Source: Candidatus Omnitrophota bacterium (GTDB taxonomy: Bacteria > Omnitrophota > Gorgyraeia > Duberdicusellales > 4484-171). Taken from it: a stretch of DNA of 64,000 bases. The stretch lies in contig JBAWWL010000009.1 of assembly GCA_037146775.1 (NCBI GenBank), positions 4,575 through 68,574 of the forward strand, given 5' to 3'. Positions 1 to 64,000 of this stretch are shown piece after piece (the stretch's first letter is position 1; each line of letters starts with the position of its first letter). Made by a program: the position numbers and the translations under genes. The notes under the pieces were generated by a model. It saw only the letters and a list, made by a program, of their open reading frames with translations. It ran no database searches and was not told where the DNA came from.

Positions 1-2350
1 ACCAACTTAGCCTTGCCGCCTTTAGATTGATATTCTTCAATATACTTCTTCGCAATATCTCGAGCCGCATTGGCAGCGCCTAAACTTATAAACAAACGCA
101 TCCAGCTATAGGCATCTCGGGCAGTAACGTGCGCGGGCCGGCCGTTTAAGTAATGCCAGATTTTCTCCATAGAACCATTTGCATCTTGTCCATCAAGCAT
201 AACCGGAACACATAATGGGTTCTCATATTCGGTCATGACACGAACCCAGCTCTCAACGGTTTGTTTTGCATTCTGCACAGTTAAATCACCTAAATACTTT
301 AAGTTAAAATCTAAATAACCGCCTGACTGCCGGACAAATTGCACAAGAGGAACAAAAAATTGCTCATCTTGCATTTGAGCTACCGTAAGCCCACTTTTCA
401 CTAAATTAGCCGTAACATGTAATCCTCGGTATTCTTCTAATGGTTGACAAGCCTGTAGTAATTTTTTGTTAAAGGCCTCAAGTTGAACTTGAGCCTGTTG
501 TAAACTTTCCAAAACTGTTGCCGGGTTTAAGGCAGCAAATAGCCTAAAGGCTCGAATCATACTGTTGCAGCTCAAAGAATCTAAACCTCTAATATTTGTT
601 AGCGCTTCTTGCAATAACAAATTCGCTTCTTCTCTGCGGCCGACCTGGACTAACGTTTCGGCGATATGAACAAAAGCCTGCGCTCTATATCCATCAACTT
701 CGCTCCTGCCTACGCTTCTTGTTAAGTTAAGCAATCTGTCCAAAGCACCAGCATTTATCATTTCTTGGCTGATTAATTGAATAACTCTTCCTTGCAACAT
801 ACCATCATTTAACTCTGTAATAACTCTTGCCTCGTTTGTTCTGCGAAATTCAGCAGCCACTACCTGAGCCACTACCAAATATGCCTGGCTATACATATCC
901 CTATAGCTAACCTGCCTGGCCTCCTGTACTGCTTCATCAAATCTTCCTCCCTTAGCTAATTCCCGCGCTAAAGCCATATGCGCTATGGCTCTACCCTGAG
1001 AGCCGCCGGTATTATTAGGAGTCCAGCCTCGATTACTGTAATCTTGATAACCCTCTACTTTGTTTGCCGCTACTGCCAGCCGGGCAATAGCATCCAAAGC
1101 TTTACCTCTTGTTTCATCCTTAAGCTGATTGATAAATTGGAACGTTTCGTTCCATAACCCTAATTGACTTAAAATATTGGCTACCAGGATACAAAAATCT
1201 TCATCGACATGAGAAGATTCTGCTTCCCGAATAGCAGCATCAACATACTGTTTCGCTTGAGTATTGCGTCCTAATAAAATTTCTAATTCTGCTATCAACG
1301 CAAAGACTTCGCTTCTTTTATATTTCAAAGAACTGCCTATGTTCGAAAGCACATCGCGATCAAGTATTCGCCCAGCCTGTGCCTTATCGCCGGATAAGGC
1401 CAACTTCTTGGCTATATATAATAAAGTAGATAGCCGTAAATCAGTTCTCATAATACGACCTGCGCTCCCTAAAGCTTCTTGCATTTTATTTTGATCAGCG
1501 TAAGCTTCACTTAAAGAAATTAGGATAATCTCGTTAGCTTGCATTCTGGTAATCTCATCCGGCCTGTTCCTCGCGACTATCTGCCTGGCTATCAACTTTA
1601 AAACTTTTTCTTGATCATAATCATTTTTCAGAAGTTTAACAATTTTTAATACTGCTTCTGTATCTTTTTCTGCTAAACCTTCGGCTATTTTTATAAGCGT
1701 ATCTGTACGATCGTAATCCTTTGATATTTTTTGCGCTAATGCAATACCTTGATCAGCAGATATCTTTCCGGAAGTGACTAAATACACTAATAAATCTCGG
1801 TAAGAATAAATATCTTTCGCAGAATCAATACCTCTAAGTATAGCCAATGCCTCATCTGTTTTGTTTTGCTCAGCCAAACTAATTGCAAAATAAGCAAGAT
1901 AATGCCCTTTATTTTCTTTTAATCTTCTTGAGCCTGCGCTTTGAATTGCCTGCTGTACCTTTTCTATTCTATTTATAGTTATTGCTGCTCTGGCTATAAT
2001 TGCCGGGTCAGAATAAGGCTCTTCACTTTTCTCAATAGCGCTAAGCAGCATTTCCTCTGCTTCTTGGCTTTTAGCTAATTTTGCATATACCTCCGATATT
2101 CTTGCTCTTATCGGCGCCTCGTTATATCCGGAAATTCTACCCTTGGCTAGTTCTAACAAATCTTGCGCTTTCTGTAAATTTCCTAATTCAGCATACATAT
2201 CAGCCAATTCGACTAATTCATGCGATGCATTACCGTTATATCCGTCACCGCCCATTGTCACCAAAGCAAAAGCCGATAATGTTATTTTTTCTGCAATCTG
2301 GGCTCGAGCCTGAACATTATCTAAAACCGCTTGGCCTCTATCCGAAAAAG
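1..2350 (-). other. TPR/Sel1-like helical repeat region at the C-terminal part of giant gene 2 visible in the window. It continues beyond the window.
   Basis: Hand translation shows a degenerate ~34-40-aa helical repeat pattern (...EALAILRGIDSAKDIYSYRDLLVYLVTSG...). It ends DIAKKYIEEYQSKGGKAKLV at position 1. Confidence 0.45.
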
Positions 2351-5300
2351 ACAGCGCACTCGACGCCTTTCCTGACCTCAAACTCTCCTCTGCCGGGCTC
2401 TCAGTGTACTTTTCCGGATGCTGGTGAAAGTCTACATAGTTAGCATCCATAAAAGTTTTGAATTCTTCCCAAGATAAGGTGTAGCGGGAAAGATAACGCG
2501 GAAGTTCAGTTTGAGATATTTCTCGAGGTTGGGGTAAAAGATGAACACCGCGCTTTTTAGCATCATCAAGATAAATTCTTTGTTTGATTCTTACTGCTAA
2601 GAGATTTTTTCTATCATTATCTTTTTCTAAAATAATATTAAGATAATCTTCATGATAGACTCCTTCTAAAAATAAAGTTTCTTTATAGGGATACGTACGC
2701 GCTGTACCTTTACGTAAAACTAAACTCCAATTGATACTACCTAAAATAATCGGCCAGTCGTTCTGTGCGAGAGCCGCCTGTGCTTCAAAATATGCTGTTC
2801 TGAAAGCAGATGATCTTAAGTATGTCTGGCCAATTTCCTTAGCCATACTTGCCTCACCCTTCTCTACGAAGCGGAACATCCAAGAATAGACCAAAACAGA
2901 ATCTGAAAAATCACCTATTTCCGCAAATGCTTGAACGATATCAAAAGCCTTGTTAAATAATTTTCGTTCAAATAATTTTTCTGCTGCGGCTGAAGCTATA
3001 GACAGAAGCTCTGGATTACCTCTGGCGACACTTCCTAATGCAACGGCTAAATCACTAAGTAGAAAATAATCATTAGCCTTAGCAATGGCGGCGGCCAAGA
3101 AACCTGCCTGCTCCAAGTTAAACTTTGTCCGACTACTGGCTTTTTTGGCAATATGGCGCAAGGCAGACGCAAGCAATTTCATAGTTGCGTCGTCTTGAGA
3201 TTGATTTAAAATAGTAAAAATACCGTCTAGCCCCTGAGGGGTAGTTATTTCAATCCAATCAGTTTGTTGACACGCAGTAGCTAAAGCATCTGCCAGACGA
3301 TATTGTGTCGTTGGTTCTTTTTCTATTGCCAGTTTAGCGATAAGTTCTTGGTATGTTTCGCCTAACGCACTCGACGCTTTTCCTTTACCTCTTGGCCTCA
3401 AATTCTCCTCTGCCGGGCTCTCATTGTATGTTTCCGGGTGCTGGTGGAACTCTTGATAGTGAGTATCCATGAATGTTTTGAATTCTTCCCAAGATAAGGT
3501 GTAGCGGGAAAGATATTGATTGAGGTTTCTCCTGGTGATATCGCTAAAAGGTTGAGCAGGAAGCCCTGGAACTTTTCTCGCTCTGGCATCAGCGTGATAG
3601 ATTCTGTTTTTAAGTTGAACTGCCAGGAAAGATTGTTCCAAAGAATCTACTCCCACCACCACATTAATATATTCTTCAAGGTATGCTCGGTCTTTTAATA
3701 ACTGCCAATCAATACCGTCTAAGATAATCGGCCAGTCGGCTTCGGCCCTTTCAACATCACTGCTATGCAGGTTACCGGAAGAATCATGGAGATATCTTGA
3801 CGCCATATTAATAGCCGCCTGTGGTTCTCCCCAATGTATAAGCATCCGCATCCAAAATTTAAGCTCGTGCGGCTCTGAAGAATCACATGGAAGCATTTGT
3901 CGCAGATGATGTATATATACTGGGGTCGCCATTCGTTGGAATACTTCTTGCACACGAGAATAAACTTGCGGATTATTCGCCGCAATCTGGCCTAAAAGGA
4001 TCAAAATATATTCAGGAGCTAAATCTTTAGCGCGACTTAAAGCTTCAATAATTTCATCCAAATGTAAGTCCTTACTGGCTAATGAGCGATCATTGATTAA
4101 TGCTTCAATAAGTGCTTCTGCGTATTTTTCCCGCGTTTTATCGTCTTGAGTCTGTTTTAAGGCCTCAACTAAACTAAGCACCTGTGTGTGAGAAAGCTTA
4201 AGAGAACGATTTTTGCGTAATACTGCAAATACTAATAGAGAAAGAGAACGAGAAAAACTCTGGCTTTGACCAGGTTGGCTTACAAAAACAAGAAGCCGAT
4301 TCATTTGTCCTTGACTAAATGGTACTAAATGGTCTTCACCACCAAGAGCAGTATAGAGCGCATTAATAAAGCTTTCCCGTACTAACGGATCCTCGGCCTC
4401 TTCAGCGCCAACAAGAAGCCGTTCTAATTGTTCGGGATGGAAACGCGCTGAAGATCCCAAAACGCCGTCAAGACTATCACGCAAGCCAACCGCAGGACTA
4501 TTACGGAAAGTGTCAAATAAACTATCAAATTGTGCTTGCAAAAGTGGTAGTGAGTGATTTTCTCTTAAAACATCGGATAAAACAGAACAAAGGATTTGTC
4601 TTGAATGCATCGTGTTGCCTGATTCGTTGATATTTCTAACAATATGCTCAAGCAATATAGGATTCCTTGCAGCTTGACGAGAAAGCCTTTGGATACGCTT
4701 ATCACCAATCGTTGTTTTAACCATAGACATAAAATTTTTCACTGTTCTCTGAGCATTTTCTTCTTTACGTTGCCTCCACCACGATTGCACCGCAGCTACT
4801 CCCCTTTGTATCGCTTTTCTCAAACTCCAAGATCCCTGAGAGACGGGAGGCTCTTGCTGTAAAGCCGATGATGCACCAGAAGCTTTACCTTTCTTTGGCC
4901 TTAAACTTTCTTCTGTTGGGCTTTCAATATACTTTCCCGGATGCTGGTGAAAGTCTGCATAGTTAGCATCCATAAAAGTTTTGAATTCTTCCCAAGCCTC
5001 GGTGTAACGGGAAAGATAACGCGGAAGTTCTGTTTGGGATATTTCTCGAGGCTTAGGCATAGGCTGCACACCTCTGGTCTTAGCATCATCACAATAAATT
5101 CTTTGCTTGAGCCTTACTGCTAAAAGTTTTTGGACTTCTGAATCGCTATTTGTTACTACTGCGATATAGCCGTCACGATATTCTTTTCTCTCAAAAAGGC
5201 TTCTCTCAATATGATTTAGGATAATCGGCCAGTCAGATTGGCCCTTCGCGGCTTCCTTGCTTAAAAACTCAGGGTTATGAGCTAAATAAATTTCTATTGC

Positions 5301-8300
5301 TCCTTTTGCTGTCTCCTTTATGTGCTTTTCATAAACTGAAGAATTCATGATTGCCCCCAGAACAACCATAAGCTCTTCTATGGCATCAAAAGCGATTTGG
5401 TTACCCTTTACAGCTGCAGTCCTTAATGCCCAGATTGCTGAGTTTCTTATCCCTTCAGATGTTTTAACTTTAATGATTTCTTTAAAAATATCTATAAGCT
5501 CATTAATAGTAGCAATTGCGGCCTGATTTCCTCCTAAGGCTGCAGCTGCCAATCTTGTCATCACTTCCTCTTTTACTTTGTCCGAATATTGAGAGGTAAC
5601 GATTAATTTTAACGTAGCACGTATTTTTCCGCTAGGATCACCGTTGGATGAAGTAGTTATTAATTGGTTGATTGCGGCAATTCTGTCTGGATTTGTTTTG
5701 GCTTCAAAGAATTTACCTATCATTTCATCTAAGGTTATTCCTACAGCACTAGACGCTTTTCCTTTACCTCTTGGCCTCAAGCTTTCTTCTGCCGGGCTCA
5801 TCGTGAATCTTTCCGGATGCTGGTGAAAGTCTGCATAGTTAGCATCCATAAAAGTTTTGAATTCTTCCCAAGCCTCGGTGTAGTGGGAAAGACATAAAGG
5901 AAGTTGTGCTTGGGATATTTCATAAGGTTGAGGTAACGGATTAACGCCTCTGGTTTTAGCATCGTCGAGATAGATTCTTTGTTTGAGTCTTACGGCCAAG
6001 AGACTTTGTGTATTCGAATCCATATCAGCCACTACCAACAAATAATCATTAATATACTGTTGCCGAATGAGCAGTGCACCATCAATACCACTTAAAATAA
6101 TCGGCCAGTCGGCTTCAGCTCTTGCAACTTCCCTAGTTAGAAACTCTTGGTCATTGTTGTATAAAAGGGCTTTTATCGCACCTCTCGCTGTTTCTTTGAT
6201 TTTTTGAGATACTTGAGAGGCGATAATCTGCTTAAGAGCAATAATGGCAGGTAGGCTAGCCCGATGGGTAGCAAAACATAATGCCCAGATTGCTGCGTCT
6301 TTTATATGCTCAGAAGCCTGGGAAATAACAATATCTCTTAAGGTATCAGCAAGCTCCTCTATGGCAGCAATAACAGGTTGGTTGCCGTAGTAAGCAACAA
6401 CCCTTAATGCGGTAATTGCTGACACTCGCATATTTTCAGAAGCCTGGGAAATAACAATATCTCTTAAGGTATCAGCAAGCTCACCTATAGCAGCAATAGC
6501 TACAGGTTGACTGTCGCTGAAAGCAGTTTTACTTAACCCATCAATTGCCGTTTGCTTTATATATTCAGAAACTTCAGAATTAATAATTTCTTTAAGAGCA
6601 ATAATTACGGAATCGGCGCGCCTATGCCAAACGGGAGCAGACCTCACAATATCTCTCAATTGCCAGATTGCTACACTCCTCATATCTGCAGAAACCCGAG
6701 AAGTAATGATTTCCTTGAGGGCATTAATTGGGGATTGTCTATCTTTTGCAGCAGCAGCTCCTAATGCTTTAATTGCTTCTTCTTTAGTGTCTGGGGCAAC
6801 TTGAGAAAAAACAATCTCTTTTAAGGTATTAGAAAGTTCTTCTATGGCCACAATCGCGGGCTGACTGTCATGCAAAGCAGCAACTTTTAAGCCAGAAATT
6901 GCTATGTATTGAATATGGATACCTCCGGAAACTTGGGTAATAATAATCTCCTTAAGGGCATTACTGGCGGGCTGACTGCCATACCTAGCAGCAACATTCA
7001 ACGCTCGAAGTGCTGTTAATCTTATCCCCGCAGAAGCTTGGGAGATAATTATTTCTTTTAAATTATCGACAAGCTCTCCTATAGCAACAACAGAATATTG
7101 GCTCTCATACAAAACAGCATTCTCTAATGCTTCAATTGCTGCTCGTCGTATACCTTCAGGAACTTGCGAAGTAATTATTTCCTTAAGAACATCTATTGCG
7201 GGCTTTCTATCCTTGATAGCAGCGTTATACAACGCTTTAATTGCTTTAAGTTTTACTGATTCTGCATTAGTTCCTAAAACCTTATTCTTATTAATCTGCG
7301 CACTTAAAATTATTTGAACTTCCCTATGCGCTTTCCACTTCGCAATTAAACCCTTTACTATTGCTTTACCTTTTGCTAACAGCCGCTGTAAACCATTTTG
7401 CTTATCCGGTTGGGTTGTAAGCGGTGAGGAAGATGCTTTGGCCTGGCTGGTAGATAACGCGCTGGAAGCAGCTGCCTTAGATTTATCCATAGCGCTTACC
7501 ACATGCCCCACGTCACCTTCTAAGCCATGGCCCTCAACCTGTAATAATGCTATTTTTAGTAAGGTTTCTAGGTAAGCTTCTATTGACTGTTCTTCTAGAT
7601 TAATCCGGCAGGGATAATTTTTCCTTAATTTCTCGCCACCATCATCTAAGGCTACACCGGCAAACACAAAATCTATTTGCTGATGACTGGAAGCCTGTAT
7701 TTGAGGTTTACCTGTGGCAGTAACATATTTACCATGCTGAAATTGCTTAATTTTTTCTTGTAAGGCTTCACCCATCACCTGCGGCGATACAGCTTGAGCT
7801 TCATCTCCATCAGTTGCTACCACTACTAAATTTTTCACATCCTTATTACCTGCCGAAGGAAATTCAATGTCACTTAAACCATTCAAAAGTGCTTGGCCGT
7901 CAATACCGCCACCGTCAATGTTTTCTGTCCATATTCTATCCAGAGCATCAACGATAAGTTGGCGTTTAGCCTCATGGGAACGCGCGGCCTTCCATTGCTT
8001 AAAATCAAAAAGAGGGGTAAAACGCGTAGTAATCACCGCTACGGAGATATTAAGGTCGGGATTAATACGCGAAAGCTCAAGTAAGTTAGTAGCATATTCA
8101 TAAATCATATCTTCCAAGGCTCTTTGAAGTACGGGTTTGCTCGTAATACTGCCGCTGGCATCTATCACAAACATGATATTTTGTGCTAACAATTTTTCTT
8201 CGTCTTCAAATTGAGGAGCAATAAGTACCCGGTCATAATCTCCGGCAGCCAAAGCCTCAGGATCGATGTCGGTTCCTCCGTCAGACACATGTTCGTAGTC

Positions 8301-11300
8301 TGCCTCGTAATCATCATCCGTTGGCGCGATCAATTTCTTGTATCTCTCCAGCCACTTACGCGATGAAGCTGGAAGTTCCCTACGGGAAACTCTGGCCAAG
8401 CGTTCGCGCCGCTCTTGGCGCTCATCAACTACTTCTTTCTCTGGCGGTAAATCGCTCAAGTCAGTCTCAGCCACATCTATTTCTCCGATATTAATAACCT
8501 TGACATTTGGCGTAAAGAAAAGTTTTCCGCTACTCAAATCAAAATTATGGGTAGCGCCAGCCATATTCACCGATAATTGTTGTATATAATAAAACCCGCG
8601 CTGCACATCCGTGAAATATTCTGCTGGTTCATTTAAAAATAGCATACACAATTTGACAATTTCCGAATCAGACAACCCATCGATCAAGCGTACTGCTACC
8701 TGGATATTATCTTCTTCAAAATCTGTGCTGATACGGGCTTTAGCGTGCGCCTTTAAAAAAGCATTTAAAACATCCCTTGCCGCTAACGCATACGCATCAT
8801 CGTCAGCCCGGCGATTTCTGATAGCAGCAACCAAGACATCACGCACATAAGCTTTAGGATTTGGCACTAAAAGTAAAGGAAATAATGTTGACAACAATTC
8901 TCCATTTTTATGCAACCGCTCAGCCAACGCAGCGTTTTCAGGACCGATTTTTTCCGAAACTAAATGCCCAAGCTCATGCGCGGCAACTTCATATTCTTTC
9001 TCTGTATTGTTTAAAAACGATACTACTGCGTCACCTTCACTGTTGAAATACCCTAATGTTCCATCCTGCGGCCTAACCACAACAATTACCTGAGGATTGT
9101 CATTGTCGTTAAAAACCTGGCGGTATTTATCACCTAAAACATGACGCAACCGTTCGCTACCCATATTCAACATGCGTGCTATCGGTAAAGCGCTAAATCC
9201 TAAAATAGGCCGGCCGCGCCAACGAAGCACCTTGTCACGGCTGTTTTCTAGATACACTTTATTTTTTCGGGCATTGCTTTCCAGTTTGCCTAAACAAATA
9301 GCGAGCCCTTGGATGCTCGTGGTAGACTGACGATAATAATCATACAATTCGCCCACTATAGTGGCTAATTCCGAATCAACGCTCGCACAAAGCGCAACTA
9401 TTTCTCTTAAAAGCCCAGAATCAACTGCTTCTCTCGCCATTCCTACAAATGCCTTAATTAGAACTCTATTCACTAGCCCGGCATATTTTTGCTGCTGACT
9501 CAACGCAGGGCTTGCCAAAGAAAATTCTTGCATACGCGCACGTAAATCTGCTGGATCAAAAGAAACTTGTTCTCTAGCCTGTTTGGCTGCCTCTTGCCTT
9601 TCTTCTTCACTTACTGTTCGTTTTAACTTTTCTACTGGTTGTTGTGGGTAATGCTGCTGAATCTCTTGCGCTAAATCTGCCAGCGGTTTAGGCGTTATAT
9701 CCGGGACCCGTTCTACCGGAAATGCTTCATTTTCGACGGCAAAAAATCCACTGTCGGGAACTTCTTGAGTAAATTTTCCTGCCTGCTCTAATTCGCTCAT
9801 CCGCCGTGCTTCATTCTGGCGTTTAAAGTATGCTTCGCCACGGCGGTCTACTCCGTCCATGATTCCATAAGTTTCGGTTTCACTGTAACCGGTAGCGGTA
9901 ATATCAGTTTTGCTATAGCGGCTAAGCGGCTCGCTGGTATAAACTTTTAAGCATTTGCGGCTAAAAGGTGCTGGGAATGCATAACGGTTAGACCCCTTGC
10001 CGGTTCCGCCATAGCGTTCAGGAGGATTGTAGGTCAGGATAATGTCTAACTCTTTATCCAACACTACCTCTACGCTATCTCCGGCAGGAGTTATTAAATT
10101 GAATTTCCTTTCTCCGCGGGCAATCGCATCCAATATATACCATACATCACGGGTAACATTCGCCTCGTCATAAAGGATACGAATACGGTTTGAGGTCGGA
10201 TATGCGGTATTGATACGCTTACCATTGACTGTACCGCAAGAAAGCAAGAAATCAGCTACGCTCATCTTCACGGTTTGGCCAAAAGCAAGACTAACAGTAA
10301 TATGGCTATCGCGCATTTCCCGCCAGGGATTAGTGCGAACCAACGGTGTTCCTTCAGCCCTAGGAAGCATCCTGGCTAAAGTAGTTTTTCCACTGCCGGT
10401 TTCTCCGGCAACCAGAACAATACGGCTGGGGATAAATTTCCCGTTTGCGGCCACGACCGGAGTATGCGCCTGTAGTAATGCATTCAAGGCATCAAGCAAC
10501 GAATCCGCCGGATACATAAAATCATCAACGCTCATTTCTTCAAGAGGAACAGCGCGCCTTTTATTCTCTTCGTTACTGCTAAAACGATTAGCGCCTACAG
10601 CGCAAATAATATTGAGCCTTAGAGTGAGAGTATCGCCTTGACGAACAATACTCAAACCATCGGATAATTTCCTTTCTTCGTTATTGGATAGCTCCTGCCA
10701 GGAAACCTCATAGCTATCAGCATCAGTAAGAATATTTAAGCTATCGCCGCGCAAACACACTTTCATTCCATTAGCCAGTTTATAAACCCGTTCGGAAAAA
10801 TCTTCTAGATTCAGTGTTTTTGGATATACCTCTCTGGGAAGACCACGTTCCTGCTGTACGATTTCCCCCAGTAAACCGCGGCAATATTTGATAAGCTGGT
10901 TATTATCGAGCCCGCTTAAACGGCTGGCTAATATTGGCGCTAAAGCCTGTTCCAAGAAAACTTTGCGGTCTTCCGGACACATGGCTGCAAATAAAACATA
11001 ATACGTTGCTTTCATTGCATACCAGAACGGATCGTTGTGTACCGCACCACGGCCGTGGTCAATTTGTTTAAACATCTGCAATCTCAAAGCCATCTCGCTA
11101 AGATCGTGCATACTAAATTCATATCCCTGCTCAAATCGCCGCTGAGCACAAAATGCTGCAGCTTGCTGGTTAACTTCCACAAGAAACCTGGTTTCTTCCA
11201 AGGTAAGATTAGGATAAAGCTCCGACAAGACTGCGTGCGCCTCTTGGGCATTATTAAAATCAGGTAAACCGATTTTTCGCAGGCGGTTAGCAAAAGGAGA

Positions 11301-14300
11301 AGTAAGCTGCCTCATATCTGAAGTTATCGCAACAATAGTCACCCAAGAAGGAAGCACAAAGGTAGTTAAGTTCCCTGCATCGTCCTTAAGAATAATAGTG
11401 CGGCTCTGTAAGAGCTCGTTTAATTTTACCAGCTCATTTTTAGGTATGGATTCTACGTTAGTGATAGCTATAAGTACAGGAACCTGTCTCGCCGGAGGTA
11501 TACTGTCAAGCTCTTCCAGGGTCACGAGATGCCGGCGCAATGGCCCGTGTGCCGGGCGAAAACTATCTATACTAGCGGTGCGCTCGCCTTCATCATTAAA
11601 GTCTGCATCAAATGCGAAAGATTCTCCTACCAAAAGGCCTTTCGCGGTAGTAAAGGGGCTGCCTTCAACTACCTCCATTTTTCTTCCGGTTTTACGTGAA
11701 AATAATTTAAGGAATTCTACTCCTCCTACGCTAGGAGATTCATGAAGTAGAATTTGTTTTCTACCCAAAACCCTGCCCCTATAAGTTGCTTGGCCGCCGG
11801 TTAAAAGCATACACTCCATGGCTCTAACTTTACGCGCCAACGTGGGCGATTGTTCTAAATGCGTCACTTCTTCCTGGCTTACATCTGAATTACCACGATC
11901 TACAAGTTGCATCCTACTAAAATCAGGCATTCTAAAATCAGGAAAAACTTGTCGCACCAATTTTTCGGCAATTTCATATTCAACCTCGCTTAGTCCTTCC
12001 AGATAATTTACTGCTATAGCCTCATATATAGCTTCAAGCCTTTCGGCGTCTGCATTTACCCCGCGCTCTCTAACCATCTGCACCGCATCAATTAAATCGC
12101 GTGGGCTAATCATCCTGCGCTGAGGATGGCTACGACTAAGTAAGATGTGTAACCGCGCCATTTCAGTCTTTAGGCCATCGTCAAACTGGGCGTCCTCTAA
12201 GTAATAATTAATGAGCATAACCGCATCTTCCAAAGAAAGTACATTGTCAACTCTGATTTTACCTACGCTGAGATCAATTTCCCGCGGTAGCGGCTTACGG
12301 CTCCCAGTTTTAAAATGATAGTTCTGAGTGATAATAAAACAAAATCTGGGATCTCGTTTCACAATAATACCTTGTAACCCCGGATGATACGTACCTAAAT
12401 CTATTTCTTCCTGGCTGGCCGCAGAAACGATCCAACGTAATACCTGCCCTGCCCCTTTACTCACCATACCTTCATCGGCAACATATTGACCGCCTTCGGA
12501 ATACATGCGTAAAAACGGTAATATATATCGGCGGCCGGCATCTTTTTCTAAAGTATTAAGCACAATTTCTTTTCCACGCAAGGTTAAGCCGCCCAAAGCA
12601 GTACCTAAGGTAATGCGCCTAAACATTCCTTCTTCATAATAATCTTTGCCTTCGGCGTTAGCAGCATCGCGCGCACCGGAAGTCTTGCCTCCTCCCGGAT
12701 CGCCCTCAAGCACTACACTCATATTATCGTTACCAAAAAGCATTACACTGGCCTGCTGAGCTAGGCGGCTCTGTAGCGGTGCTTCCAATCTCACCGGTAT
12801 TATTGAATCTGCACGATAAAAATTATAACGGCCGAATTTATCTAATTCTTTAAAATCACTGTATTCTGTAGCTTGTCGAACCAAAACTACAGGTTTGCCG
12901 GAAACTTGTACAATAATTTCATAATAAACCACGCCTCCTTCTAAAGAAAAATTAGGGCTATAACGTAGTTGGCTAATATTGAGATGTGTTGCCGCTAAAT
13001 AAGCCTGACGGTAATCTTTGTGTTCCCGACTCTGATCAGCATCTTCCTCTTGCTCCACTAAGCCCATGGCTAATATATGATAACCCAATAATTTTATCGT
13101 AGTTTCATCAAGGGTTCCGGCCTGATGCCGGCTTAAGATTTCCTTTATAAAAAGATCTATTTCTGCCCGGCCTAAACGGTTATGCGGATAAAGCCCGTTT
13201 ACCTTTTGCTCTTCATGTAGCTGCCAAGCAGCCTGCACACACTCAAGCGCCGCCTTCCTTAAACCACTTTCCCTGATACTGGCCAATTGGCCATCTGCAT
13301 ATTGCGATACCCATCCTTTATTGAATTCGTGAGAAACATTAACCGTAAAAAAGCGGTCCACGTCAGCCGGATGTAAAGCAATAGGCTCCTCAGCCATACC
13401 TACCGCCCTAAAAGACAAATTCTTTGGTTTATAGCTAATAATGAATTTTGCGAGCATTCTTTTTTGCTCTGGAGATAAATCTTCAAATCTTTCTGGAAGC
13501 TCTGCGCTAGTTTTGCCTACATATTTCTCGCGGACACGATCAGATTTAATAGCTTCTAAAAATTCAGCGCGGATACGCGAGTAACTTTGATGATATTGTC
13601 CCAACAAAGCCATGACATCATTGACCACATTATCGTCAAACATTTCATCAACCGGTAACATATTGCTAGGGAAAAATTCGTTAAAAAGCGGGGTAACTTG
13701 CGGATTCATATTCAAATATCCCTTAAGCCAGCAAATACGCTCATTACCTTCCAGGTGTGCGCGCAGAATAGTCCAGGCTAAAATACCTAATTTATTTCTG
13801 GGAGCCCTATCCTCAGTAGTACGACTCATTCCTCCGATAAGGCTTCTTTTGGTATGAAAACGGCTGAGATTAACAATTGTATCTTTAATGGCAGTGCCAA
13901 GAATAACCGCATCGCGTATTTCTTTAAAAGTAACTGTTCCGTTGGAAAGAACTAATACCGGTGTTTCCAGCGGGAATTCACGGATAAATTTTAACAGTTC
14001 CTGCGGTGAAGGTGGCGGCGAAAGATCGGTTACTTGCGTCTTGATAATGTTTCTAGCAGTCTCCATATCTTGCGGGTTATCCCACATAAAAACAAATACA
14101 ATATGTAAAAGCATATTAAATGCTTTATCAATCGATTCTCCGCGCTCAATCGCTTTAAACATTAATTCATTAAAATATTCGCTAAGCCTGGGAGTAACGA
14201 GGCGCTTGGACGAAAAATTTCCTGCTAACACTTCTCGGCTAAACGCATTATATACCGCCGAAAGTGTATCGGCTTTGCTTTGTACCATGCTTTCAGTTAA

Positions 14301-17300
14301 CACCATGGGGCTGCTGGCGCTTGATCCAGCCGGCTTCATCCTGGCCATCCGAGCTAAAAACATTGCTCTAGTGATACTGATGATATCAGTCTCGGAACGC
14401 TCCATACAATATGTTGCGGGGATATTGGCGGCTAAAATCGCCGGCGCATCTCTGCGCACGTTTCCGGTAAGGATAGTTATCTGGCCCTGGCCAAAATCTT
14501 TACGATTAAAAGGATTGCTCTCGTCAGTAGAACCGTATTCTAAGCCTAGACGATATGCTCTCGCCATAATATTTGGCGACAGCCACTGCATAACTTTAAG
14601 CCGCGTATCAATTTCATTAATAATATCACCGACCTTGTCGATACTGCGATTCTGCCAATAAGGAGGTTCGCGCAGCTCCACTCCGCGTTTGGCCGCTGGG
14701 TTAATTCTTAAACTGCCGCGGAAAAGCGATAATTCCGTTTCATTATTCAAAGTATACTCCTCCTGCTGGCAGCCAATAATATCTAAAAACACTCTGGCGA
14801 TAGTGGTTTTTCCGCCGCCAGGTAAGCCTTGCAAATATATTACTTTGGAAGGTGAGTAGCGGTAAACTCTGGCTAAAAGACAAAACACTTTCTCCTCGGA
14901 ATTAGTTAGAAAATAATCTTTAGGAAGAACCGCTTTTAGGGCTTCACTAAACGCCGGAACTCTTCCGTCAGTGGCCAATCTCTCGGCGACATGTTTTCCG
15001 AAACGGCTTTCTGGATCAATATCTACTTTTATACCGGCAAATACACTTGTCTTTCCGTCAGCAGAAATCTCAACTGATCCCCGGGGCGCATCGCCAACGA
15101 CACTTCGTAGGGCATTAATAACTTCTGCTTCCTGTAAATCAGAAAATTTTGCCGCCAAATGCATTGCCGCTTCCTGCCTGGCTACCTCAAGTAGCGGCAC
15201 CGTAAAATTGTTATCATTCATCCTGCCGCGCACATAATAAGCAATCTGTACGACATCCTGCACGTTAACCTTATCACCAAATACACGCGACTCTTTAATT
15301 TTTGCGTAAACATTATTTACCAGAAAGTCAGCAACTTCTGCCGTTACGCCAACTCTTAGGGCTAAATATTGCTGTATCTCTTTAGCTTCTAATTCCGCTA
15401 AATAATACCCGGCAGTTCTATCCATGAATGACTCATCGCCGATATCTGCGCTACGCTCCATGGTCAGCACTACTTGCAGGTTATCCGGCAAATTTACTTC
15501 TACTTGCTTACGCCCGCTTACGCTTTCAGCGCGGCGAAGCATAACTTTACGCTCCAGTAACATTTGATGCAAAGAAATACGTACGTCTCCTGACCAAAAG
15601 TTAGGATTCTCTAACACGAAATATACTTGTTTATCAGAATGCGCCAAAGCAAAATCTATAGCCCGCGCTATGGCGCCATCCACAAAATCCATTTCTCCAT
15701 TTGCATCCGGTTGCTCCTTACCAAACAATTCATTGCGTTGGCTAAAACCGCTGATAGTAACCGGGATTACTTCGCTATTGGGCTTACCCGCGCTATCAGC
15801 TTCTTGAGAAAGAGCATCTACTACCACATCTGTAAAATGCCCGGCTGGCACAAAAACAAATAACGGCATATCGCAGGCGCGCGCACGTTCTGCTGCTGCG
15901 CTAAGTTTGCGGTAACTCGGCAGACCGGGTACACTTTTGACCTCTTCTGCTTCCGGACCTAACTTTTGTTCATCCATTTGGAACCTGCCATAATCAAACA
16001 GTTCCAACATCTTATAACGGTTAACTTCGCTGCCGCGCTCAACACCCGCCTCTAAAAACAAATCCTTAAATGCCGGCCTTCTAAAAACTCCCTCTAGCAC
16101 CTCAGCAAACTGTTGTCTGCTTTCCCAAGGAACAAACCGGCCATATATCCCAATCGCTACCATTGCGAAATAGTCAAATACACGGGATTTGGCCAAACGC
16201 ATATCGTGTAAATACCAGCGGCTAAATATTTTCCTAAAACGCATAGATTCGCGGTAACTTACTTCACCCACTGTCTGTAACCTGTGACTTTTTCTGGCTT
16301 CAATAATACTTTCGGTCAATTCCCGGCTTAAACGTTTAATCCTTATTGCCTCATCAGTAGTAAGTTTTGAGCGCTCGCCCATCAACCGCCGGATATAATT
16401 GCGCAAAAATGACTCATGCTTCAGCGTAAGTTCTGTTCTGGTTATTTCAGGATCAAAAAGTTTTGGAAATTCTGTCCTAAACTTAGTCGGAGACAATCCT
16501 TCCCGGGCGACAGGAAATCTTGCGGAAAGATTATGATATATGCCATCAACGAATTGAGGTTTTCTAACCTTTTCCATCAAAAGCTCTTTCTGCTTAAGAC
16601 GTAATATTGCGGTAATTTCTGAGGATAACAACTCCACAATCGCAATCCATTCTCCTCGATAACTCAAGTTTCCAAAAAGCCCGTCAAAGGCAGCCACAGA
16701 AATGCTTCGCACTGCATCAACCTGTCTGGCGGCGACTAAGTCTGTAAGCCAAATAGTAATATCTTCCGGCTTTGCTGTATCATTATCCATTGCTGCTTGA
16801 GCTAACTGAACAGCTCGCGACCAATCCTGTTCATGGATAGCTTCGCTTACGGTTGCAGTTTGGCTAAGCGCACTAGAAGCTTTACTTGGCCTTAAACTTT
16901 CCTCTACCGGACTTTCGATATACTTTCCTGGATGCCGGTGAAAATCTGCGTAGTTAGCATCCATGAATTGCTTGAATTCTTCCCAATCTAAAGTATAGTG
17001 ACTAAGATATTGCTGCAAGTTAGTACGGGTTAATTCGCTAAATGGGGCGGCAGGAAGCACAATACCTCGGGCTAAAGCATCGGCGTAATAGATTCTATTT
17101 TTAAGCCTTACTGCAAGCAGAGCTTGTTCAGCAGGATCAGTATTGACTACCACCGCCGCATAGTCGTCGCGGTATTGTTCCTGCATCAATAATTGTCTGT
17201 TAATACTGTTTAAGATTACCGGCCAGTCGAATTCATCTTTTTGGACTCCTACAGTAAAATCTGTCTCTGGATGTTTATTTAAATATTCTTTCACTATTGA

Positions 17301-20300
17301 CGCGGCCTCAACAAGAAAACCTTTATTGGAGAATGAACGTATCCAGGAATATACTTCAGAAGGAGACAACCATTGAGGATCTGCTTCCAATATTGGATTA
17401 ACTATTGAAACTATAGCGCTTCTGGCAAGTCCTCTATCTAATAAAAATTCTATAGCCTGCTTAGCATAAGACAAATTCTTCTGGCTACCGCGACTTGCCC
17501 GGCCTAAAATAAAAGCAAGCTCATGAGCCACACCAGCTGAACTTGTTTCCTTTAAAGCAGAGAGAGTTTCTTCTAAAATCGAGCTGTTTGTGTTTCTGGC
17601 CTTTTCTAATACATCACGAATATTCTGAAGAACACCAAGATCATTAACCCTTTCCATGGTAGCGACTAAATCTTTTATTTGCGTGCTAGTAAGCGCCATG
17701 GAACGTGTATTCTCTAATATCTGCTGCAATGCCCAGGCAAACGGCACGATAACATTCTGGTCGCTGGATTCTGTAATACCACTCACTAATTTATTAAAAA
17801 ATACATAATTATTGCTTGCTATCGCCCCTATTACTTTTGAAAATTCCCTCCGACTGCGAAAATCTAACTTTTTTTGCCTTAAAATATCAAGTATACGGTC
17901 TGCCTCACTCTCGCTAAGCTGTGAAGCCATACCACGAAATGCATCACTAAATGCATCAAAAAGTTTCATCCGCATAGGATCGTTATCTATTCCGACTCCT
18001 ACCTCACCTATGGCGCTGTATATTTTTTCTGCCAGCATAGGGTTATCAATCATCGCCCGCCTTAACGCGGTTATACTCGATTTATGCGTAGCGTCATCTT
18101 TTGCTGTCTTTATTGCATCCAAAAGCTGCTGAACTTGTTGTGTTATTCTCCAATCGTCACTCGTCGGGCTTGAAGCGCCTTGAGTTTTTATCGTAGATTC
18201 TGGCACTGCGCTCGATGCCTTCTCTGGTCTTAATTTTTCCTCTGCCGGGCTCATCATGAATCTTTCCGGATACTGGTGGAAGTCTGCATAGTTAGTATCC
18301 ATAAATTGTTTAAACTCTTTCCAACCCAAGGTATAGCGACTAAGATAATGCTGCAGGTTGGTTAGGGTTATTTCGCCAAAAGGAGTTACTGGAAGGCTAA
18401 CCCCCCTGACTAAAGCATCAGCATGATAGATTTTGTTTTTAAGTTGTACCGCGAGTAGAGTTTGTTCGGTAGAGTCAGCATTAGCTACTACTGCCGAATA
18501 AACTATTGCTGTATAGTCATGATAATACTGCCCTTGCGTGAGCAAGTTACGGTCAATACCAGATAAAACAATCGACCAATCATTTTCTTGTTTATCAGCT
18601 TCTTTGACTAAAAAGTTGCTATACGCTAAAAATACTTTTATCGCTTCAGTCGCTGCACGTTTAATAGCTTCAGAAGCCTGTGAAGTAATAATCCCTTTTA
18701 AAGTTTCAAGAAGTTCTTCTATGACAGTAACTGCAGCCTGGCTGCCTTTAGAAGCAGCATTACTTAATGCTGAAATTGCCGCTTTTTTTATCCTTTCCGA
18801 ACCATAATTAGTAATGATATTTTTTAGAATTACAGTAAGCTCTCCTATGGCACTAATCGCAGCTTGACCGTCATCATAAGCAACAGCATCCAAGCCTTCA
18901 ATTGCCGTTGCCCTCGTATTTTCTGCAATCGCGGAAGTGACAATCTCCTTAAGCGCGTCGACAGCAAAATTGCTACCACCAGAAACCGCGGCTCTTAAAG
19001 CGTTTATTGCTGGAACATTGATAGTTTCTGAGTTCTGAGAAATAGCTATATCTTTAAGCGCATTAACTGCAGATTGATTATTTCGGCTGGCAGCGATCTT
19101 TAATGCTTGCATTGCTGTCTCAACGAAATTTTGGTGTGAATTTTGCAAATTTAGAGACATAATCATGCCCTTTAATGTTGCGGAAACTTTTCCGATAACA
19201 GTAGCGGCAACCAACGATTGACTATTTTCAGCCACAGAGGCAGTACGTATTAATTCCACAATCACCTCAATCTTTTTTGCATCTGTATCAGCTTCATTGA
19301 ATTGTCTTTCCCACTCTGCTTGTGTTACTTCAACTGCACTGGAAACTTTACCTTTTGGTCTCAAGCTCTCTGTTTCCGGACTCTCGGTGTACTTTTGCGG
19401 ATGCTGGTGAAACTCTGTATAGTGAGCATCCATGAATTGTTTGAATTCTTCCCAAGATAAGGTATAGCGGCTGAGATACAAAGGAAGCTGTATCTTAGAT
19501 ATCTCTATAGGTTCAGGTACAGGATTAACACCTCTCATTTTCGCATCATCACAATAGACCCTTTGCTTAAGCTTAACGGCTAAAAGTTTTTGAGTTACTA
19601 AATCACTATTCGTTACCACTGCGAGATAGTCTTCAAGGTATTGTTGTTGCAAGAGAATACTTTTATCGATATGATTCAGGATAAGCGACCAGTCGGATTG
19701 GTCTTTAGCAGCTTCTTTAGCTAAGAAATCAGGGCTATGTTCTAAGAATATTTTTATCGCTTGAGTTGATATTTTTTTTATTTGCGCAGAAGCTTGAGAG
19801 GCAATAATACCTCTTAAAATATCGATAAGCTCACCCACAACGTCAGTAGCAGCCTGACTGCCCCCAGCAACAGCATTCCCTAAGTTATATATTGCTGATT
19901 GTTTGATATTTTCTGAAACTCTAGAAGTAATTATTTCTTTAAGAGTATTGGCAGCAGCTTGACTATTTCCAGCAGCACCAGCTCCTAATGCTTGAATCAC
20001 TGTTGACTTTAAATCTGCTGAAGCTTGACCAAAAATGATTTCTTTTAAATTTGTAACCAGTTCTCCTATAGCGCTAATGGTAGGCTGATTGCCTCGATGA
20101 GCAGCGGCTCCTAGTGTTTGGATTGCCGATTGCTTTAAAGCTTCAGAAAACTGGCCAGTGATGATTGCTTTTATATTTGTAGCCAGCTCTCCTACAGCAA
20201 CAACAGATGGTTGATTGCCCATAAAAGCAGCGACTCCTAGTGTTTGGATTACTGCTTGTTTTAAAGATTCAGAAGACTGGCCAGTGATGATTGCTTTCAG

Positions 20301-23300
20301 ATTTGTAGCCAACTCTCCTATAGCATCCATGGCAGGTTGACGGCCGCGAGCGGCAGCCATATTCAATGCTAAGATTGCTTCTTGCTTTACAATCTCGGAA
20401 GTTTCAGAGGTAATTATGTCCTTAAGCGCATCAATAGCAACCTGACCACCTCGATGGGCAGCGGCTGCTAATGCTCCGACTGCTGATTGTTTTATGGTCT
20501 CGGGAATTTGCGAGGCAACGATTTCTTTAAGTGCATCGACGGCAAGCTTACTACCTTCCGAAGCAGCAGCTGCTAATGTCAGGTTTGCTGCTTCTTTTAT
20601 GCCCGCTGAAGCTTGACCGGTAATGATATCTTTTAGCTTATTAGCCAGTTCTCCTACGGCGCCAATGGCGGTTTGACTGCCTTGAAGAGTAGCTTTTTTC
20701 AATCTATTAATTACCTCAATCTTCTTTATTTCTGTATCCGCTTCACCAAATTGTCTTTCCCACTCTGCTTGTGTTACTTCAATAGTGCTAGAAGCTTTTC
20801 CTCTTGGCCTCAAACTCTCATCCGCTGGACTTGCAGTATATTTTTCTGGATGCTGGTGAAAACCTAGATAGTAGGTATCCATGAATTCTTTAAATTCTTC
20901 CCAAGATAAGGTGTAGTGGCTAAGATAATACTGCAGGTTGGTTCTGGTTATTTCGCCAAAAGGAGTTGCTGGAAGTCTAACCCCCCTAGCTAAAGCATCG
21001 GTATGATAGATTCTATTTTTAAGTTGGACCGCTAGAAATGATTGTTCTAAAGAATCAACAGCTACCACCACGGCGACATAGCCATCACGGTATTGTTCTT
21101 GCATGAGCAAAGCTCTGTCGATGCTATTTAAAATTATCGGCCAGTCAACCTGCTGGTTGGCAATTTCATGGCTATGTAAATCACTTGCAGAATTTTTCTC
21201 AAGATATTCTTTAGCTAGTTTTTTAGCTTGATCAATAAAACCTCGCTCCATGAATAAACGTACCAGAGAATACATCTGAGAAGAATCAAAAGTTAGAGCT
21301 TTTGCTACGTTGACAAGGGCTGAAGCAAGTATATATAAAATATCGTTAGAAAGGTTCGCTAAGGCTTTTAAAAAATATATCGATAGTGCAGAATTATTAA
21401 CAAGCGCCTGGCTAACAGTTGCTGCAATAGTACCGCGAGTATCTTCAGAGTTATCCCCACGCTTGATAGCTGTAAGAAGAATATCAAGCTGTTCAGGCGT
21501 AAGCTGAAGAGTCCTTGCGTCACATAGTGCTAAATAAATTATCCCGGCTGCATCAATACGATTCTTATCATTAATATCATTGCGTTTTAATTCCTCAAGC
21601 GCCGACGGCAAAAGTTCGTGGTTATTAAACAGCGCCCTGCTAGCTGCTAGAGCGATATTGTTGTGCGCATCGTTACCGCGCTCCTCACTTTTCAAAGCAG
21701 CGACAAGAACACCAAACTGTATGGGCGTCAATTTGAGGCTTGAATTGTTATACAATGTGCGGTTGAGTAAACGAGCAATTTCTTGGTGCGTATTCTTTGA
21801 GTTATCTGGGCGTTGAAAGACTGCAAAGATACTACGCAAATGGTCATGGGTAGGCTTAATCATCCGAGCATCACATAACGCCAGATCTATCGCTTTTATA
21901 AAATCATAGCGGTTTTTATCAGTGATATCATCACGCTTTATTTCATCGAATGCCAAAGATAAAAGTCCTAGATTATTCACTAGTACCAAATGTATTGTTT
22001 CAGCAATTATCTCAATGGTCTTCTTAGAATTATTTGGTTGTTTTATGGCAGAAAAAATAATACTCAACTGCTCCGGTGTTGTCACAACAACGCTATGGCC
22101 ATTTAATATTTGACTGAGCGCCAAAGTAACTTGCGCCCGCTCAGTTTCATCTTGCGCCTGGCTAAGCTTATCAAAGTTAGTATCGAGTTCCCCCTGAGCA
22201 GTTAATGCCGACGATACCACCGGCCCCTTCACTTGGGCTATTGTTTCCTGGACTTTCTCTTCTAACCCCGAGCCCGTATCCAGCATCACCTCTAAATTAA
22301 AGCTCTTGCCTTTATTTGATGAGATTACCCTACTCGGATCATTGGTGATGGTAAGCGCGCTGGAAGCTTTGGTAAAATCACAGCCACCGGAGTAGTAGCG
22401 GCGGTTGATGTTCTGCTGGGTATTGGTATCGAATTCGTCTTTGATGTAGTTGTAGACGCCTTGTCTGTAGGCAGAGAGGTATTGTTTGTAGATCTTCTCT
22501 TTGATTTGTTTATCGGGGGTATCGATACCTTTAGTCTTTTTCCGGTTAACATAGATCTGACCGACTAAGCTTTCTTTGAGCTGCTTTTTAAACCATACGG
22601 AAAGAATTAAAGAGTTGTAGACCTGCCGTAAAGGAGCGAAGTTTTTGCCTTGATTGACTTCTTTTTCGATCTCAGGCAGGATGAGTTCTTTTAAGACTTC
22701 AGAGGAAACCTTGTTTAAGGCTTTTACTTTGTCTTCTTTGATCTTGGAGGTGCTATATTCCTGGTTATTGAGGTTGTTTTTGAGTGCCAGGTAGTCTTCT
22801 TCCAGCATGACTTTGAGCTTACTCTCTACCACAAAGGCGCTTGAATCTTCCTGATAGACCACCGCTTTATCCGGGACAATCCAGATCTTGTTGAAGGTAT
22901 TAATCGGTAGTTCAGTGGTACCATAGAGCTGGTAGACTTTCTTGTATACCTTCTCCCAGAACTGTTTACCTAGAGGACTCTCCGGATAAGTGATAGAAGC
23001 CATTAATTGTTTTAAGATGTAGTCTTCGGCAAGTAGGTCTTTACCCAGCTCCGTAATACCCAGTTCCTGGGGGATGACTCGTTCTTTTTCATAGGGTGAG
23101 AGGTTAACCCAGAGGTCTTCTTCCGGTATGGTTAAAGAGGCCAAGAAGTGCTTGATCAGTTTCTCTGAACTCTGTTTTAGTTCTTTTTGGCTAGAAGTGC
23201 TGTCTCCGCTATCCAGGATAAAGTCAAACTTGAAAGGCTCATCAGGATAGACTTTGATTCCTTTTAAAACCAGAGGGTTGAAAGCCGGGCTTACTTCCAA

Positions 23301-23456
23301 AAGCTGGGTGGGTGCAGGAAGAAACGAAGCGTAGGTTTTGGGAATAGCCTTATCGATATAACCGGCTAAAGCAGTGATAAAGATCGCTGCTGCCACAAAC
23401 AGAGCCACTGCCTTGAAGGGAATACTGGCGCGTTTTTGGTTAATATAGATTATCAT
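1..23456 (-). CDS. Giant protein 2 (partial; C-terminus lies beyond the window start). More than 7818 codons are in the window. Membrane-anchored, multi-AAA+/vWA/HEAT-like/TPR-like protein with an 8x repeated novel module.
   Basis: The ATG at 23456-23454 (minus) overlaps the TAA of giant gene 1 (TAATG). The first ~385 aa are near-identical to the N-terminus of the 6198-aa ORF (MIIYINQKRASIPFKAV...). My hand translation stays in one frame (codon first positions congruent to 2 mod 3) at 23456, 20360, 14813, 12689, 10418, 8978, 8168, 5060 and 5. The ORF track reports no complete minus-strand ORF longer than 88 aa anywhere in 1..23456, which is expected only if a single frame stays open to the window edge. 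All plus-strand ORFs here are short. Confidence 0.78.
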   Translation of the reverse strand, partial: MIIYINQKRASIPFKAVALFVAAAIFITALAGYIDKAIPKTYASFLPAPTQLLEVSPAFNPLVLKGIKVYPDEPFKFDFILDSGDSTSSQKELKQSSEKLIKHFLASLTIPEEDLWVNLSPYEKERVIPQELGITELGKDLLAEDYILKQLMASITYPESPLGKQFWEKVYKKVYQLYGTTELPINTFNKIWIVPDKAVVYQEDSSAFVVESKLKVMLEEDYLALKNNLNNQEYSTSKIKEDKVKALNKVSSEVLKELILPEIEKEVNQGKNFAPLRQVYNSLILSVWFKKQLKESLVGQIYVNRKKTKGIDTPDKQIKEKIYKQYLSAYRQGVYNYIKDEFDTNTQQNINRRYYSGGCDFTKASSALTITNDPSRVISSNKGKSFNLEVMLDTGSGLEEKVQETIAQVKGPVVSSALTAQGELDTNFDKLSQAQDETERAQVTLALSQILNGHSVVVTTPEQLSIIFSAIKQPNNSKKTIEIIAETIHLVLVNNLGLLSLAFDEIKRDDITDKNRYDFIKAIDLALCDARMIKPTHDHLRSIFAVFQRPDNSKNTHQEIARLLNRTLYNNSSLKLTPIQFGVLVAALKSEERGNDAHNNIALAASRALFNNHELLPSALEELKRNDINDKNRIDAAGIIYLALCDARTLQLTPEQLDILLTAIKRGDNSEDTRGTIAATVSQALVNNSALSIYFLKALANLSNDILYILASALVNVAKALTFDSSQMYSLVRLFMERGFIDQAKKLAKEYLEKNSASDLHSHEIANQQVDWPIILNSIDRALLMQEQYRDGYVAVVVAVDSLEQSFLAVQLKNRIYHTDALARGVRLPATPFGEITRTNLQYYLSHYTLSWEEFKEFMDTYYLGFHQHPEKYTASPADESLRPRGKASSTIEVTQAEWERQFGEADTEIKKIEVINRLKKATLQGSQTAIGAVGELANKLKDIITGQASAGIKEAANLTLAAAASEGSKLAVDALKEIVASQIPETIKQSAVGALAAAAHRGGQVAIDALKDIITSETSEIVKQEAILALNMAAARGRQPAMDAIGELATNLKAIITGQSSESLKQAVIQTLGVAAFMGNQPSVVAVGELATNIKAIITGQFSEALKQSAIQTLGAAAHRGNQPTISAIGELVTNLKEIIFGQASADLKSTVIQALGAGAAGNSQAAANTLKEIITSRVSENIKQSAIYNLGNAVAGGSQAATDVVGELIDILRGIIASQASAQIKKISTQAIKIFLEHSPDFLAKEAAKDQSDWSLILNHIDKSILLQQQYLEDYLAVVTNSDLVTQKLLAVKLKQRVYCDDAKMRGVNPVPEPIEISKIQLPLYLSRYTLSWEEFKQFMDAHYTEFHQHPQKYTESPETESLRPKGKVSSAVEVTQAEWERQFNEADTDAKKIEVIVELIRTASVAENSQSLVAATVIGKVSATLKGMIMSLNLQNSHQNFVETAMQALKIAASRNNQSAVNALKDIAISQNSETINVPAINALRAAVSGGSNFAVDALKEIVTSAIAENTRATAIEGLDAVAYDDGQAAISAIGELTVILKNIITNYGSERIKKAAISALSNAASKGSQAAVTVIEELLETLKGIITSQASEAIKRAATEAIKVFLAYSNFLVKEADKQENDWSIVLSGIDRNLLTQGQYYHDYTAIVYSAVVANADSTEQTLLAVQLKNKIYHADALVRGVSLPVTPFGEITLTNLQHYLSRYTLGWKEFKQFMDTNYADFHQYPERFMMSPAEEKLRPEKASSAVPESTIKTQGASSPTSDDWRITQQVQQLLDAIKTAKDDATHKSSITALRRAMIDNPMLAEKIYSAIGEVGVGIDNDPMRMKLFDAFSDAFRGMASQLSESEADRILDILRQKKLDFRSRREFSKVIGAIASNNYVFFNKLVSGITESSDQNVIVPFAWALQQILENTRSMALTSTQIKDLVATMERVNDLGVLQNIRDVLEKARNTNSSILEETLSALKETSSAGVAHELAFILGRASRGSQKNLSYAKQAIEFLLDRGLARSAIVSIVNPILEADPQWLSPSEVYSWIRSFSNKGFLVEAASIVKEYLNKHPETDFTVGVQKDEFDWPVILNSINRQLLMQEQYRDDYAAVVVNTDPAEQALLAVRLKNRIYYADALARGIVLPAAPFSELTRTNLQQYLSHYTLDWEEFKQFMDANYADFHRHPGKYIESPVEESLRPSKASSALSQTATVSEAIHEQDWSRAVQLAQAAMDNDTAKPEDITIWLTDLVAARQVDAVRSISVAAFDGLFGNLSYRGEWIAIVELLSSEITAILRLKQKELLMEKVRKPQFVDGIYHNLSARFPVAREGLSPTKFRTEFPKLFDPEITRTELTLKHESFLRNYIRRLMGERSKLTTDEAIRIKRLSRELTESIIEARKSHRLQTVGEVSYRESMRFRKIFSRWYLHDMRLAKSRVFDYFAMVAIGIYGRFVPWESRQQFAEVLEGVFRRPAFKDLFLEAGVERGSEVNRYKMLELFDYGRFQMDEQKLGPEAEEVKSVPGLPSYRKLSAAAERARACDMPLFVFVPAGHFTDVVVDALSQEADSAGKPNSEVIPVTISGFSQRNELFGKEQPDANGEMDFVDGAIARAIDFALAHSDKQVYFVLENPNFWSGDVRISLHQMLLERKVMLRRAESVSGRKQVEVNLPDNLQVVLTMERSADIGDESFMDRTAGYYLAELEAKEIQQYLALRVGVTAEVADFLVNNVYAKIKESRVFGDKVNVQDVVQIAYYVRGRMNDNNFTVPLLEVARQEAAMHLAAKFSDLQEAEVINALRSVVGDAPRGSVEISADGKTSVFAGIKVDIDPESRFGKHVAERLATDGRVPAFSEALKAVLPKDYFLTNSEEKVFCLLARVYRYSPSKVIYLQGLPGGGKTTIARVFLDIIGCQQEEYTLNNETELSLFRGSLRINPAAKRGVELREPPYWQNRSIDKVGDIINEIDTRLKVMQWLSPNIMARAYRLGLEYGSTDESNPFNRKDFGQGQITILTGNVRRDAPAILAANIPATYCMERSETDIISITRAMFLARMARMKPAGSSASSPMVLTESMVQSKADTLSAVYNAFSREVLAGNFSSKRLVTPRLSEYFNELMFKAIERGESIDKAFNMLLHIVFVFMWDNPQDMETARNIIKTQVTDLSPPPSPQELLKFIREFPLETPVLVLSNGTVTFKEIRDAVILGTAIKDTIVNLSRFHTKRSLIGGMSRTTEDRAPRNKLGILAWTILRAHLEGNERICWLKGYLNMNPQVTPLFNEFFPSNMLPVDEMFDDNVVNDVMALLGQYHQSYSRIRAEFLEAIKSDRVREKYVGKTSAELPERFEDLSPEQKRMLAKFIISYKPKNLSFRAVGMAEEPIALHPADVDRFFTVNVSHEFNKGWVSQYADGQLASIRESGLRKAALECVQAAWQLHEEQKVNGLYPHNRLGRAEIDLFIKEILSRHQAGTLDETTIKLLGYHILAMGLVEQEEDADQSREHKDYRQAYLAATHLNISQLRYSPNFSLEGGVVYYEIIVQVSGKPVVLVRQATEYSDFKELDKFGRYNFYRADSIIPVRLEAPLQSRLAQQASVMLFGNDNMSVVLEGDPGGGKTSGARDAANAEGKDYYEEGMFRRITLGTALGGLTLRGKEIVLNTLEKDAGRRYILPFLRMYSEGGQYVADEGMVSKGAGQVLRWIVSAASQEEIDLGTYHPGLQGIIVKRDPRFCFIITQNYHFKTGSRKPLPREIDLSVGKIRVDNVLSLEDAVMLINYYLEDAQFDDGLKTEMARLHILLSRSHPQRRMISPRDLIDAVQMVRERGVNADAERLEAIYEAIAVNYLEGLSEVEYEIAEKLVRQVFPDFRMPDFSRMQLVDRGNSDVSQEEVTHLEQSPTLARKVRAMECMLLTGGQATYRGRVLGRKQILLHESPSVGGVEFLKLFSRKTGRKMEVVEGSPFTTAKGLLVGESFAFDADFNDEGERTASIDSFRPAHGPLRRHLVTLEELDSIPPARQVPVLIAITNVESIPKNELVKLNELLQSRTIILKDDAGNLTTFVLPSWVTIVAITSDMRQLTSPFANRLRKIGLPDFNNAQEAHAVLSELYPNLTLEETRFLVEVNQQAAAFCAQRRFEQGYEFSMHDLSEMALRLQMFKQIDHGRGAVHNDPFWYAMKATYYVLFAAMCPEDRKVFLEQALAPILASRLSGLDNNQLIKYCRGLLGEIVQQERGLPREVYPKTLNLEDFSERVYKLANGMKVCLRGDSLNILTDADSYEVSWQELSNNEERKLSDGLSIVRQGDTLTLRLNIICAVGANRFSSNEENKRRAVPLEEMSVDDFMYPADSLLDALNALLQAHTPVVAANGKFIPSRIVLVAGETGSGKTTLARMLPRAEGTPLVRTNPWREMRDSHITVSLAFGQTVKMSVADFLLSCGTVNGKRINTAYPTSNRIRILYDEANVTRDVWYILDAIARGERKFNLITPAGDSVEVVLDKELDIILTYNPPERYGGTGKGSNRYAFPAPFSRKCLKVYTSEPLSRYSKTDITATGYSETETYGIMDGVDRRGEAYFKRQNEARRMSELEQAGKFTQEVPDSGFFAVENEAFPVERVPDITPKPLADLAQEIQQHYPQQPVEKLKRTVSEEERQEAAKQAREQVSFDPADLRARMQEFSLASPALSQQQKYAGLVNRVLIKAFVGMAREAVDSGLLREIVALCASVDSELATIVGELYDYYRQSTTSIQGLAICLGKLESNARKNKVYLENSRDKVLRWRGRPILGFSALPIARMLNMGSERLRHVLGDKYRQVFNDNDNPQVIVVVRPQDGTLGYFNSEGDAVVSFLNNTEKEYEVAAHELGHLVSEKIGPENAALAERLHKNGELLSTLFPLLLVPNPKAYVRDVLVAAIRNRRADDDAYALAARDVLNAFLKAHAKARISTDFEEDNIQVAVRLIDGLSDSEIVKLCMLFLNEPAEYFTDVQRGFYYIQQLSVNMAGATHNFDLSSGKLFFTPNVKVINIGEIDVAETDLSDLPPEKEVVDERQERRERLARVSRRELPASSRKWLERYKKLIAPTDDDYEADYEHVSDGGTDIDPEALAAGDYDRVLIAPQFEDEEKLLAQNIMFVIDASGSITSKPVLQRALEDMIYEYATNLLELSRINPDLNISVAVITTRFTPLFDFKQWKAARSHEAKRQLIVDALDRIWTENIDGGGIDGQALLNGLSDIEFPSAGNKDVKNLVVVATDGDEAQAVSPQVMGEALQEKIKQFQHGKYVTATGKPQIQASSHQQIDFVFAGVALDDGGEKLRKNYPCRINLEEQSIEAYLETLLKIALLQVEGHGLEGDVGHVVSAMDKSKAAASSALSTSQAKASSSPLTTQPDKQNGLQRLLAKGKAIVKGLIAKWKAHREVQIILSAQINKNKVLGTNAESVKLKAIKALYNAAIKDRKPAIDVLKEIITSQVPEGIRRAAIEALENAVLYESQYSVVAIGELVDNLKEIIISQASAGIRLTALRALNVAARYGSQPASNALKEIIITQVSGGIHIQYIAISGLKVAALHDSQPAIVAIEELSNTLKEIVFSQVAPDTKEEAIKALGAAAAKDRQSPINALKEIITSRVSADMRSVAIWQLRDIVRSAPVWHRRADSVIIALKEIINSEVSEYIKQTAIDGLSKTAFSDSQPVAIAAIGELADTLRDIVISQASENMRVSAITALRVVAYYGNQPVIAAIEELADTLRDIVISQASEHIKDAAIWALCFATHRASLPAIIALKQIIASQVSQKIKETARGAIKALLYNNDQEFLTREVARAEADWPIILSGIDGALLIRQQYINDYLLVVADMDSNTQSLLAVRLKQRIYLDDAKTRGVNPLPQPYEISQAQLPLCLSHYTEAWEEFKTFMDANYADFHQHPERFTMSPAEESLRPRGKGKASSAVGITLDEMIGKFFEAKTNPDRIAAINQLITTSSNGDPSGKIRATLKLIVTSQYSDKVKEEVMTRLAAAALGGNQAAIATINELIDIFKEIIKVKTSEGIRNSAIWALRTAAVKGNQIAFDAIEELMVVLGAIMNSSVYEKHIKETAKGAIEIYLAHNPEFLSKEAAKGQSDWPIILNHIERSLFERKEYRDGYIAVVTNSDSEVQKLLAVRLKQRIYCDDAKTRGVQPMPKPREISQTELPRYLSRYTEAWEEFKTFMDANYADFHQHPGKYIESPTEESLRPKKGKASGASSALQQEPPVSQGSWSLRKAIQRGVAAVQSWWRQRKEENAQRTVKNFMSMVKTTIGDKRIQRLSRQAARNPILLEHIVRNINESGNTMHSRQILCSVLSDVLRENHSLPLLQAQFDSLFDTFRNSPAVGLRDSLDGVLGSSARFHPEQLERLLVGAEEAEDPLVRESFINALYTALGGEDHLVPFSQGQMNRLLVFVSQPGQSQSFSRSLSLLVFAVLRKNRSLKLSHTQVLSLVEALKQTQDDKTREKYAEALIEALINDRSLASKDLHLDEIIEALSRAKDLAPEYILILLGQIAANNPQVYSRVQEVFQRMATPVYIHHLRQMLPCDSSEPHELKFWMRMLIHWGEPQAAINMASRYLHDSSGNLHSSDVERAEADWPIILDGIDWQLLKDRAYLEEYINVVVGVDSLEQSFLAVQLKNRIYHADARARKVPGLPAQPFSDITRRNLNQYLSRYTLSWEEFKTFMDTHYQEFHQHPETYNESPAEENLRPRGKGKASSALGETYQELIAKLAIEKEPTTQYRLADALATACQQTDWIEITTPQGLDGIFTILNQSQDDATMKLLASALRHIAKKASSRTKFNLEQAGFLAAAIAKANDYFLLSDLAVALGSVARGNPELLSIASAAAEKLFERKLFNKAFDIVQAFAEIGDFSDSVLVYSWMFRFVEKGEASMAKEIGQTYLRSSAFRTAYFEAQAALAQNDWPIILGSINWSLVLRKGTARTYPYKETLFLEGVYHEDYLNIILEKDNDRKNLLAVRIKQRIYLDDAKKRGVHLLPQPREISQTELPRYLSRYTLSWEEFKTFMDANYVDFHQHPEKYTESPAEESLRSGKASSALSFSDRGQAVLDNVQARAQIAEKITLSAFALVTMGGDGYNGNASHELVELADMYAELGNLQKAQDLLELAKGRISGYNEAPIRARISEVYAKLAKSQEAEEMLLSAIEKSEEPYSDPAIIARAAITINRIEKVQQAIQSAGSRRLKENKGHYLAYFAISLAEQNKTDEALAILRGIDSAKDIYSYRDLLVYLVTSGKISADQGIALAQKISKDYDRTDTLIKIAEGLAEKDTEAVLKIVKLLKNDYDQEKVLKLIARQIVARNRPDEITRMQANEIILISLSEAYADQNKMQEALGSAGRIMRTDLRLSTLLYIAKKLALSGDKAQAGRILDRDVLSNIGSSLKYKRSEVFALIAELEILLGRNTQAKQYVDAAIREAESSHVDEDFCILVANILSQLGLWNETFQFINQLKDETRGKALDAIARLAVAANKVEGYQDYSNRGWTPNNTGGSQGRAIAHMALARELAKGGRFDEAVQEARQVSYRDMYSQAYLVVAQVVAAEFRRTNEARVITELNDGMLQGRVIQLISQEMINAGALDRLLNLTRSVGRSEVDGYRAQAFVHIAETLVQVGRREEANLLLQEALTNIRGLDSLSCNSMIRAFRLFAALNPATVLESLQQAQVQLEAFNKKLLQACQPLEEYRGLHVTANLVKSGLTVAQMQDEQFFVPLVQFVRQSGGYLDFNLKYLGDLTVQNAKQTVESWVRVMTEYENPLCVPVMLDGQDANGSMEKIWHYLNGRPAHVTARDAYSWMRLFISLGAANAARDIAKKYIEEYQSKGGKAKL
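2350..2770 (-). repeat. Module copy 8. Translated by hand: LLPQPREISQTELPRYLSRYTLSWEEF.
   Basis: ataatcggccagtcgttctgtgcgag (LAQNDWPIIL) near 2751; ttcttcccaagataaggtgtagcgggaaagataacgcggaagttcagt at 2461-2510. Confidence 0.75.
3365..3740 (-). repeat. Module copy 7.
   Basis: gataatcggccagtcggcttcggccc (AEADWPIIL) near 3721; ttcttcccaagataaggtgtagcgggaaagatat at 3481-3515. Confidence 0.7.
4865..5240 (-). repeat. Module copy 6. Translated by hand: ...MPKPREISQTELPRYLSRYTEAWEEFKTFMDANYADFHQHPGKYIESPTEESLRPKKGKASGASSA.
   Basis: Reverse-complement translation from 5060 downward, in frame with the 23456 start. gataatcggccagtcagattgg near 5221. Confidence 0.8.
5745..6120 (-). repeat. Module copy 5.
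   Basis: aataatcggccagtcggcttc near 6101; ttcttcccaagcctcggtgtagtgggaaagacat at 5866-5900; tail gcactagacgcttttcctttacctcttggcctcaagc at 5746-5785. Confidence 0.7.
6200..7300 (-). repeat. Third HEAT-like repeat array in giant gene 2. It contains exact 50-nt nucleotide repeats 120 nt apart.
   Basis: gaagcctgggaaataacaatatctcttaaggtatcagcaagctc occurs at 6311-6360 and again at 6431-6480. Confidence 0.7.
7600..8170 (-). other. vWA domain with a MIDAS motif (NIMFVIDASGSITSKP ... VVVATDGDEAQ) in giant gene 2, C-terminal to the AAA+ region.
   Basis: Reverse complement of 8141-8180: tta gca caa aat atc atg ttt gtg ata gat gcc agc ggc agt att acg. The codon starting at 8168 is in frame with the ORF. 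Confidence 0.6.
8964..8978 (-). other. HExxH zinc-metallopeptidase motif in giant gene 2 (KEYEVAAHELGHLVSEKIGP).
   Basis: Reverse complement of 8941-8999, in frame with the giant gene 2 ORF. Confidence 0.55.
9900..15600 (-). other. Multi-AAA+ ATPase region of giant gene 2, with at least three canonical Walker A P-loops about 2.1 kb apart. The arrangement is midasin/dynein/MoxR-like.
   Basis: In-frame reverse-complement translations: QGLPGGGKTTIARVF (GGA at 14813), VVLEGDPGGGKTSGARDAA (GGC at 12689), VLVAGETGSGKTTLARML (10418-10380), followed by Walker-B-like RIRILYDEANV (~10150-10200). Confidence 0.65.
16870..17240 (-). repeat. Module copy 4.
   Basis: accggccagtcgaattc (DEFDWPVIL) near 17221; ttcttcccaatctaaagtatagtgactaagatattgctgcaagttagt at 16981-17030. 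Confidence 0.65.
18205..18590 (-). repeat. Module copy 3.
   Basis: aatcgaccaatc (DWS) near 18571; ctttccaacccaaggtatagcgactaagataatgctgcaggttggt at 18311-18360. Confidence 0.65.
18620..19250 (-). repeat. Second HEAT-like 42-aa repeat array in giant gene 2.
   Basis: The same nucleotide periodicity and the AIxALxxAAxxG / LKxIITSQ pattern read on the reverse complement. Confidence 0.5.
19340..19710 (-). repeat. Module copy 2.
   Basis: ataagcgaccagtcggattgg (DQSDWSLIL) near 19691; ttcttcccaagataaggtatagcggctgagatac at 19441-19475; GK-rich tail at 19341-19370. Confidence 0.7.
19780..20700 (-). repeat. Array of 42-aa (126-nt) HEAT/ARM-like alpha-solenoid repeats in giant gene 2.
   Basis: 126-nt period, for example ctggccagtg at 20151 and again at 20277. 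Hand translation: ...AIGELATNLKAIITGQSSESLKQAVIQTLGVAAFMGNQPSVVAVGELATNIKAIITGQFSEALKQSAIQTLGAAAHRGNQP.... Confidence 0.7.
20781..21160 (-). repeat. Module copy 1 of a novel ~130-aa repeated domain in giant gene 2 (DWPIIL ... YLSRYTLSWEEFKxFMD ... HQHPEKY ... RPxGKASSA).
   Basis: Plus-strand landmarks: cggccagtc (DWP) near 21135; ttcttcccaagataaggtgtagtggctaagata (LSHYTLSWEEF) at 20881-20915; Lys/Gly/Ser-rich tail at 20781-20815. Confidence 0.7.
22278..23456 (-). repeat. Copy B of a ~1.18 kb near-identical direct repeat. It is the 5' coding end of giant gene 2 and matches the 5' end of giant gene 1.
   Basis: Pairwise reading of 22278-23456 against 40869-42052. The outer ~100 nt are diverged. 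From ~22385/40976 to the start codons the copies are almost identical, with scattered SNPs (for example atccaggataaagtc versus atctaagataaagtc). Similarity stops exactly at the start codons. Confidence 0.9.
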
Positions 23457-26400
23457 TATTTATAAAGATTAGATTCAAATCTATCTTCTTTTTTTCTTGC
23501 TATATATTTTTCGTGAGAAACCAAAGCTAAATCAACTTTATCCGATTGCGTTTGAGCTTCATCCCGGTTAACTGGATAAGTCTTGAGAATACTGCTTAAA
23601 TTATGTATGGCTTTTATATTTATGATTCGGAAACTAAAACCTTCGAATTTCTTAATATCAAAAGGAATATTGAAACGGCCGAATTTTACACTAGAACCTT
23701 TAACTTCTAATTCAAGATACTTAGGATTAAAATCGATACCACCCGGTTTCGATTCAGAAGAGTTGACCCTGAGCAGAGTCGAAGGATCTATGCCACCAGT
23801 TTTATTATCTTTCGTAGTCTCTTCACCAACATCTCCTCCAATAGTTTGCGTTGCGACAGAACGTAAATTTTGCAAAACTTCCTGCGACGGACTATTTTTG
23901 TCAAAAATAAAACCCCGGCCACTATCTAAAGCATAAACAAAGTCTACACCTTTGGAACTTTTCCTATCTAATTTTGATGGTCCCTCAGGATACTTTGAAC
24001 CTTTAAAATGCGAATGGTATGGCATACTTATTAACCCAGGCTTACCTCTTGCAACACTTTCAAAACTTAAAATTTCCTGATCTACTAAATTTATTCCATA
24101 TCTTTGCATTAATATTTGGCCCCTTTCTCCACCGGGGAAGAATGTACCGATACCACTCGTATTTACCTGCTCTATATCTGAATCGTCTTTATCATAATTA
24201 TCAATCCGCGGGCTCATTACTATCGATCCCACAGGAATAAAATCAACTATTTCAATAATATCTCCTTGGCTACGCGCAATAAAATAACCTTTTCTTTCAA
24301 AATCCGGGGAACGCCCTGACCAAGCAACCATTTTCTCCCATGCCTTTAGCGGAAAATTATATGTCTTGCCTTGATAATCTTGTGCGTAATAGCCTTGGCT
24401 GGAAGATTGCCACTTTTGATGAAAATCTAGCGCTTCTGCAGGCGTCACAATGCGTGTCCATTCAGTTTCTCGAGAAATAGGTTGCGATAGCCTTAAATCA
24501 AAGATTTTTGCTACTGGATCATTTTCTATATTTAGCGCTGAACTTACTTTTTCCTCATGAAAAGCTTCTTTTGCCGGTTCCATAAGCGACAGCACACTTG
24601 AAGCTTGCGTTCCCTTGTCACCTACAGTGTTATGCTCCGCTGGTTTTTTAACGGCTGATTCTTTTGGGGTTATAACGGCGAGAGTCTTAAATCCCTGGAT
24701 AGTTTCATCAATAACTTTGCCGATAAATATCTGATAACGCACAATATTTTGAATGACCGTTGTCCCAGTGGTAGCTCCAGCTAAATCAATATCTTTCTCA
24801 TGAGCAAGGGATACATCTACCATTAATGGTTTCGGCACAACGTTGGTATCGTATACCTCAACCTTGCTGCATTTTCCAGAATCATTTAATTCTATTGATA
24901 AACCAATTGGTAACGACAAATTAAAATGGTTACCCCAGAAGAAAGCATTTTTAAGCATTTCGCGCAATGGATGACGGATATCCCGGCCAAAAATGTTTCC
25001 AGACGGACGCAACCACGGCAATTCATGAACAAAATTTTCAATTCGTGCTTTTACTTTCTTAAACCATGTTCTTTTTATTTCCTTATTCGCGCTGTTTAAA
25101 TCTGGCGCATCCGCTGTCTTTAAATTAAGTACTACTACTCGACCATCCCTAAAAGCTTCTATAACTTTTTCTGCAGCATCTTGAGCAAAGAACGAAACCT
25201 CAACTGTTTCACGGTTAAAAATAGGCGAAGATACAATACTTTTATCTGTTAGGGAAGTTTTCTCTGATATTACTGAACTACTTACCGTTTCTAGTTTCTC
25301 TGGTGGCAAGATATCGCCTGGAATTGCTCTAAGATCTTCAAAATTCCATCCTGGCTGAGTAAAACTATTATAAAAAACTCTTGGGCCAAATCGAACAACT
25401 CTATAAACAGCATAAGTAGGTTGTCGACTAAAATTGCCGGTAGAAACCGGAACTACCATCATTCCGCTACCTTGGCTAAGACGATTGAATAAGCTTTTAG
25501 AAATACCTCCGGGTAAACTTCCATCAACTATAATTCTGTCGAATTTTATCCCATCGATACCGTCTAGCTCGCTAAAAGCATCTCCACGGATAAATTCAAC
25601 GTTCTGATACTTTGGTGAAATTAGTGCTTGCCGATCTCTAGATATTGCAGGGTCTATCTCCACGGTGTATATCTTGCCGTTGCCACTGTTTTTCCCGCCA
25701 TTAAGTAAGTCTGCCAAGACTGCCACCATCCAGCCTGAACCAGTACCAACATGTAATATCTTCTCATCGCCTTTAAGATTGAGTAAAGAAGCTACAAAAC
25801 CAAGATACGGCCCTGACGGCAAAGCTCTTTCGCGATAACCTGCTGGTAGTCTTAAACTATAAGCGTCTTGTATATCAGGCATATCAATAAAGTCTGCCCG
25901 TGGATTAGCTTGCATCGCTCTTAATATTGATTGAATTTGCTCTAGCCTAACTTTTTTACTACTTAAAAAATCTTCTACGTTTTTATAAAATATGTCTTGA
26001 GAAGATGTTGCGGTGACCGCACTTGATGCAGATTGAGAAATGTCGTTCGATTTTTTAGATAACTCTACTTGCGCCAGCGGCGACGATACCGCAGATTCTG
26101 TGGTTTCTGCCATCTGCCTAAAATCCTGAATCGTTTCTGAGTAAGTCTCTTCGTGCCGGCCAATCCATTCCTCCGGCTTAAATTGCTCAACATGTTGCGT
26201 GGCTCTCCTGCCCCAGGCTAATCTGTCTTGAGGAGCTAAACTCATAAATCGTGATAACCCATCTTTTAGAGCATCAGCACGCTGCTCAAAATCAGCATAC
26301 CAAGGAACCAAAAGTCCGCTTTCGCGATCAACTATTGACTCTCTTACTCCAGGAATATCTGAACCAATAACCGGAACACCCATGCTCGCCGCCTCCAGCG

Positions 26401-29400
26401 GAACAAGAGCAAACCCTTCCCGCCTACTATAAAGCAAAACTCCATTGGCTCTGCCGTATAAAAAGCGCAGCATTTCCTGAGGAACAGCTCCGGCTACATA
26501 AGCAATACCAGTTAAATCTCTACGCCTTATTTCCTGCTCAATATCATGTATTCGTTGTTCTGAACCTAAACCGACAAAAAGAACCTTAACTCCGCTTAAA
26601 AATTCTTTCTTCGATCTAAAATGTTCAAACTGTAAACCCTCTAATGCATCAAGAATCTCTGGTAAACCTTTTCTACTATCTAAAGAGTTCGGCACGAGTA
26701 TGAATACATCGTCATCTCGCATAAAATACTGCTCGCGCAAATACCTAGAAACCGCCTCGCGTTCAAGATCAGTCAAAGAATTAAAGTTATTATCTTCAAA
26801 TAAAGGCCCTATCCAGTCCACTCTTGCGTTAGGAAATCTCTGGCGGATATCTTCCGGCGAAGCTGGATTAACGGTTAAAATACGCACCAAAGGATTATTC
26901 ACCAGTTTTTCGAATATGTAGGGTTGAAGATATTTTTCAGCGGCATCCCAAACCTCACTGGAATTAAAACCAGTAGCATTGTGTAAATAAGCTAAAAATG
27001 GAAGATTCCTTTTGGTAACAATATCAGAAACTCCATAATGATATTCCTGTAAATGTGAAACCACTAACTCTACATTGCTGTCTTGCGCAACATAGGCACT
27101 TATTTTATTCTCAAGATCATCTAATTCGTGGCCTTCTTCTATTGCAAAAGGAATAAACAATATTTTGCTGGTACCAATTTCTAAAGTTTTTGTTTCCTGG
27201 GTCTTATTGCTGTCCGGATAAAATACCACTTGCGTCAGCCCGGGATTACGCGCAGCAAGCATACCGATAAGCTTAATCGCATAGCGGCTGATACCGTCTG
27301 CTTTTAAATCCGGCGCTAACTGAATAATGGTGCGGTTAGCCAAAAGCGAATTTTCTATTGGCGTAGGCGTCAGAGAAAATTGTTCAAGATATGTTTTCGT
27401 ACCGCTAGTTGGCCTGCTTTGTAAAGATTTTAAATGCGCAACTAACTCTGCGATGCGCGCTTCCTTAACTTGCCCATCATTGCCCAATAATGTTCCTGCA
27501 GTGCCAACGCTAAAATCTTTGTCTAGTCCAGGTGTCTGTGACAAAGAAGAATCCACGGCTGATGACGCTACAAAGCTGGGAGCTTTTTTTGACTGAGGAG
27601 TTTCCTCTAATTTCGCTGAATTATCAGTAAGCGCTGAGGATGCAAAACCAGGAGAGACGACCACCTCTATCCTTCCCAATCCTTGTCCACGCAACAATTC
27701 TTTTAATTCCTCCTTACGAGCTCCATCAGAAATCACTAAACGCCTTGCGTATTCTAATGGAATTTCTCCAATAATAATACGCTGGTCCCTAAACTCACTC
27801 TGAGGAATGTCGAATTCAAAGTACGCTTCTCTACCATAGTAACCCTGGACCGCCTGTTCACTCTCAAATACCCATATACAGTAATTGCGTAATACATCAT
27901 CAATATTTAACATGCCATATGTTTCCATACGTGTAAGAGAAGCGTCTCCCAAAAGGTGTCTTGCCCTAGGATCGGTATTAGCCTCTATAGAAGTTTTATT
28001 GAGCAAAATATAATTTCGTAAATCAAAATTGCTTTGCTCTAACGTAATCAGATCCGCTGGCCTCATACTACGTAAAATACCTTCATAGAAAAAAACCATA
28101 AGCTTTCGGATACCTGAATCTTGACTATCTATCAAATCAACGCGCTTAAGCGACATTATTGCTTTTTGCCGAATAATACTTTTAACCTTATCGATTGCAT
28201 CGCCCCCCACGCGGCTGGCACCACGAACACCATGATATACTCTTGCACGCTCTGTACTCACATTCATTGGCATCCCGCGCTCATTGAAAGATAAAGAATT
28301 TTCCTCAAGCGGCGAAGACGCAAAGTCATGGCCGGATTCATTAGCGAGAGAACGACGAAACGCATCGTCGACCCCGTAGAGTCTTACCTCAAAATCAGTA
28401 GATTCTAATCTTGTGCGCTGGGAAATCACCTCTTTTGCGCTCTTAATTAATGCTTCAATTAAACTTTCGCCATCGCGGTCTAAAACAAATTCTTCATTTT
28501 TTGAAAAATCTTTGAAAACATTTCTTGCGGCCTCATAAAGACATGCCGTTAATTGCTCACTTAGTTCTTCGGCTTTTTTACTTTTTGGGACAATATCTGT
28601 TTGCTTAACCAACCTCATAAGCTTTAACACGATAGGCAAAAGCCTGGATATCTGCCCCGGATTTATACCCGCGGCAAACATTCTTAATGCCTGTTGGTGT
28701 TCATAAGGCGCATCCCGTTCTGGTATCGTTAATAATTCCACCGCAATCCGTATCGCCAAATCCCAGCTATCTGCAAATAAAGTTTTCATGGGCGACTCAT
28801 CGCCTTGTACCAGGAATCGTTTAACCACCTGTTCATAACCATCCGACCAATTTTCATACAGTTTCATTAAAGCATGTAATAATACCCGTTCATTACGATA
28901 CACATTACGGATTTTCCCGGCAGCAGCCGCAACTTTTGCCTCAGCTGTTCCGTATATGGCACTGTTCAGCATGGCTTCCGCCAAATCTTCGCTTACTTGC
29001 TCAGCGCCTACACCAAGTATTTCCCTTAGCTCTTTATTCCTTAAAGCAATTCTTAGCATAACATCTCTAGCCAACTCTTCAGTTACTGCCTCTAGGAGCA
29101 AATGATAGAAAGCCCATAGCTGACGGCTTTTAGCAAAAACGGTCAACACTCCTTCAGTAAAATTGGTATGAATTATTTCATGGATAATCAGTTTTGTGAT
29201 ATTTGGTACTCCCACAATCCGATCATTCACCAGGATAACATCTATGTGGGCGTTGCCGTCGCTCAGGCGTATATTCATGCCTGACTCTCTCCTCAAGCCA
29301 AGTAATTTCGTAAGCCATGAGTTCTGCGGTATAAACAAAACTCCTTCTTCATTAAAAACACGCTGCAAGCTTTCGTTCTGAGCCGCTTCTGCTTTTATTG

Positions 29401-32400
29401 CGTGCAAAGCAAACACCTGGTCATCGCGCGGTAATTGTGCGGCGGGAATATTTTTTCCGGTTATTTTCGCACCTCCCTCAACCATAGAGAGAGCTCTCAC
29501 AAATACACCAAGCCTGTCGGGAGAACTATCTTCTGCCATTAAGGCTTTCAATGTTGAAATTCTAGCTCGAGCACGATCAAGCTCCTCTCTAGACTGCTGT
29601 TCGGCTGAGACGGATGACGTTTCTTTTCCAGAAACAGGCTTACCGGTACTACTCGGCAAAAACTTTCTTACCATTGCCGCGATATCTAAGCCTGTCTCTT
29701 GTTTAAACTGATCGTTTCTTACGACTCTCTCTGCGTTTTCTTCATAAACACGAAGATATTCATCCATTATCTGGTATATATTCACTACTGCCGCAATATC
29801 TCTGCTGGGCTGGGCTAATGGCGAAGAAGCTATCGCAGAATCTTCTTTTGGCGATGAAACTAAACTATCCTTTATTTGAAGAGAAGATGAGGCTGTGGCT
29901 GGCTGGGTTTCTTGTCCTACTTGTAGTGTCGGATAACGATAAGAATATGTATTAGCCTGACGGATATCGCGTAGTAATGCGATAGGGGCAAAAGCATCAC
30001 GAACAGCCTGAACATTAAACCCAGCGCTTTCTTGTCTCTGGGTAAACTCTGCTTCTGCCATCATTGCGGCAGTATGAGCATGAATGCGGGTGTTGCCGGT
30101 TCTTAAAGCATAACACTCTGTAAATTCGTGGATAAGTATGTGGGAAACAAGAACGTTTTGTTCTTCCCTACTTAAGGGTGGTGCCTGGTTAAAATGCGCC
30201 TTGATACGGCCCAGTGAAACACGCTGATCTCCAGTGAGATTAGGAATAGTAGAGAAGAGTTTATTAATATAATTCTCCCGCTCACTACGAGTACCATGAT
30301 TCAGAACAAAGAGCATCTCGCTAAAAGCTTGAGTGTTAACCAAAAGCATAGCGCCGTTATCGGCAGGACGAACAAGGCCATTAATCGTTCTTGGGCCTAC
30401 AGGTTTGACGGTAATTGTAGTACCAGCGATACCAATAGTTTGTTCACTCAAGTCAAAAGTAGTGCTGCCTAAAATGCTAAAAGCTATAGGGTTTACTCCA
30501 TTAGTTTCCTTAAGTATGGTATCAGCAGGTGAGGCTAATACTTCCATATCACCAGTTGATACCTGGCCCGGCTGGCCGGTAAGGCCGACATTAACCGGCA
30601 ATTGTCTGTAAGACTCATCCGCAGCTGTTCTTTTTTCAAACGGGTCTTGAACACCCGCTTCAATAAGACGCCAACGTGGACAAAAAATATTTGCCACCTG
30701 ATGGATAAAGACATCCGAGCGACGCATGGCTCGCATTGCCTGACCAATGGTAAAAGGCTGACCCGCACTATGATAGCGCTCTATACTCCGCAATGATCCG
30801 CCAACGGCCTGCTTATTTTTATGAGCAATCGCAAGTGTAGTAATATCGACAGATACGCCCAAATTATGCAAAGTACGATTGAGATTGTCAACAAAATCAT
30901 GGGCATAACACGCATCAAACACAATATTTACATTATTCAAATTGCCACGTTCAATAAGCCAGACAGCTAATTCTTCAACCGATATGATCTGCGACGGTGA
31001 CAGCGCAAATCCTTCTCGATTTGCGTGACCGGAAAAAGTTATGGTTAAGGGCCCTTTATGTGTAATTATGGCATCTTTGACATCAGTAATGACGTCTGCC
31101 GTGGCGGGCACAGTGCTTCCTCCGACATATGAATGAATCTGTCCACTGCTCATATCACTTGAGGTCTGTAACGCTTCATAGCGGGTTTGTTCCGCACGCA
31201 TCTCTTCATGAAAAATGTTTACTGCCGTGCGTCTGGAAGAATATAGCTCATTTTGCGACTGCCGGTCATCCGGCAAGGTTTCTTGTACTACCCTACGACC
31301 TGCGATGATAAAATCAAACGCTTGTACGATTTCAGCTTCGGATGCTTCTTCGGGAATAATGCCCGAGGCTCTCAGATGATAATATACCGCAAGACCTACT
31401 TCATAACGCTCTTCATCTTCCATATGACTAGTACGCGTCTTAAAGCCCTGGCTCTGGTAAACAATGTGGTGGATAAAGGTATGACCGTAAAAACGGAAAG
31501 GCAGTTGCAGAAGCAACTCAGCCAAGCTATCCGTTTTAATCATTTGCCTATTATAATTTCTTATCGCGGTTAAAGCCGCTACTGCTGTTGCATAGTCGTC
31601 GTTTGCAAGATCGTCTCTTTTCATAATGCCCTCAAGCGTTGCAACTGTTGCGGGCTCTGCCCAATCGGGATGTTGAGAAAACAACACGTTATATACACCG
31701 GCAATTTCTCCAAAAAATGCTGCCGGTCTTTGCCTAGATGCTGCTGCATGTTCAAGAGCTTGTCTACGCGTCGGTGATGCAAACAGTCCTGAACGCTTCC
31801 GAGCAAATTCCTGCGCCGCGACCGCGGCCGCCACCACAACAGGCACCACAGTAAAGTCTCCTTCAATATTTAGAACACGCAAAATTTCATCAATGCACTC
31901 ATCTGCATATTGCCCAGTATATTGATTACCACCGATGGCAGCCAAAGCTCTCATAGCATCACCGTTTTTTTCTGAATGCAGTTTAACCGCATCAACTGTC
32001 GACCGCGCAATCAAATCTGAACGTTCCTGCGAAAGATCAACAATAGCTCTCAACGAATATGAGTGAGTGGTTATACCTCTATCGCTTGCATTCAAATTGC
32101 GCTCAAAAGCCTCAATTGTGGAAGCGCGTGCTCTATCCGATTTTTTTCTCACAATCCTTAATAATGCATTTGTCGCTATAGAATAACTATGGGCTTCAAG
32201 CCTATTTTCATTTAAAACTCTTTCGAAGGTGTCAAAACACATATCAATAAGGTTGGTATTATTTGAATAAATAGCTATTTCAGTTAAAGTCCTAGCAACC
32301 TGGGAATAAACCTGGGAGGCAATTTCTTCGCTATCATAACTAGTACGATCTAGCGCAGCCGTATTTAAAGCATCGAGCAAAACCTTTGTTGCTTTGCGGG

Positions 32401-35400
32401 AAACTACGCTTTCAACGCCTGAAGTCACAATAACAGACAACGTTTCGCAAACAAAACTGATGGCTTGCGGAGTAACATTGGGCTTTCGAAGTATTACCTC
32501 AAGAATTCCAACTGTACCTTCGTTAATAAGTCCTGGTTTATTTCTAGCAATATTCTTAAGATCGCTGACCCCATCTATATAGCCGTCCTGTAAAAGATTT
32601 TCAATTGCTTGCAGCGCTTCTTGAGCCCTAGCGCCATCTTCTCTGATAGCAATTGTGGCTAACTGATATGTACTTTTCTCTCTACGCAGCTCTTCTATAG
32701 ATTTCGATGGGATTTCTTGATTAAGCGGTGAAGAAACCGCAGAAGAAACTCTTACTTCACCAATCTTTCTTTCTAATCCTGCTAATTCTTGAGATATCTG
32801 GTTAATCTCTCTTCGTAAAATTTCCTCTTTTAGCCCAGGATCTTCGCCTTTAGTTAAATCGGCCTGTAATATTTCTAATCGTTCACTTAACCTCTGCCGG
32901 TCACGGGCAAGTATTGTCCTTATTGTTTCAGGAAATGCCGCGGGAGCCAGCATTTCTTCTGTAATACGTATATATTTACCTTCGCCAAGCCACCAAATCT
33001 TTTCTGCGGGAAGATTTTCTGAATAGCTACTTATCACTACGCGGCCGGCTAAACTTCTGCCAAGAAATTGTTTTATCTGCGCCTGCTCCTGGTTATTAAA
33101 AGAACGCGTATAGATAACTGCAACCTTTTTAACTCCTAATTCACTAAGCGGCTGGGTGTATCTCGTGAGGCTGGCTGTTTCCATCTCTACAAGAGGCAAG
33201 CGTGAAACTACATATCCAAAAAGATATTGACCGTCAGCCCAAATCTCCACATACGACCAGTTTTCGGTTGGTGAGTCAGTGTATTCTATTTTTGCAGCTG
33301 GTATTTGCGCTTGCGGATAACCCAATAACCATCCTTGCTGACTATCAATAAACGCCTTTTTGATGGTTGTGATAATATCTCCGTCTTGCACACGGTAAAC
33401 TTCCGGATGGTTTGAAATTTCTGTCTTAATAGCCTGTGGGTTATAAAATAATAATTTTTGGCTAGCATGGCCATCAGATTCTTGTAGCGTAACTTCTATT
33501 TCTTGAACATTTCCTCCAGGCAAATGCGCAAGCAGCTGTCTAGCTTGCTGCGCATTCGCGGGACTAGAGTCATCAAGCAAATATGACGGCTTTGCTCCAA
33601 GTGCAACTAAAGTAATGGGTAAAGTGAGTGGATTATTTCTATTATCAGCAACAAACTTTTTCATTCCTTGAGAGGCAATCGCTGACGAAGCAGTGCTCTT
33701 CACTGTAATATCTTCAGCCTGTTTTGCTGCCGGCGATGATGCTGAACCATCAGGACCAACTACTAATTTTTTTAACTCATCAAGCTGCGAATATTTACCT
33801 TCGGGAATAATCGGCCGGCCCTGCCAAAAATTAATTCTTCTTTCTTCACCAACACCAAAAACATGTCTACCAAATCTCCCCAAACCTATATCAGCGCAAT
33901 AAAAAGATATAGCCAATTCAAATAATTGTCCTTTAGGTATACCTAAAGAAACTACTCCAGCAGTTAGCAAACCATCTGCTTCTGCCGGCGAGATAGCTTT
34001 TGAGATTGTTCTACCAACAATATCTTCGCCAACAAGATAACAAATAAGATTAATTTCAAATTCTGAAAACTGGGAACTTAAAGTTTCTCTGATATATCTT
34101 ACCGAAGCCTGTTCGTGCTCTGAGTGACTACGAATAAGCGCTTTACCGATATCATGCAGCAAAGCTGCTATTACCATCAGCCGTTTTATCGGTATAGCGG
34201 CACCACTGCTATCCCGTAAAGACATCGCATCGATTGTCCTATCTTCATAAACACTATTCATCGTATACAAAGTATGATCTAATAAATTTCCTCCGCCCCT
34301 GGGAGTAGCTATAGGCGCTAGTTGCGGAGCTACTTGCACAAGAAGCTGCATCACTCTCGTGTCACCATCAAGAAGAATACGCCTACTTAATTCATCTTTA
34401 TACTCCTGGGATAAGCCAGAATTATTTATTGCTGCAATGGCTTGCTGTTCAGGCTTGACTGTTTCTTGCGCATTTGCCACAGCTAATTCTGCCGCAGAAG
34501 GAGATACTTGACCAAAATCTTCTAATTTCACCGTACTCACATCGTGTTCGCTATATACATAAGTTGTTGGATCACGGTCAAGATATCCTACTTCGGCTTT
34601 TAAATAATCAAAAAGAGTTATTTTTCTTCCAATCCAAGGATGAGCCATCATTTTTATAGGAGTCGCATTGTAAGCAGTTGCTTTTACAACTTCCCTGTCA
34701 ACCAATACCTCTGCCAATAAGCCTTGCAATAATCCTTGATTATCCTGTCCTGGTTGATAATCAGCTTCGAGACGCGCCTGGAACCTATCTAAAAACTGCG
34801 CATCCAGATAACCAAATAGAGTTTGGAAATATGCAGGCCGCAAGCCGCAGATACCGCCTTCATCATTAGGCCTTAAGTTATTAACTTCTCTTTCTAAAGC
34901 TGCTCGCGCTTGAGCGATTGCCGATTTTGACAGTCTGCCCTGGGCTATCCATTGAAGAATTTTATAAATATTCTGTTTTGCACGTTTCTCGGCTAACTCC
35001 CATACCATGACCTTTTGAACACTATTGGCGATAGTATCCTGGTCTATGCGTTGTGTCCTTTTTCTCGCGCACTCAGGAAGGGGGACAGCATTATCTCTAT
35101 TCGCGCGATCTGCTTCGGGACTGTTAACATAACAAAAAGCTAAGGTCACGGCTGTATCAACCGCTCTATATTTATGGCCAATCAATTCTAAAAATAACAA
35201 ATCAAACTCATGAAAGGCTTTTGCTCCATGAGAATCTTTTATTTCCCCACCTCTAAGTGCGTAATGTACGATTGCCGTGGATAAAGCGTGAGTCACATAA
35301 TTAGCCTCTGCATTATCATGTTCGGAACTTCCTCTGAAAACATTGTTCATATTGTCAAAAATTACTGGCACAATCAGCCGTTGCCCTCTATGCGCATATA

Positions 35401-38400
35401 GTCTGAATCCGCCTTGAGCATTGAGCAGGGCCATCGTGCCTGCCTCACTAGTAACTACTCCAGCGTCTAGTAAAGTATTGTGCAATTCTGTGAATGTACA
35501 TGTAGGAAGGGTGATCTTCTGCGCTATGGGAGTCATCTCTGCTAAGACCCCTCTCTCTCCGGCAAAAGACTGCGCCATATCGCTTGTTTGAGAAATAATA
35601 TTGTTTTGTTTATTCCATAAAAATGCTTCTAGTATTTGGTCGGGAGATACCTCGCCACGCGCTACAAGCTGACGCAGCTCTTCGTACGCTCCACGCATAA
35701 GCAGGCAACGAGCATGTAAAATGGGCGATTCCCCTAAATACGGCGCGAGCATTCCATCATTTATGTCTTCGGCCATACGCCAATATCCTTCGACAGCATA
35801 TTCATCATCGAGAAAAACCATTAACAAGCTCCAGGAAGATCCGTATGCGGCTTTTTTAATCAATTTTTCCACTAAAGCATCATATCCGGGAAAACAAAGT
35901 AAATTATCCAGTCTAGTAAAAAACGCGTCTAACCCTTGCGGTCCGGCAACACGCAATATTTCCTTAAATGCCCCTATCGCATACTCTCTATCAATTTGTA
36001 ACAACATAGTAAATGATCCTGCGATCTGGCGTAAAAATCTCTCAATATCAATTCTTTGATTACTAGGCACCTCTTCGTTCCTACGCACTAGTAATTCAAC
36101 CAATTCATTATCAAATGCTACACGCGCCATAGCAAGGTTTCCGCCTGCAATCTCATGAATTACCATACGCTCATTAAAAAGGTTGTCACGAGAAGCGGAA
36201 TATTTAACAGCCTGGACCACAGTATGTAATTGCTCTCGAGTTAAACTTAAGTTCTCATGCGCCTCCAGGAATCTTGGCACAAGATATGCCAATCGTCTAC
36301 ACACTGGATTACCGCTAGTATCCCTTATAGCATTAACAACAAAAGGAAGCTGTGCGGGATTATCATGAAGTGCTCTACCTATAGCTGTGAGAAGCGGATC
36401 GTAGTCATCCCGGGATGGCTCTCGAGTTTTTCTGGCATTTACTAAAAGTGGTATAAGCGTAAGATCTCCCGCGGGTGCATCTTCAAGCACGCCTGCTAAA
36501 TCATGATCATACGACAATCCTTTTTCACCGCATAATACTGTGAGCAAACCTGGGTTATGAGAAAAAGCTTTTTGCAATACCCTAACTAGGGCTTCTCTGC
36601 GTTCTCTTTGATGGACAGTTGTTTCATTAAGCATATCAACAAACACTTGAGTATCAGCTAAAGTAAATGCCTGAGGAGAACGTGAAATCAAATCTTCTAA
36701 GGCTGCTACTAGAAAATTAAATGTCTCCCCTGTTCGGACTTCATTAATTGCAAAAACTAAAGGCCCTGTTTCATCCATAAGCAGCGTAACATCATAGTTA
36801 TTATTCCTGATCGCTCCTAGAGCACCAGAAAGAACGGATTGCCTTACTTTGTCATCTTGCGTTCGATGGGCAGCTTTAAGCAAATACACAATTTGTGCTG
36901 CGCTTGGTTTTATACGAGTGTTATGCACCAAGCTAAGATTTAAGACATCCGCATAGGCTGCTTCCGTCGGACTAGAAACCGTGCCTTGGACTGTTTGATC
37001 ATGCACGGCTCTAAATTTTTCAAACACTAGATCAAATAATTCCGGGTTATGTGCGATAGCGCGGCTATAAGCATGAGAAAGATCAATTCCTCTGGTAATA
37101 GCTTTGTCAAAAGCTTGTGTTTGTTCCGAAGTAATCGTAATGTGCGACCTGTCAAATCCCTTGATAAATATAAATTCTAAAAAACTAATAAATTGTTTAT
37201 TACTACCATCGCGTAGATTATCAAGCGCATTTAATACTTCCGACAGCAACTCATGGTTTCTCGCTAAGGCCTCTCCGATAACTTCCCATGCAAGCTTATA
37301 TCCCAAATCCCGGTCCTTTATTGTTTCTAAAACCTTCATTGTTCCTGATAAAACATCTGGATTATTTACAAGAGCATACTGCAAAACATGAAAATATAAA
37401 TCTCTATGCGCTGCTTCTACGTTTCCGTCACAAAGAGGTTTAATCACTAAAGTTTCAGCTTCTTGTGCGGAAAGCTTAACCTCTCTACTATTTGAAAGGG
37501 CATTATTTACGGCTGCCAATAATCGTAGCTGCACATCCGTTCGCGATTCACTCGCTAAAGCAGAAATTAAGCGTGTGGTGAGATTGGGATATCTTGAAAC
37601 GTGTACTCCTAAACGCCTCGAAGATAACGACTCACCAGCCACAACACCCTCCATGTACATATCAAAAAATCGATTAATGCTCTCATCCTGGTTAGCGTCA
37701 GTCGTAACCGCCGACGACACTACTGATTTAGTTTCCCCTTCTTTACGCTCTGCATCTTGCGCCTTGCGCTGCCCTACATACGCTGCAACTGCATCTATCT
37801 TTTGTTGGCCCGAAGGATGCGTGTTTGTCGCGGTTTCTGATAAAGGAAATGCTTTCTGTAACTCGTTAACAGCAGCTACTGGCGCATTCCAACCGTAAAT
37901 TGACACAACAATGTCTGTGGCAACTCTATCTACCTGCAACTCGATTTCGGGAGTACTTGGCCCATAAAAACGGTGTCCCACTTCATGAGCGATAAGAAAA
38001 GTAAGGGCCTGATCACTTAAAGCACGTACGGCCTCTGGAGTAACAAGCACAATCCAAAGCCGTTCATTTCCAACATACTCAGCGCTCTCCGGCAACCGGG
38101 GTAAAGAAACTTTTATTCCGTCTCCAAGCTCAATGGTTACACTCTTTACATGCTCTTCAAGTGCACCAGGAGAAGTCGATATATAATCGGTATCAATTCC
38201 AATTGCATGTGGCAACGGTGAAAAATGCAATCTTTCGGCTGCCTGAGTAACAGCCTGGAATCTTCCCTCAAGTCTACGATGCCACTCAGCAAACTGCTCA
38301 CGGGATATATATGTGTAAGCCGCTGCGTATCTTTCGCTAAAATATTCTTCGAGACGTTCTGAAACTGTTGACCTAGTCTGCAAACTCTCTCGCACCTCCG

Positions 38401-41400
38401 AACCCATCTTCTTCTCTATAACAGCCTCTTCTTTTTTTTCTACCGCCGATGACACCGCTGGCCTATCTACTTTCACGTCAATACTACCCTGTTTATTTTC
38501 TGGCATAGTCAACGGCGATGCGGCAGTACCCGGTTTAACATCACCCTTTTTATCAAGAGCAACATTTTGAGGAGACCCTACCTTGGAAGTAACTACATTG
38601 GTGACAGTTGATCCTTCTACTCTTTGACTTGTTTGCTGTAAAATATTAGGAGTAGAATCAATTCCCCCGCCAGGAGGAGTTACGCCAAGATAAGGGCTAT
38701 AGGCATTATATTCGAGAGCAAAAAGCTCTGATTCAGCATAGTGAGCTTGCGGCGAATAGTCAGATCCGATAGTATTACCAAATATATCAACCTGATCAAA
38801 ATTTCCTCTAAGAAAAGCTTTGAAAACCTCAGGGCTCATATTGCGTAATGTATCAATTGCAAGCTGTATTTCTTCGGGAATTCCTGAAGAAAATTCTATA
38901 TAAGTTCCGCCATTTGAATTAATCACTCTAAACACGCCTTCGTCATAAGACCACACCTCAAAAGCGTAAGCGACCATCGCCAAGATATCCAATAAATTCG
39001 ATACATCGGATGCTTGCTTACGAATCGTAGCCTTGCTAATTGTGTCGGGATCAAAAGAAAAGAGCGGATTGGAATTTTGCTGCCCAACAATAGTTCCGTA
39101 ACGGCTAGTGGCAGTATATCCTTCTTTCCAAAGTATTCTTAGCAAAGCAAGATTACGTAGCACCATTTCTTTCAACAATCTTCTGCGGTCAGATGAAGAA
39201 CCAATATCAAGGCCTTGATATTGGAAGAATTCACGGTAACGATATGCCTCTTTTTTCCATTGTCTTTTTCTCCCGCGCCGGTATTCTGGATCAAGACTTA
39301 ACTCTTCAATTCTTTCGGGTATGCCGATTTGATATAGCAAAATTTCCATCTCGTTAACAAGATTATCGGGTATTCCTGATCCTTTAAGAACTTTATCAGC
39401 TTCCACGAGACAAAGTTCTCGATCAACAGTAAGCCCCTCCGCTACACCAGGCCATAATCCTTCTGTTTCTTTTCTTCCCACGAGCGCCACCGGAAGCATA
39501 AGCGGTTGAAATTGCGCTCCAGGTTCCAAAAACATCTCAGCGGCTTCCCGGCTTAAGCCTTGATTTTTTAATTCAGCAAATACCGGGTCATCACCGTCAA
39601 AATATTCGTAGAACTTACTTCTCAACCACCCAGCTGCCCCCACATAAGCCAAATTCTCCTGGATTAAATTACCTCCACGCAGCACGCTCGGAGGATTGCC
39701 CTTGCGGAAAGGCGCTCTGATTCCCATACCTCTGGCAAATTCTTGTTCATCAGCCAACCCTGTACCTTTGAAAACAAACGCACAAGGCTTGCCGTTTCTT
39801 GTAAACTTTGTTGCTATAGCGCGATTATGCATAATATTTCTACTGGGCGCGCATCTGACAGGAATAAGATAAATATTGGCATCGTTGCTATCAACACCAT
39901 AGACATTAAGAATTTCTCTGGCAGTGGCCGACAAACTCCTAACTGGTAAAATGAACCTGCGGCTGATTGCGTCGCGGATAAATTCTTGGCTACTGAAAGA
40001 AGACATTTTAGCCGGCACATAGGTAACGGCCTCTCCGGGAAATGCCTCTTGTAATTGGTTGTTATCGTTATGCAGTTCCCCTAAAGCTCGATAAAGCTCG
40101 CGGGCTATCTCTTTAGGCCTTTGGCCTTGTTTAAATTTACCAAGCGCAAAGTCGCCTAGCGCCGAGGAATTGCGATAGAACTGGCCTATCTCCATAAGTT
40201 CGTTAATCGGCACGCCAGCATCTACCATCGCACTGAAACCTTCGGGAGATAATTCATAGGCTTCAACTGCGGACTCTAAAATATCGCTATCATAAATATT
40301 TCGTTGAAATGCAATTTCACAGATATTGACTATCGCATCATGAGTGGCAATAGTACGCCTGCCTACGATACCATTACGCTTCAACGCCTCGTGTAACCGG
40401 ATAACCGCTGCTTCAAAATCGTTGAAACCAATCACCACCCTAGAGTTAGTAGATATACGATTCCTGATCGCGGCTTGAATCAAACCAAAAAAGAACCCGT
40501 CGGAGTACCGTTCATCAATAACTCTTCTGGTGCGTTCAGTAATTTCTATGGTATCAATTCCTTCTGTGCGGCTAAGTTCTTCCAACCACACACCAGCCAC
40601 AATATATGCTCGGTATCGTTCCCTCACGGGAATACTCAAGAAATCTTGAGAAAATCTTGCAAATCTCTTTTGTAGCTGATCTTTGGCTAAACGTATTCTT
40701 TCTTCCTGTTGAACTCTTTCCTCGTGCGCTCGTTTTTTCTTACCCCCGGTTAATCGATCAAACAAGCTAGAGAGAAAAGACTCTGGTTTTACTTCATCTG
40801 CGCTCAAAGGAGAAGAAATACTCTTACCGTCTGATAGATTTTCAACCTTCTCTTCAAAACCATCCACGCCCGTCTCCAGCATCACCTCTAAGTTAAAGCT
40901 CTTGCCTCGGTTGGAAGAGATTACTCGGCTGGGGTCATTGGTGATGGTAAGAGCGCTAGAAGCTTTAGTAAAGTCACAGCCTCCGGAGTAGTAGCGGCGG
41001 TTGATGTTCTGCTGGGTATTGGTATCGAATTCGTCTTTGATGTAGTTGTAGACGCCTTGTCTGTAGGCAGAGAGGTATTGTTTGTAGATCTTCTCTTTGA
41101 TTTGTTTATCGGGGGTATCGATACCTTTAGTCTTTTTCCGGTTAACATAGATCTGACCGACTAAGCTTTCTTTGAGCTGCTTTTTAAACCATACGGAAAG
41201 AATTAAAGAGTTGTAGACCTGCCGTAAAGGAGCGAAGTTTTTGCCTTGATTGACTTCTTTTTCGATCTCAGGCAGGATGAGTTCTTTTAAGACTTCAGAG
41301 GAAACCTTGTTTAAGGCTTTTACTTTGTCTTCTTTGATCTTGGAGGTGCTATATTCCTGGTTATTGAGGTTGTTTTTGAGTGCCAGGTAGTCTTCTTCCA

Positions 41401-42052
41401 GCATGACTTTGAGCTTACTCTCTACCACAAAGGCGCTTGAATCTTCCTGATAGACCACCGCTTTATCCGGGACAATCCAGATCTTGTTGAAGGTATTAAT
41501 CGGTAGTTCAGTGGTACCATAGAGCTGGTAGACTTTCTTGTATACCTTCTCCCAGAACTGTTTACCTAGAGGACTCTCCGGATAAGTGATAGAAGCCATT
41601 AATTGTTTTAAGATGTAGTCTTCGGCAAGTAGGTCTTTACCCAGCTCCGTAATACCCAGTTCCTGGGGGATGACTCGTTCTTTTTCATAGGGTGAGAGGT
41701 TAACCCAGAGGTCTTCTTCCGGTATGGTTAAAGAGGCCAAGAAGTGCTTGATCAGTTTCTCTGAACTCTGTTTTAGTTCTTTTTGGCTAGAAGTACTGTC
41801 TCCGCTATCTAAGATAAAGTCAAACTTGAAAGGCTCATCAGGATAGACCTTGATTCCTTTTAAGACCAGAGGGTTAAAAGCCGGGCTTACTTCCAAAAGC
41901 TGGGTGGGTGCAGGAAGAAAAGAAGCGTAGGTTTTGGGGATAGCCTTATCGATATAACCGGCTAAAGCAGTGATAAAGATCGCTGCTGCCACAAACAGAG
42001 CCACTGCCTTGAAGGGAATACTGGCGCGTTTTTGGTTAATATAGATTATCAT
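23456..42052 (-). CDS. Giant protein 1 (6198 aa). N-terminal signal-anchor, then a multi-enzyme architecture: HEVGH zincin, HD domain, caspase/CHAT-like, HEIIH zincin, GT4 glycosyltransferase, class I SAM methyltransferase, JAB/MPN-like.
   Basis: Complete ORF from the six-frame track. Hydrophobic N-terminus (AVALFVAAAIFITALAGYI). Motifs located on the nucleotide sequence: FLIAHEVGHRF (~37970-37985), AALLHDIGKAL (~34140-34165), ITFSGHA...IVFDACYAHDF (~30890-31050), LIIHEIIHTNF (~29170-29190), REGFALVPLEAASMGVPVIGSDIPG (~26350-26425), ILHVGTGSGWMVAVLADLL (~25702-25765), YHSHFKGSKYPEGPSKLD (~23967-24025). Confidence 0.9.
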   Translation of the reverse strand: MIIYINQKRASIPFKAVALFVAAAIFITALAGYIDKAIPKTYASFLPAPTQLLEVSPAFNPLVLKGIKVYPDEPFKFDFILDSGDSTSSQKELKQSSEKLIKHFLASLTIPEEDLWVNLSPYEKERVIPQELGITELGKDLLAEDYILKQLMASITYPESPLGKQFWEKVYKKVYQLYGTTELPINTFNKIWIVPDKAVVYQEDSSAFVVESKLKVMLEEDYLALKNNLNNQEYSTSKIKEDKVKALNKVSSEVLKELILPEIEKEVNQGKNFAPLRQVYNSLILSVWFKKQLKESLVGQIYVNRKKTKGIDTPDKQIKEKIYKQYLSAYRQGVYNYIKDEFDTNTQQNINRRYYSGGCDFTKASSALTITNDPSRVISSNRGKSFNLEVMLETGVDGFEEKVENLSDGKSISSPLSADEVKPESFLSSLFDRLTGGKKKRAHEERVQQEERIRLAKDQLQKRFARFSQDFLSIPVRERYRAYIVAGVWLEELSRTEGIDTIEITERTRRVIDERYSDGFFFGLIQAAIRNRISTNSRVVIGFNDFEAAVIRLHEALKRNGIVGRRTIATHDAIVNICEIAFQRNIYDSDILESAVEAYELSPEGFSAMVDAGVPINELMEIGQFYRNSSALGDFALGKFKQGQRPKEIARELYRALGELHNDNNQLQEAFPGEAVTYVPAKMSSFSSQEFIRDAISRRFILPVRSLSATAREILNVYGVDSNDANIYLIPVRCAPSRNIMHNRAIATKFTRNGKPCAFVFKGTGLADEQEFARGMGIRAPFRKGNPPSVLRGGNLIQENLAYVGAAGWLRSKFYEYFDGDDPVFAELKNQGLSREAAEMFLEPGAQFQPLMLPVALVGRKETEGLWPGVAEGLTVDRELCLVEADKVLKGSGIPDNLVNEMEILLYQIGIPERIEELSLDPEYRRGRKRQWKKEAYRYREFFQYQGLDIGSSSDRRRLLKEMVLRNLALLRILWKEGYTATSRYGTIVGQQNSNPLFSFDPDTISKATIRKQASDVSNLLDILAMVAYAFEVWSYDEGVFRVINSNGGTYIEFSSGIPEEIQLAIDTLRNMSPEVFKAFLRGNFDQVDIFGNTIGSDYSPQAHYAESELFALEYNAYSPYLGVTPPGGGIDSTPNILQQTSQRVEGSTVTNVVTSKVGSPQNVALDKKGDVKPGTAASPLTMPENKQGSIDVKVDRPAVSSAVEKKEEAVIEKKMGSEVRESLQTRSTVSERLEEYFSERYAAAYTYISREQFAEWHRRLEGRFQAVTQAAERLHFSPLPHAIGIDTDYISTSPGALEEHVKSVTIELGDGIKVSLPRLPESAEYVGNERLWIVLVTPEAVRALSDQALTFLIAHEVGHRFYGPSTPEIELQVDRVATDIVVSIYGWNAPVAAVNELQKAFPLSETATNTHPSGQQKIDAVAAYVGQRKAQDAERKEGETKSVVSSAVTTDANQDESINRFFDMYMEGVVAGESLSSRRLGVHVSRYPNLTTRLISALASESRTDVQLRLLAAVNNALSNSREVKLSAQEAETLVIKPLCDGNVEAAHRDLYFHVLQYALVNNPDVLSGTMKVLETIKDRDLGYKLAWEVIGEALARNHELLSEVLNALDNLRDGSNKQFISFLEFIFIKGFDRSHITITSEQTQAFDKAITRGIDLSHAYSRAIAHNPELFDLVFEKFRAVHDQTVQGTVSSPTEAAYADVLNLSLVHNTRIKPSAAQIVYLLKAAHRTQDDKVRQSVLSGALGAIRNNNYDVTLLMDETGPLVFAINEVRTGETFNFLVAALEDLISRSPQAFTLADTQVFVDMLNETTVHQRERREALVRVLQKAFSHNPGLLTVLCGEKGLSYDHDLAGVLEDAPAGDLTLIPLLVNARKTREPSRDDYDPLLTAIGRALHDNPAQLPFVVNAIRDTSGNPVCRRLAYLVPRFLEAHENLSLTREQLHTVVQAVKYSASRDNLFNERMVIHEIAGGNLAMARVAFDNELVELLVRRNEEVPSNQRIDIERFLRQIAGSFTMLLQIDREYAIGAFKEILRVAGPQGLDAFFTRLDNLLCFPGYDALVEKLIKKAAYGSSWSLLMVFLDDEYAVEGYWRMAEDINDGMLAPYLGESPILHARCLLMRGAYEELRQLVARGEVSPDQILEAFLWNKQNNIISQTSDMAQSFAGERGVLAEMTPIAQKITLPTCTFTELHNTLLDAGVVTSEAGTMALLNAQGGFRLYAHRGQRLIVPVIFDNMNNVFRGSSEHDNAEANYVTHALSTAIVHYALRGGEIKDSHGAKAFHEFDLLFLELIGHKYRAVDTAVTLAFCYVNSPEADRANRDNAVPLPECARKRTQRIDQDTIANSVQKVMVWELAEKRAKQNIYKILQWIAQGRLSKSAIAQARAALEREVNNLRPNDEGGICGLRPAYFQTLFGYLDAQFLDRFQARLEADYQPGQDNQGLLQGLLAEVLVDREVVKATAYNATPIKMMAHPWIGRKITLFDYLKAEVGYLDRDPTTYVYSEHDVSTVKLEDFGQVSPSAAELAVANAQETVKPEQQAIAAINNSGLSQEYKDELSRRILLDGDTRVMQLLVQVAPQLAPIATPRGGGNLLDHTLYTMNSVYEDRTIDAMSLRDSSGAAIPIKRLMVIAALLHDIGKALIRSHSEHEQASVRYIRETLSSQFSEFEINLICYLVGEDIVGRTISKAISPAEADGLLTAGVVSLGIPKGQLFELAISFYCADIGLGRFGRHVFGVGEERRINFWQGRPIIPEGKYSQLDELKKLVVGPDGSASSPAAKQAEDITVKSTASSAIASQGMKKFVADNRNNPLTLPITLVALGAKPSYLLDDSSPANAQQARQLLAHLPGGNVQEIEVTLQESDGHASQKLLFYNPQAIKTEISNHPEVYRVQDGDIITTIKKAFIDSQQGWLLGYPQAQIPAAKIEYTDSPTENWSYVEIWADGQYLFGYVVSRLPLVEMETASLTRYTQPLSELGVKKVAVIYTRSFNNQEQAQIKQFLGRSLAGRVVISSYSENLPAEKIWWLGEGKYIRITEEMLAPAAFPETIRTILARDRQRLSERLEILQADLTKGEDPGLKEEILRREINQISQELAGLERKIGEVRVSSAVSSPLNQEIPSKSIEELRREKSTYQLATIAIREDGARAQEALQAIENLLQDGYIDGVSDLKNIARNKPGLINEGTVGILEVILRKPNVTPQAISFVCETLSVIVTSGVESVVSRKATKVLLDALNTAALDRTSYDSEEIASQVYSQVARTLTEIAIYSNNTNLIDMCFDTFERVLNENRLEAHSYSIATNALLRIVRKKSDRARASTIEAFERNLNASDRGITTHSYSLRAIVDLSQERSDLIARSTVDAVKLHSEKNGDAMRALAAIGGNQYTGQYADECIDEILRVLNIEGDFTVVPVVVAAAVAAQEFARKRSGLFASPTRRQALEHAAASRQRPAAFFGEIAGVYNVLFSQHPDWAEPATVATLEGIMKRDDLANDDYATAVAALTAIRNYNRQMIKTDSLAELLLQLPFRFYGHTFIHHIVYQSQGFKTRTSHMEDEERYEVGLAVYYHLRASGIIPEEASEAEIVQAFDFIIAGRRVVQETLPDDRQSQNELYSSRRTAVNIFHEEMRAEQTRYEALQTSSDMSSGQIHSYVGGSTVPATADVITDVKDAIITHKGPLTITFSGHANREGFALSPSQIISVEELAVWLIERGNLNNVNIVFDACYAHDFVDNLNRTLHNLGVSVDITTLAIAHKNKQAVGGSLRSIERYHSAGQPFTIGQAMRAMRRSDVFIHQVANIFCPRWRLIEAGVQDPFEKRTAADESYRQLPVNVGLTGQPGQVSTGDMEVLASPADTILKETNGVNPIAFSILGSTTFDLSEQTIGIAGTTITVKPVGPRTINGLVRPADNGAMLLVNTQAFSEMLFVLNHGTRSERENYINKLFSTIPNLTGDQRVSLGRIKAHFNQAPPLSREEQNVLVSHILIHEFTECYALRTGNTRIHAHTAAMMAEAEFTQRQESAGFNVQAVRDAFAPIALLRDIRQANTYSYRYPTLQVGQETQPATASSSLQIKDSLVSSPKEDSAIASSPLAQPSRDIAAVVNIYQIMDEYLRVYEENAERVVRNDQFKQETGLDIAAMVRKFLPSSTGKPVSGKETSSVSAEQQSREELDRARARISTLKALMAEDSSPDRLGVFVRALSMVEGGAKITGKNIPAAQLPRDDQVFALHAIKAEAAQNESLQRVFNEEGVLFIPQNSWLTKLLGLRRESGMNIRLSDGNAHIDVILVNDRIVGVPNITKLIIHEIIHTNFTEGVLTVFAKSRQLWAFYHLLLEAVTEELARDVMLRIALRNKELREILGVGAEQVSEDLAEAMLNSAIYGTAEAKVAAAAGKIRNVYRNERVLLHALMKLYENWSDGYEQVVKRFLVQGDESPMKTLFADSWDLAIRIAVELLTIPERDAPYEHQQALRMFAAGINPGQISRLLPIVLKLMRLVKQTDIVPKSKKAEELSEQLTACLYEAARNVFKDFSKNEEFVLDRDGESLIEALIKSAKEVISQRTRLESTDFEVRLYGVDDAFRRSLANESGHDFASSPLEENSLSFNERGMPMNVSTERARVYHGVRGASRVGGDAIDKVKSIIRQKAIMSLKRVDLIDSQDSGIRKLMVFFYEGILRSMRPADLITLEQSNFDLRNYILLNKTSIEANTDPRARHLLGDASLTRMETYGMLNIDDVLRNYCIWVFESEQAVQGYYGREAYFEFDIPQSEFRDQRIIIGEIPLEYARRLVISDGARKEELKELLRGQGLGRIEVVVSPGFASSALTDNSAKLEETPQSKKAPSFVASSAVDSSLSQTPGLDKDFSVGTAGTLLGNDGQVKEARIAELVAHLKSLQSRPTSGTKTYLEQFSLTPTPIENSLLANRTIIQLAPDLKADGISRYAIKLIGMLAARNPGLTQVVFYPDSNKTQETKTLEIGTSKILFIPFAIEEGHELDDLENKISAYVAQDSNVELVVSHLQEYHYGVSDIVTKRNLPFLAYLHNATGFNSSEVWDAAEKYLQPYIFEKLVNNPLVRILTVNPASPEDIRQRFPNARVDWIGPLFEDNNFNSLTDLEREAVSRYLREQYFMRDDDVFILVPNSLDSRKGLPEILDALEGLQFEHFRSKKEFLSGVKVLFVGLGSEQRIHDIEQEIRRRDLTGIAYVAGAVPQEMLRFLYGRANGVLLYSRREGFALVPLEAASMGVPVIGSDIPGVRESIVDRESGLLVPWYADFEQRADALKDGLSRFMSLAPQDRLAWGRRATQHVEQFKPEEWIGRHEETYSETIQDFRQMAETTESAVSSPLAQVELSKKSNDISQSASSAVTATSSQDIFYKNVEDFLSSKKVRLEQIQSILRAMQANPRADFIDMPDIQDAYSLRLPAGYRERALPSGPYLGFVASLLNLKGDEKILHVGTGSGWMVAVLADLLNGGKNSGNGKIYTVEIDPAISRDRQALISPKYQNVEFIRGDAFSELDGIDGIKFDRIIVDGSLPGGISKSLFNRLSQGSGMMVVPVSTGNFSRQPTYAVYRVVRFGPRVFYNSFTQPGWNFEDLRAIPGDILPPEKLETVSSSVISEKTSLTDKSIVSSPIFNRETVEVSFFAQDAAEKVIEAFRDGRVVVLNLKTADAPDLNSANKEIKRTWFKKVKARIENFVHELPWLRPSGNIFGRDIRHPLREMLKNAFFWGNHFNLSLPIGLSIELNDSGKCSKVEVYDTNVVPKPLMVDVSLAHEKDIDLAGATTGTTVIQNIVRYQIFIGKVIDETIQGFKTLAVITPKESAVKKPAEHNTVGDKGTQASSVLSLMEPAKEAFHEEKVSSALNIENDPVAKIFDLRLSQPISRETEWTRIVTPAEALDFHQKWQSSSQGYYAQDYQGKTYNFPLKAWEKMVAWSGRSPDFERKGYFIARSQGDIIEIVDFIPVGSIVMSPRIDNYDKDDSDIEQVNTSGIGTFFPGGERGQILMQRYGINLVDQEILSFESVARGKPGLISMPYHSHFKGSKYPEGPSKLDRKSSKGVDFVYALDSGRGFIFDKNSPSQEVLQNLRSVATQTIGGDVGEETTKDNKTGGIDPSTLLRVNSSESKPGGIDFNPKYLELEVKGSSVKFGRFNIPFDIKKFEGFSFRIINIKAIHNLSSILKTYPVNRDEAQTQSDKVDLALVSHEKYIARKKEDRFESNLYK
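40869..42052 (-). repeat. Copy A of the ~1.18 kb direct repeat (5' coding end of giant gene 1).
   Basis: Same as above. The spurious out-of-frame ORFs 22325..22552 and 40921..41148 in the track are near-identical, which independently marks the duplication. Confidence 0.9.
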
Positions 42053-42678
42053 TTACTGATATAAATACATAATATATAGAAAAAAATAAGAGTAGATTCT
42101 ATAACTGTGCCCATAATTTAAAATATATATAATATATTTAGAAGATATACCATATAGTGATACCATTTTTTTGTTTTTTAAGACCATAGAATTTGCCCAA
42201 AAATAAGGATTTTTTGTAAACGATTACAAACTCTTATTTCGCAGTAAACGTAAAGACTTCCGTATTTTTATGTATCTAAAAAATGGGAAAAAATTGTAAG
42301 AGTGATTTTAGAAAATACTCGATGGCGTTTTTTTGCCCAAAAAGCTCTAAATACCGGCGATAATGGCTGCAATTTGAACGCACAGGAAAGAAAAGGGTAT
42401 TTTTTAGCGGAATAAAAACCATAAATTATGAATGGCTAAAAACTTCAAGAAAAGTTACGTAAAGAGAAGCGGGTTTTTCCTAAAAAAAGCGGAGATATCC
42501 TGAAAAAAATATACCGAGATATAACATGAAAGCAGTTTATAACTATATATAGATTAAGCAGTTACGAGATGTATTGTCCGCTATATGTAATACGCATTTT
42601 ATACGGTATAAAGAATCCTACGTATTACGGCTTTGACAGAAACTAAATGAGGCATGTAAGCGATGTTGGGTAAGAAAA
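42053..42678 (-). promoter_or_regulatory. A 625-bp AT-rich non-coding region upstream of the giant-gene operon. This is the presumed promoter and leader. No canonical Shine-Dalgarno sequence precedes the ATG.
   Basis: No ORF is present. The region is very AT-rich (tatatataatatattt and similar), with a long run of TA-rich sequence immediately 5' of the 42052 start. ruvB ends at 42679 on the same strand. Confidence 0.4.
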
Positions 42679-43710
42679 TCAGAAAAGCTTATCTGAGGCT
42701 TCTTTGGGGTAGGATATTTGTAAATGCTGGTAGGACAACTCTGCGGCGACTCTACCTCTAGGGGTACGGATGATAAATCCCTTTTTTAAAAGATACGGCT
42801 CTACCACATCTTCAAGCGTTCCTCTGTCTTCACCCAGTGATGCCGCAATAGCTTCAATACCGGCAGGACCACCCTGGTATAATTCGATGATCGCCTTAAG
42901 ATACTTCCTATCCAATTCATCTAAACCATTCTCGTCAATACGTATTTGGATTAGGGCTTTGCGGGTAATTTCAAGGTTAACAACACCGTCAGCGATCACC
43001 TGTGCATAATCCCTCACTCGTTTCAGCAGGCGGTTACAAAGCCTTGGCGAACCGCGGGAACGCAAGGCAATTTCCGCACAACTATCTTTATCGACAACAA
43101 TGCCCAAAAGCTCCGCGCTTCGTTGCACCACAAGCGATAGCTCTTCGGGCGCGTAAAAATCAAAGTCAAAAAAAAGGCCAAAACGGCCGCGCAAGGGGCC
43201 GCTCAATAACCCCTTTCGGGTGGTAGCGCCTATAAGCGTAAAAGGTTTAAGATTAAATTTTACGCTCTTTGCGTACGGCCCTTTATCGATTATAAAATCT
43301 ATCTGAAAGTTTTCCATGGCCGGATAAAGAAATTCTTCTACAATCTTGGAGAGCCGATGTATTTCGTCAATAAAAAGAACGTCTCCTTTTTCCAAATTGG
43401 TAAGAATGCCGACCAAATCCCCGGCCCGCTCAATCGCCGGACCGCTGGTTGACGTAAGTTTACCGCCCATTTCTTTGGCAATGCAATACGCAAGACTTGT
43501 TTTTCCTAAACCCGGAGGGCCTGACAGAAGTACATGCTCAAGCGGCTCGTCTCTTTTCTTTGCCGCAGAAATAGCAATTTCCAGAGAAGAAATAACGTTT
43601 CGCTGGCCGATGAAGTCTTTAAGACTACGGGGCCGCAGAGAAAGGTTAATAACCTTTTCCTCTTCGTTTTCCTTGAAATAGTCTACCAGTCTTTCTTCTT
43701 CTTGGCTCAT
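42679..43710 (-). CDS. ruvB: Holliday junction branch migration ATPase RuvB.
   Basis: Walker A GPPGLGKTSLA, Walker B LFIDEIHRL and the RuvB C-terminal winged helix. The track ORF extends to 43788, but the start is probably at MSQEEERLVDYF (43710), giving an ATGA overlap with the upstream scpA. Confidence 0.9.
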   Translation of the reverse strand: MSQEEERLVDYFKENEEEKVINLSLRPRSLKDFIGQRNVISSLEIAISAAKKRDEPLEHVLLSGPPGLGKTSLAYCIAKEMGGKLTSTSGPAIERAGDLVGILTNLEKGDVLFIDEIHRLSKIVEEFLYPAMENFQIDFIIDKGPYAKSVKFNLKPFTLIGATTRKGLLSGPLRGRFGLFFDFDFYAPEELSLVVQRSAELLGIVVDKDSCAEIALRSRGSPRLCNRLLKRVRDYAQVIADGVVNLEITRKALIQIRIDENGLDELDRKYLKAIIELYQGGPAGIEAIAASLGEDRGTLEDVVEPYLLKKGFIIRTPRGRVAAELSYQHLQISYPKEASDKLF

Positions 43711-44417
43711 GAGCACGTGAGAACGTTTTGTCTGCGGGCAATAAGAATAGGGCCAAAGAGTACTTTTTGAACCGCCACAATCTCGCAAAGCTTAATTAAT
43801 TCAAGAATTGCCAAGAAAATTACTACAATTTCCATCTTACTCTTGGCTGAAGAAAAAAGCTCATCGATAGCAACGGTCTCTTTGACTAAGAAAAGATGAA
43901 GTAAATCATGGATCTTCTGTTCAACGGTAAACTCATCCTTAATAATCTCAAAAAATATATCTCGCGGAACATCTTTGAGGGCAGTCTTAAATGCACTGAT
44001 GAGATCGAATATGGAGGCTTCCAGATATACCTCTTTTTCTTGAGACTGCGGCGAAGCGGAACGAGTGATATATTTAAGCCGTTCATGCTCTTTTTCTTTC
44101 AGGAATTCAGCCGCTTCTTTAAATTTCTCATATTCGAGGAGACGTCTTACTAACTCTTCTCTGGGGTCAAGTTCCGGCTCTTGCGGCTCCTCAGGCCGAG
44201 GAAGCAGCATTTTTGACTTTATGTTGATTAAAGTAGCAGCCATCACCATATATTCTGAGGCAATGTTAATATCAAGAAATTTCATTAATTCCAAAAATTG
44301 AAGGTATTGCCCAACCACCTGTGTAATCGGGATGTCGTAAACATTCAAATGTTCTTTTTTGATAAGATACAAAAGCAAATCGAGCGGGCCTTCAAATATA
44401 TCTAACCGTATTTTCAT
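43707..44417 (-). CDS. scpA: Segregation and condensation protein A (ScpA).
   Basis: MKIRLDIFEGPLDLLLYLIKKEHLNVYDIPI is a classic ScpA N-terminus. Length is 236 aa. Confidence 0.85.
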   Translation of the reverse strand: MKIRLDIFEGPLDLLLYLIKKEHLNVYDIPITQVVGQYLQFLELMKFLDINIASEYMVMAATLINIKSKMLLPRPEEPQEPELDPREELVRRLLEYEKFKEAAEFLKEKEHERLKYITRSASPQSQEKEVYLEASIFDLISAFKTALKDVPRDIFFEIIKDEFTVEQKIHDLLHLFLVKETVAIDELFSSAKSKMEIVVIFLAILELIKLCEIVAVQKVLFGPILIARRQNVLTCS

Positions 44418-44418
44418 A

Positions 44419-45405
44419 TTAATTTAGACTCATCGCCTCTTTTACTTGTTTTAAAGTTTGCGCGGCAACTCCTTTAGCCTTAGCGCAACCATCTTTTAGT
44501 ATATCATAGATGTAATCTTTTTTCTTCAAAAATTCTTTCTTTTTTTCACGCCGCGGAGATACAAACGCTATGATGTTATCAGCTAAAATCTTCTTACATT
44601 CAACGCAACCCCGCTTGGCATGGGTACACCAATCATACACCTCATTCTTTAATTCTGGGTTAAATACGCTGTAATAGCTAAATACATTACATACGCCAGG
44701 ATGTCCTATATCGTCTTTCTTTATCCGCTCTGGGTCTGTAATCATGGTAGATATTTTTTCACGTATTGCTTTGTCTTCCTCATCCAAGGCAATGTAGTTA
44801 TTATAACTTTTACTCATTTTTCTGCCGTCCAAACCTAACAGCCGAGGCGTAGAAGTAAGCAAGGCCTGTGGTTCAACTAAAGCTTCTTTATTATAGATAA
44901 AATTAAACCGCCGGACAATTTCACGGCATAGTTCTAAGTGAGGCAACTGGTCTTCCCCCACCGGAACGCAGTTAGCTTTATATAAAAGAATATCAGCTGC
45001 CTGTAGCACCGGGTAGCCTAGAAAAGCGTAAGTATTAATTTCCTTGTCTTTAAGCTGGACGAGTTGCTCCTTAAATGTCGGGCAACGAAAAAGCCAGCCT
45101 AGAGGAGCAAGAAAAGAAAGGGTCATAAAAAGCGACAGGTGTTCATCAACATCGGATTGGACAAAAATAATTGACCTGGTATGATCTATTCCGTAAGCCA
45201 GCCAATCACACACGTTATCAAAAGCATTAGTCTTCATCATAGAAGGATTCTTATATTCGCTCATTAACGCATGCCAGTCAGCAACCATAAAGAAACATTG
45301 ATAATCATCCTGCAGTTTTGTCCAGTTAGCCAATGCGCCAACCCAGTGGCCAAGATGCAGTTTTCCGGTTGGCCGCATTCCGCTTAGTATTATTTTTTTA
45401 TTCAT
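44419..45405 (-). CDS. trpS: Tryptophanyl-tRNA synthetase.
   Basis: HLGH-type motif (GKLHLGHW) and KMSKS. Length is 328 aa. Confidence 0.9.
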   Translation of the reverse strand: MNKKIILSGMRPTGKLHLGHWVGALANWTKLQDDYQCFFMVADWHALMSEYKNPSMMKTNAFDNVCDWLAYGIDHTRSIIFVQSDVDEHLSLFMTLSFLAPLGWLFRCPTFKEQLVQLKDKEINTYAFLGYPVLQAADILLYKANCVPVGEDQLPHLELCREIVRRFNFIYNKEALVEPQALLTSTPRLLGLDGRKMSKSYNNYIALDEEDKAIREKISTMITDPERIKKDDIGHPGVCNVFSYYSVFNPELKNEVYDWCTHAKRGCVECKKILADNIIAFVSPRREKKKEFLKKKDYIYDILKDGCAKAKGVAAQTLKQVKEAMSLN

Positions 45406-45470
45406 GCGTGTAAATTGGGATAGATATGTGAGGATAGCAACGTTCTTCCCGTATTCAGTGGCTACCCGCT

Positions 45471-47381
45471 TTATTCCTTGAGGCGGCGTGTAATCATTTC
45501 CTCGCTATACACATCAATAATATCGCCTTCTTTAAAATCGTCATAACCTACACCGATGCCGCACTCAACACCTTCGGCAACCTCGCGCACGTCGTCCTTA
45601 AACCGCTTTAGCGACTGCACTTTTCCCTCAAAAATGATTTTACTCTCGCGAGAAAGCTGGCAGGCTGAATTACGCACGATTTTACCCTTTTCAACAACGC
45701 AGCCGGCGATAATGCCCGATTTGGAAAGCTTAAATACAGTTTTTACCCTGGCCCTGCCCACAAAAATTCTTTTTACGTGTGGGGTAAGCATTCCTTCGAA
45801 GGCCGCCCTGATATCGTCTATCAACTCATACACTATCTGATAAACGCGCACTTCAATACCTTTCTGTTTTGCTAAATCTCTTGCCTGACTGTCGATTGTA
45901 ACTTTGAACCCTACCACGATAGCGTCGGTTACTTCCGCGAGAAGAATGTCCGAAGCGTTGATGGCGCCTACGCCTTTATGAGTCAAAATAAGTTCTACCT
46001 CTGCGTGAGAAATTTTCTTTAACGCCTCATCCACAGCTTCGAGAGTTCCCCCTACGTCTGCCTTTAGAATAACTTTGAGCTGCTTTACCTTTTCTTCTTT
46101 CATTTTCTTATAGAGATCTTCTAATTTAAAATGTACCGGGGCACTGAATCTTTTTTTATCATCTTCTTCGCGCCTTTTATCCACTATTTCCCTGGCACTT
46201 TTTTCATCCGGGACGACAAAAAACTGGTCTCCAGGGTTCGATACACCGTTTAACCCTACCATTTCTGCCGGAAAAGACGGAAACGCCTCTTGCACCGGAC
46301 GGCCATGGTCATCTTGCAGTGCGCGGATCCTACCCCAATAGTGGCCGCACACACACCAATCGCCGACCGTAAATGTTCCTTCTTTGACCAATACCGAAGC
46401 TAATGGGCCCTTTCCTTTTGACAATTTTGCTTCTATCACTATGCCTAGCGCCGGACGGGTGTAATCTGCTTTTAAATCCATAAGTTCTGCTTGTAATAAA
46501 ATCAGATCAAGCAGTTCATCAACCCCTGCTCCAGTTTTTGCGGAAACTCCGACCATGGTAGTTTTGCCGCCCCAATCTTCGCTTAATAAATTTAATTTAG
46601 AAAGCTGCTGTTTCACCATATCTACGTTCGCATTCGGTTTATCGACCTTAGTAATCGCAACAATGATCGGCACCCCGGCAACCCTGGCATGATCAAGCGC
46701 TTCTTCTGTCTGCGGCTTGACGCCCTCGTCCGATGCAACGATCAAAATAACGATATCGGTGGTAGTTGCCCCACGCGCACGCATAGCAGTAAAAGTTTCG
46801 TGGCCGGGAGTATCCAAAAAAGTAATCTTACCCTTGGGCAATTCTACCTGATACGCGCCAATATGCTGAGTAATACCACCGCTTTCTTTTTCGGCTATTT
46901 TACTTTTGCGTATATAGTCGAGAAGGCTGGTTTTCCCGTGATCAATATGTCCCATGAGAGTTACGATGGGTGCGCGTTTTTTCAGATTCTTCGGTTTTAC
47001 CTGCAAAATGACTTCTTCCGCGGTGGGTTTTTTCTTTAAATTAGTCTTGTATCTGTACGCAATCGCATGCGCAGCCTGTTCGTCAAGATTTTGATTGATA
47101 TTTATGAACTTTCCCTCTTTAAATAAATCGGAAAGAATCTCTGACGGCTTCTTATTTAATTTAACCGCCAAATCTTTCACGGAAATAGGAAAGTTCACCT
47201 CAATAACATTGTCCGTAATTTCTTTTTCCTTCAAACCTTTCACTTCGTGTTTGATAATTTCGGCTGTTTCCTTATCAACCGTCGACATGTGGCTTTTGAC
47301 AGGGAAATTGAGATTCTTTAATTTCACCATTAGCTCTTTACTGTCTATTCCCAATTCTTTTGCCAGTTCATGGATTCTCAT
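45471..47381 (-). CDS. infB: Translation initiation factor IF-2 (a short 636-aa form).
   Basis: G domain motifs [18 protein letters not shown] and ITKVDK. The C-terminal beta-barrel domains are present. N-terminus is [17 protein letters not shown]. Confidence 0.9.
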
Positions 47382-47414
47382 AATTTGCCACCGCCTTTGT
47401 GTTGATAGAACTTA

Positions 47415-48599
47415 TTATTCCTCTTTTTTAATTTGTGCGCGATTTGCCTGTAACGCCGCGATTTTACCTTCCACTACTTTTTTAGCTTCTTCTATAATCT
47501 TGGCTGCTTTTTTATCGCCGATACCTTTGAGCTTAGAAAGTTCACTCGCGCTGGACTTGATAATCTTGTCTAAGCTGGCATAGCCGGCATCCACCAACAC
47601 GGCCGCTATTTTTTTGCCAATATTTTTTAGCTTGAGTATTTCATGTACGTCTTCTTCAATGGCTTCTTTCGAACGTACATCTATTTCCCAGCCAACAAGT
47701 TTCGAAGCAAGACGCACATTCTGCCCGTGCTTGCCGATTGCAAGCGACAACTGATCATTTGCCACCAGTACTTTTGCCCGCTTCGTCTCGCGATCCAACT
47801 CTATACGGGAAACTACCGCCGGCTGCAATGATGCTTTAATAAACTCTTTTATATCTTCGCTCCAACGCACGATATCGATTTTTTCTCCGCGTAACTCTTC
47901 TATAATATTCTTCACGCGTGAACCCCGTATCCCCACGCACGCACCCACACAATCAACTTTATCGTCTTTTGAGAATACGGCAACCTTGGTGCGCTCCCCG
48001 GCTTCGCGGGCGATAGAACGTATCTCCACCACGCCCTCAAAAATTTCCGGAACTTCTATTTCAAACAACTTCTTGACGAGCCCCTCATGCTTGCGGGAAA
48101 GAATAATCTGAGTACCCTTATCCTTCTTTACTTCATAAATCAGCGTTTTGGTCCTTTCTCCTAACCGGAATCTATCTAGCGGGGAAAGGAAAGAAAAAGG
48201 AATGATACCTTCGGTTTTCCCCATTAAATCAAGTATCACTGCTTTCTTCTCAATACGATACACTACCCCTCCGATAATATCGCCTTCTTTTTTCTTAAAT
48301 TCATTATAAATATTCTCTTTCTCTGCTTCTCGTATTTTCTGGATAATTACCTGGCGAGCAGTCTGCGCTGCGATTCGTCCAAATTCCTTGGAAACGACCT
48401 CTCTCGCGCCGATAAAAACGCTGATATCCCCCTGTTCCGGATCAATTTCAACCTTCACTTCTTCTTCGACTGACGTAATTTTAGCGATTTTTTTTGCTGC
48501 CACAATTAATGCATGCTTGACCGCTTCGATCAAAACACTCTTATCCAAGCCTTTTTCTCTCTCCAACTGTTCTAAAACGGTCAAAAATTCTTTATTCAT
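47415..48599 (-). CDS. nusA: Transcription termination/antitermination factor NusA.
   Basis: NusA N-terminal domain, S1 domain and two KH domains (GKHGQNVRLASKLVGWEIDV). Conserved rimP-nusA-infB order. Confidence 0.9.
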   Translation of the reverse strand: MNKEFLTVLEQLEREKGLDKSVLIEAVKHALIVAAKKIAKITSVEEEVKVEIDPEQGDISVFIGAREVVSKEFGRIAAQTARQVIIQKIREAEKENIYNEFKKKEGDIIGGVVYRIEKKAVILDLMGKTEGIIPFSFLSPLDRFRLGERTKTLIYEVKKDKGTQIILSRKHEGLVKKLFEIEVPEIFEGVVEIRSIAREAGERTKVAVFSKDDKVDCVGACVGIRGSRVKNIIEELRGEKIDIVRWSEDIKEFIKASLQPAVVSRIELDRETKRAKVLVANDQLSLAIGKHGQNVRLASKLVGWEIDVRSKEAIEEDVHEILKLKNIGKKIAAVLVDAGYASLDKIIKSSASELSKLKGIGDKKAAKIIEEAKKVVEGKIAALQANRAQIKKEE

Positions 48600-49057
48600 A
48601 ATTCTACCCTCTCTTTAGCTGTTTTGATTGTATTAATATCTATCCGGTAAAACTCCTCCATATTACGTAACGTCAACTCTTCTTTACTGACCGAACATAG
48701 CTCCCCCTCAACGTAAGACTTTCCCCCAACGGGCTCATGCAGCCATAAACAAATCGTCCTACCGATAACCCGTAAAAAATCTTTGTGCGTCCTCAGAGGC
48801 CTGTCTATTCCGGGAGAATTCACCTCAACGATAAAATCATCTCCCAAAATCTTGCTTTCATCAAGAAAAGAAAATATTTTTCTATTAAGCGCGGTACACT
48901 CTTGCACGGTAACTCCGCCCTGGCCATGGTCGACCAGACAACGCACCATGCATCTGCCTGTACACTTGTTTATTGTTAACTCAATAAGCTCAAGGCCGCA
49001 CGAAACAATAATCGGCTCAATTTTATCTTGCAGCTCTATAAAGTTACTATCGAGCAT
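48596..49057 (-). CDS. rimP: Ribosome maturation factor RimP.
   Basis: 153 aa, immediately upstream of nusA with a 4-nt overlap. RimP-like sequence (VEVNSPGIDRPL). Confidence 0.8.
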   Translation of the reverse strand: MLDSNFIELQDKIEPIIVSCGLELIELTINKCTGRCMVRCLVDHGQGGVTVQECTALNRKIFSFLDESKILGDDFIVEVNSPGIDRPLRTHKDFLRVIGRTICLWLHEPVGGKSYVEGELCSVSKEELTLRNMEEFYRIDINTIKTAKERVEL

Positions 49058-50276
49058 ATTCGTGTTTTAAAAAATTAAGAAATTCTTCTTTACTTAAATT
49101 CAATTTTTCTCTTGTCTTGCGTATTTCTACGTCTATTTTTTGCGATTGAAGATATTTCTTCCCCATAATTAGAATATAAGGATTACCGATAAGATAGGCG
49201 TCGTTAAACTTGACACCCGCAGCTTCATCGCGTTCATCCACTAGAACCGCAAAACCCTGTTTTTCCATAATCTCAGCAAAGCCCAAAGCATCCTGGGTTA
49301 ATGTGTTATCTAAGAGTACGATATTAACATCAAACGGACTGACATTTTTTGGCCAAATAATACCTTTCTCGTCATAACTCGTTTCTGCAATGGCGGGAAG
49401 AAGACGGCTCACGCCGATGCCGTAGCAACCCATAATAACCGGTTTTCGCTGGCCGGTTTTATCAAGGAACAACGCTTCTTGCGCTATAGAATACTTTGTT
49501 CCAAGCTGAAAAGTATGCCCCATCTCAATCATCCTTTTCTCCTGCAGAGAATCGCCACACTGCGGACATGTTTTTACATCTTTATGGTATGTGGCGCACC
49601 GGACACAATGATAAAGGGTATCTTCACCGATAGGACTATGCACCATGAATTCATGAGAGATGCTGCCGCCCATCGCTCCCGAATCAGCCTCAGTCATAAT
49701 AAACTGCAAACCACACTCTTTAAAAATATCCTGATAAGCAGTACGCATCTTTTCGTAATTTTCATGTAAGCCTTCTTCGGTTGTATCAAAGCTGTATGCG
49801 TCTTTCATAATGAATTCGCAGCTTCGCATCAAACCAAAACGAGGCCGGGCTTCATCACGAAATTTAGTCTGTATCTGATACAAAATGCAGGGAAGCTGTT
49901 TGTGAGAAAAAATGAACTTACGCACAATTTCCGTGATTTCCTCTTCATGCGTAGGCCCAAGGCAAAGCATTCTATCTTTTCTATCTTTAAATTTAAACAT
50001 TACTTCCTCTAAAACCTTATCCCGCCCGGTTTTTTCCCATATTTCAATCGGCTGTAAAGCGCTCATAAACAATTCCTGCGCTCCTTGAGCTTGCATGTGT
50101 TTCCTGATAATAGCGCTGATACGGGAAAGCACGCGCCATCCCAGAGGCAAATACGCGTAGATACCGGAAGAAACCATATACAGAAATGTACCTTTCAAAA
50201 GCAGCTTCTGGCTCGTACATTCAGCCACCTTAGGATCTTCCCGTAATGTGAAAATAAAACTTTTTGAGTATAACAT
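49047..50276 (-). CDS. proS: Prolyl-tRNA synthetase (a compact 409-aa form lacking the INS editing insertion).
   Basis: The class II aaRS motifs and ProRS N-terminus (SGIYAYLPLGWRVL) are present. A zinc-binding CxxC...CxxC motif lies near the anticodon-binding domain. Confidence 0.85.
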   Translation of the reverse strand: MLYSKSFIFTLREDPKVAECTSQKLLLKGTFLYMVSSGIYAYLPLGWRVLSRISAIIRKHMQAQGAQELFMSALQPIEIWEKTGRDKVLEEVMFKFKDRKDRMLCLGPTHEEEITEIVRKFIFSHKQLPCILYQIQTKFRDEARPRFGLMRSCEFIMKDAYSFDTTEEGLHENYEKMRTAYQDIFKECGLQFIMTEADSGAMGGSISHEFMVHSPIGEDTLYHCVRCATYHKDVKTCPQCGDSLQEKRMIEMGHTFQLGTKYSIAQEALFLDKTGQRKPVIMGCYGIGVSRLLPAIAETSYDEKGIIWPKNVSPFDVNIVLLDNTLTQDALGFAEIMEKQGFAVLVDERDEAAGVKFNDAYLIGNPYILIMGKKYLQSQKIDVEIRKTREKLNLSKEEFLNFLKHEYAR

Positions 50277-50289
50277 ATCTTCTAAAAAC

Positions 50290-50400
50290 TCTAAGCACTA
50301 AACTCTAAACCCTAAATAAATCTAAAACTCAAAACCTAAAGATGTTTTGGGTTTAGAGAATTTTGATTTTGAGTTTGTTTAGAGTTTAGGATTTCGGATT
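50290..50400. repeat. About 110 bp of imperfect palindrome built from ctaaa/tttag units, in the spacer between the ATPase gene and proS.
   Basis: Left arm actaaactctaaaccctaaataaatctaaaactcaaaacctaaag. The right arm reverse complement is cctaaactctaaacaaactcaaaatcaaaattctctaaacccaaaac. The 14-nt core ctaaactctaaac / gtttagagtttag matches exactly. Confidence 0.6.
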
Positions 50401-50421
50401 TATGGTTTATCATAATAAATA

Positions 50422-51672
50422 CTATTTCTCCTTAAATATATCTTCGCTCAACGCTACACCTTTTTTCTTAAATGTCGGGAAGAAATTGGGTATATTCTTT
50501 GCCCTGAAAGTCCCTTGTACCTTACCTTCCTCATCCATTCTATCGATTTCATACCGGAAAATATCGCGCAGGATAATTTCTTCGCCCGTCATGCGGTCTT
50601 CGACTTCCGTAAGATAGGTAATTTTTCGCGAACCATCGGTAAGCTGGTCATGCTGAACAATTAAGTCAACACCGGAAGCTATCTGTTTACGGATTGCCCA
50701 CACCGGCATATAAAGGCCTGCGTAAAGAGCGGTTGTCTCAAGACGGGTAAGCGCATCAAAAGGAGTCGCGGCATGTATAACCGCAAGGCAGCCTCGATGG
50801 CCGCTGTTTAATGCCTGCAGGTAATCCATTGATTCGGCGCCGCGTATTTCACCTAAAATAATCCTGGTAGGACGCATACGCAACGTATTAATGAATAAAT
50901 CACGTATTGAGATCTCCCCCTTACCTTCAATATTGGGCGGTCTGGTCAAGATTCTCACTACATGCTCCTGGCGCAGGGTAAGCTCCAACGTGTCTTCGAT
51001 AACGATGATTCTCTCCTGAGGGTTAATGTAAGAAGAAAGCACTTCCAGGGTGGTTGTTTTTCCGCTTCCGGTAGCTCCTGAAAAAAGAATATTCACTTTT
51101 GCTTTAATGCAGGCTACCAAAAACTTTGCTATTCGCGCATCTATAGTGCCTAAATCAGCTAAATCTTCTATCTGGTTAATGCTGCGTAGAAATTTTCGTA
51201 TGGTAACCGTAGCGCCTCCGACTGACAAAGGAGGAATAATAACGTTAACCCGTGAGCCATCGGTGAGTGAAAAATCGACATAAGGATAAGATTCATCGAC
51301 GCGCCTGCCGGCAGGCATAAGCATTTTTTCTACCATGTGCCGCAGGTGCCCTTCATCATCGAAATGTATGTCGGTAATAATTTTTTTTCCATCTCGCTCG
51401 ATATACACTTTATGGGGACCATTTATCATTATCTCGGTAACATAAGGATCTTCCATGAGGGGCTGTAAAGGCCCCCATCCCATAAATTCGTCGCACAATT
51501 CTTTGATAACTTGTTCCTGAGATGTTTTATCTATAGCGCGGCCTTTTTCTTTTTCCCAATAATCAAAAATCTTAGTGACGCGCTCACGGACAAACCCCGG
51601 GGACAATTTCTCGTCTCCGCCCAAGAAGCTTAGCTCTTTCCGCAAATCTCTTTTAATCACTTTTATATCCAT
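50422..51672 (-). CDS. CpaF/TadA/VirB11-family secretion ATPase, an orphan within a housekeeping operon.
   Basis: Walker A LFSGATGSGKTTTLEVL, Walker B IIVIEDTLEL, His box ALNSGHRGCLAVIHA. Length is 416 aa. Confidence 0.85.
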   Translation of the reverse strand: MDIKVIKRDLRKELSFLGGDEKLSPGFVRERVTKIFDYWEKEKGRAIDKTSQEQVIKELCDEFMGWGPLQPLMEDPYVTEIMINGPHKVYIERDGKKIITDIHFDDEGHLRHMVEKMLMPAGRRVDESYPYVDFSLTDGSRVNVIIPPLSVGGATVTIRKFLRSINQIEDLADLGTIDARIAKFLVACIKAKVNILFSGATGSGKTTTLEVLSSYINPQERIIVIEDTLELTLRQEHVVRILTRPPNIEGKGEISIRDLFINTLRMRPTRIILGEIRGAESMDYLQALNSGHRGCLAVIHAATPFDALTRLETTALYAGLYMPVWAIRKQIASGVDLIVQHDQLTDGSRKITYLTEVEDRMTGEEIILRDIFRYEIDRMDEEGKVQGTFRAKNIPNFFPTFKKKGVALSEDIFKEK

Positions 51673-52712
51673 AACTTCCTCGCTTCTTTACATAAATCGT
51701 TCAATATATTTTTTTCATCACTCCTTCCTATAATCTTATCTTTTCGGAAAATAACCGCCTTGCGTTGGCCAAACGCTGCTCCGATATCAGCTTGACGCGC
51801 CTCACCGGGGCCATTCACCACGCAACCCATAAGCGCAACACGTATCGGTTTGGCATCAGAAACCTTATCCAGCTTCTCCTGAAGTTTCTCAACCATCTGG
51901 ATAAGATTAACCTCACAACGCGAACAAGTCGGACAAGATATGATCTGCGGGCCAAATGCCCGAAGGTTTAACGCCTGCAAAATATATTTGGCTACTTGTA
52001 TCTCTGTAAACGAAGGTGCAGTAAGCGAGACTCTGATCACGCTGCCTATTCCCTGAGAAAGCAGCTGGCCCAAGCCGATAGACGACTTGACGACACCGGA
52101 CAAAAACGAACCGGTCGCGGTAACTCCTAGATGCAAAGGGTAATCAAAATCTTTCGCAAAGAGTTCATTTGCCATAATCGTAGAAAGTGGATCTGAGCCT
52201 TTTAAGGAAACCATGATATCGAAAAAACGTTCCCGCTCCAGTATCCGAATATAATTAGCTACCACCTTAACCATCTGTTTGGCAAGCGCCTGCGATGAAG
52301 CAAAATCCTTCTTAAATCCGCCGGAATTAATACCAATACGTATTGCAATATTGGCCTTTTTAGCTTCTCGGGCTACTTCTTTGACTTCACTTTCTTTCTC
52401 AATATTTAAAGGATTTAGCCGTATCGCATCAAAACCATTTTCGATTGCCGCCAAGGCAAAACGGTATTGGAAATGTATATCGGCAACCAAAGGAACGTTG
52501 ATATGTTTTTTTAAAATGCGCGCAAGAGCAGCATCTTTTTCTTCTTTAATGGCAAGGCGTATCGCCTCCGCCCCCTCTTTCTCAAGCTGCCTCGCCTCAG
52601 CCAAAACAGCATCTCTGTTTGAGAAAGGACTTTTTATCATCCCCTTAATCCGCACCGGATGCTTACCGCCGATAGATAGATTGCCGATTTTCACTACTCT
52701 TGTCATCTTCAT
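51663..52712 (-). CDS. ispG: 4-hydroxy-3-methylbut-2-enyl diphosphate synthase IspG (GcpE).
   Basis: 349 aa. TIM-barrel N-domain and C-terminal CPTCSRC...GCVVNGPGE Fe-S motif. Confidence 0.9.
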   Translation of the reverse strand: MKMTRVVKIGNLSIGGKHPVRIKGMIKSPFSNRDAVLAEARQLEKEGAEAIRLAIKEEKDAALARILKKHINVPLVADIHFQYRFALAAIENGFDAIRLNPLNIEKESEVKEVAREAKKANIAIRIGINSGGFKKDFASSQALAKQMVKVVANYIRILERERFFDIMVSLKGSDPLSTIMANELFAKDFDYPLHLGVTATGSFLSGVVKSSIGLGQLLSQGIGSVIRVSLTAPSFTEIQVAKYILQALNLRAFGPQIISCPTCSRCEVNLIQMVEKLQEKLDKVSDAKPIRVALMGCVVNGPGEARQADIGAAFGQRKAVIFRKDKIIGRSDEKNILNDLCKEARKLWI

Positions 52713-52745
52713 TTGATCTTTCTAAAAGTAAAAAATATTACCGTA

Positions 52746-53810
52746 TCACTTGCCCCATATTCTTGAACCAAATTTCAAAATATCGTTGTAGAAAACAAAA
52801 AGAACTATTAAGCCGATAATAGCAAACCCTACCCGAGTAAGCACCGCATCGACCTTCTCGCTTAACTGTTTATTCCTGATTTTTTCTATAAGAAAAATTA
52901 AAATATGGCCTCCGTCAAAAAGTGGCAACGGTATAAGGTTAACTACAGTTAAGCTTACATTGAGAATAGCCATAAGATGAAAAACGGCTACAATACCAAG
53001 TTTGATCGTCTCGGCAGTAATATAGTATATTCCTAAAGGCCCTGTAATCGCTTCTTTCGCCGGCACGATTCCCAAAATAAGCAGCAGAAATCCTTTTATG
53101 GTAAGAAACGTAAGGTTAAAAAGTGACTCTCCCGCCTTAAGAAACCCTTGCCAAAATCCATACTTAATTATTTTTATCTTCGGTGACGCCTCGATACCAA
53201 TCACCGACATATTACGCCGCCGGCCGAATTCATCCCCTATTTCACTTTTTGTCAAAGGAACATCTACTGCAAACACATCGTTCCCCCGCTGGATACGAAG
53301 CGAAGCTTTTTCCTTGTTCGCACGTATAAGACTCGTCATATCCGTCCAATTATCAACTGCCTTGCCGTTGACCGCCAAAATTCTGTCACCGTCTTTCAGG
53401 CCTGCCTGCATTGCAGGATATCCTTCTTTCACCTTTCCAATCACACTATCAAGATAAGGAAACCCCAATAACGCAATAAGCCAAAAAAGAATAAACGCAA
53501 AAAAATAATTGAAAAGCGGGCCGGCCAACACTATTTCTATTTTTGCTTTGATCGGCTTCGTAAAGAACTCGTAATCAAAACCGTGAGAATCATTTCGTGA
53601 TTCTCCGGCCAATTTCACATAGCCACCCAAAGGACAAAGACAGATAAGAAAATCGGTCTCTTTACCTTTTATCTTAAACAACGCTGGCCCAAAACCAAGC
53701 GCAAAACGTTCAACTCTTACTCCATTGCGCCGGGCTGCCAAAAAATGGCCAAATTCGTGGGCAATAATTAAAACACTTAAGATTGCAATAAAAATCAGAA
53801 AGTTTAGCAT
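52746..53810 (-). CDS. rseP: RIP zinc metalloprotease RseP (site-2 protease).
   Basis: IAHEFGHFLAARR HExxH motif in TM1, PDZ domain, C-terminal LDGG motif. The track ORF runs to 53861, but the start is probably MLNFLIFIAIL (53810). Confidence 0.85.
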   Translation of the reverse strand: MLNFLIFIAILSVLIIAHEFGHFLAARRNGVRVERFALGFGPALFKIKGKETDFLICLCPLGGYVKLAGESRNDSHGFDYEFFTKPIKAKIEIVLAGPLFNYFFAFILFWLIALLGFPYLDSVIGKVKEGYPAMQAGLKDGDRILAVNGKAVDNWTDMTSLIRANKEKASLRIQRGNDVFAVDVPLTKSEIGDEFGRRRNMSVIGIEASPKIKIIKYGFWQGFLKAGESLFNLTFLTIKGFLLLILGIVPAKEAITGPLGIYYITAETIKLGIVAVFHLMAILNVSLTVVNLIPLPLFDGGHILIFLIEKIRNKQLSEKVDAVLTRVGFAIIGLIVLFVFYNDILKFGSRIWGK

Positions 53811-54946
53811 AGTTTTTCTAAATACTCCTTTGTGCGCTGACGCGCCCAGGTATCCCACCAAAATACATCTTCGATACGTTCAACGGTTTTTTTAGGATAA
53901 TGCTGAAAGATATATTCCATCACCTTATAGATATCGGTAAACTTTATTTTCTTTTGTAAAAAATACGATATCGCCACCTCATCGCAGGCATTGAGTACTA
54001 TTAACGCATTATCTTTACGCCTGGCCGCCTCAAGAATAATCTTTAAAAGCGGGAAATCGTTATAGCGTAGCGGTGCAAATGAAAGCGAAAAATTTTTTAC
54101 CTGGCCCCTGTCGGTAGCTATTGGCCAGCGTGTAGGATAATTAAGCGCAAAAGCGATAGGAATGCGCATGTCCGGCGGATAAAGGCAAGCAAAAAGCATT
54201 CCGTCATGACATTCCACCAATGCGTGGATGGTTGACTCTCGATGCAGCATAATACCGATTCTTTCATAAGGAAGATTAAAGAAATAGTGGGTTTCTATCA
54301 CTTCAAACCCCTTGTTCACCAGCGTCGCGCTATCGACGGTAATACGCTGGCCCATCTTCCAGGTAGGATGAGACAAAACCGTTTTAACATTCACCTTATG
54401 CAAATCTTTCTTCTTATAATTGAAAAGCGCCCCGCCGGAAGCAGTGAGATATACTTTTCCAAAATCATGCCGAGGGCCACAAAGTTGGAAAAGCGCATTG
54501 ATTTCGCTATCAACCGGAATAATTTCCGTGTTGTTTCGTTTAGCCTGAGCGAATATGAAATTACCGGCAGTTACCACCGACTCTTTATTCGCCAGCGCAA
54601 TGCGTTTTGTATGTTTCATATTAATGAGAAGGGGCTTCAGACATGAAATACCCGCTATCGCCATCAAAGAAATATCACTCGAAACCGAAGAAAACTCTTC
54701 TAAACCTGTTTTCCCTGCAAATAAAGTAATCGTACCATTTAAGCTGCCACGCAGCTTTTCTGCCTCTTTCTCATCAACCACACAAACATGCGAAGGAGAA
54801 AATGCCTTAATCTGCGCCCGCAATGATTGCGTATCTCGATGAACACAGAGGCCTTTCACCTTGAAACCATTAGGATTTTGTGCTATCACATCAAGCGCAT
54901 TTTTTCCTACCGAACCGGTTGAACCGAAAATAACGATTTCTTTCAT
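53804..54946 (-). CDS. dxr: 1-deoxy-D-xylulose 5-phosphate reductoisomerase.
   Basis: MKEIVIFGSTGSVGKNALDV is a classic Dxr NADPH-binding N-terminus. The track ORF starts 10 codons upstream at 54976. Confidence 0.9.
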   Translation of the reverse strand: MKEIVIFGSTGSVGKNALDVIAQNPNGFKVKGLCVHRDTQSLRAQIKAFSPSHVCVVDEKEAEKLRGSLNGTITLFAGKTGLEEFSSVSSDISLMAIAGISCLKPLLINMKHTKRIALANKESVVTAGNFIFAQAKRNNTEIIPVDSEINALFQLCGPRHDFGKVYLTASGGALFNYKKKDLHKVNVKTVLSHPTWKMGQRITVDSATLVNKGFEVIETHYFFNLPYERIGIMLHRESTIHALVECHDGMLFACLYPPDMRIPIAFALNYPTRWPIATDRGQVKNFSLSFAPLRYNDFPLLKIILEAARRKDNALIVLNACDEVAISYFLQKKIKFTDIYKVMEYIFQHYPKKTVERIEDVFWWDTWARQRTKEYLEKLC

Positions 54947-54972
54947 CTGTCTTGTGCTACTTCCATGCGTTG

Positions 54973-55830
54973 TCACGGTATGGGCAAATCTAAGCTGCCC
55001 CGCATCATAGTGACATATAAATAAAAAGTGGGTGCGGTAAAAATTATACTATCGACAACATCAAGCACGCCACCCATACCCGGGAAAATTTTTCCTGAAT
55101 CTTTTACCTGACAATCACGCTTAATCAACGATTCAAAAAGATCGCCCAGCTGCGAGATAATAGCCAAAATAATGATTAAAAAGAATTTTTCCCAAAAACT
55201 TAATGTCGTAACAAAAAGAGAGAAAATAAGCCCGACAAATAGGCTTGTGAAGAATCCCCCCACCGCCCCCTCCAAGGATTTCTTTGGACTCACACGTTCC
55301 AAGAGCGGAGTTTTACCATAGGCTTTTCCCCACAGATATGCTCCGATATCACACGATTTTGTCACCACAACTAAAAATGCAACCAGTAGCGCGCCTTCCG
55401 GAAGCTGTCTTATCCTAATCAAAAAACTAAGACACCAGGAAATATAAATAATACCGAATACGGTCGCAGAAAGAGAAAGGATCGCCTGGTGGGTTTCTTT
55501 ACGGGTCAACTCAAGCAAAAATAGCATAAAAAGGCCAATCACGGCAAATAAAAATTGCCCGCCCTCTTTTACGGAAAAATGAAAATAAATCGTTATCGGT
55601 ATAAACAGGCCAACGGCAATACCGAAAAATTTAAATAAGCGCACCCCTTTTTTCTCTACCATGTAGAAAAATTCATACAATCCTATTACAATAAGTGCAG
55701 TAGTGACTATACCGCACACGGGGTAATATGTCGAAGCGATCACGACAACACACCCCAACAGAAGCGACGATAGTATCCTCTTACCCATAAATTTGGCCAA
55801 ACCTTCTTTCTCTGTCTGAGTATACTTCAA
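54973..55830 (-). CDS. cdsA: Phosphatidate cytidylyltransferase CdsA.
   Basis: Polytopic membrane protein with the CdsA C-terminal signature (KRDCQVKDSGKIFPGMGGVLDVVDS). The true start may be the internal MGKRIL (~55788), which would remove the 50-nt overlap with uppS. Confidence 0.8.
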   Translation of the reverse strand: MKYTQTEKEGLAKFMGKRILSSLLLGCVVVIASTYYPVCGIVTTALIVIGLYEFFYMVEKKGVRLFKFFGIAVGLFIPITIYFHFSVKEGGQFLFAVIGLFMLFLLELTRKETHQAILSLSATVFGIIYISWCLSFLIRIRQLPEGALLVAFLVVVTKSCDIGAYLWGKAYGKTPLLERVSPKKSLEGAVGGFFTSLFVGLIFSLFVTTLSFWEKFFLIIILAIISQLGDLFESLIKRDCQVKDSGKIFPGMGGVLDVVDSIIFTAPTFYLYVTMMRGSLDLPIP

Positions 55831-56485
55831 CGGCTTTTTTCAGCTCTTCCTTGTTGAAATCAGGCCAATACACTTGAGTAAAATACAACTCAGCATACGC
55901 AAGATTCCAGAGTAAAAAATTACTGATGCGTTCTTCACCGGAAGTACGTATGAGCAAATCGGGATCCGGAAGACCATTGATGGCAAGATAATTCTTAAAA
56001 ATATCTTCGTTAATAGCTTCAACAGAGATCTTGCCGGATTGACAGTCACCAAGCAGCTTTTGCGCCGCCTGTAGGATATCCCACCGGCCGCCATAATCCA
56101 AGGCAATATTAAAAACGAAGGCGCCGTTAGAACAAGTAACAGCTTCTAATTCCTGCATCTTTGCAATAATCGACGTCTTAATCCTATCGCGGCGGCCAAT
56201 AAAATTTACTTTTATTTCTTCGCGCATCAACTCGTCACGATAATTTTTTATAAAATCCTCCAAATATTTAAAAAGAAAATCAATTTCTTTTTTTGGCCTA
56301 TCCCAATTTTCCGTAGAAAATGCAAAAATCGTCAGCACCTTGATACCTAATGCCTTTGACTCCCTGACGATCTCCTTGATTCTTTTCGCTCCTTCATGAT
56401 GCCCGGCAATGCGAGGCAACCCTCTTCTTTCTGCCCACCTTCCATTACCATCCATAATGACAGCGACATGACACGGAATTTTCAT
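55781..56485 (-). CDS. uppS: Undecaprenyl (isoprenyl) diphosphate synthase UppS.
   Basis: HVAVIMDGNGRWA ... FSTENWDRP ... ERRFG cis-prenyltransferase motifs. Confidence 0.9.
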   Translation of the reverse strand: MKIPCHVAVIMDGNGRWAERRGLPRIAGHHEGAKRIKEIVRESKALGIKVLTIFAFSTENWDRPKKEIDFLFKYLEDFIKNYRDELMREEIKVNFIGRRDRIKTSIIAKMQELEAVTCSNGAFVFNIALDYGGRWDILQAAQKLLGDCQSGKISVEAINEDIFKNYLAINGLPDPDLLIRTSGEERISNFLLWNLAYAELYFTQVYWPDFNKEELKKAVEVYSDRERRFGQIYG

Positions 56486-56550
56486 ATTTTTTTAGCAAAT
56501 ATCTTTTTTACGCATTTTTAGTATACTTATAATACTTTTTTATCGTCTCT

Positions 56551-56582
56551 ACCAAAAATGAAGGGGGCATTCTGCCCCCTTC
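56551..56582 (-). terminator. Rho-independent terminator after the OmpA / coiled-coil operon.
   Basis: GC-rich hairpin gaagggggcattctgcccccttc (56560-56582). On the minus strand it is followed by a TTTTT run (complement of 56554-56558). Confidence 0.6.
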
Positions 56583-56615
56583 GTAAAAAACTTGGCTATT
56601 GGCTGCGTAAGCCTA

Positions 56616-56960
56616 CTACTTTTTTTCCTTCACATCTTCCTTTACTTTCATTAGTTCGTCTTTAAGGTTGTCTTCCAGTTTATCTTTCAGCTTTTCCAAC
56701 CTTGCTATTTCTATCTTGAGTTCGTCCATTTTTACCTTAGTGCTGCCAAGCTCGTCAGACACACCCTTATTTTTCTCGAGCAAAGAAACATTTTCTGCCT
56801 TCAATTCTTCTACTTTCTTCTCTAAAACCATATTCTTTTTAGCCAAATCATCACGATGCCCCGACAACGAATTAATTTGCACTAAAAAAGACACCGCGGC
56901 GATAACCAATACCATAATGAGACCGACAAGCAAACTTAAGATTAACGGCTTATCTTTCAT
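56616..56960 (-). CDS. Membrane-anchored coiled-coil protein (114 aa).
   Basis: N-terminal TM helix LILSLLVGLIMVLVIAAVSFL, then heptad-rich KEDLK coiled coil. It overlaps the start of the upstream OmpA-like gene by 4 nt. Confidence 0.6.
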   Translation of the reverse strand: MKDKPLILSLLVGLIMVLVIAAVSFLVQINSLSGHRDDLAKKNMVLEKKVEELKAENVSLLEKNKGVSDELGSTKVKMDELKIEIARLEKLKDKLEDNLKDELMKVKEDVKEKK

Positions 56961-57613
56961 TTCAGCTCCTCCTCTTTTTCAACCGTTTCTTGGACACCTT
57001 CGTCAGCTATACTTTTTTTATCGACTTTCTTGACAGTTTTAGGCAAAATGACGATCTCGACCCTACGATTAAGCCGTCTTCCTTGTACAGTATCATTGGA
57101 AGAAACCGGATGAAACTCTCCATAACCGCTTGCTGAAAGCCTTTGGGAATGGACGCCTTTCGATTCTAAATATCGAAGAACGCTCAATGCTCGATGAGAG
57201 GATAATTCCCAGTTTGATGTCCACTTAGAATGCCTTATCGGCTCGTTATCCGTGTGGCCTTCTATGCCTATATTATTCTCTGGAGCATTCTCTACAAGTA
57301 TCTTTGCTACTTTCGCTAAACTCGATAGACTTTCTGATTTCAGATCAGCTTTACCGGAATCAAAAAGCACTTCGGAAACAAAGGTAATTACCAAACCTTT
57401 ATCTTCCATGCTCAATCTTACCTGTTTATCCTGTATCTCCCGAGCCAATGCTGTTTCTAACACGCCTTTGGTATTACGCAATGCTTCCAGCTCTTTTTCC
57501 AAAGACTGTATCTTCTCGATATCCGAACGCCTACCTGACTGGAAAATAATAGAACAGCCGCTTGCCAACAATAAAGAAAAAACCAGAAAAAATACTGTCC
57601 ATAACCTTTTCAT
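56957..57613 (-). CDS. OmpA/MotB C-terminal domain lipoprotein (peptidoglycan-associated).
   Basis: Lipobox LLASGC. OmpA-like domain NIGIEGHTDNEPI ... LSSHRALSVLRYL ... NRRVEIVI. Confidence 0.85.
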   Translation of the reverse strand: MKRLWTVFFLVFSLLLASGCSIIFQSGRRSDIEKIQSLEKELEALRNTKGVLETALAREIQDKQVRLSMEDKGLVITFVSEVLFDSGKADLKSESLSSLAKVAKILVENAPENNIGIEGHTDNEPIRHSKWTSNWELSSHRALSVLRYLESKGVHSQRLSASGYGEFHPVSSNDTVQGRRLNRRVEIVILPKTVKKVDKKSIADEGVQETVEKEEELK

Positions 57614-57916
57614 GTGACCCTCCTTTTAGATAATTAGATTTAAGGTATCATAATTAAACGGTAAAGTCAAGTGCTTTGATAGTTCGAAAACTAACGGTAA
57701 TTGTTAGCGTTTTCTATATCTGCACCTTACACAATAGGTGACTATCCGCATCAATAATGGCCTATAAAAAGAATGTAAATATGCGGGCGGAATGATTCGT
57801 ATGTAATCTTCGAAACGAGTCGAAGTCTTACCGCAGTCAAATCATTACATCCGAATATTCGCCTTTGCCACTGCCTAACCTTCAAAAGCCTGAAACCTAT
57901 GTATTAGAGAATATAA

Positions 57917-57962
57917 CGGAGAGGGTGAGATTTGAACTCACGGTGGACACAAGGCCCACACC
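57917..57962 (-). ncRNA. tRNA 3'-half-like fragment: class II variable-arm hairpin, then T-arm (GTGAG TTCAAAT CTCAC), then acceptor 3' strand CCTCTCC and discriminator G.
   Basis: Plus strand cggagagggtgagatttgaactcacggtggacacaaggcccacacc. The T-loop matches TTCRANYC. No matching 5' half lies within 100 nt upstream. Confidence 0.55.
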
Positions 57963-57971
57963 GGTTTTTCC

Positions 57972-58043
57972 GCCAAAATTTATCGAGTAAATTTTGGCGC
58001 GACCTCGCCTCATCAAATATTAAAGTGGCGGGCAAGACCGCCA
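57972..58043. other. Two strong hairpins inside the tRNA spacer. One is a perfect 11-12 bp stem (gccaaaatttatcgagtaaattttggc). The other is a GC stem tggcgg-gcaaga-ccgcca followed on the plus strand by a T-rich run, which is terminator-like.
   Basis: Direct inspection of complementarity at 57971-57999 and 58026-58043. The strand of function is ambiguous. Confidence 0.4.
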
Positions 58044-58069
58044 AATTATAAATTATTTTTTAAAAATCA

Positions 58070-58156
58070 CGGAGGCGGAAGGATTCGAACCCTCGATGCC
58101 CTTACGGGCATAACGGTTTTCAAGACCGCCGCATTCAACCACTCTGCCACGCCTCC
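58070..58156 (-). tRNA. tRNA-Ser (anticodon TGA), class II with a long variable arm.
   Basis: Reverse complement: GGAGGCG TG GCAGAGTGGTTGAATGC G GCGGT CTTGAAA ACCGT TATGCCCGTAAGGGCATC GAGGG TTCGAAT CCTTC CGCCTCC G. Acceptor, anticodon and T stems all pair. The CCA is not encoded. Confidence 0.85.
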
Positions 58157-58246
58157 GAATCAACCAAAACCGAAGTTTTGATCTCGTTTTGTTGTTTACT
58201 GCTTTATCCAAAAAATGGTTGGATGTATACTTTAAACCATTTACAC

Positions 58247-58293
58247 CTTCGCTTACAGCGAAGCATACATACAACCACTCAGCCACCTCTCCT
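58247..58293 (-). ncRNA. tRNA 5'-half-like fragment with a Tyr (GTA) anticodon arm. Its acceptor 5' strand GGAGAGG is complementary to the 3' fragment at 57917-57962.
   Basis: Reverse complement: GGAGAGG TG GCTGAGTGGTTGTATGTATG CTTCG CTGTAAG CGAAG. The D-arm is poorly paired. No T-arm follows it. Confidence 0.5.
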
Positions 58294-58492
58294 TAGTGTT
58301 TCTTAGGTTTTTGGAGTCTACCGCAGGTAGCGAATAAAAACATTAGAAACACTTGTCTCGACGCATTCTCGGGAAATTTCGTAGAAATTTACTGAGTATA
58401 TAGATGCGTCGAGGTTATGTCAAAATAGCATCTACCTTAGCATTTCTTAAGTTTTTCGATTCCAATAGAACAAACAAATACCTAATAGCCGC

Positions 58493-58918
58493 TTACCGTT
58501 TCGCCTTAAAAAAATCTTTCAAGAGCTGGCTGCAATCTTTTTCCAAAATACCTTTTTTAACTTTAATTTTATGGTTTAATTTTAGCCTATTAATATCTAT
58601 TTTTGACCCAAAAGCGCCAGTCTTAGGATCAGAGGCAGCAAACACCACCTTCTCTATCCGCGAAAGGATAAGTGCACCCGCACACATTGCACACGGCTCC
58701 ATTGTAGCATATAAGGTACAGTTGTGAAGCCATTTTGACTTCAAGGCAGCGGTGGCTTGTGTAATTGCAAGCATTTCTGCGTGGGCAGTCGGATCTCTCA
58801 ATCGTTCCACCTGATTATGAGCTTGAGCAATAATTTTATTTCGGTAAACAACAACCGCGCCCACCGGAACTTCATCTTCCTCAAAGGCACATTGCGCCTG
58901 AAGCAGAGCTTTTTGCAT
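58493..58918 (-). CDS. tadA: tRNA-specific adenosine deaminase TadA.
   Basis: CDA-fold zinc motifs HAEMLAI and PCAMCAGAL. The start is probably MQKALLQAQCAFEEDEVPVGAVVV (58918). The track ORF extends to 58999. Confidence 0.85.
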   Translation of the reverse strand: MQKALLQAQCAFEEDEVPVGAVVVYRNKIIAQAHNQVERLRDPTAHAEMLAITQATAALKSKWLHNCTLYATMEPCAMCAGALILSRIEKVVFAASDPKTGAFGSKIDINRLKLNHKIKVKKGILEKDCSQLLKDFFKAKR

Positions 58919-59044
58919 ATAAAATGTGTGGCGGAAAGACTTATGCAGATAGTGCAGGGCATTCACGCTATTGTTATGACTTGCTATTTCTGAAGCCATG
59001 CGTATTTTATTTTCGATTATAATTGTATACTCTGGTCAGGCAGG

Positions 59045-60589
59045 TTACATAACCTTTTTGATGACCTTAAAGAATACCTGCGCAACGCCCGGGTCAAAAT
59101 GTTGTCCTGTTTCTTGCCGAATGATACTTAATGCTTTTTGTTTGTTGTACGCTTTGCGGTACGGCCTATCGGAAACAAGAGCTTGATATACATCGGCGAT
59201 AGCGACAATACGGGCACCGAGAGGAATTTCTTCTCCCTTAAGGCCCAACGGATAACCTTTACCGTCAAAGCGTTCATGGTGATACAAAATCGCCGGTATA
59301 GCGCCGCGTAACGAGTGAATTTCTCTCAAAATTTCCGCGGCTGTCCACGGATGCAAATTTATAATCTCGCGCTCTTTGGCCGTGAGCGGCCCTCTCTTGG
59401 AAAGAATGCGTTCATCAATGCCAACCTTACCTAAATCATGAAGCACTGCCGCATGCTTAATGTTCTGGATCTCCGGCTCAGGTAAATGCAACTCTCGAGC
59501 AATTTTCTCAGCGATTAAAGATGTATACTCTACGTGCTTTCCTGTATATGAATCTTTCGCTTCGATCGCACGGGCGAAACCATAAATCATTTCCACGAAA
59601 TCGCGGGTAAGAAGGCTGTTTAGCTTGTCTATTTTGTCTTTAAATATTTCTACACCAACTTTCTGTTTCTGCTTTTCCAAACGTTTCTGCTGAGGCTGCG
59701 AATAAAAAACTATACTGTTCCCACCCTTCTTTTTCGCGGCGACCAAACAAGTATGAAGCGCATTAATAACGTCCTTGACGTTAGCCACATTCTCGCCGGG
59801 AGAAGATACCACGCCTAAGCTTACCTTAATGCTTAGCTTTAAGCCTTTATGGCCAAAACGATGGTTTGTTATCCTTTCTTTCAATCTTTTAACCATAGAA
59901 ACAGCATGTTCCCGGGAAAGATAAGGTAATATCATGAAAAATTGGTCCTCTCTCCAACGGGTAAGAACGTCTTCCTTCCTCAGATTTCTTTTTAAAAGCT
60001 GCGCCAGTTCCTTAATGACATTATCGGCGATAGAGACACCGTACACTTCATTGATTTGGCGAAAATAATCTATATCCACCACGATAAACGAAATAGTATG
60101 CATATGCCTGCGGGCTCTGCTCAACTCCTGGTGAGCTCGATGTAAAAAATAACGCCAGTTATACGAATCAGTGAGAGGATCAGTAAGAACAACAGCTTTT
60201 ATTTTTTTGTTTTTGTAAGAAAGTTCCCGTTCCAAATTATAAATCCTCTCGTGAAGAGTTAATAATGTTTCTGCCCGCCTTAACTTGAAAGCTATATCTT
60301 CTTTACTGTCGGCATCGGTAATACAGTCAAAACAATTATATTTTTTTGCTAACATAACGGCATCGTTACCTAAAGAGGTACGCAGCAGGCACACTTTTGA
60401 ACCAAGCCGGTCAACATCAAGCTTACGTTTTCTCAAAAATCGCTCATCAAAAATAATAAGAGAGAATTGTTCTTTATAGCAGTCGCTTATACTGGAAGTT
60501 TTAGAGAAAGGCCGAGGTAAGTAAATTTTGTTCTTTAGAATACCATCGGCGCAGTAAAGAATATGTTTCATGGTGTACGATTCTATCAT
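59045..60589 (-). CDS. Signalling protein with an N-terminal receiver-like region, a degenerate GGDEF domain (RWREDQF in place of GGDEF) and a C-terminal HD-GYP phosphodiesterase domain.
   Basis: GGDEF-fold context (LTDPLTDSYNWRYF ... VVDIDYFRQINEVYG ... RWREDQFFMIL) and the HD-GYP motifs AAVLHDLGKV ... HHERFDGKGYPLGL. Confidence 0.8.
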   Translation of the reverse strand: MIESYTMKHILYCADGILKNKIYLPRPFSKTSSISDCYKEQFSLIIFDERFLRKRKLDVDRLGSKVCLLRTSLGNDAVMLAKKYNCFDCITDADSKEDIAFKLRRAETLLTLHERIYNLERELSYKNKKIKAVVLTDPLTDSYNWRYFLHRAHQELSRARRHMHTISFIVVDIDYFRQINEVYGVSIADNVIKELAQLLKRNLRKEDVLTRWREDQFFMILPYLSREHAVSMVKRLKERITNHRFGHKGLKLSIKVSLGVVSSPGENVANVKDVINALHTCLVAAKKKGGNSIVFYSQPQQKRLEKQKQKVGVEIFKDKIDKLNSLLTRDFVEMIYGFARAIEAKDSYTGKHVEYTSLIAEKIARELHLPEPEIQNIKHAAVLHDLGKVGIDERILSKRGPLTAKEREIINLHPWTAAEILREIHSLRGAIPAILYHHERFDGKGYPLGLKGEEIPLGARIVAIADVYQALVSDRPYRKAYNKQKALSIIRQETGQHFDPGVAQVFFKVIKKVM

Positions 60590-60654
60590 ACTTATATCTG
60601 CCTTTCAAGCGTTATGCCCGCTCGGTAACGCAAAATTAGCTTTATATACCTGCA

Positions 60655-61992
60655 TTACTGCGCTTTAAGATAAAAGAAACGCAGGATAAACAATATTGAT
60701 AAAAGATATACCAGCCAGCTTACCTGCCGACCCTTGCCGGTAAAGAATTTTAGAGCCGCATAGCTGATGAAACCAAAAGCGAGACCGGTAGCGATACTAA
60801 ACGTTAGCGGCATTACAAGAATAACCAAGAATGCGGGGATAGACTCGCTATAATCGTGCCAATCAATCTTGGTAATGGATTGTAGCATCATACTCCCCAC
60901 CACAAGTAAAGCCGGAGCAGTCACCGGATGTAGCAACGCGCCGCCGGTTACTTGATAACCACCGCCAATCATCTTCACTAGCGGCGTAAAAAATAAGGTT
61001 ACCAAAAACAATATGCCGGTAACAACGCTGGTCAATCCCGAACGCCCGCCAGAGGCAATACCGGCAGCACTTTCAATGTAGCTGGTCACCGTAGGGGTTC
61101 CGCACGCGGCACCCACGCAAGTCCCCACGGCATCCACAAACATTGCCTTACCGGCTTTGGGCAGTTTTCCCTGACGCATAAACCCACCCAACTCTCCCAC
61201 GCCCGCAAGCGTACCGACGGTATCAAATATATCCATAAATAAAAACACAAAAATTATTGCCGCAAGCCCCAGGTTCAGCGCGCCGGCAATGTCCATTTTT
61301 AAAAATGTTGGCGCCATTGAGGGGGGAGCTGAAACAAATCCCTGGTATTTGACAATTCCAAGCGGTATACCAATCATAGCCGTGATGAGAATCCCCCAAA
61401 GTATCGCGCCTCTTCTCTTCTTTATCAGCAAAACACTCGTGATAACTAAACCAACGATAGACAGAACTGCCGCTGGTTTTAATACATCACCCAAGCCTAC
61501 GAGTGTAGCCGGATGGGCCACAATAAAACCGGCATCAATAAGGCCAATAAAAGCGATCAGAAAACCAATACCACAGGCGGTGGCATATTTAAGAGAAGTG
61601 GGTATGGCGTCTATGAGCGCCTGCCTGACTTTAAACAACGTCAGAATAATAAAGATAAGCCCTTCAATAAAAACACAACCTAGCGCTACCTGCCAGGAAA
61701 TACCCATCGTAAGACACACTGCATAGGTAAAAAATGCGTTTTCGCCCATTCCTGCCGCCAAAGCTATTGGGTAATTAACCCATATGCCCATCATGATAGT
61801 CGCGACAGCCGCTGAAATACACGTAGCCACTAAACTTGAGCCAAAATCCATGCCGGTTTGCGAAATCATCGCCGGATTAACAAAAATAATATACGCCATA
61901 GCCATAAAAGTAGTAGTACCGGCTATTATTTCGGTACGGATATTGGTGCTTAGCTCTCTTAGATGAAAAAACTTCTCAATTATTTTATACAT
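60655..61992 (-). CDS. NCS2-family purine permease (AzgA/PbuG-like adenine/guanine/hypoxanthine transporter).
   Basis: 445 aa, about 13 TM segments. N-terminus FHLRELSTNIRTEIIAGTTTFMAMAYIIFVNP is typical of AzgA-type permeases. Confidence 0.8.
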   Translation of the reverse strand: MYKIIEKFFHLRELSTNIRTEIIAGTTTFMAMAYIIFVNPAMISQTGMDFGSSLVATCISAAVATIMMGIWVNYPIALAAGMGENAFFTYAVCLTMGISWQVALGCVFIEGLIFIILTLFKVRQALIDAIPTSLKYATACGIGFLIAFIGLIDAGFIVAHPATLVGLGDVLKPAAVLSIVGLVITSVLLIKKRRGAILWGILITAMIGIPLGIVKYQGFVSAPPSMAPTFLKMDIAGALNLGLAAIIFVFLFMDIFDTVGTLAGVGELGGFMRQGKLPKAGKAMFVDAVGTCVGAACGTPTVTSYIESAAGIASGGRSGLTSVVTGILFLVTLFFTPLVKMIGGGYQVTGGALLHPVTAPALLVVGSMMLQSITKIDWHDYSESIPAFLVILVMPLTFSIATGLAFGFISYAALKFFTGKGRQVSWLVYLLSILFILRFFYLKAQ

Positions 61993-62159
61993 CTGCCACC
62001 CCTAAAATAAATAATCGTACATAGTATATCGCACATAGTACATAGTCGGCGAGTGTATAGTGTTGAGTACATAGTAGTATGTAATGAAATATTGAAAAGT
62101 TAGGCCTAGCAATGCCCCCTATTCAATCTCTGAAGCACACACAAAACAATGTTCATCAA
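61993..62159. promoter_or_regulatory. Spacer upstream of the permease gene carrying four copies of the direct repeat tacatagt.
   Basis: gtacatagtatatcgcacatagtacatagtcggcgagtgtatagtgttgagtacatagtag (62015-62075). Confidence 0.35.
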
Positions 62160-62528
62160 TCATGTTCCAAGGAACTCTGCTATTTTGGCTAGAAGCTTTT
62201 CTGGATCAAAAGGCTTGTTAAGATAGGCGTTCGCGCCGACTTCCTGGCTTAGTTTCTTGTCAGATTCCTGCGCGCGGGCGGTGAGTATAATAATAGGGAT
62301 TTTTTTATATTTTTCATCAAACTTTAAGAAACGACATACCTTATATCCGTCAAGTTTGGGAAGCATAAGATCCAAAATAATTAAATCCGGCGCTTCTTTG
62401 CGCGCCTTGTCAAGGGCCTGCTGGCCGTCAATAGCCTCGAAAACAGCATACCCTGCGGCCTCAACCGTCTGCTTGATAATTTCAAGAATCGTCGCGCTAT
62501 CTTCCGCAATAAGAATTCGCTTTTGCAT
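62160..62528 (-). CDS. cheY: Single-domain response regulator (CheY-like receiver).
   Basis: 122 aa. Receiver motifs ILIAEDS, DLIILDLMLP, ILTA and the K of NAYLNKP. Confidence 0.8.
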   Translation of the reverse strand: MQKRILIAEDSATILEIIKQTVEAAGYAVFEAIDGQQALDKARKEAPDLIILDLMLPKLDGYKVCRFLKFDEKYKKIPIIILTARAQESDKKLSQEVGANAYLNKPFDPEKLLAKIAEFLGT

Positions 62529-62529
62529 A

Positions 62530-63540
62530 CTACACCAACCTTTCTAATTCTGCCGCAATTTCATGCAGAGGAAGTACCTTATCGATAAAACCCGCATCAA
62601 TAACCATCTTGTTCATACCAAAAACAACCGAGGTCGCCTCATCTTGAGCTATGGTTGTGCCTCCTGCCGCTTTTATCTGCTTAATCCCTTCAAACCCGTC
62701 TTTACCCATGCCAGTCATAAGCACTCCTATCGAATCTTTTCCATATGCTTGAGCTACGGATTGCATCATAAGATCAATGGAAGGAACATGCAATAAATGT
62801 TTTGTAACGTCTTCTCTTAAAACTATTTCTCCGCTTTCATTGACGGTCATATTATAATTATCCGGAGCAAACAAAACGCTGCCAGGCTTGATAGTATCCC
62901 CTGCCTTGGCCACTTGCATCTGTAGCGGTGAGTTTCCTTTCAACCACTCGGCAAGGCCATTTATAAAACCAACCGAAATATGCTGCACCACAAGAATCCC
63001 CGCTGGAAAATGCGCTGGTAACCTGGCAAATAATTCATTCAACGCCTGTGGCCCGCCGGTAGAAATACCTAAGGCCACCACCTTGGCCTCCTTACCGGTC
63101 TTCCTCGAGACGATAGCCCCGGAGGGACTCGGCCTCATCTTCATCCTGCGTAACGGCTTTACCCGGGAAGCAATCTTTACTTTTTCGATTAAATCTTTAG
63201 CGATCGCGTCAATATCCTGCGCTACTGCCACAAAATCCATAGCGCCGATACCAAGGGCCTTAACAATCACGCTGACGTCCATCGTACTCACTACAATAAT
63301 AGATATGGGGCTTTCTTCCATGATCGCCTCAATAGTTTCCAGACCAGACATAATCGGCATTCTTAAATCCATCGTAATCACATCCGGCTTTAATGCTAAA
63401 GCCTTTTCTACGCCTTCCCGGCCGTCTCGAGCCATACCCACCACCTCTAAGCCGGGGTCTGAGCTTAAGATAGCCCGAAGCGCCTCGCGCATGAGGACAC
63501 TGTCGTCAACGATTAAAACGCGAACTTTTTTCTCTACCAT
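62530..63540 (-). CDS. cheB: Chemotaxis response regulator protein-glutamate methylesterase CheB.
   Basis: N-terminal receiver (VLIVDDS ... DVITMDLRMP) plus the methylesterase domain (GISTGGPQAL, His in VVQHISV, GMGKDG). Confidence 0.88.
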   Translation of the reverse strand: MVEKKVRVLIVDDSVLMREALRAILSSDPGLEVVGMARDGREGVEKALALKPDVITMDLRMPIMSGLETIEAIMEESPISIIVVSTMDVSVIVKALGIGAMDFVAVAQDIDAIAKDLIEKVKIASRVKPLRRMKMRPSPSGAIVSRKTGKEAKVVALGISTGGPQALNELFARLPAHFPAGILVVQHISVGFINGLAEWLKGNSPLQMQVAKAGDTIKPGSVLFAPDNYNMTVNESGEIVLREDVTKHLLHVPSIDLMMQSVAQAYGKDSIGVLMTGMGKDGFEGIKQIKAAGGTTIAQDEATSVVFGMNKMVIDAGFIDKVLPLHEIAAELERLV

Positions 63541-63548
63541 AGCAATAT

Positions 63549-64000
63549 TTAACCAACCAGCCTTTCAATTGTTTCAAGTAAACCATCGGAAGTAAACTCA
63601 CTTTTTAGGATATACGCGTCCGCCCCCGCTTCCAAACCGCGGCGCTTATCCGCGTCATTTTCGCGGGTAGTGACAATAACGATCGGTACCTTCTTATATA
63701 TATTGTCTTTTCGCAGCGCCGTAACTAGCTCAAAACCGTCGAGGCGCGGCATGAGGACATCGGTAATAACCAAATCAAATGTCTCCTGTTTTATTTTTTC
63801 TAGCGCCTCCTGCCCGTCGCGTGCTATTACTACCGAATAACCCACTGATTCCAGAATATTTTTTTCAAGCATCGCAGTGCTTAGAACGTCCTCAGCTAAA
63901 AGAATAGTCTTTTTCTTCTTTGCCGCAGAAACCCGAGGTTTTATTGCTTCACGCCGGACGACAAACCCCTCTGCCTCTTCGATGATGGAAGGTATATCAA
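63549..64000 (-). CDS. Receiver-domain protein, partial. The ORF continues past the window end. It is likely the C-terminal receiver of a CheA/CheV-type chemotaxis protein.
   Basis: Receiver motifs KKTILLAEDV ... DLVITDVLMPRLDG ... IVTTREN. The frame stays open upstream of the track's Met (reverse complement of 63873-64000 reads ...EAEGFVVRREAIKPRVSAAKKKKTILLAEDVLSTAMLEK). Confidence 0.7.
   Translation of the reverse strand, partial: DIPSIIEEAEGFVVRREAIKPRVSAAKKKKTILLAEDVLSTAMLEKNILESVGYSVVIARDGQEALEKIKQETFDLVITDVLMPRLDGFELVTALRKDNIYKKVPIVIVTTRENDADKRRGLEAGADAYILKSEFTSDGLLETIERLVG

What the first reader, a model, noticed from the sequence alone, without database searches (positions are those of the whole stretch)
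1..42678. Tandem giant genes under one AT-rich upstream region occupy two thirds of the window
A 625-bp AT-rich leader (42053-42678) precedes an 18.6-kb gene (6198 aa). That gene is followed directly by a second gene with more than 23.4 kb in the window, and it is still open at the edge. No terminator, promoter gap or other gene intervenes, so this looks like a single operon of more than 42 kb encoding two membrane-anchored megaproteins. Genes this large are rare in bacteria. As inference only: low-GC lineages such as candidate phylum Omnitrophota are known for giant genes.
Basis: partly seen in the sequence, partly recalled or inferred. Interest (0 to 1): 0.85.

Follow-up and report, generated by a model that had tools for sequence, protein, structure and literature searches.

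The report
Two tandem giant Omnitrophota genes
Two real, back-to-back giant genes from an uncultured Omnitrophota bacterium start with the same export-signal-plus-"head" module, which heads thousands of proteins in this phylum; the second gene carries a chain of dynein/midasin-like ATPase modules, so this is a new member of a published kind with undescribed parts.

Summary
Gene 1 (42052..23456, minus strand, 6,198 aa) is complete and identical to GenBank MEI8350111.1 from a Candidatus Omnitrophota MAG. Gene 2 starts at 23456, its ATG overlapping gene 1's TAA (TAATG), and stays open for 7,818 codons to the window edge. A 626-bp region of 30% GC lies upstream.

Giant genes in Omnitrophota are already published, so the kind is known. 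Several details are not in the papers I could search:

- Both genes open with a near-identical 1.2-kb cassette. All 21 differences across its 381 protein-identical codons are synonymous.
- The cassette encodes a Sec-type signal peptide plus a ~320-aa "head" with no Pfam, NCBIfam or PDB match. The head defines at least 8,385 protein clusters and is always N-terminal.
- Gene 1 and most complete family members end in a conserved ~70-aa "tail".
- The bodies are unrelated. Gene 1 is an orphan carrying GT4 and PCMT-like domains. Gene 2 has at least three concatenated MoxR-type AAA+ modules in a dynein-like arc, then HExxH and a MIDAS-VWA domain.

"Membrane-anchored" and "repeats" are not supported. 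Co-transcription is plausible but untested. Whether the proteins work outside or inside the cytoplasm is unresolved.

The parts
42053..42678 (-). 626-bp AT-rich non-coding region between ruvB and gene 1; presumed promoter/leader
   Evidence: GC 0.296 vs 0.423 for the window. No Rfam family, no ORF >48 aa. No enrichment of sigma-70-like sites and no terminator.
23456..42052 (-). Gene 1, complete, 6,198 aa (= GenBank MEI8350111.1)
   Evidence: ORF list and frame scan. 100% identity to P0121.
41924..42052 (-). Gene 1 aa 1-43: Sec-type signal peptide (MIIYINQKRASIPFK / AVALFVAAAIFITALAG / YIDKAIPKTYA), predicted cleavage after A43
   Evidence: Kyte-Doolittle scan. Family-wide n/h/c layout and small-x-Ala motif in 217/222 members. 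Coordinates checked. Cleavage itself is inferred.
40973..41923 (-). Gene 1 'head' domain (aa ~44-360), unannotated Omnitrophota family
40844..42057 (-). Copy A of the ~1.2-kb direct repeat (head cassette, nt -5 to +1209 of gene 1)
   Evidence: Pairwise DNA alignment. Proteins identical aa 1-381; 21/21 differences synonymous; 812-nt perfect run at 40983-41794.
22248..23461 (-). Copy B of the head cassette (signal peptide + head of gene 2)
   Evidence: Same analyses. The perfect run lies at 22387-23198.
26201..26737 (-). Gene 1 GT4-family glycosyltransferase domain (aa 5106-5284)
   Evidence: Pfam Glycos_transf_1 at 66.1 bits, E 3.6e-18. NCBIfam GT4 models and PDB GlgA/GT4 hits.
25436..25957 (-). 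Gene 1 PCMT-like SAM methyltransferase domain (aa 5366-5539)
   Evidence: Pfam PCMT at 45.6 bits, E 9.1e-12. NCBIfam and PDB isoaspartyl methyltransferases.
23546..23758 (-). Gene 1 C-terminal 'tail' module (aa 6099-6169; ..GGIDFNPKYLELEVKG..FEGFSFRIINIKAIHNLSSIL..)
   Evidence: Conserved C-terminal block in the alignment of head proteins. Regex and own HMM (E 2.9e-15): all 78 hits lie at ORF C-termini.
23454..23458 (-). TAATG junction: gene 1 stop overlaps gene 2 start by one base
   Evidence: Sequence read.
3..23456 (-). Gene 2, at least 7,818 aa, 3' end beyond the window
   Evidence: Frame scan. Not itself found in the protein collection.
16797..21458 (-). Gene 2 HEAT/ARM-like helical repeat region (aa ~667-2220)
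   Evidence: Pfam HEAT_2. Designed armadillo proteins in PDB. Multiple BLASTP matches to the repeats of P0123.
7497..16934 (-). Gene 2 conserved core (aa 2175-5320), shared at 37-47% identity with other Omnitrophota giants
11955..15017 (-). Gene 2 aa 2814-3834: three consecutive AAA+ modules (P-loop, degenerate, P-loop), each with a lid, arranged as in the dynein ring
14805..14828 (-). Walker A of AAA+ module 1 (GLPGGGKT, aa 2877-2884)
   Evidence: Pfam AAA_5 at 27.9 bits against a cut-off of 22.
12681..12704 (-). Walker A of the second P-loop module (GDPGGGKT, aa 3585-3592)
10383..10406 (-). Walker A of the third P-loop module (GETGSGKT, aa 4351-4358)
   Evidence: hhalign shows the three P-loop modules resemble one another.
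8964..8978 (-). Invariant HELGH (HExxH, zincin-like) motif, aa 4827-4831
   Evidence: Motif only; no family match.
7761..8180 (-). VWA domain with MIDAS motif DASGS (8148-8162), aa 5093-5232
   Evidence: Pfam VWA at 28.8-32 bits against a cut-off of 23.8. Motif checked.
2379..6170 (-). Second HEAT-like repeat region of gene 2 (aa ~5763-7026)
   Evidence: Pfam HEAT_2 at 46.7 bits. Matches to P0123 repeats.

Best explanation
The region holds two genuine, adjacent giant genes on the chromosome of a Candidatus Omnitrophota bacterium, set among housekeeping genes. They are most likely transcribed together from the AT-rich upstream region and translationally coupled through the TAATG overlap (inferred).

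Both are extreme-length members of one phylum-wide protein family built as signal peptide, ~320-aa 'head', variable cargo, and ~70-aa C-terminal 'tail' (shown for gene 1; gene 2's end lies outside the window). The shared 403-aa N-terminal cassette is kept nearly identical between the two genes. The likely cause is gene conversion under strong purifying selection.

My reading is that the signal peptide sends both proteins through the Sec pathway. The common head, and probably the tail, then direct them to the same envelope or surface destination or secretion route, much as conserved trafficking domains do in polymorphic secreted-protein families (inferred).

The cargoes differ. Gene 1 carries a glycosyltransferase and a protein-methyltransferase-like domain in an otherwise orphan 5,700-aa body. 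Gene 2 carries helical-repeat scaffolds around a MoxR/dynein/midasin-type chain of AAA+ modules (three shown, six inferred), followed by an HExxH motif and a MIDAS-VWA domain. That layout is a single-chain AAA+/VWA machine expected to grip a ligand through MIDAS and remodel it with ATP (inferred from NorQ-NorD, CbbQ-CbbO and midasin).
For: - Reality and layout of the genes.
- Housekeeping context, all on the minus strand (ruvB, scpA, trpS, infB, nusA, rimP, proS, ispG, rseP, dxr, cdsA, uppS).
- Source: gene 1 is 100% identical to MEI8350111.1 of a Candidatus Omnitrophota MAG.
- No terminator or gap at the junction. About 6 of 17 consecutive head-gene pairs elsewhere also abut within 10 nt or overlap.
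- Head family: at least 1,201 hits. 8,385 clusters at 50% identity, with the match starting at residue 1-64 in all of the top 150 and protein lengths of 420-5,312 aa. At least 585 loci in GTDB species representatives; nearly all of the top 80 are labelled Omnitrophota, a genus of that phylum, or 'uncultured Planctomycetales', with several copies per genome.
- Signal-peptide layout in 217/222 members.
- Tail.
- Identical heads with 21/21 synonymous differences and an 812-nt perfect tract. Heads of other tandem pairs are mostly 45-75% identical, with one pair at 92%.
- Cargo domains.
- Gene 2 core family and motifs.
- Structure of three AAA+ modules and dynein/MoxR/midasin matches.
Against: - Export conflicts with the cargo. 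AAA+ ATPases, a SAM methyltransferase and an NDP-sugar glycosyltransferase need cytoplasmic cofactors, as do the family's PGM, UDPGP, PGI, ROK, histidine-kinase, GGDEF and DnaJ domains.
- Signal-peptide cleavage and localisation were inferred from motifs only. No SignalP or DeepTMHMM run and no experiment was available.
- hhalign did not detect the putative degenerate AAA+ modules, so the count of six rests on one modelled example plus motifs.
- A profile of the core finds no midasin or dynein by sequence in the PDB.
- No D/E-rich segment precedes the MIDAS domain.
- Co-transcription is untested. Neither gene has a Shine-Dalgarno motif.
Confidence: 0.55

Rival explanations
1. [quoted passage not shown] They would work there as membrane-tethered multi-enzyme or ATPase scaffolds, the 'TM-only, cytoplasmic-domain' reading of Nielsen & Lui 2026.
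For: The cargo domains are cytoplasm-type and nucleotide-dependent: GT4 and PCMT, AAA+ ATPases, and PGM/UDPGP/PGI/ROK/HATPase_c/GGDEF/DnaJ in other family members. In the window's proteins the stretch between the h-region and the putative cleavage site is unusually long and charged (YIDKAIPKTYA).
Against: The positive-inside rule points the other way. The N-flank carries a mean net charge of +3.9 against +0.07 for the C-flank, and the N-flank exceeds the C-flank in 217/222 members. The h-region has a median of only 16 residues, short for a stable span. A Pro and a conserved small-x-Ala motif follow it, which a plain anchor has no reason to keep.
Confidence: 0.3
2. The near-identity of the two heads reflects a very recent duplication of the 5' cassette (or of a whole gene whose body was then replaced), not ongoing gene conversion between old paralogues.
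For: Identity starts sharply about 5 nt before the ATG and ends within ~60 nt around codon 400, as a duplication breakpoint would. One other tandem pair (L064) also has 92%-identical heads.
Against: The pattern is mosaic: an 812-nt perfect tract flanked on both sides by stretches with 8 and 13 synonymous differences. That fits a conversion tract laid over an older, already diverged pair better than a single event. Tandem head genes elsewhere are old paralogues, mostly 45-75% identical.
Confidence: 0.3
3. The arrangement is an assembly artefact (a chimeric join through the 1.2-kb repeat), or the ORFs are not real genes.
For: A 1.2-kb near-identical repeat can confuse short-read assemblers. I found no independent assembly of the junction.
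Against: - Two direct repeats with unique flanks allow only one linear order.
- The two copies differ at 21 sites, all synonymous, which an artefact would not produce.
- Open frames of 6,198 and 7,818 codons have chance probabilities of e^-409 and e^-516, and show coding GC periodicity.
- Gene 1 runs from a canonical head to a canonical tail.
- The gene 2 core is 37-47% identical over ~3,100 aa to proteins from other assemblies.
Confidence: 0.03

Closest known systems
Omnitrophota giant ORFs / 'Archaeovorin-type' and 'multi-enzyme' giant proteins (West-Roberts et al. 2023, bioRxiv 10.1101/2023.11.21.568195; Seymour et al. 2023, PMC10066038; Nielsen & Lui 2026, bioRxiv 10.64898/2026.06.07.730766)
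   Same: Same phylum. Very long, mostly unannotated ORFs with scattered glycosyltransferase, methyltransferase, HEAT, AAA_5 and HD-type domains, and an N-terminal signal or hydrophobic segment. The bodies are sequence-unique (papers read).
   Different: Shorter than those catalogues' thresholds (>30,000 aa, or >=10,000 aa). Only one strongly hydrophobic segment rather than many TM helices. No SecA-DEAD, C39, dockerin or TSP3 domains. Term searches and the sections I read of those papers mention no shared N-terminal head, C-terminal tail, tandem head genes or concatenated AAA+ arc.
Midasin (Rea1/Mdn1) and dynein heavy chain: six AAA+ modules in one polypeptide
   Same: MoxR-clade AAA+ modules concatenated in one chain and predicted to lie in a dynein-like arc, with active and degenerate modules interleaved. 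As in midasin, a MIDAS-VWA domain follows the AAA+ array.
   Different: Bacterial, and embedded in a protein of at least 7,818 aa behind a signal peptide. About 10-13% identity in the structural alignments and no sequence-level hit. Only three modules were modelled. No D/E-rich segment. An HExxH motif sits between the AAA+ array and MIDAS. HEAT-like arrays flank the core instead of the midasin or dynein linker. Zhang & Aravind 2012 (PMC3495828) place the origin of the six-module chain early in eukaryotes.
Bacterial MoxR-type AAA+ / VWA pairs (NorQ-NorD, CbbQ-CbbO, RavA-ViaA)
   Different: Here the AAA+ modules are fused in tandem in one chain instead of forming a homohexamer, and the VWA domain is on the same polypeptide.
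Secreted-protein families with a conserved trafficking domain and variable cargo (TpsA/CdiA with the TPS domain; T9SS cargo with a C-terminal domain; PE/PPE) - from my own knowledge
   Same: A signal peptide followed by a conserved N-terminal module, highly variable and often very large cargo, many paralogues per genome, frequent tandem arrangement, and a conserved C-terminal module.
   Different: The head is predicted as mixed alpha/beta, not a beta-helix, and matches no solved fold. No TpsB/Omp85-type or other conserved partner gene lies nearby. The cargo is cytoplasm-type enzymes.

Membership tests
Omnitrophota giant genes (West-Roberts 2023 / Seymour 2023 / Nielsen & Lui 2026) | Encoded in an Omnitrophota genome | tested here: met
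   Gene 1 is identical to MEI8350111.1, 'MAG... [Candidatus Omnitrophota bacterium]'. Relatives of the head and of the core are nearly all labelled Omnitrophota.
Omnitrophota giant genes (West-Roberts 2023 / Seymour 2023 / Nielsen & Lui 2026) | Length threshold (>20 kb ORF in Seymour; >=10,000 aa in Nielsen & Lui; >30,000 aa / >90 kb in West-Roberts) | tested here: inconclusive
   Gene 1 is 18.6 kb / 6,198 aa and fails all three. Gene 2 is at least 23.45 kb / 7,818 aa, so it passes Seymour's threshold; the others cannot be judged because its end is outside the window.
Omnitrophota giant genes (West-Roberts 2023 / Seymour 2023 / Nielsen & Lui 2026) | Numerous transmembrane regions | tested here: not met
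   A Kyte-Doolittle scan finds one strong segment (aa 16-34) per protein plus one borderline segment each. DeepTMHMM was not available.
Omnitrophota giant genes (West-Roberts 2023 / Seymour 2023 / Nielsen & Lui 2026) | Divergent SecA-DEAD domain / C39 peptidase near the N-terminus (most full-length giants) | tested here: not met
   No such Pfam hits in either protein at E <= 0.01.
Omnitrophota giant genes (West-Roberts 2023 / Seymour 2023 / Nielsen & Lui 2026) | Archaeovorin-type domain set (glycosyltransferase, methyltransferase, HEAT, AAA_5, HD ...) | tested here: met
   GT4 and PCMT, plus a weak HD hit, in gene 1. HEAT, AAA_5 and VWA in gene 2.
Midasin/dynein class (single-chain AAA+ ring) | AAA+ modules of the MoxR/AAA_5 clade | tested here: met
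Midasin/dynein class (single-chain AAA+ ring) | Several AAA+ modules concatenated in one polypeptide and packed as a ring arc | tested here: met
Midasin/dynein class (single-chain AAA+ ring) | Exactly six modules closing a ring | tested here: inconclusive
   Three P-loop modules are found. One intervening degenerate module is seen in the model. Two more are inferred only from AAA_5-like motifs. hhalign does not detect them.
Midasin/dynein class (single-chain AAA+ ring) | C-terminal MIDAS (VWA) domain (midasin) | tested here: met
   Pfam VWA at 28.8-32 bits (cut-off 23.8). DxSxS appears as DASGS at aa 5099.
Midasin/dynein class (single-chain AAA+ ring) | D/E-rich segment before MIDAS and detectable sequence homology to midasin | tested here: not met
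   No 60-aa window has >=35% D/E. A profile of the core finds no midasin or dynein in PDB sequences. Only a weak Midasin AAA-lid hit appears (E 0.02). So gene 2 works like midasin, but membership is not established.
Two-partner secretion (TpsA) proteins | N-terminal TPS beta-helix domain and an adjacent TpsB (Omp85) gene | tested here: not met
   The head is predicted as mixed alpha/beta with no PDB match. No Omp85-type gene lies in the flank, and none recurs near 81 head loci.
Sec-exported proteins (signal peptidase I substrates) | Positive n-region, h-region of 7-15+ residues, small residues at -3/-1 | tested here: met
   Family statistics and the window sequence ..IPKTYA|SF... Actual cleavage and export are not testable here.
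Operon (one transcript) | Same strand, no terminator, overlapping stop/start | tested here: met
Operon (one transcript) | Co-transcription | not testable with these tools
   No expression data are available.

The most novel reading that the evidence does not exclude
The signal peptide, ~320-aa head and ~70-aa C-terminal tail (GGIDLNP...GFxPVIINIxPIxNLPLLLG) may mark a previously undescribed, Omnitrophota-wide protein sorting or secretion system. It would deliver thousands of different cargoes, from 0.4 kaa enzymes to giants of more than 7.8 kaa, including a dynein/midasin-like single-chain AAA+/MIDAS machine, to the cell surface or into host or prey cells. This would explain why exported proteins carry ATP-, SAM- and NDP-sugar-dependent domains.
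Probability: 0.25. Interest if true: 0.85.

Novelty: new member of a known kind. Interest (0 to 1): 0.55.

Why it matters
Giant genes are a signature of Omnitrophota, ultra-small and probably host-dependent bacteria. Their function and cellular location are open questions in all three papers I read.

This locus offers handles that make those questions testable:

- A conserved head and tail can be used to enumerate, classify and experimentally tag a family of at least 8,385 protein clusters. That family links ordinary-sized enzymes to the giants.
- The family shows a clear contradiction between export signals and cytoplasm-type cargo.
- The ~3,100-aa gene 2 core is predicted with high confidence to contain concatenated MoxR-type AAA+ modules in a dynein-like arc plus a MIDAS domain. 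If it closes into a single-chain ring, it is a bacterial counterpart of the midasin/dynein design. Zhang & Aravind 2012 assign the origin of that design to early eukaryotes.

The two heads have only synonymous differences over the 381 codons where the proteins are identical. This is direct evidence that both giant genes are translated and under selection.

Tried and rejected
- Extending gene 2: exact 53-mer and 44-mer searches of GTDB genomes and JGI metagenomes found nothing. Gene 2 is not in the protein collection. Both giants exceed the 5,000-aa limit of the contig look-up, so gene 2's 3' end and tail remain unknown. A trpS look-up failed. An ispG look-up returned only a 7.6-kb Logan contig of the flank.
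- Internal repeats or misassembly of repeats: rejected, because the bodies are unique sequence.
- Conserved partner gene next to head genes: none found. The best candidate is an ABC ATPase in 12/81 loci.
- Gene 1 body: only one partial relative among 5.8 billion proteins and no PDB hit for aa 436-3100.
- Degenerate AAA+ modules by profile-profile comparison: not detected.
- Midasin homology by sequence profile: not detected.
- Regulatory RNA or a small ORF in the AT-rich leader: none. Sigma-70-like promoter: not enriched.
- Literature: no mention of the head or tail motifs, of a conserved N-terminal module in Omnitrophota, or of bacterial midasin-like proteins in the searchable library.

Full report
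**1. The observation**

The window contains a 6,198-codon ATG..TAA ORF at 23456..42052 on the minus strand. A second minus-strand frame stays open from 23456 down to base 3, 7,818 codons without a stop. With the local base composition (stop probability 0.064 per codon), such open frames have chance probabilities of e^-409 and e^-516. Both show coding-type GC periodicity (GC1/2/3 about 0.53/0.39/0.35), like infB, nusA and ispG in the flank.

Gene 2's ATG shares one base with gene 1's TAA (TAATG at 23454-23458). No terminator-like hairpin and no other ORF intervenes.

Upstream of gene 1 lie 626 non-coding bases (42053-42678) at 29.6% GC, against 42.3% for the window. That stretch has no credible Rfam match, no ORF above 48 aa, and no excess of sigma-70-like sites.

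Two details need correcting. The genes are not repetitive: self-BLASTP finds nothing and TRF finds a single 126-bp x2.4 array. Each protein also has only one strongly hydrophobic segment, aa 16-34.

**2. Source and context**

Everything from 42679 to 64000 is on the same strand and is housekeeping. It includes ruvB, scpA, trpS, infB, nusA, rimP, proS, a PilT/T2SSE-family ATPase, ispG, rseP, dxr, cdsA, uppS, an OmpA-family gene, tRNA-Ser, tadA, a GGDEF-HD protein, a permease, cheY and cheB.

Gene 1 is 100% identical to GenBank MEI8350111.1, 'MAG: glycosyltransferase [Candidatus Omnitrophota bacterium]', on a 133,192-bp contig.

Giant ORFs are a published hallmark of this phylum (West-Roberts et al. 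2023; Seymour et al. 2023; Nielsen & Lui 2026). The kind of object is therefore known.

**3. A shared head cassette**

The two proteins align only over their first ~403 residues; the rest is unrelated. At the DNA level, identity begins about 5 nt before the ATG, is ~99% for 1,075 nt, and decays to noise by nt ~1,200.

The proteins are identical for 381 residues. The 21 nucleotide differences in those codons are all synonymous, and an 812-nt perfectly identical tract sits in the middle. Assembly noise would not produce this. It shows two distinct loci, both under purifying selection at the protein level. The mosaic pattern fits a recent gene-conversion tract over an older paralogous pair.

In 15 other loci with two or three tandem head genes, the heads are mostly 45-75% identical, with one pair at 92%. 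The window's pair is unusually homogenised.

**4. What the head is**

The family is large:
- at least 1,201 clusters at 90% identity;
- 8,385 clusters at 50% identity at E <= 1e-3, and 6,797 at 1e-30;
- at least 585 loci in GTDB species representatives. Nearly all of the 80 best are labelled Omnitrophota, a genus of that phylum, or 'uncultured Planctomycetales', with several copies per genome.

In all 150 best representatives the match starts at residue 1-64, and the proteins range from 420 to 5,312 aa. In fetched loci the ORFs run from ~360 aa to more than 3,700 aa, the upper figure being limited by the flank length. The head is thus an N-terminal module shared by ordinary-sized proteins and giants alike.

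**5. Signal peptide rather than anchor**

Across 222 family members the N-terminus has a positive n-region (mean net charge +3.9, against +0.07 after the hydrophobic stretch; N-flank greater than C-flank in 217). The h-region has a median of 16 residues, followed by a Pro and a conserved small-x-Ala motif (..YAQ..FAQ) just before the conserved LNLPxPG.

This is the layout of a cleavable Sec signal peptide. In the window it reads ..AIPKTYA|SFLPAP. The claim of 'membrane-anchored megaproteins' is therefore not supported by sequence. Cleavage itself could not be tested.

**6. A conserved tail**

Aligning 34 head proteins revealed a second conserved block at their C-termini. Its consensus is GGIDLNPANLDLETKGDGNGVKLPLDQQPIENMNIEGFVPVIINITPITNLPLLLGLSEEEE.

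- A regex finds it within the last 170 residues of 48 of 73 complete head ORFs.
- An HMM built from these tails gives 78 hits in the fetched loci plus the window, all at ORF C-termini. Most non-head hits are 5'-truncated ORFs or a separate ORF directly downstream of a head ORF.
- Gene 1 carries it at aa 6099-6169 of 6,198 (E 2.9e-15).

Gene 1 is thus a canonical head-cargo-tail protein with a 5,700-aa cargo. Neither motif string appears in the searchable literature. Term searches and the sections I read of the giant-gene papers do not mention them.

**7. The cargoes**

*Gene 1.* The body is an orphan. Among 5.8 billion proteins, only one other sequence matches at E < 1e-10, and only over aa 647-1143. 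It contains a GT4 glycosyltransferase domain (66 bits) and a PCMT-like SAM methyltransferase domain (46 bits) near the C-terminus. There is also a weak HD hit and two HExxH motifs.

*Gene 2.* HEAT/ARM-like arrays (aa ~667-2220 and ~5763-7026) flank a ~3,150-aa core (aa 2175-5320). The core is 37-47% identical to other Omnitrophota giants annotated AAA_5, VWA or MoxR-like. One of them, P0130, also begins with the head. The core holds:
- three Walker A motifs (aa 2877, 3585, 4351) with matching Walker B, sensor-1 and T/SPR sensor-2 motifs;
- an invariant HELGH at aa 4827;
- a VWA domain with the MIDAS motif DASGS at aa 5099.

So gene 2 encodes MoxR-clade AAA+ modules concatenated in one chain in a dynein-like arc, followed by a MIDAS domain. 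Motifs suggest two further degenerate modules, six in all, but hhalign does not confirm them. A sequence profile finds no midasin or dynein, and there is no D/E-rich segment. Gene 2 works like midasin or a fused MoxR-VWA system; membership in the midasin family is not established.

**8. How it most likely works**

*Shown.* There are two abutting genes. They share a signal peptide plus head that is kept protein-identical. Gene 1 has the tail. The cargoes differ.

*Inferred.* The genes are transcribed together from the AT-rich leader and translationally coupled. About a third of consecutive head-gene pairs elsewhere also abut within 10 nt. The Sec pathway exports both proteins. The head, and probably the tail, act as common targeting or anchoring modules. 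This is analogous to the conserved trafficking domains of TpsA/CdiA, T9SS cargo or PE/PPE families (from my own knowledge), although the head is not a TPS domain and no partner gene is conserved nearby. Gene 2's AAA+/MIDAS core would bind a ligand through MIDAS and remodel it with ATP, as NorQ-NorD, CbbQ-CbbO and midasin do.

*The main difficulty.* The export signals conflict with the cargo. Both the cargo here and that in 34 other family members is cytoplasm-type and nucleotide-dependent: PGM, UDPGP, PGI, ROK, HATPase_c, GGDEF and DnaJ. Either the proteins act in an ATP-containing target such as a host or prey cell, or the N-terminal segment is an uncleaved anchor with the body in the cytoplasm, against the positive-inside rule. 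I favour export (about 0.55 against 0.3), but this cannot be settled with these tools.

**9. Novelty and score**

Giant genes in Omnitrophota are known, and gene 1 is already deposited, annotated simply as 'glycosyltransferase'. As stated, the finding is a new member of a known kind.

I could not find the following in the literature available here: the head-cargo-tail architecture and its size, the synonymous-only homogenised heads, and the dynein-like concatenated AAA+/MIDAS core. Zhang & Aravind 2012 place the origin of the six-module AAA+ chain early in eukaryotes, so a bacterial single-chain ring would be noteworthy. From memory, prokaryotic 'MDN1-like' annotations (COG5271) exist, so I do not claim priority.

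Interest is 0.55. The most novel reading not excluded is a new Omnitrophota-wide sorting or secretion system marked by the head and tail: probability about 0.25, interest about 0.85 if true.

Noticed in passing
P0122, P0129, P0131 (relatives fetched, sequences): A second, different conserved N-terminal module of ~550 aa (motif ..IHIQDAHCNYYAQ.., later ..GGFH..N..) heads other Omnitrophota giants, including the only relative of the gene 1 body. Giants in this phylum seem to use a small set of alternative 'heads'.
   Followed up: no
L001 10001-13425 (GCA_964629655.1 contig CAZVQU010000001.1); also L064, L010, L079, L009, L062: Head and tail can lie on two adjacent genes. A 744-aa head+HD protein (P0014) is followed 14 nt later by a 391-aa gene that ends in the tail. 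This could be a split gene, a frameshift or a two-chain version.
   Followed up: partly
window 50422-51672 (-): A 416-aa PilT/T2SSE-family secretion ATPase sits alone between proS and ispG, 8.4 kb upstream of gene 1. Published work reports T2SS/T4P genes near Omnitrophota giant genes, but here it is embedded in a housekeeping run. The same neighbours appear in a Logan contig.
   Followed up: no
81 head-gene loci (L001, L004-L083): An ABC-transporter-type ATPase gene recurs within 10 kb of head genes in 12 of 81 loci. No other neighbour family recurs in more than 7.
   Followed up: no
window 20035-20340: A 126-bp tandem repeat, 2.4 copies at 80% identity, inside the HEAT-like region of gene 2 (42-aa unit). 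It is the only tandem array in the 42 kb of giant-gene sequence.
   Followed up: no
window 23546-23758 (gene 1 tail) and family tails: The tail begins with an invariant Gly-Gly preceded by charged residues. C39 (double-glycine) peptidase domains are reported as common in Omnitrophota giants, so this could be a processing site. This is speculation only.
   Followed up: no
window 42053-42082 and 23457-23486 (30 nt upstream of each giant gene): Neither giant gene has a Shine-Dalgarno-like motif, although several flank genes do (ompA-family AAGGAGG, the 114-aa ORF GAGGAGG, nusA).
   Followed up: no
window 13888-14661 (+): A 257-aa ATG ORF antisense to gene 2, within the AAA+ core region. It is most likely a chance ORF in a long coding region.
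   Followed up: no
P0123, P0124, P0126, P0127, P0130: Relatives of the gene 2 core carry a repeated motif, YKLPW..F...MD..YDEFH.NPEKF, at the ends of helical-repeat blocks. It is absent from gene 2 itself.
   Followed up: no

What the first reader, a model, noticed from the sequence alone, without database searches (positions are those of the whole stretch)
2350..21160. Novel ~130-aa module repeated eight times in giant protein 2
Eight copies share the invariant features DWP(I/V)IL, LAV(Q/R)LK(N/Q)RIY, (Y/C)LS(R/H)YTLSWEEFK(T/Q)FMD, HQHPEKY and a Lys/Gly/Ser-rich tail (RPRGKGKASSA). They are at 21160-20781, 19710-19340, 18590-18205, 17240-16870, 6120-5745, 5240-4865, 3740-3365 and 2770-2350. 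They are also recognisably conserved at the nucleotide level (ttcttcccaagataaggtgtagcgggaaagata...), so they arose or were homogenised recently. Four copies bracket the HEAT arrays on the N-terminal side of the AAA core and four on the C-terminal side. I do not recognise the motif set as any described domain. The HQHP/WEEF signature could be a small binding or catalytic unit presented repeatedly along a solenoid.
Basis: seen in the sequence. Interest (0 to 1): 0.78.

Follow-up and report, generated by a model that had tools for sequence, protein, structure and literature searches.

The report
New helical end-domain of giant-protein cassettes
A giant protein of an uncultivated Omnitrophota bacterium carries eight copies of an undescribed ~120-residue helical domain, each closing a helical-repeat array just before a flexible linker, so the giant protein appears to be built from repeated "array, end-domain, linker" cassettes.

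Summary
The minus-strand ORF that starts at 23456 and runs off the left edge (at least 7,818 aa) holds exactly eight copies of a ~120-aa module, within about 15 nt of the stated coordinates. The copies are 50-68% identical. Four lie N-terminal and four C-terminal to an AAA_5 / HExxH / VWA core.

AlphaFold2 gives a confident all-helical domain (pLDDT 84). It predicts the module packs rigidly on the last HEAT repeat (cassette pTM 0.79). The Lys/Gly/Ser tail is disordered.

That tail is not part of the module. Its [AV]SSA[LVI] motif also marks linkers that follow no module, nine times in the neighbouring giant protein.

"Recently homogenised" is mostly wrong, because dS is 0.8-3. However, exact runs of 39-70 nt show short gene-conversion tracts among copies 5-8.

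My best reading is a terminal cap and docking handle for each solenoid cassette, not an enzyme. HQHP is not conserved in relatives.

The parts
3..23456 (-). Giant protein 2 (gp2). At least 7,818 aa lie in the window. The ATG at 23456 overlaps the stop of giant protein 1 (gp1), and the ORF runs off the left edge.
   Evidence: Open frame and start codon. Pfam hits HEAT_2, AAA_5 and VWA.
20805..21164 (-). Module copy 1 (aa 765-884), subtype A
19356..19712 (-). Module copy 2 (aa 1249-1367), subtype B
18225..18599 (-). Module copy 3 (aa 1620-1744), subtype A
16887..17246 (-). Module copy 4 (aa 2071-2190), subtype A
5772..6128 (-). Module copy 5 (aa 5777-5895), subtype B
   Evidence: 70-nt exact run shared with copy 6
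4896..5252 (-). Module copy 6 (aa 6069-6187), subtype B
   Evidence: The AlphaFold2 model of the cassette aa 5903-6195 has pLDDT 84.2 and pTM 0.79.
3393..3755 (-). Module copy 7 (aa 6568-6688), subtype A
   Evidence: 41-nt exact run shared with copy 8
2373..2777 (-). Module copy 8 (aa 6894-7028), subtype B, with a 16-aa insertion after the first helices
3..119 (-). Pre-module helix pair (AYSWMRLFISLGAANAARDIAKKYIEEYQ...). The same element precedes copies 1, 4, 7 and 8, so a ninth module probably lies just beyond the window edge.
   Evidence: Sequence comparison; weak BLAST hit at aa 7800-7818. This is inference.
19782..20759 (-). HEAT/ARM array between copies 1 and 2. The other arrays are at 18657-19307, 6177-7289 and 5307-5714.
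8187..16874 (-). AAA core. Walker A motifs are at aa 2877, 3585 and 4351. A conserved HELGH (zincin-like) motif is at aa 4827 (nt 8964-8978).
   Evidence: AAA_5 at 29.8 bits against a cut-off of 22. Weak Midasin AAA-lid hit, E = 0.02. Motifs. HExxH is conserved in P0001, P0007 and P0022.
7761..8180 (-). VWA domain with the MIDAS-type DxSxS motif (DASGS, aa 5099)
   Evidence: Pfam VWA at 28.7 bits against a cut-off of 23.8; motif
2352..2366 (-). One of ten [AV]SSA[LVI] linker motifs in gp2. The others are at 3363-3377, 4860-4874, 5742-5756, 7455-7469, 16866-16880, 18204-18218, 19332-19346, 22203-22217 and 22353-22367.
   Evidence: 10 observed against 0.18 expected, with a maximum of 3 in 2,000 shuffles. 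The linker has pLDDT below 50.

Best explanation
The module is a previously undescribed, autonomously folding all-alpha domain of about 120 aa (about 150 aa with its preceding helix pair). It is specific to a rare family of membrane-anchored giant proteins built around an AAA_5 / HExxH / VWA core.

It forms the C-terminal end-piece of every alpha-solenoid cassette. It packs on the last HEAT/ARM-type repeat and is always followed by a disordered linker that carries a lineage-specific "punctuation" motif, [AV]SSA[LVI] in this protein.

I infer that it caps the solenoid and gives each cassette the same docking handle. That handle would bind one shared site, most plausibly on the protein's own AAA/VWA core or on another copy of the module. 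It does not act as an enzyme.

Shown: the eight copies, their position in the cassette grammar, purifying selection, the lack of any known relative, and the restricted distribution. Predicted: the fold and its packing on the array. Inferred: the docking role and the partner.
For: - Eight copies at 114-203 bits each, none in gp1.
- dN/dS of 0.10-0.42 with dS of 0.83-3.1, so the copies are maintained by selection.
- AlphaFold2 on the module alone gives pLDDT 83.9 and pTM 0.80, all helical.
- AlphaFold2 on the whole cassette (HEAT array 4 plus module 6) gives pLDDT 84.2 and pTM 0.79. Blocks across the array-module junction (residues 141-190) average 86-95 and the tail is below 50.
- Family-wide invariant residues are W8, K49, Y53, Y84, W88, F91 and H103. 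D7, A45, M95, Y99 and F102 are conserved at 90% or more. Most of these are aromatic core residues.
- All 45 module instances in 21 proteins are followed by a disorder-rich linker. In the sequences read, they follow helical arrays of at least two different repeat types.
- A complete 6,703-aa relative (P0001) has the same layout: 4 modules, AAA core, HExxH, VWA, then 3 modules. Its modules are only 24-32% identical to copy 1.
- Copies cluster by protein in the family tree. That is expected if all copies of one protein co-evolve with one partner or exchange sequence.
- A stand-alone ORF of at most 297 aa carries the module at its C-terminus, so the module is an autonomous unit (L004).
Against: - No partner has been identified, and no structure coordinates were available to look for a conserved surface patch.
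- The packing on the array rests on one AlphaFold2 run with an 8-row alignment. Three of the five models scored lower (pLDDT 75-76).
- Clustering of copies by protein could come from gene conversion or lineage-specific amplification alone. Conversion tracts are seen.
- A 120-aa, six-helix domain is larger than a simple capping repeat needs to be.
- Invariant K49, H103 and near-invariant D7 could form an active or metal-binding site.
Confidence: 0.5

Rival explanations
1. Polyprotein-processing handle. The giant protein is cut at the punctuation motifs, perhaps by its own conserved HExxH domain or by a signal-peptidase-like enzyme. The module is then the common C-terminal domain of each released cassette. 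It would direct cleavage, or re-association with the AAA/VWA core, which the same motif also delimits.
For: - [AV]SSA[LVI] occurs 10 times in gp2 and 9 times in gp1, against about 0.15 expected.
- It sits after the N-terminal domain, after modules 2-8 (module 1 has the variant KASSTI) and after the VWA domain.
- P0001 has a different motif, PKPEATDM, 8 times against 0.001 expected, at the same architectural places. P0020 and P0022 use AKDGG there.
- HELGH is conserved upstream of the VWA domain in four family members.
- The literature says cleavage of Omnitrophota giant proteins is suspected but the cleavage points are unknown (10.1101/2023.11.21.568195).
Against: - There is no evidence of cleavage.
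- The motif works as punctuation without any module throughout gp1, so the module is not needed for it.
- Conserved linker motifs could instead be modification sites or flexible hinges.
- The HExxH region has no Pfam match.
Confidence: 0.2
2. Small catalytic or metal-binding unit built around the HQHP and WEEF motifs.
For: H103 and K49 are invariant, and D7 is conserved at 90% or more, across 34 family sequences. The fold has no known relative, so a new active site cannot be excluded.
Against: - Only one His is conserved. The first H and the Q of HQHP, and the EE of WEEF, vary in relatives, which read for example FHKDP and PWDVF.
- Conserved positions are mostly aromatic.
- Eight catalytic copies interleaved with scaffolding arrays have no precedent that I know of.
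- No similarity to any enzyme family was found.
Confidence: 0.1
3. The C-terminal half of the module is a DivIVA/GpsB-type domain that binds membrane or peptides.
For: The family profile hits the Bacillus subtilis GpsB N-terminal domain at E = 0.008. The alignment over 52 residues has only a one-residue gap and pairs Y-K...F...Y..FHQ.
Against: - Only the B. subtilis sequence variants are hit. Eight other DivIVA/GpsB PDB sequences are not.
- The hit leans on FHQ, which is not conserved in that family.
- Profile-profile comparison with a six-sequence DivIVA/GpsB alignment gives 7% probability.
- hmmscan of 34 members finds no DivIVA match at E up to 10.
Confidence: 0.03
4. The module has no function of its own. 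It is a passively co-amplified spacer, homogenised by gene conversion.
For: Copies cluster by protein, and conversion tracts exist.
Against: - dN/dS is 0.10-0.42 at saturated dS.
- Seven residues are invariant across proteins that share only 19-41% identity.
- The layout is conserved between gp2 and P0001.
- A stand-alone version exists.
Confidence: 0.05

Closest known systems
Capping repeats or terminal domains of HEAT/ARM alpha-solenoids
   Same: All-helical. Sits at the C-terminal end of each array, and is predicted to pack on the last repeat with junction pLDDT of 86-95.
Midasin (Rea1/Mdn1) and MoxR-VWA remodelling ATPases, as a comparison for the host protein
   Same: AAA_5-type ATPase modules followed by a VWA domain with a DxSxS MIDAS motif, flanked by large helical regions.
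   Different: - Only three Walker A motifs were found.
- phmmer gives no PDB hit for the core.
- The protein has an N-terminal membrane anchor, an HExxH domain, and eight or more copies of the module.
- From my own knowledge, none of these features is known in midasin.
Omnitrophota giant proteins ("Archaeovorins", West-Roberts et al. 2023; Nielsen and Lui 2026 catalogue)
   Same: Same phylum. The window's genes are annotated as Candidatus Omnitrophota. Giant, membrane-anchored, HEAT-rich proteins with AAA_5 listed among frequent domains. Repeats have diverged at the nucleotide level, as that catalogue reports.
   Different: Term searches and the sections I read of these papers turned up neither this module nor any linker punctuation motif. 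gp2 has one TM segment and no glycosyltransferase or SecA-type domains. gp1 next door is the multi-enzyme type, with GT1, PCMT and HD.
GpsB/DivIVA N-terminal domain
   Same: Helix-loop-helix with a Y...F...Y..FH pattern; marginal profile hit at E = 0.008.
   Different: hhalign probability is 7%. There is no RGY motif and no coiled-coil continuation, because the helix ends at H-x-x-P. I do not consider it a member.

Membership tests
Any Pfam-A or NCBIfam family | A match to a curated profile at or near its gathering score | tested here: not met
   No family at E up to 10 for copy 1. Only scattered single-member hits (best E = 0.003) among 34 members. NCBIfam gives nothing below E = 0.097.
DivIVA/GpsB N-terminal domain (PF05103) | Profile-level homology to the family, not to one sequence only | tested here: not met
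   hhalign probability 7.3%. Only B. subtilis GpsB variants are hit. No Pfam DivIVA hit.
DivIVA/GpsB N-terminal domain (PF05103) | Conserved R-G-Y loop and a long dimeric coiled-coil helix | tested here: not met
   gp2 copies read S-[RH]-Y and relatives G-x-Y. The predicted helix ends after 17 residues at H-x-x-P.
HEAT/ARM repeat | Repeated helical hairpins of about 40 aa that match HEAT/ARM profiles or folds | tested here: not met
Midasin / MoxR-VWA type ATPase (host protein) | AAA_5-type ATPase domain | tested here: met
   PF07728 at 29.8 bits against a cut-off of 22.
Midasin / MoxR-VWA type ATPase (host protein) | VWA domain with a MIDAS motif | tested here: met
   PF00092 at 28.7 bits against a cut-off of 23.8; DASGS at aa 5099.
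Midasin / MoxR-VWA type ATPase (host protein) | Six concatenated AAA modules forming one ring (midasin, dynein) | tested here: inconclusive
   Three Walker A motifs. Midasin AAA-lid hit only at E = 0.02, below the cut-off. No PDB sequence hit.

The most novel reading that the evidence does not exclude
The giant protein is a self-encoded multi-subunit machine written as a polyprotein. Lineage-specific punctuation motifs ([AV]SSA[LVI] here, PKPEATDM or AKDGG in relatives) would be processing sites. They delimit the N-terminal domain, each solenoid cassette and the AAA/HExxH/VWA core. The new module would be the common C-terminal handle through which every released cassette docks back on the ATPase/VWA core. 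That would explain why all copies in one protein co-evolve. If true, it would provide the first predicted cleavage map and assembly logic for Omnitrophota giant proteins.
Probability: 0.15. Interest if true: 0.75.

Novelty: new variant of a known kind. Interest (0 to 1): 0.5.

Why it matters
Giant Omnitrophota proteins are largely unannotated. Published work says it is unknown whether, and where, they are cut into pieces (10.1101/2023.11.21.568195; PMC10066038).

This locus shows a clear grammar: a helical array, then a conserved end-domain, then a linker with a punctuation motif. A 6,703-aa relative with only 24-32% module identity to copy 1 shares that grammar.

The grammar gives three things. 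It defines a new domain family that can be used to annotate and segment these proteins. It predicts domain boundaries for structure prediction. It also names specific candidate processing sites that proteomics could test.

The module on its own is a domain of unknown function. That is common in metagenomic proteins, so the interest is moderate.

Tried and rejected
- **Word-indexed protein search.** Searching with the 8-copy alignment and with the 34-sequence alignment found nothing. Yet the exhaustive HMMER search found 22 proteins that are in the same collection. I treat the two empty results as a tool limitation, not as absence.
- **GpsB/DivIVA lead.** Raised and rejected by the profile-profile comparison and the lack of family-wide hits.
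- **P0002 as an independent lineage.** I first read P0002 as showing that the two module subtypes predate speciation. Searches show it carries the same locus-tag prefix (WCI77) and a neighbouring accession range, so it almost certainly comes from the same MAG. I withdrew that inference. P0002 is simply a further copy in this genome.
- **Genome scan with window-type patterns.** It found no relative. A second scan with family-type patterns found three loci. The metagenome scan found one.
- **AlphaFold database fold library.** Not installed.
- **Extra degenerate copies.** None were found. The only other signal is an 8-bit match in the shared N-terminal domain of both giant proteins, which I regard as noise.
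- **AAA core against PDB sequences.** No hit.
- **P0021.** Its short repeats match only part of the profile (positions 65-103, about 9 bits each). I did not count it as a family member.
Full report
**1. What is in the window**

The minus strand carries two tandem giant ORFs.
- gp1 runs from 42052 to 23456 (6,198 aa).
- gp2 starts at the ATG at 23456, which overlaps the gp1 stop. It stays open to the left edge, giving at least 7,818 aa.

To the right of gp1 on the + strand, at higher coordinates and so upstream of it in the direction of transcription, lie ordinary bacterial housekeeping genes: RuvB, ScpA, TrpRS, IF-2, NusA, ProRS and a CpaF-type ATPase. Exact look-ups place these genes and gp1 in an NCBI MAG annotated "Candidatus Omnitrophota bacterium". 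Its locus-tag prefix is WCI77 and the contig is 133,192 bp. gp1 is MEI8350111.1, named "glycosyltransferase".

**2.

BLASTP with copy 1 finds eight copies in gp2, at 44-61% identity and E of 1e-36 to 1e-59. It finds none in gp1. HMM searches with the 8-copy profile and with a 34-sequence family profile give the same eight and no degenerate extras.

The quoted motifs are near-invariant, not invariant:
- DWP[IV]IL in 6 of 8 copies
- HQHP in 6 of 8
- WEEF in 7 of 8
- LK[NQ]RIY in 5 of 8

37 columns are invariant among the eight copies.

The placement is as described. Four copies lie upstream of an AAA core with Walker A motifs at aa 2877, 3585 and 4351. That core has an AAA_5 hit at 29.8 bits and a conserved HELGH at aa 4827. 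Four copies lie downstream of a VWA domain (aa 5093-5232) that carries a DASGS MIDAS motif.

The last 39 residues in the window repeat the helix pair that precedes copies 1, 4, 7 and 8. A ninth copy therefore probably lies just outside the window. This is inference.

**3. What the module is**

*No known relative.*
- Pfam gives nothing for any of the 8 or 34 members at E up to 10, apart from scattered single hits.
- NCBIfam gives nothing.
- The family profile against all PDB sequences gives only a marginal hit to B. subtilis GpsB, at E = 0.008. I tested this lead and rejected it. Other DivIVA/GpsB structures are not hit, and a profile-profile comparison gives 7% probability.

*Predicted structure.*
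- AlphaFold2 predicts a confident all-helical domain, with pLDDT 83.9 and pTM 0.80.
- Foldseek finds none at E up to 0.001.

*Distribution.*
- An exhaustive HMMER search of 1.84 billion representative proteins finds only 22 with the module.
- Of the four with an organism name, three are labelled Candidatus Omnitrophota and one "Deltaproteobacteria bacterium". Most are fragments of giant proteins on short contigs.
- Among 185,579 species-representative genomes, only three loci encode it. Two of those are in Omnitrophota MAGs.
- One metagenome contig carries a stand-alone ORF of at most 297 aa that ends just after the module.

*Family signature.* The conserved pattern is D-W-x-[IVL]-[IV]-[LI] ... 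A-x3-K-Q-R-x-Y-R ... Y-x-G-x-Y-K-L-P-W-x2-F-x2-F-M-D-x-N-Y-D-x-F-H-x2-P-x2-F. The invariant residues are W8, K49, Y53, Y84, W88, F91 and H103. Within HQHP only the second H is invariant; the P is conserved in most relatives but not all.

**4. Context: a cassette grammar**

Every module follows a helical array. In gp2 five arrays are HEAT-type (Pfam HEAT_2; nucleotide and protein repeats). The others are different helical repeats. In P0001 the arrays are yet another ~36-aa repeat type, but the same module ends them.

All 45 module instances in 21 proteins are followed by a linker rich in disorder-promoting residues, 65% against 50% overall.

Its [AV]SSA[LVI] motif occurs 10 times in gp2 and 9 times in gp1, which has no module. 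About 0.15 occurrences are expected, and the maximum in 2,000 shuffles was 3. In gp2 the motif follows the N-terminal domain, modules 2-8 and the VWA domain. Module 1 is followed by the variant KASSTI.

P0001 is a complete 6,703-aa relative with the same order of parts: 4 modules, AAA core, HELGH, VWA, then 3 modules. It carries a different motif, PKPEATDM, 8 times at the same architectural places, against 0.001 expected. P0020 and P0022 use AKDGG there.

**5. Evolution of the copies**

*Overall divergence.* Pairwise dS is 0.83-3.1, near saturation, and dN/dS is 0.10-0.42. Taken whole, the copies are old and under purifying selection. "Recently arose or homogenised" is not supported as a general statement.

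*Subtypes.* The copies fall into two subtypes, {1, 3, 4, 7} and {2, 5, 6, 8}. The second has 98% bootstrap support. The subtypes do not follow position along the protein.

*Local conversion.* Some pairs share exact nucleotide runs far longer than codon usage and amino-acid identity predict:

| Pair | Exact run (nt) |
|---|---|
| c5-c6 | 70 |
| c7-c8 | 41 |
| c5-c8 | 39 |
| c6-c8 | 39 |

None of 500 simulations reached these lengths. In the C-terminal half of these pairs, 80-88% of codons at identical residues are the same codon, against about 40% expected. This indicates short gene-conversion tracts among the C-side copies. The quoted 33-mer is exact only in copies 7 and 8.

*Across the family.* Copies cluster by protein rather than by position. 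That fits lineage-specific amplification, long-term concerted evolution, or co-evolution of all copies with one partner. P0002, which groups with the gp2 copies, carries the same WCI77 locus-tag prefix and so comes from the same MAG. It gives no independent date.

**6. Mechanism**

Best explanation (confidence 0.5): the module is the terminal cap and common docking handle of each solenoid cassette. It binds one shared site, plausibly the protein's own AAA/VWA core or another module.
- Shown: repetition, position, purifying selection, and absence from known families.
- Predicted: the fold and its packing on the array.
- Inferred: the docking role and the partner.

Rivals:
- A role tied to polyprotein processing at the punctuation motifs (0.2).
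- A catalytic or metal site built on D7, K49 and H103 (0.1).
- A passive spacer (0.05).
- A DivIVA-like domain (0.03).

**7. Comparison with what is known, and novelty**

The host protein works like a midasin/MoxR-VWA type remodelling ATPase in its AAA_5-plus-VWA core, but membership is unproven. Only three Walker A motifs were found. There is no PDB sequence hit. The midasin AAA-lid hit is below its cut-off.

The papers on Omnitrophota giant proteins that I searched and read in part report HEAT repeats and AAA_5 among frequent domains. They state that functions and cleavage points are unknown. My term searches and the sections I read turned up neither this module nor any punctuation motif.

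I rate the module as a new domain family within the known phenomenon of modular giant Omnitrophota proteins, that is, a new variant of a known kind. Interest is moderate at 0.5. Most of the potential value lies in the cassette grammar and the candidate processing sites.

Noticed in passing
gp2: 22353-22367, 22203-22217, 19332-19346, 18204-18218, 16866-16880, 7455-7469, 5742-5756, 4860-4874, 3363-3377, 2352-2366. gp1: 40949-40963, 38441-38455, 37706-37720, 33677-33691, 32735-32749, 27629-27643, 27554-27568, 26015-26029, 24533-24547 (all minus strand): A linker "punctuation" motif, [AV]SSA[LVI], occurs 10 and 9 times in the two giant proteins against about 0.15 expected. It falls between structural units. 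For example, one gp1 site at aa 5342 lies between the GT1 and PCMT domains. Relatives carry different motifs, PKPEATDM or AKDGG, at the same architectural positions. These are candidate processing or modification sites. Published work says the cleavage points of such proteins are unknown.
   Followed up: partly
42052-40980 versus 23456-22385 (minus strand): The first ~1,070 nt of gp1 and gp2 are about 99% identical, including an 812-nt exact run. The first 300 aa are 100% identical and cover the TM anchor and the N-terminal domain. Similarity then decays to background. This is either a very recent duplication or conversion of the N-terminal domain between the two adjacent giant genes, or a possible MAG assembly problem.
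   Followed up: partly
8964-8978 (minus strand; aa 4827-4831 of gp2): An HELGH (HExxH, zincin-like) motif sits about 270 aa upstream of the VWA domain. It is conserved in P0001 and P0007 (HELGHF) and P0022 (HEFGH) at the same place. The region has no Pfam match. It may be an embedded metalloprotease.
   Followed up: partly
23456-42052 (minus strand), gp1: gp1 is a multi-enzyme giant protein with Glycos_transf_1, PCMT-type methyltransferase and a weak HD hit. About 5,000 aa have no Pfam match. It shares gp2's N-terminal domain but has no module.
   Followed up: partly
3-119 (minus strand), left edge of the window: gp2 is cut by the window inside the helix pair that normally precedes a module. 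P0002 (MEI8349789.1, WCI77_06505, a partial protein on another contig of what appears to be the same MAG) ends with a HEAT array, one more module and a C-terminal domain. It may be the missing C-terminus of gp2 or a paralogue.
   Followed up: partly
L004 720-1613 (+), metagenome contig Ga0124853_1427657: A stand-alone ORF of at most 297 aa carries the pre-module helix pair and one module, and ends 13 residues after it. It lies on a 2-kb contig that did not look like this window's genome by eye. The module therefore also exists outside giant proteins.
   Followed up: partly
P0006, P0012 and P0014 (relatives, not in the window): In these fragments the module and linker are followed by a conserved domain, CGNIHGLY.RR.DG.KTIYVNR...AKFLDGHET[FM]HAL, that contains a second HExxH-type motif. 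I did not analyse it.
   Followed up: no
132-2339 (minus strand; aa 7040-7775 of gp2): A TPR-like region of about 740 aa follows module 8 (TPR_12 at 29.5 bits, just under its cut-off). It is a third kind of helical array in the same protein.
   Followed up: no

What the first reader, a model, noticed from the sequence alone, without database searches (positions are those of the whole stretch)
7600..15600. Giant protein 2 has a midasin/dynein-like arrangement: three or more AAA+ P-loops followed by HELGH and a MIDAS-containing vWA domain
Walker A motifs GLPGGGKTT (14813), GDPGGGKTS (12689) and GETGSGKTT (10418) lie in one frame about 700 aa apart, the last followed by RIRILYDEANV. About 1.4 kb further C-terminal there is HELGH (8964-8978), then FVIDASGSIT...VVVATDGD (8168 downward), which is a MIDAS vWA domain. 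A multi-AAA+ core followed by a C-terminal MIDAS domain is the defining layout of midasin/Rea1 and of MoxR-vWA chaperone pairs. Here it is fused, membrane-anchored and flanked by HEAT-like arrays. The 700-aa spacing suggests degenerate AAA units between the canonical ones.
Basis: partly seen in the sequence, partly recalled or inferred. Interest (0 to 1): 0.85.

Follow-up and report, generated by a model that had tools for sequence, protein, structure and literature searches.

The report
Bacterial single-chain six-AAA+ ring with VWA
A giant (over 7,800 residues) protein of an uncultured Omnitrophota bacterium carries six fused dynein/midasin-type ATPase modules, a zinc-peptidase-like domain and a metal-dependent adhesion (VWA) domain; this single-chain ring design has so far been described only in eukaryotes.

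Summary
All the motifs lie in one stop-free minus-strand frame (ATG at 23456, running off the window start, at least 7,818 aa).

Between residues 2515 and 4545 there are exactly six AAA+ modules. Degenerate modules (U1, U3, U5) alternate with P-loop modules (U2, U4, U6).

- **Sequence:** a family profile ranks yeast midasin first in the PDB (E 2e-31).
- **Catalytic residues:** Walker A Lys, the Walker B acidic residues and sensor-1 Asn are near-invariant in the P-loop modules (U2 has N/S-E in place of D-E). An Arg-finger motif is invariant in each degenerate module. This suggests three composite ATP sites.

Downstream come a conserved HExxH...NxE domain with no database match, a short acidic patch, and a VWA domain with DxSxS...TDG.

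The whole cassette recurs in dozens of giant proteins, mostly from Omnitrophota, and eukaryotic midasins are the next-best matches. It is not a midasin orthologue: the active-site pattern, the linker and the MIDAS type all differ.

Many members start with a Sec-like signal, which is unexplained for an ATPase.

I found no published description of this family. Interest 0.72.

The parts
3..23456 (-). Giant ORF g2 (at least 7,818 aa), truncated by the window start
   Evidence: Stop-free frame with ATG at 23456. The stop codon of the upstream gene overlaps this ATG as TAATG.
23355..23411 (-). The only hydrophobic helix (aa 16-34, AVALFVAAAIFITALAGYI). It follows a positively charged n-region and looks like a Sec signal or signal anchor.
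   Evidence: Hydropathy scan. The same feature occurs in at least 22 of 44 family members and in 0 of 42 midasins.
22152..23351 (-). Conserved N-terminal domain after the signal (aa 36-435), shared with g1 and with other family members; function unknown
   Evidence: No PDB, Pfam or NCBIfam match.
14907..15914 (-). U1: degenerate AAA+ module plus lid (aa 2515-2850). No P-loop. Invariant FMDR Arg-finger motif (R2680, window 15419-15417).
   Evidence: AF2 model with five-strand core and beta-hairpin inserts. hhalign to midasin AAA1 gives 95.7% probability over 228 columns. R2680 conserved in 28/28.
14010..14906 (-). U2: P-loop AAA+ module plus lid (aa 2851-3149). Walker A at 14828-14802. Walker B is N-E (IINE, within 14630-14604). 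Sensor-1 is N2999.
   Evidence: Pfam AAA_5. G2877 and K2883 conserved 34/34, E2948 34/34. hhalign to midasin AAA5 gives 96.1%.
12780..14009 (-). U3: degenerate AAA+ module with a helical insert (aa 3150-3559). Invariant ADVDRF Arg-finger motif (R3368, window 13355-13353).
   Evidence: AAA-like fold only in the AF2 model. No profile match to any midasin unit. R3368 conserved 25/25.
11805..12779 (-). U4: canonical AAA+ module plus lid (aa 3560-3884). Walker A at 12704-12678. Walker B YVADEG within 12491-12465. Sensor-1 N3712. Sensor-2 R3786.
   Evidence: hhalign to midasin AAA5 gives 99.0%, E 9e-18. PDB profile stretch aligns to Rea1 1689-1953. D3661 62/62, E3662 61/62.
10485..11804 (-). U5: degenerate AAA+ module plus a long lid and a small beta domain (aa 3885-4324). 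Invariant SPFANR Arg-finger motif (R4058, window 11285-11283).
   Evidence: AF2 model. Foldseek match to dynein over the full length of the model. F4055, N4057 and R4058 conserved 37/37.
9822..10484 (-). U6: canonical AAA+ module (aa 4325-4545). Walker A at 10406-10380. Walker B ILYDEAN within 10187-10155. Sensor-1 N4477.
   Evidence: K4357 65/66; D4430, E4431 and N4477 66/66. hhalign to midasin AAA3 and AAA4 gives 97%.
8577..9389 (-). HExxH domain (aa 4690-4960). HELGH at 8978-8964, then invariant N4851-x-E4853 at 8906-8898. This is a gluzincin-like zinc-site pattern.
   Evidence: H, E, H, N and E conserved in 29-30 of 30 members. No Pfam or PDB family; the only hit is a marginal one to BepA/M48, E=1.4.
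8187..8339 (-). Short acidic patch before the VWA domain (aa 5040-5090)
   Evidence: Read directly from the sequence. This is the most D/E-rich 250-aa block in the protein.
7467..8204 (-). VWA domain with MIDAS residues: D5099-x-S5101-x-S5103 (within 8171-8148) and T-D5216-G (within 7826-7803)
   Evidence: Pfam VWA 31.7 bits against a cut-off of 23.8. D5099 28/28, S5101 28/28, S5103 26/28, D5216 28/28.
23456..42052 (-). Upstream giant gene g1 (6,198 aa). It is translationally coupled to g2 and shares the same signal and N-domain, but has no AAA+ module.

Best explanation
The centre of g2 (aa 2515-5330) is a self-contained, single-chain AAA+ machine.

**Shown.** Six AAA+ modules of the MoxR/midasin/dynein clade are fused head to tail. 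Modules U2, U4 and U6 keep the nucleotide-binding and hydrolysis residues. U2 has N-E instead of D-E in Walker B, so it may bind ATP rather than hydrolyse it. Modules U1, U3 and U5 have lost the P-loop but each keeps an invariant arginine-finger motif.

**Inferred.** The six modules close into one ring with three composite ATP sites: U2|U3, U4|U5 and U6|U1. Each site would be built from the Walker motifs of a canonical module and the arginine of the following degenerate module, giving an alpha3beta3-like alternation within one chain. ATP-driven ring movements would then be passed to the VWA domain tethered in cis. That domain would hold a protein ligand through its MIDAS metal site, as in midasin and in MoxR-VWA pairs such as NorQ-NorD. 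The conserved HExxH...NxE domain between ring and VWA would cleave or grip the ligand, or the giant protein itself. The HEAT-repeat regions on either side would act as scaffold.
For: **One gene.** All motifs sit in one ORF.

**Conservation.** The order U1-U6-HExxH-VWA is conserved in P0001-P0033, P0043 and others.

**Sequence.**
- U2, U4 and U6 are mutually homologous (hhalign 87-93%).
- The family profile hits midasin first in the PDB (E 2e-31), then NorQ (E 1e-3).
- Against midasin modules, hhalign gives U1 95.7%, U2 96.1%, U4 99.0%, U6 97% and U5 68.5%.

**Structure.**
- AF2 models: U4-U6 pLDDT 73.7, pTM 0.71; U1-U3 pLDDT 76.6, pTM 0.66.
- In Foldseek, all top 50 hits for both models are dynein motor domains, aligned over about 1,050-1,150 columns, E 1e-23 to 1e-20.

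**Motifs.** Catalytic and Arg-finger residues are near-invariant across 25-66 members. The VWA and HExxH motifs are invariant or nearly so.

**Module count.** No seventh module was found.

**Mechanistic precedents.** Rea1 (PMC11603028), NorQD (PMC13036017) and MoxR-vWA-peptidase systems (PMC3495828).
Against: - Ring closure and the U6|U1 site were not modelled; only two half-rings were.
- I could not measure distances in the models.
- U3 has no sequence-level similarity to known AAA+ modules.
- U6 is modelled with low confidence (pLDDT 50-65).
- The MSAs were shallow, at 6-8 sequences.
- The HExxH domain matches no peptidase family, so peptidase activity rests on the motif alone.
- The MIDAS threonine is not recognisable in g2.
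- The N-terminal signal-like sequence predicts export to a compartment without ATP.
- No ligand, partner or conserved neighbouring gene was found.
Confidence: 0.65

Rival explanations
1. There is no intramolecular ring. The three P-loop modules are separate MoxR-like ATPases that form rings with the same modules of other copies of the protein. The stretches between them are only spacers.
For: Single-sequence Pfam sees only the P-loop regions. BLASTP finds no internal repeats. MoxR proteins normally form homohexamers (PMC13036017).
Against: - The spacers fold as AAA+ modules.
- Both three-module models superpose as contiguous arcs on dynein and midasin.
- U1 matches midasin AAA1 at 95.7%.
- Each degenerate module keeps an invariant Arg-finger motif. 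That is expected only if it completes a neighbouring ATP site.
Confidence: 0.1
2. The ring is an exported pseudo-enzyme scaffold. The protein is secreted through Sec, works where there is no ATP, and keeps the AAA+ and VWA folds only as structural or adhesive modules.
For: The N-terminus looks like a signal peptide in g2 and in at least half of the full-length relatives. Most Omnitrophota long proteins are predicted to be secreted or membrane-bound (10.64898/2026.06.07.730766). Three of the six modules are already degenerate.
Against: Walker A Lys, the Walker B acidic residues (D-E in U4 and U6; only the Glu in U2), sensor-1 Asn, sensor-2 Arg and the Arg fingers are near-invariant across members that are less than 50% identical. 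That pattern indicates selection on nucleotide binding and hydrolysis.
Confidence: 0.1
3. It is a true midasin orthologue, or a recent transfer from a eukaryote, acting in ribosome assembly.
For: Midasin is the best PDB sequence match. Midasin-like proteins (identified by length and P-loop spacing) follow directly after the prokaryotic family in the 1.8-billion-protein search. The relative P0007 carries Pfam midasin lid domains and a long acidic region before its VWA.
Against: - Only about 12% identity in the structural alignments.
- No one-to-one correspondence of modules except U1 with AAA1.
- Three P-loops instead of six.
- No 1,700-aa linker.
- The VWA is not midasin's MIDAS type (hhalign probability 0.5%) and is not C-terminal.
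- An extra HExxH domain, a signal peptide and HEAT arms are present.
- Rea1's known ligands, the UBL domains of Ytm1 and Rsa4, act on eukaryotic pre-60S particles.
Confidence: 0.03
4. It is an assembly or gene-calling artefact that joins unrelated genes into one ORF.
For: The source is probably a metagenome assembly. The window was not found in the GTDB or JGI collections.
Against: The frame is stop-free for 23.4 kb at 42% GC. The same domain order recurs on dozens of independent contigs from different projects.
Confidence: 0.01

Closest known systems
Midasin / Rea1 / MDN1 (eukaryotic pre-60S remodeller)
   Same: - Six AAA_5-type modules in one chain, followed in cis by an acidic stretch and a VWA/MIDAS domain, in a giant protein.
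- Best PDB sequence match (E 2e-31).
- U4 matches AAA5, Rea1's main hydrolysis site, at 99% hhalign probability.
   Different: - Only three P-loop modules, alternating with degenerate ones. In Rea1, AAA2-5 are catalytic.
- About 540 aa with an HExxH domain stands in place of the ~1,700-aa linker.
- The acidic patch is about 50 aa, against ~600 aa in Rea1.
- The VWA is not of the midasin subtype and is followed by more than 2,480 further residues.
- A signal-like N-terminus is present.
- The host is bacterial.
MoxR-VWA chaperone pairs (NorQ-NorD, CbbQ-CbbO, RavA-ViaA)
   Different: In those systems the ring is a homohexamer of a ~270-aa subunit and the VWA is a separate protein. Here all six modules and the VWA are one chain, and half the modules are degenerate.
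Dynein heavy chain motor domain
   Different: There is no sequence-level match to dynein. No stalk/microtubule-binding coiled coil and no buttress appear in the U4-U5 model. Dynein has no VWA domain.
RNF213 (mysterin)
   Same: A giant single-chain six-AAA ring with only some active sites, fused to an enzymatic module (PMC7311170).
   Different: RNF213 is a eukaryotic E3 ligase. It has two adjacent active modules (AAA3 and AAA4) rather than three alternating ones, and no VWA domain.
FtsH and MoxR-vWA-peptidase systems
   Same: An AAA+ engine combined with a zinc-site (HExxH) domain and a membrane or signal N-terminus. This matches the logic that Zhang and Aravind proposed for MoxR-vWA-YebA: the VWA recruits, the AAA+ unfolds and the peptidase cleaves (PMC3495828).
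   Different: The HExxH domain has no similarity to M41 or any other curated peptidase family. The AAA+ modules belong to a different clade from FtsH. Peptidase activity is untested.

Membership tests
Single-chain hexameric AAA+ proteins (dynein / midasin / RNF213 class) | Six AAA+ modules (large alpha/beta domain plus lid) in one polypeptide | tested here: met
   Six modules lie between aa 2515 and 4545. Support comes from profiles, AF2 secondary structure and fold matches over three modules at a time. No seventh module was found.
Single-chain hexameric AAA+ proteins (dynein / midasin / RNF213 class) | Modules belong to the helix-2-insert / pre-sensor-1-hairpin (MoxR) clade | tested here: met
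   Pfam AAA_5. Closest single-module structures are NorQ, CbbQ and McrB. Beta-hairpins lie between beta2 and beta3 and before beta4 in U1, U2 (first hairpin only), U4 and U5.
Single-chain hexameric AAA+ proteins (dynein / midasin / RNF213 class) | The six modules close into one ring | not testable with these tools
   Predictions are limited to 1,200 aa, so only two half-rings were modelled.
Midasin / Rea1 | Catalytic motifs in AAA2-AAA5 (six P-loops in the sequence) | tested here: not met
   P-loops occur only in U2, U4 and U6. The midasin-like sequences in the same search show six. The definition is from PMC11603028.
Midasin / Rea1 | About 1,700-aa linker (stem, middle, top) after the ring, then an acidic region of about 600 aa | tested here: not met
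   About 540 aa separate U6 from the VWA. This stretch holds an HExxH domain and an acidic patch of about 50 aa. Profile searches of this region found no midasin match.
Midasin / Rea1 | C-terminal MIDAS domain of the midasin type | tested here: not met
   A generic VWA with DxSxS and TDG is present. hhalign against 31 midasin MIDAS domains gives probability 0.5%. The domain is internal, with more than 2,480 aa after it.
Midasin / Rea1 | Module-by-module correspondence (AAA1-6) | tested here: not met
   Only U1 pairs best with its positional counterpart, AAA1. U2 and U4 both pair best with AAA5, U6 pairs with AAA3/AAA4, and U3 pairs with none.
Midasin / Rea1 | Binds UBL domains of pre-60S assembly factors | not testable with these tools
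   This needs biochemistry. No candidate ligand is encoded nearby.
MoxR-VWA chaperone system | MoxR-clade AAA+ ATPase with intact Walker A, Walker B, sensor and Arg-finger residues | tested here: met
   In U2 the Walker B is N-E rather than D-E.
MoxR-VWA chaperone system | Homohexamer of single-module subunits with a separate VWA partner protein | tested here: not met
   All modules and the VWA lie in one ORF.
MoxR-VWA chaperone system | VWA partner with a MIDAS metal site | tested here: inconclusive
   D5099, S5101, S5103 and D5216 are conserved in 26-28 of 28 members. The MIDAS threonine cannot be placed in g2: the family consensus reads GGGINT, whereas g2 reads GGGIDG.
FtsH-type AAA+ zinc protease | Peptidase M41 domain with HExxH after the AAA+ module | tested here: not met
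   HExxH...NxE is invariant. There is no Pfam or PDB match to M41 or to any other peptidase; the only hit is BepA/M48 at E=1.4.
Dynein heavy chain | Coiled-coil stalk with microtubule-binding domain between AAA4 and AAA5, plus a buttress | tested here: not met
   The longest helices in the U4-U5 model have about 20 residues. No sequence-level hit to dynein was found.
Omnitrophota 'Archaeovorin'-type giant proteins (West-Roberts 2023) | Numerous transmembrane regions and a SecA_DEAD domain | tested here: not met
   g2 has one hydrophobic helix in the 7,818 aa that are visible. No SecA_DEAD hit was found. The C-terminus lies outside the window.

The most novel reading that the evidence does not exclude
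This mostly-Omnitrophota family could be the prokaryotic sister group of eukaryotic midasin, and hence of the dynein lineage. In that case the single-chain six-module AAA+ ring with a cis VWA domain was not invented in early eukaryotes, as currently held. It either predates them or was acquired from such bacteria.

A second unexcluded oddity is that these motors are exported (they carry a Sec-type signal) and work with the ATP of a prey or host cell.
Probability: 0.15. Interest if true: 0.9.

Novelty: new variant of a known kind. Interest (0 to 1): 0.72.

Why it matters
Dynein, midasin and RNF213 are the only described proteins that build a whole AAA+ ring from one chain. The literature I could search treats this design as a eukaryotic invention derived from MoxR (PMC3495828, PMC5100056).

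A conserved bacterial family with six fused midasin-like modules and a cis VWA domain has two uses:
- It is either an independent second invention or a long-sought prokaryotic relative. A module-level phylogeny would decide which, so the origin of the dynein/midasin ring becomes testable.
- It assigns a concrete, testable engine to part of the otherwise unannotated giant proteins of Omnitrophota, whose roles in predation or symbiosis are unknown.

The alternating active/degenerate layout, with Arg fingers kept in the degenerate modules, is also a clean natural example of an alpha3beta3-type division of labour within an AAA+ ring.

Tried and rejected
- **BLASTP of g2 against itself and g1:** no internal repeats. 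It only revealed the N-terminus shared with g1.
- **Single-sequence Pfam and NCBIfam on 300-600-aa pieces:** only P-loop-level hits, plus the VWA.
- **PDB profile search with the 7-sequence full-cassette alignment A1:** 0 hits. The U1-U3 profile gave only P-loop hits. Midasin appeared only after the distant relative P0007 was added to the U4-U6 profile.
- **HExxH-domain profile against PDB and Pfam:** nothing significant.
- **N-terminal domain profile against PDB:** nothing.
- **VWA against midasin MIDAS by hhalign:** negative, so I dropped the idea of a midasin-type MIDAS.
- **Conserved neighbouring genes** around P0006, P0007 and in the window: none, only housekeeping genes.
- **The afdb50 fold library:** unavailable.
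- **Exact-match scan of JGI metagenomes with the first bases of the window, to recover the missing 3' end:** no match.
- **GTDB scan:** found only relatives of 53% identity or less, so the source genome is not among the representatives.
- **Garbarino and Gibbons 2002:** not held in the library.

Full report
**1. The observation**

The minus strand is free of stop codons from window base 23459 down to base 3. The first ATG is at 23456, so the gene ('g2') encodes at least 7,818 residues and runs off the window.

| Motif | Window coordinates | Residue |
|---|---|---|
| GLPGGGKTT | 14828-14802 | 2877 |
| GDPGGGKTS | 12704-12678 | 3585 |
| GETGSGKTT | 10406-10380 | 4351 |
| RIRILYDEANV | 10187-10155 | 4424 |
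| HELGH | 8978-8964 | 4827 |
| FVIDASGS | 8171-8148 | 5097 |
| VVVATDGD | 7826-7803 | 5211 |

Three P-loops in one protein are not chance. In 2,000 shuffles of g2 the mean count was 0.14 and none reached three. The neighbouring 6,198-aa protein has none.

**2. Homologues**

Single-sequence tools see little: an AAA_5 hit restricted to the first P-loop, generic P-loop hits at the third, and a VWA hit above Pfam's threshold. BLASTP finds no internal repeats.

A search with residues 2450-5350 found six collinear fragments of giant proteins (30-47% identity); those that carry names are labelled Omnitrophota. It also found a distant but collinear 4,500-aa protein, P0007. P0007 carries Pfam AAA_5 (90 bits), the two midasin lid families, the dynein lid family and VWA.

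In the alignment of the close homologues, all three Walker A motifs, the Walker B residues and HExGH are invariant.

**3. Counting the AAA+ modules**

By eye, each interval between P-loops contains the AAA_5 pattern without a P-loop: hhhh-x-E/N ... L..Leer ... hhhhaT ... F.DR. I defined six units and tested them four ways.

- *Mutual similarity.* The P-loop units are homologous to one another (hhalign 87-93%, E 4e-6 to 2.5e-7). The degenerate ones are only weakly similar.
- *PDB by sequence.* A profile of U4-U6 that includes P0007 hits yeast Rea1/midasin first (E 2e-31, 112 bits, many stretches). S. pombe Mdn1 follows (E 1e-21), then the MoxR protein NorQ (E 1e-3). The best stretch covers the large domain and lid of U4 against Rea1 1689-1953. 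Part of the degenerate U5 aligns to the C-terminal half of Rea1 AAA3.
- *Profile against profile.* I built profiles of midasin AAA1-6 from 30 sequences. The results were U1-AAA1 95.7% (228 columns), U2-AAA5 96.1%, U4-AAA5 99.0% (E 9e-18), U6-AAA3/4 97%, U5-AAA1 68.5%, and U3 nothing.

Unit HMMs find no further module anywhere in g2 or in the neighbouring giant protein. The count is therefore six, between residues 2515 and 4545.

**4. Active-site logic**

I aligned 25-66 prokaryotic family members per unit.

| Unit | Conserved residues |
|---|---|
| U2 | G2877 and K2883 34/34; E2948 34/34 (preceded by N or S, not D); N2999 32/34 |
| U4 | K3591 57/62; D3661 62/62; E3662 61/62; N3712 61/62; R3786 51/62 |
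| U6 | K4357 65/66; D4430, E4431 and N4477 66/66 |
| U1 (no P-loop) | F.DR with R2680 28/28 |
| U3 (no P-loop) | DRF with R3368 25/25 |
| U5 (no P-loop) | F.NR with R4058 37/37 |

The conserved motif in the degenerate units sits at the position of the AAA+ arginine finger. U2 has no such arginine.

In AAA+ rings the finger of one module completes the ATP site of the preceding module. This is established knowledge; dynein AAA1/AAA2 is an example. The pattern therefore predicts three composite sites, U2|U3, U4|U5 and U6|U1. This step is inference, because I could not model the closed ring or measure distances.

A small beta-rich domain precedes each P-loop unit, which suggests a triplicated two-module ancestor.

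**5. Downstream of the ring**

Residues 4690-4960 form a domain conserved in 30 members. H4827, E4828 and H4831 are invariant or nearly so, and N4851-x-E4853 lies 20-22 residues further on. This is the gluzincin zinc-site pattern; the comparison with thermolysin's HExxH...NExxSD is from my own knowledge. No Pfam or PDB family matches. The only hit is a marginal one to BepA/M48 (E=1.4).

After an acidic patch of about 50 aa comes the VWA domain (Pfam 31.7 bits). D5099, S5101, S5103 and D5216 are conserved in 26-28 of 28 members. The MIDAS threonine is not recognisable in g2. The domain is not of midasin's MIDAS subtype (hhalign 0.5%). More than 2,480 residues follow it, with HEAT_2 hits on both sides of the cassette.

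**6. Distribution**

An exhaustive HMM search of 1.84 billion representative proteins gave 785 hits at E<=1e-3 and 86 at E<=1e-30. The top ~87 are prokaryotic giant proteins of 2,000-7,600 aa. Directly after them come proteins of mostly ~4,500-5,500 aa (plus shorter fragments) with six P-loops at midasin spacing, which I take to be eukaryotic midasins on that basis.

The order U1-U2-U3-U4-U5-U6-HExxH-VWA is kept in P0001-P0033, P0043 and others.

Named members are nearly all Candidatus Omnitrophota, deposited only as 'AAA family ATPase', 'VWA domain-containing' or 'MoxR-like ATPase'. Single MAGs are labelled Chlamydiota, Elusimicrobia (Ca. Liberimonas magnetica) and Planctomycetales.

Neighbouring genes are housekeeping genes and are not conserved.

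**7. Comparison with known systems**

The literature I could search describes single-chain six-AAA rings only in eukaryotes: dynein, midasin and RNF213 (PMC5100056; PMC7311170). It states that the six-module protein arose from MoxR early in eukaryotic evolution (PMC3495828).

The papers on Omnitrophota giant proteins list AAA_5 only as a frequent domain, or do not mention it at all. Searches for bacterial or prokaryotic midasin-like proteins found nothing. Subscription-journal papers were not searchable, so an earlier mention cannot be excluded.

The cassette works like a midasin or a fused MoxR-VWA system, but it fails the midasin membership tests. The active-site pattern, linker, acidic region, MIDAS subtype and module correspondence all differ. 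I file it as a new variant of the single-chain AAA+ ring kind.

**8. Unexplained**

g2, its neighbour g1 and at least 22 of 44 long family members begin with a positively charged stretch and one hydrophobic helix. Often there is an AxA-like site, as in a Sec signal. None of 42 midasin-like proteins does. This predicts export, which is hard to square with a conserved ATPase.

A 2026 preprint reports the same contradiction for Omnitrophota long proteins in general. I cannot resolve it here.

**9. Verdict**

- Confidence is high for the anatomy and moderate for the ring-plus-MIDAS remodelling mechanism.
- The peptidase coupling is inferred from a motif only.

Noticed in passing
window 42052-40847 and 23456-22254 (minus strand): The two tandem giant genes g1 and g2 share their first ~1,206 nt at 97.4% DNA identity, starting at or within a base of the ATG (92.6% protein identity over 435 aa). 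The rest of the two proteins is unrelated. This points to a recent duplication or gene conversion of the 5' module.
   Followed up: partly
window 22152-23351 (-), g2 aa 36-435: A conserved domain of about 350 aa follows the signal (WVNLSPYE ... FSGG). It is also found at the N-terminus of at least nine other family members (28-47% identity) and in g1, which has no AAA+ cassette. It has no Pfam, NCBIfam or PDB match. It may be a targeting or anchoring module of giant proteins in this group.
   Followed up: partly
window 23454-23458: The stop codon of g1 overlaps the start codon of g2 (TAATG), which suggests translational coupling of an 18.6-kb gene and a gene of more than 23.4 kb.
   Followed up: no
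window 23355-23456 and the N-termini of P0008, P0016, P0030, P0039, P0047, P0049, P0062 and others: N-termini that look like Sec signal peptides sit on proteins whose core is a conserved ATPase ring. At least 22 of 44 family members show this, against 0 of 42 midasin-like proteins. No explanation so far.
   Followed up: partly
g2 aa ~2795-2812, 3502-3556 and 4208-4284 (window ~15074-15021, 12953-12789, 10835-10605): A small beta-rich domain precedes each of the three P-loop modules in the AF2 models. This suggests that the ring arose by triplication of a unit made of a degenerate module, a beta domain and an active module.
   Followed up: no
window 50422-51672 (-): A T2SSE-family (type II/IV secretion or pilus) ATPase gene lies among housekeeping genes about 8 kb upstream of g1. 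Secretion and pilus genes have been reported next to Omnitrophota giant genes.
   Followed up: no
window 42679-63872 (-): Every gene called in the window is on the minus strand: ruvB, scpA, a class I tRNA synthetase, infB, nusA, rimP, a class II tRNA synthetase, ispG, rseP, dxr, cdsA, uppS, an OmpA-like gene, tadA, a GGDEF-HD gene, a permease, cheY and cheB. GC skew is steadily negative throughout. This is a chromosomal context on one replichore.
   Followed up: no
P0007 (L010 10001-23503): A complete 4,500-aa relative on a 198-kb contig has the same six-module layout and an HEMRH motif. It also has an acidic (E/D/G-rich) region of about 200 aa directly before its VWA, which is closer to the midasin layout than g2 is.
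   Followed up: partly
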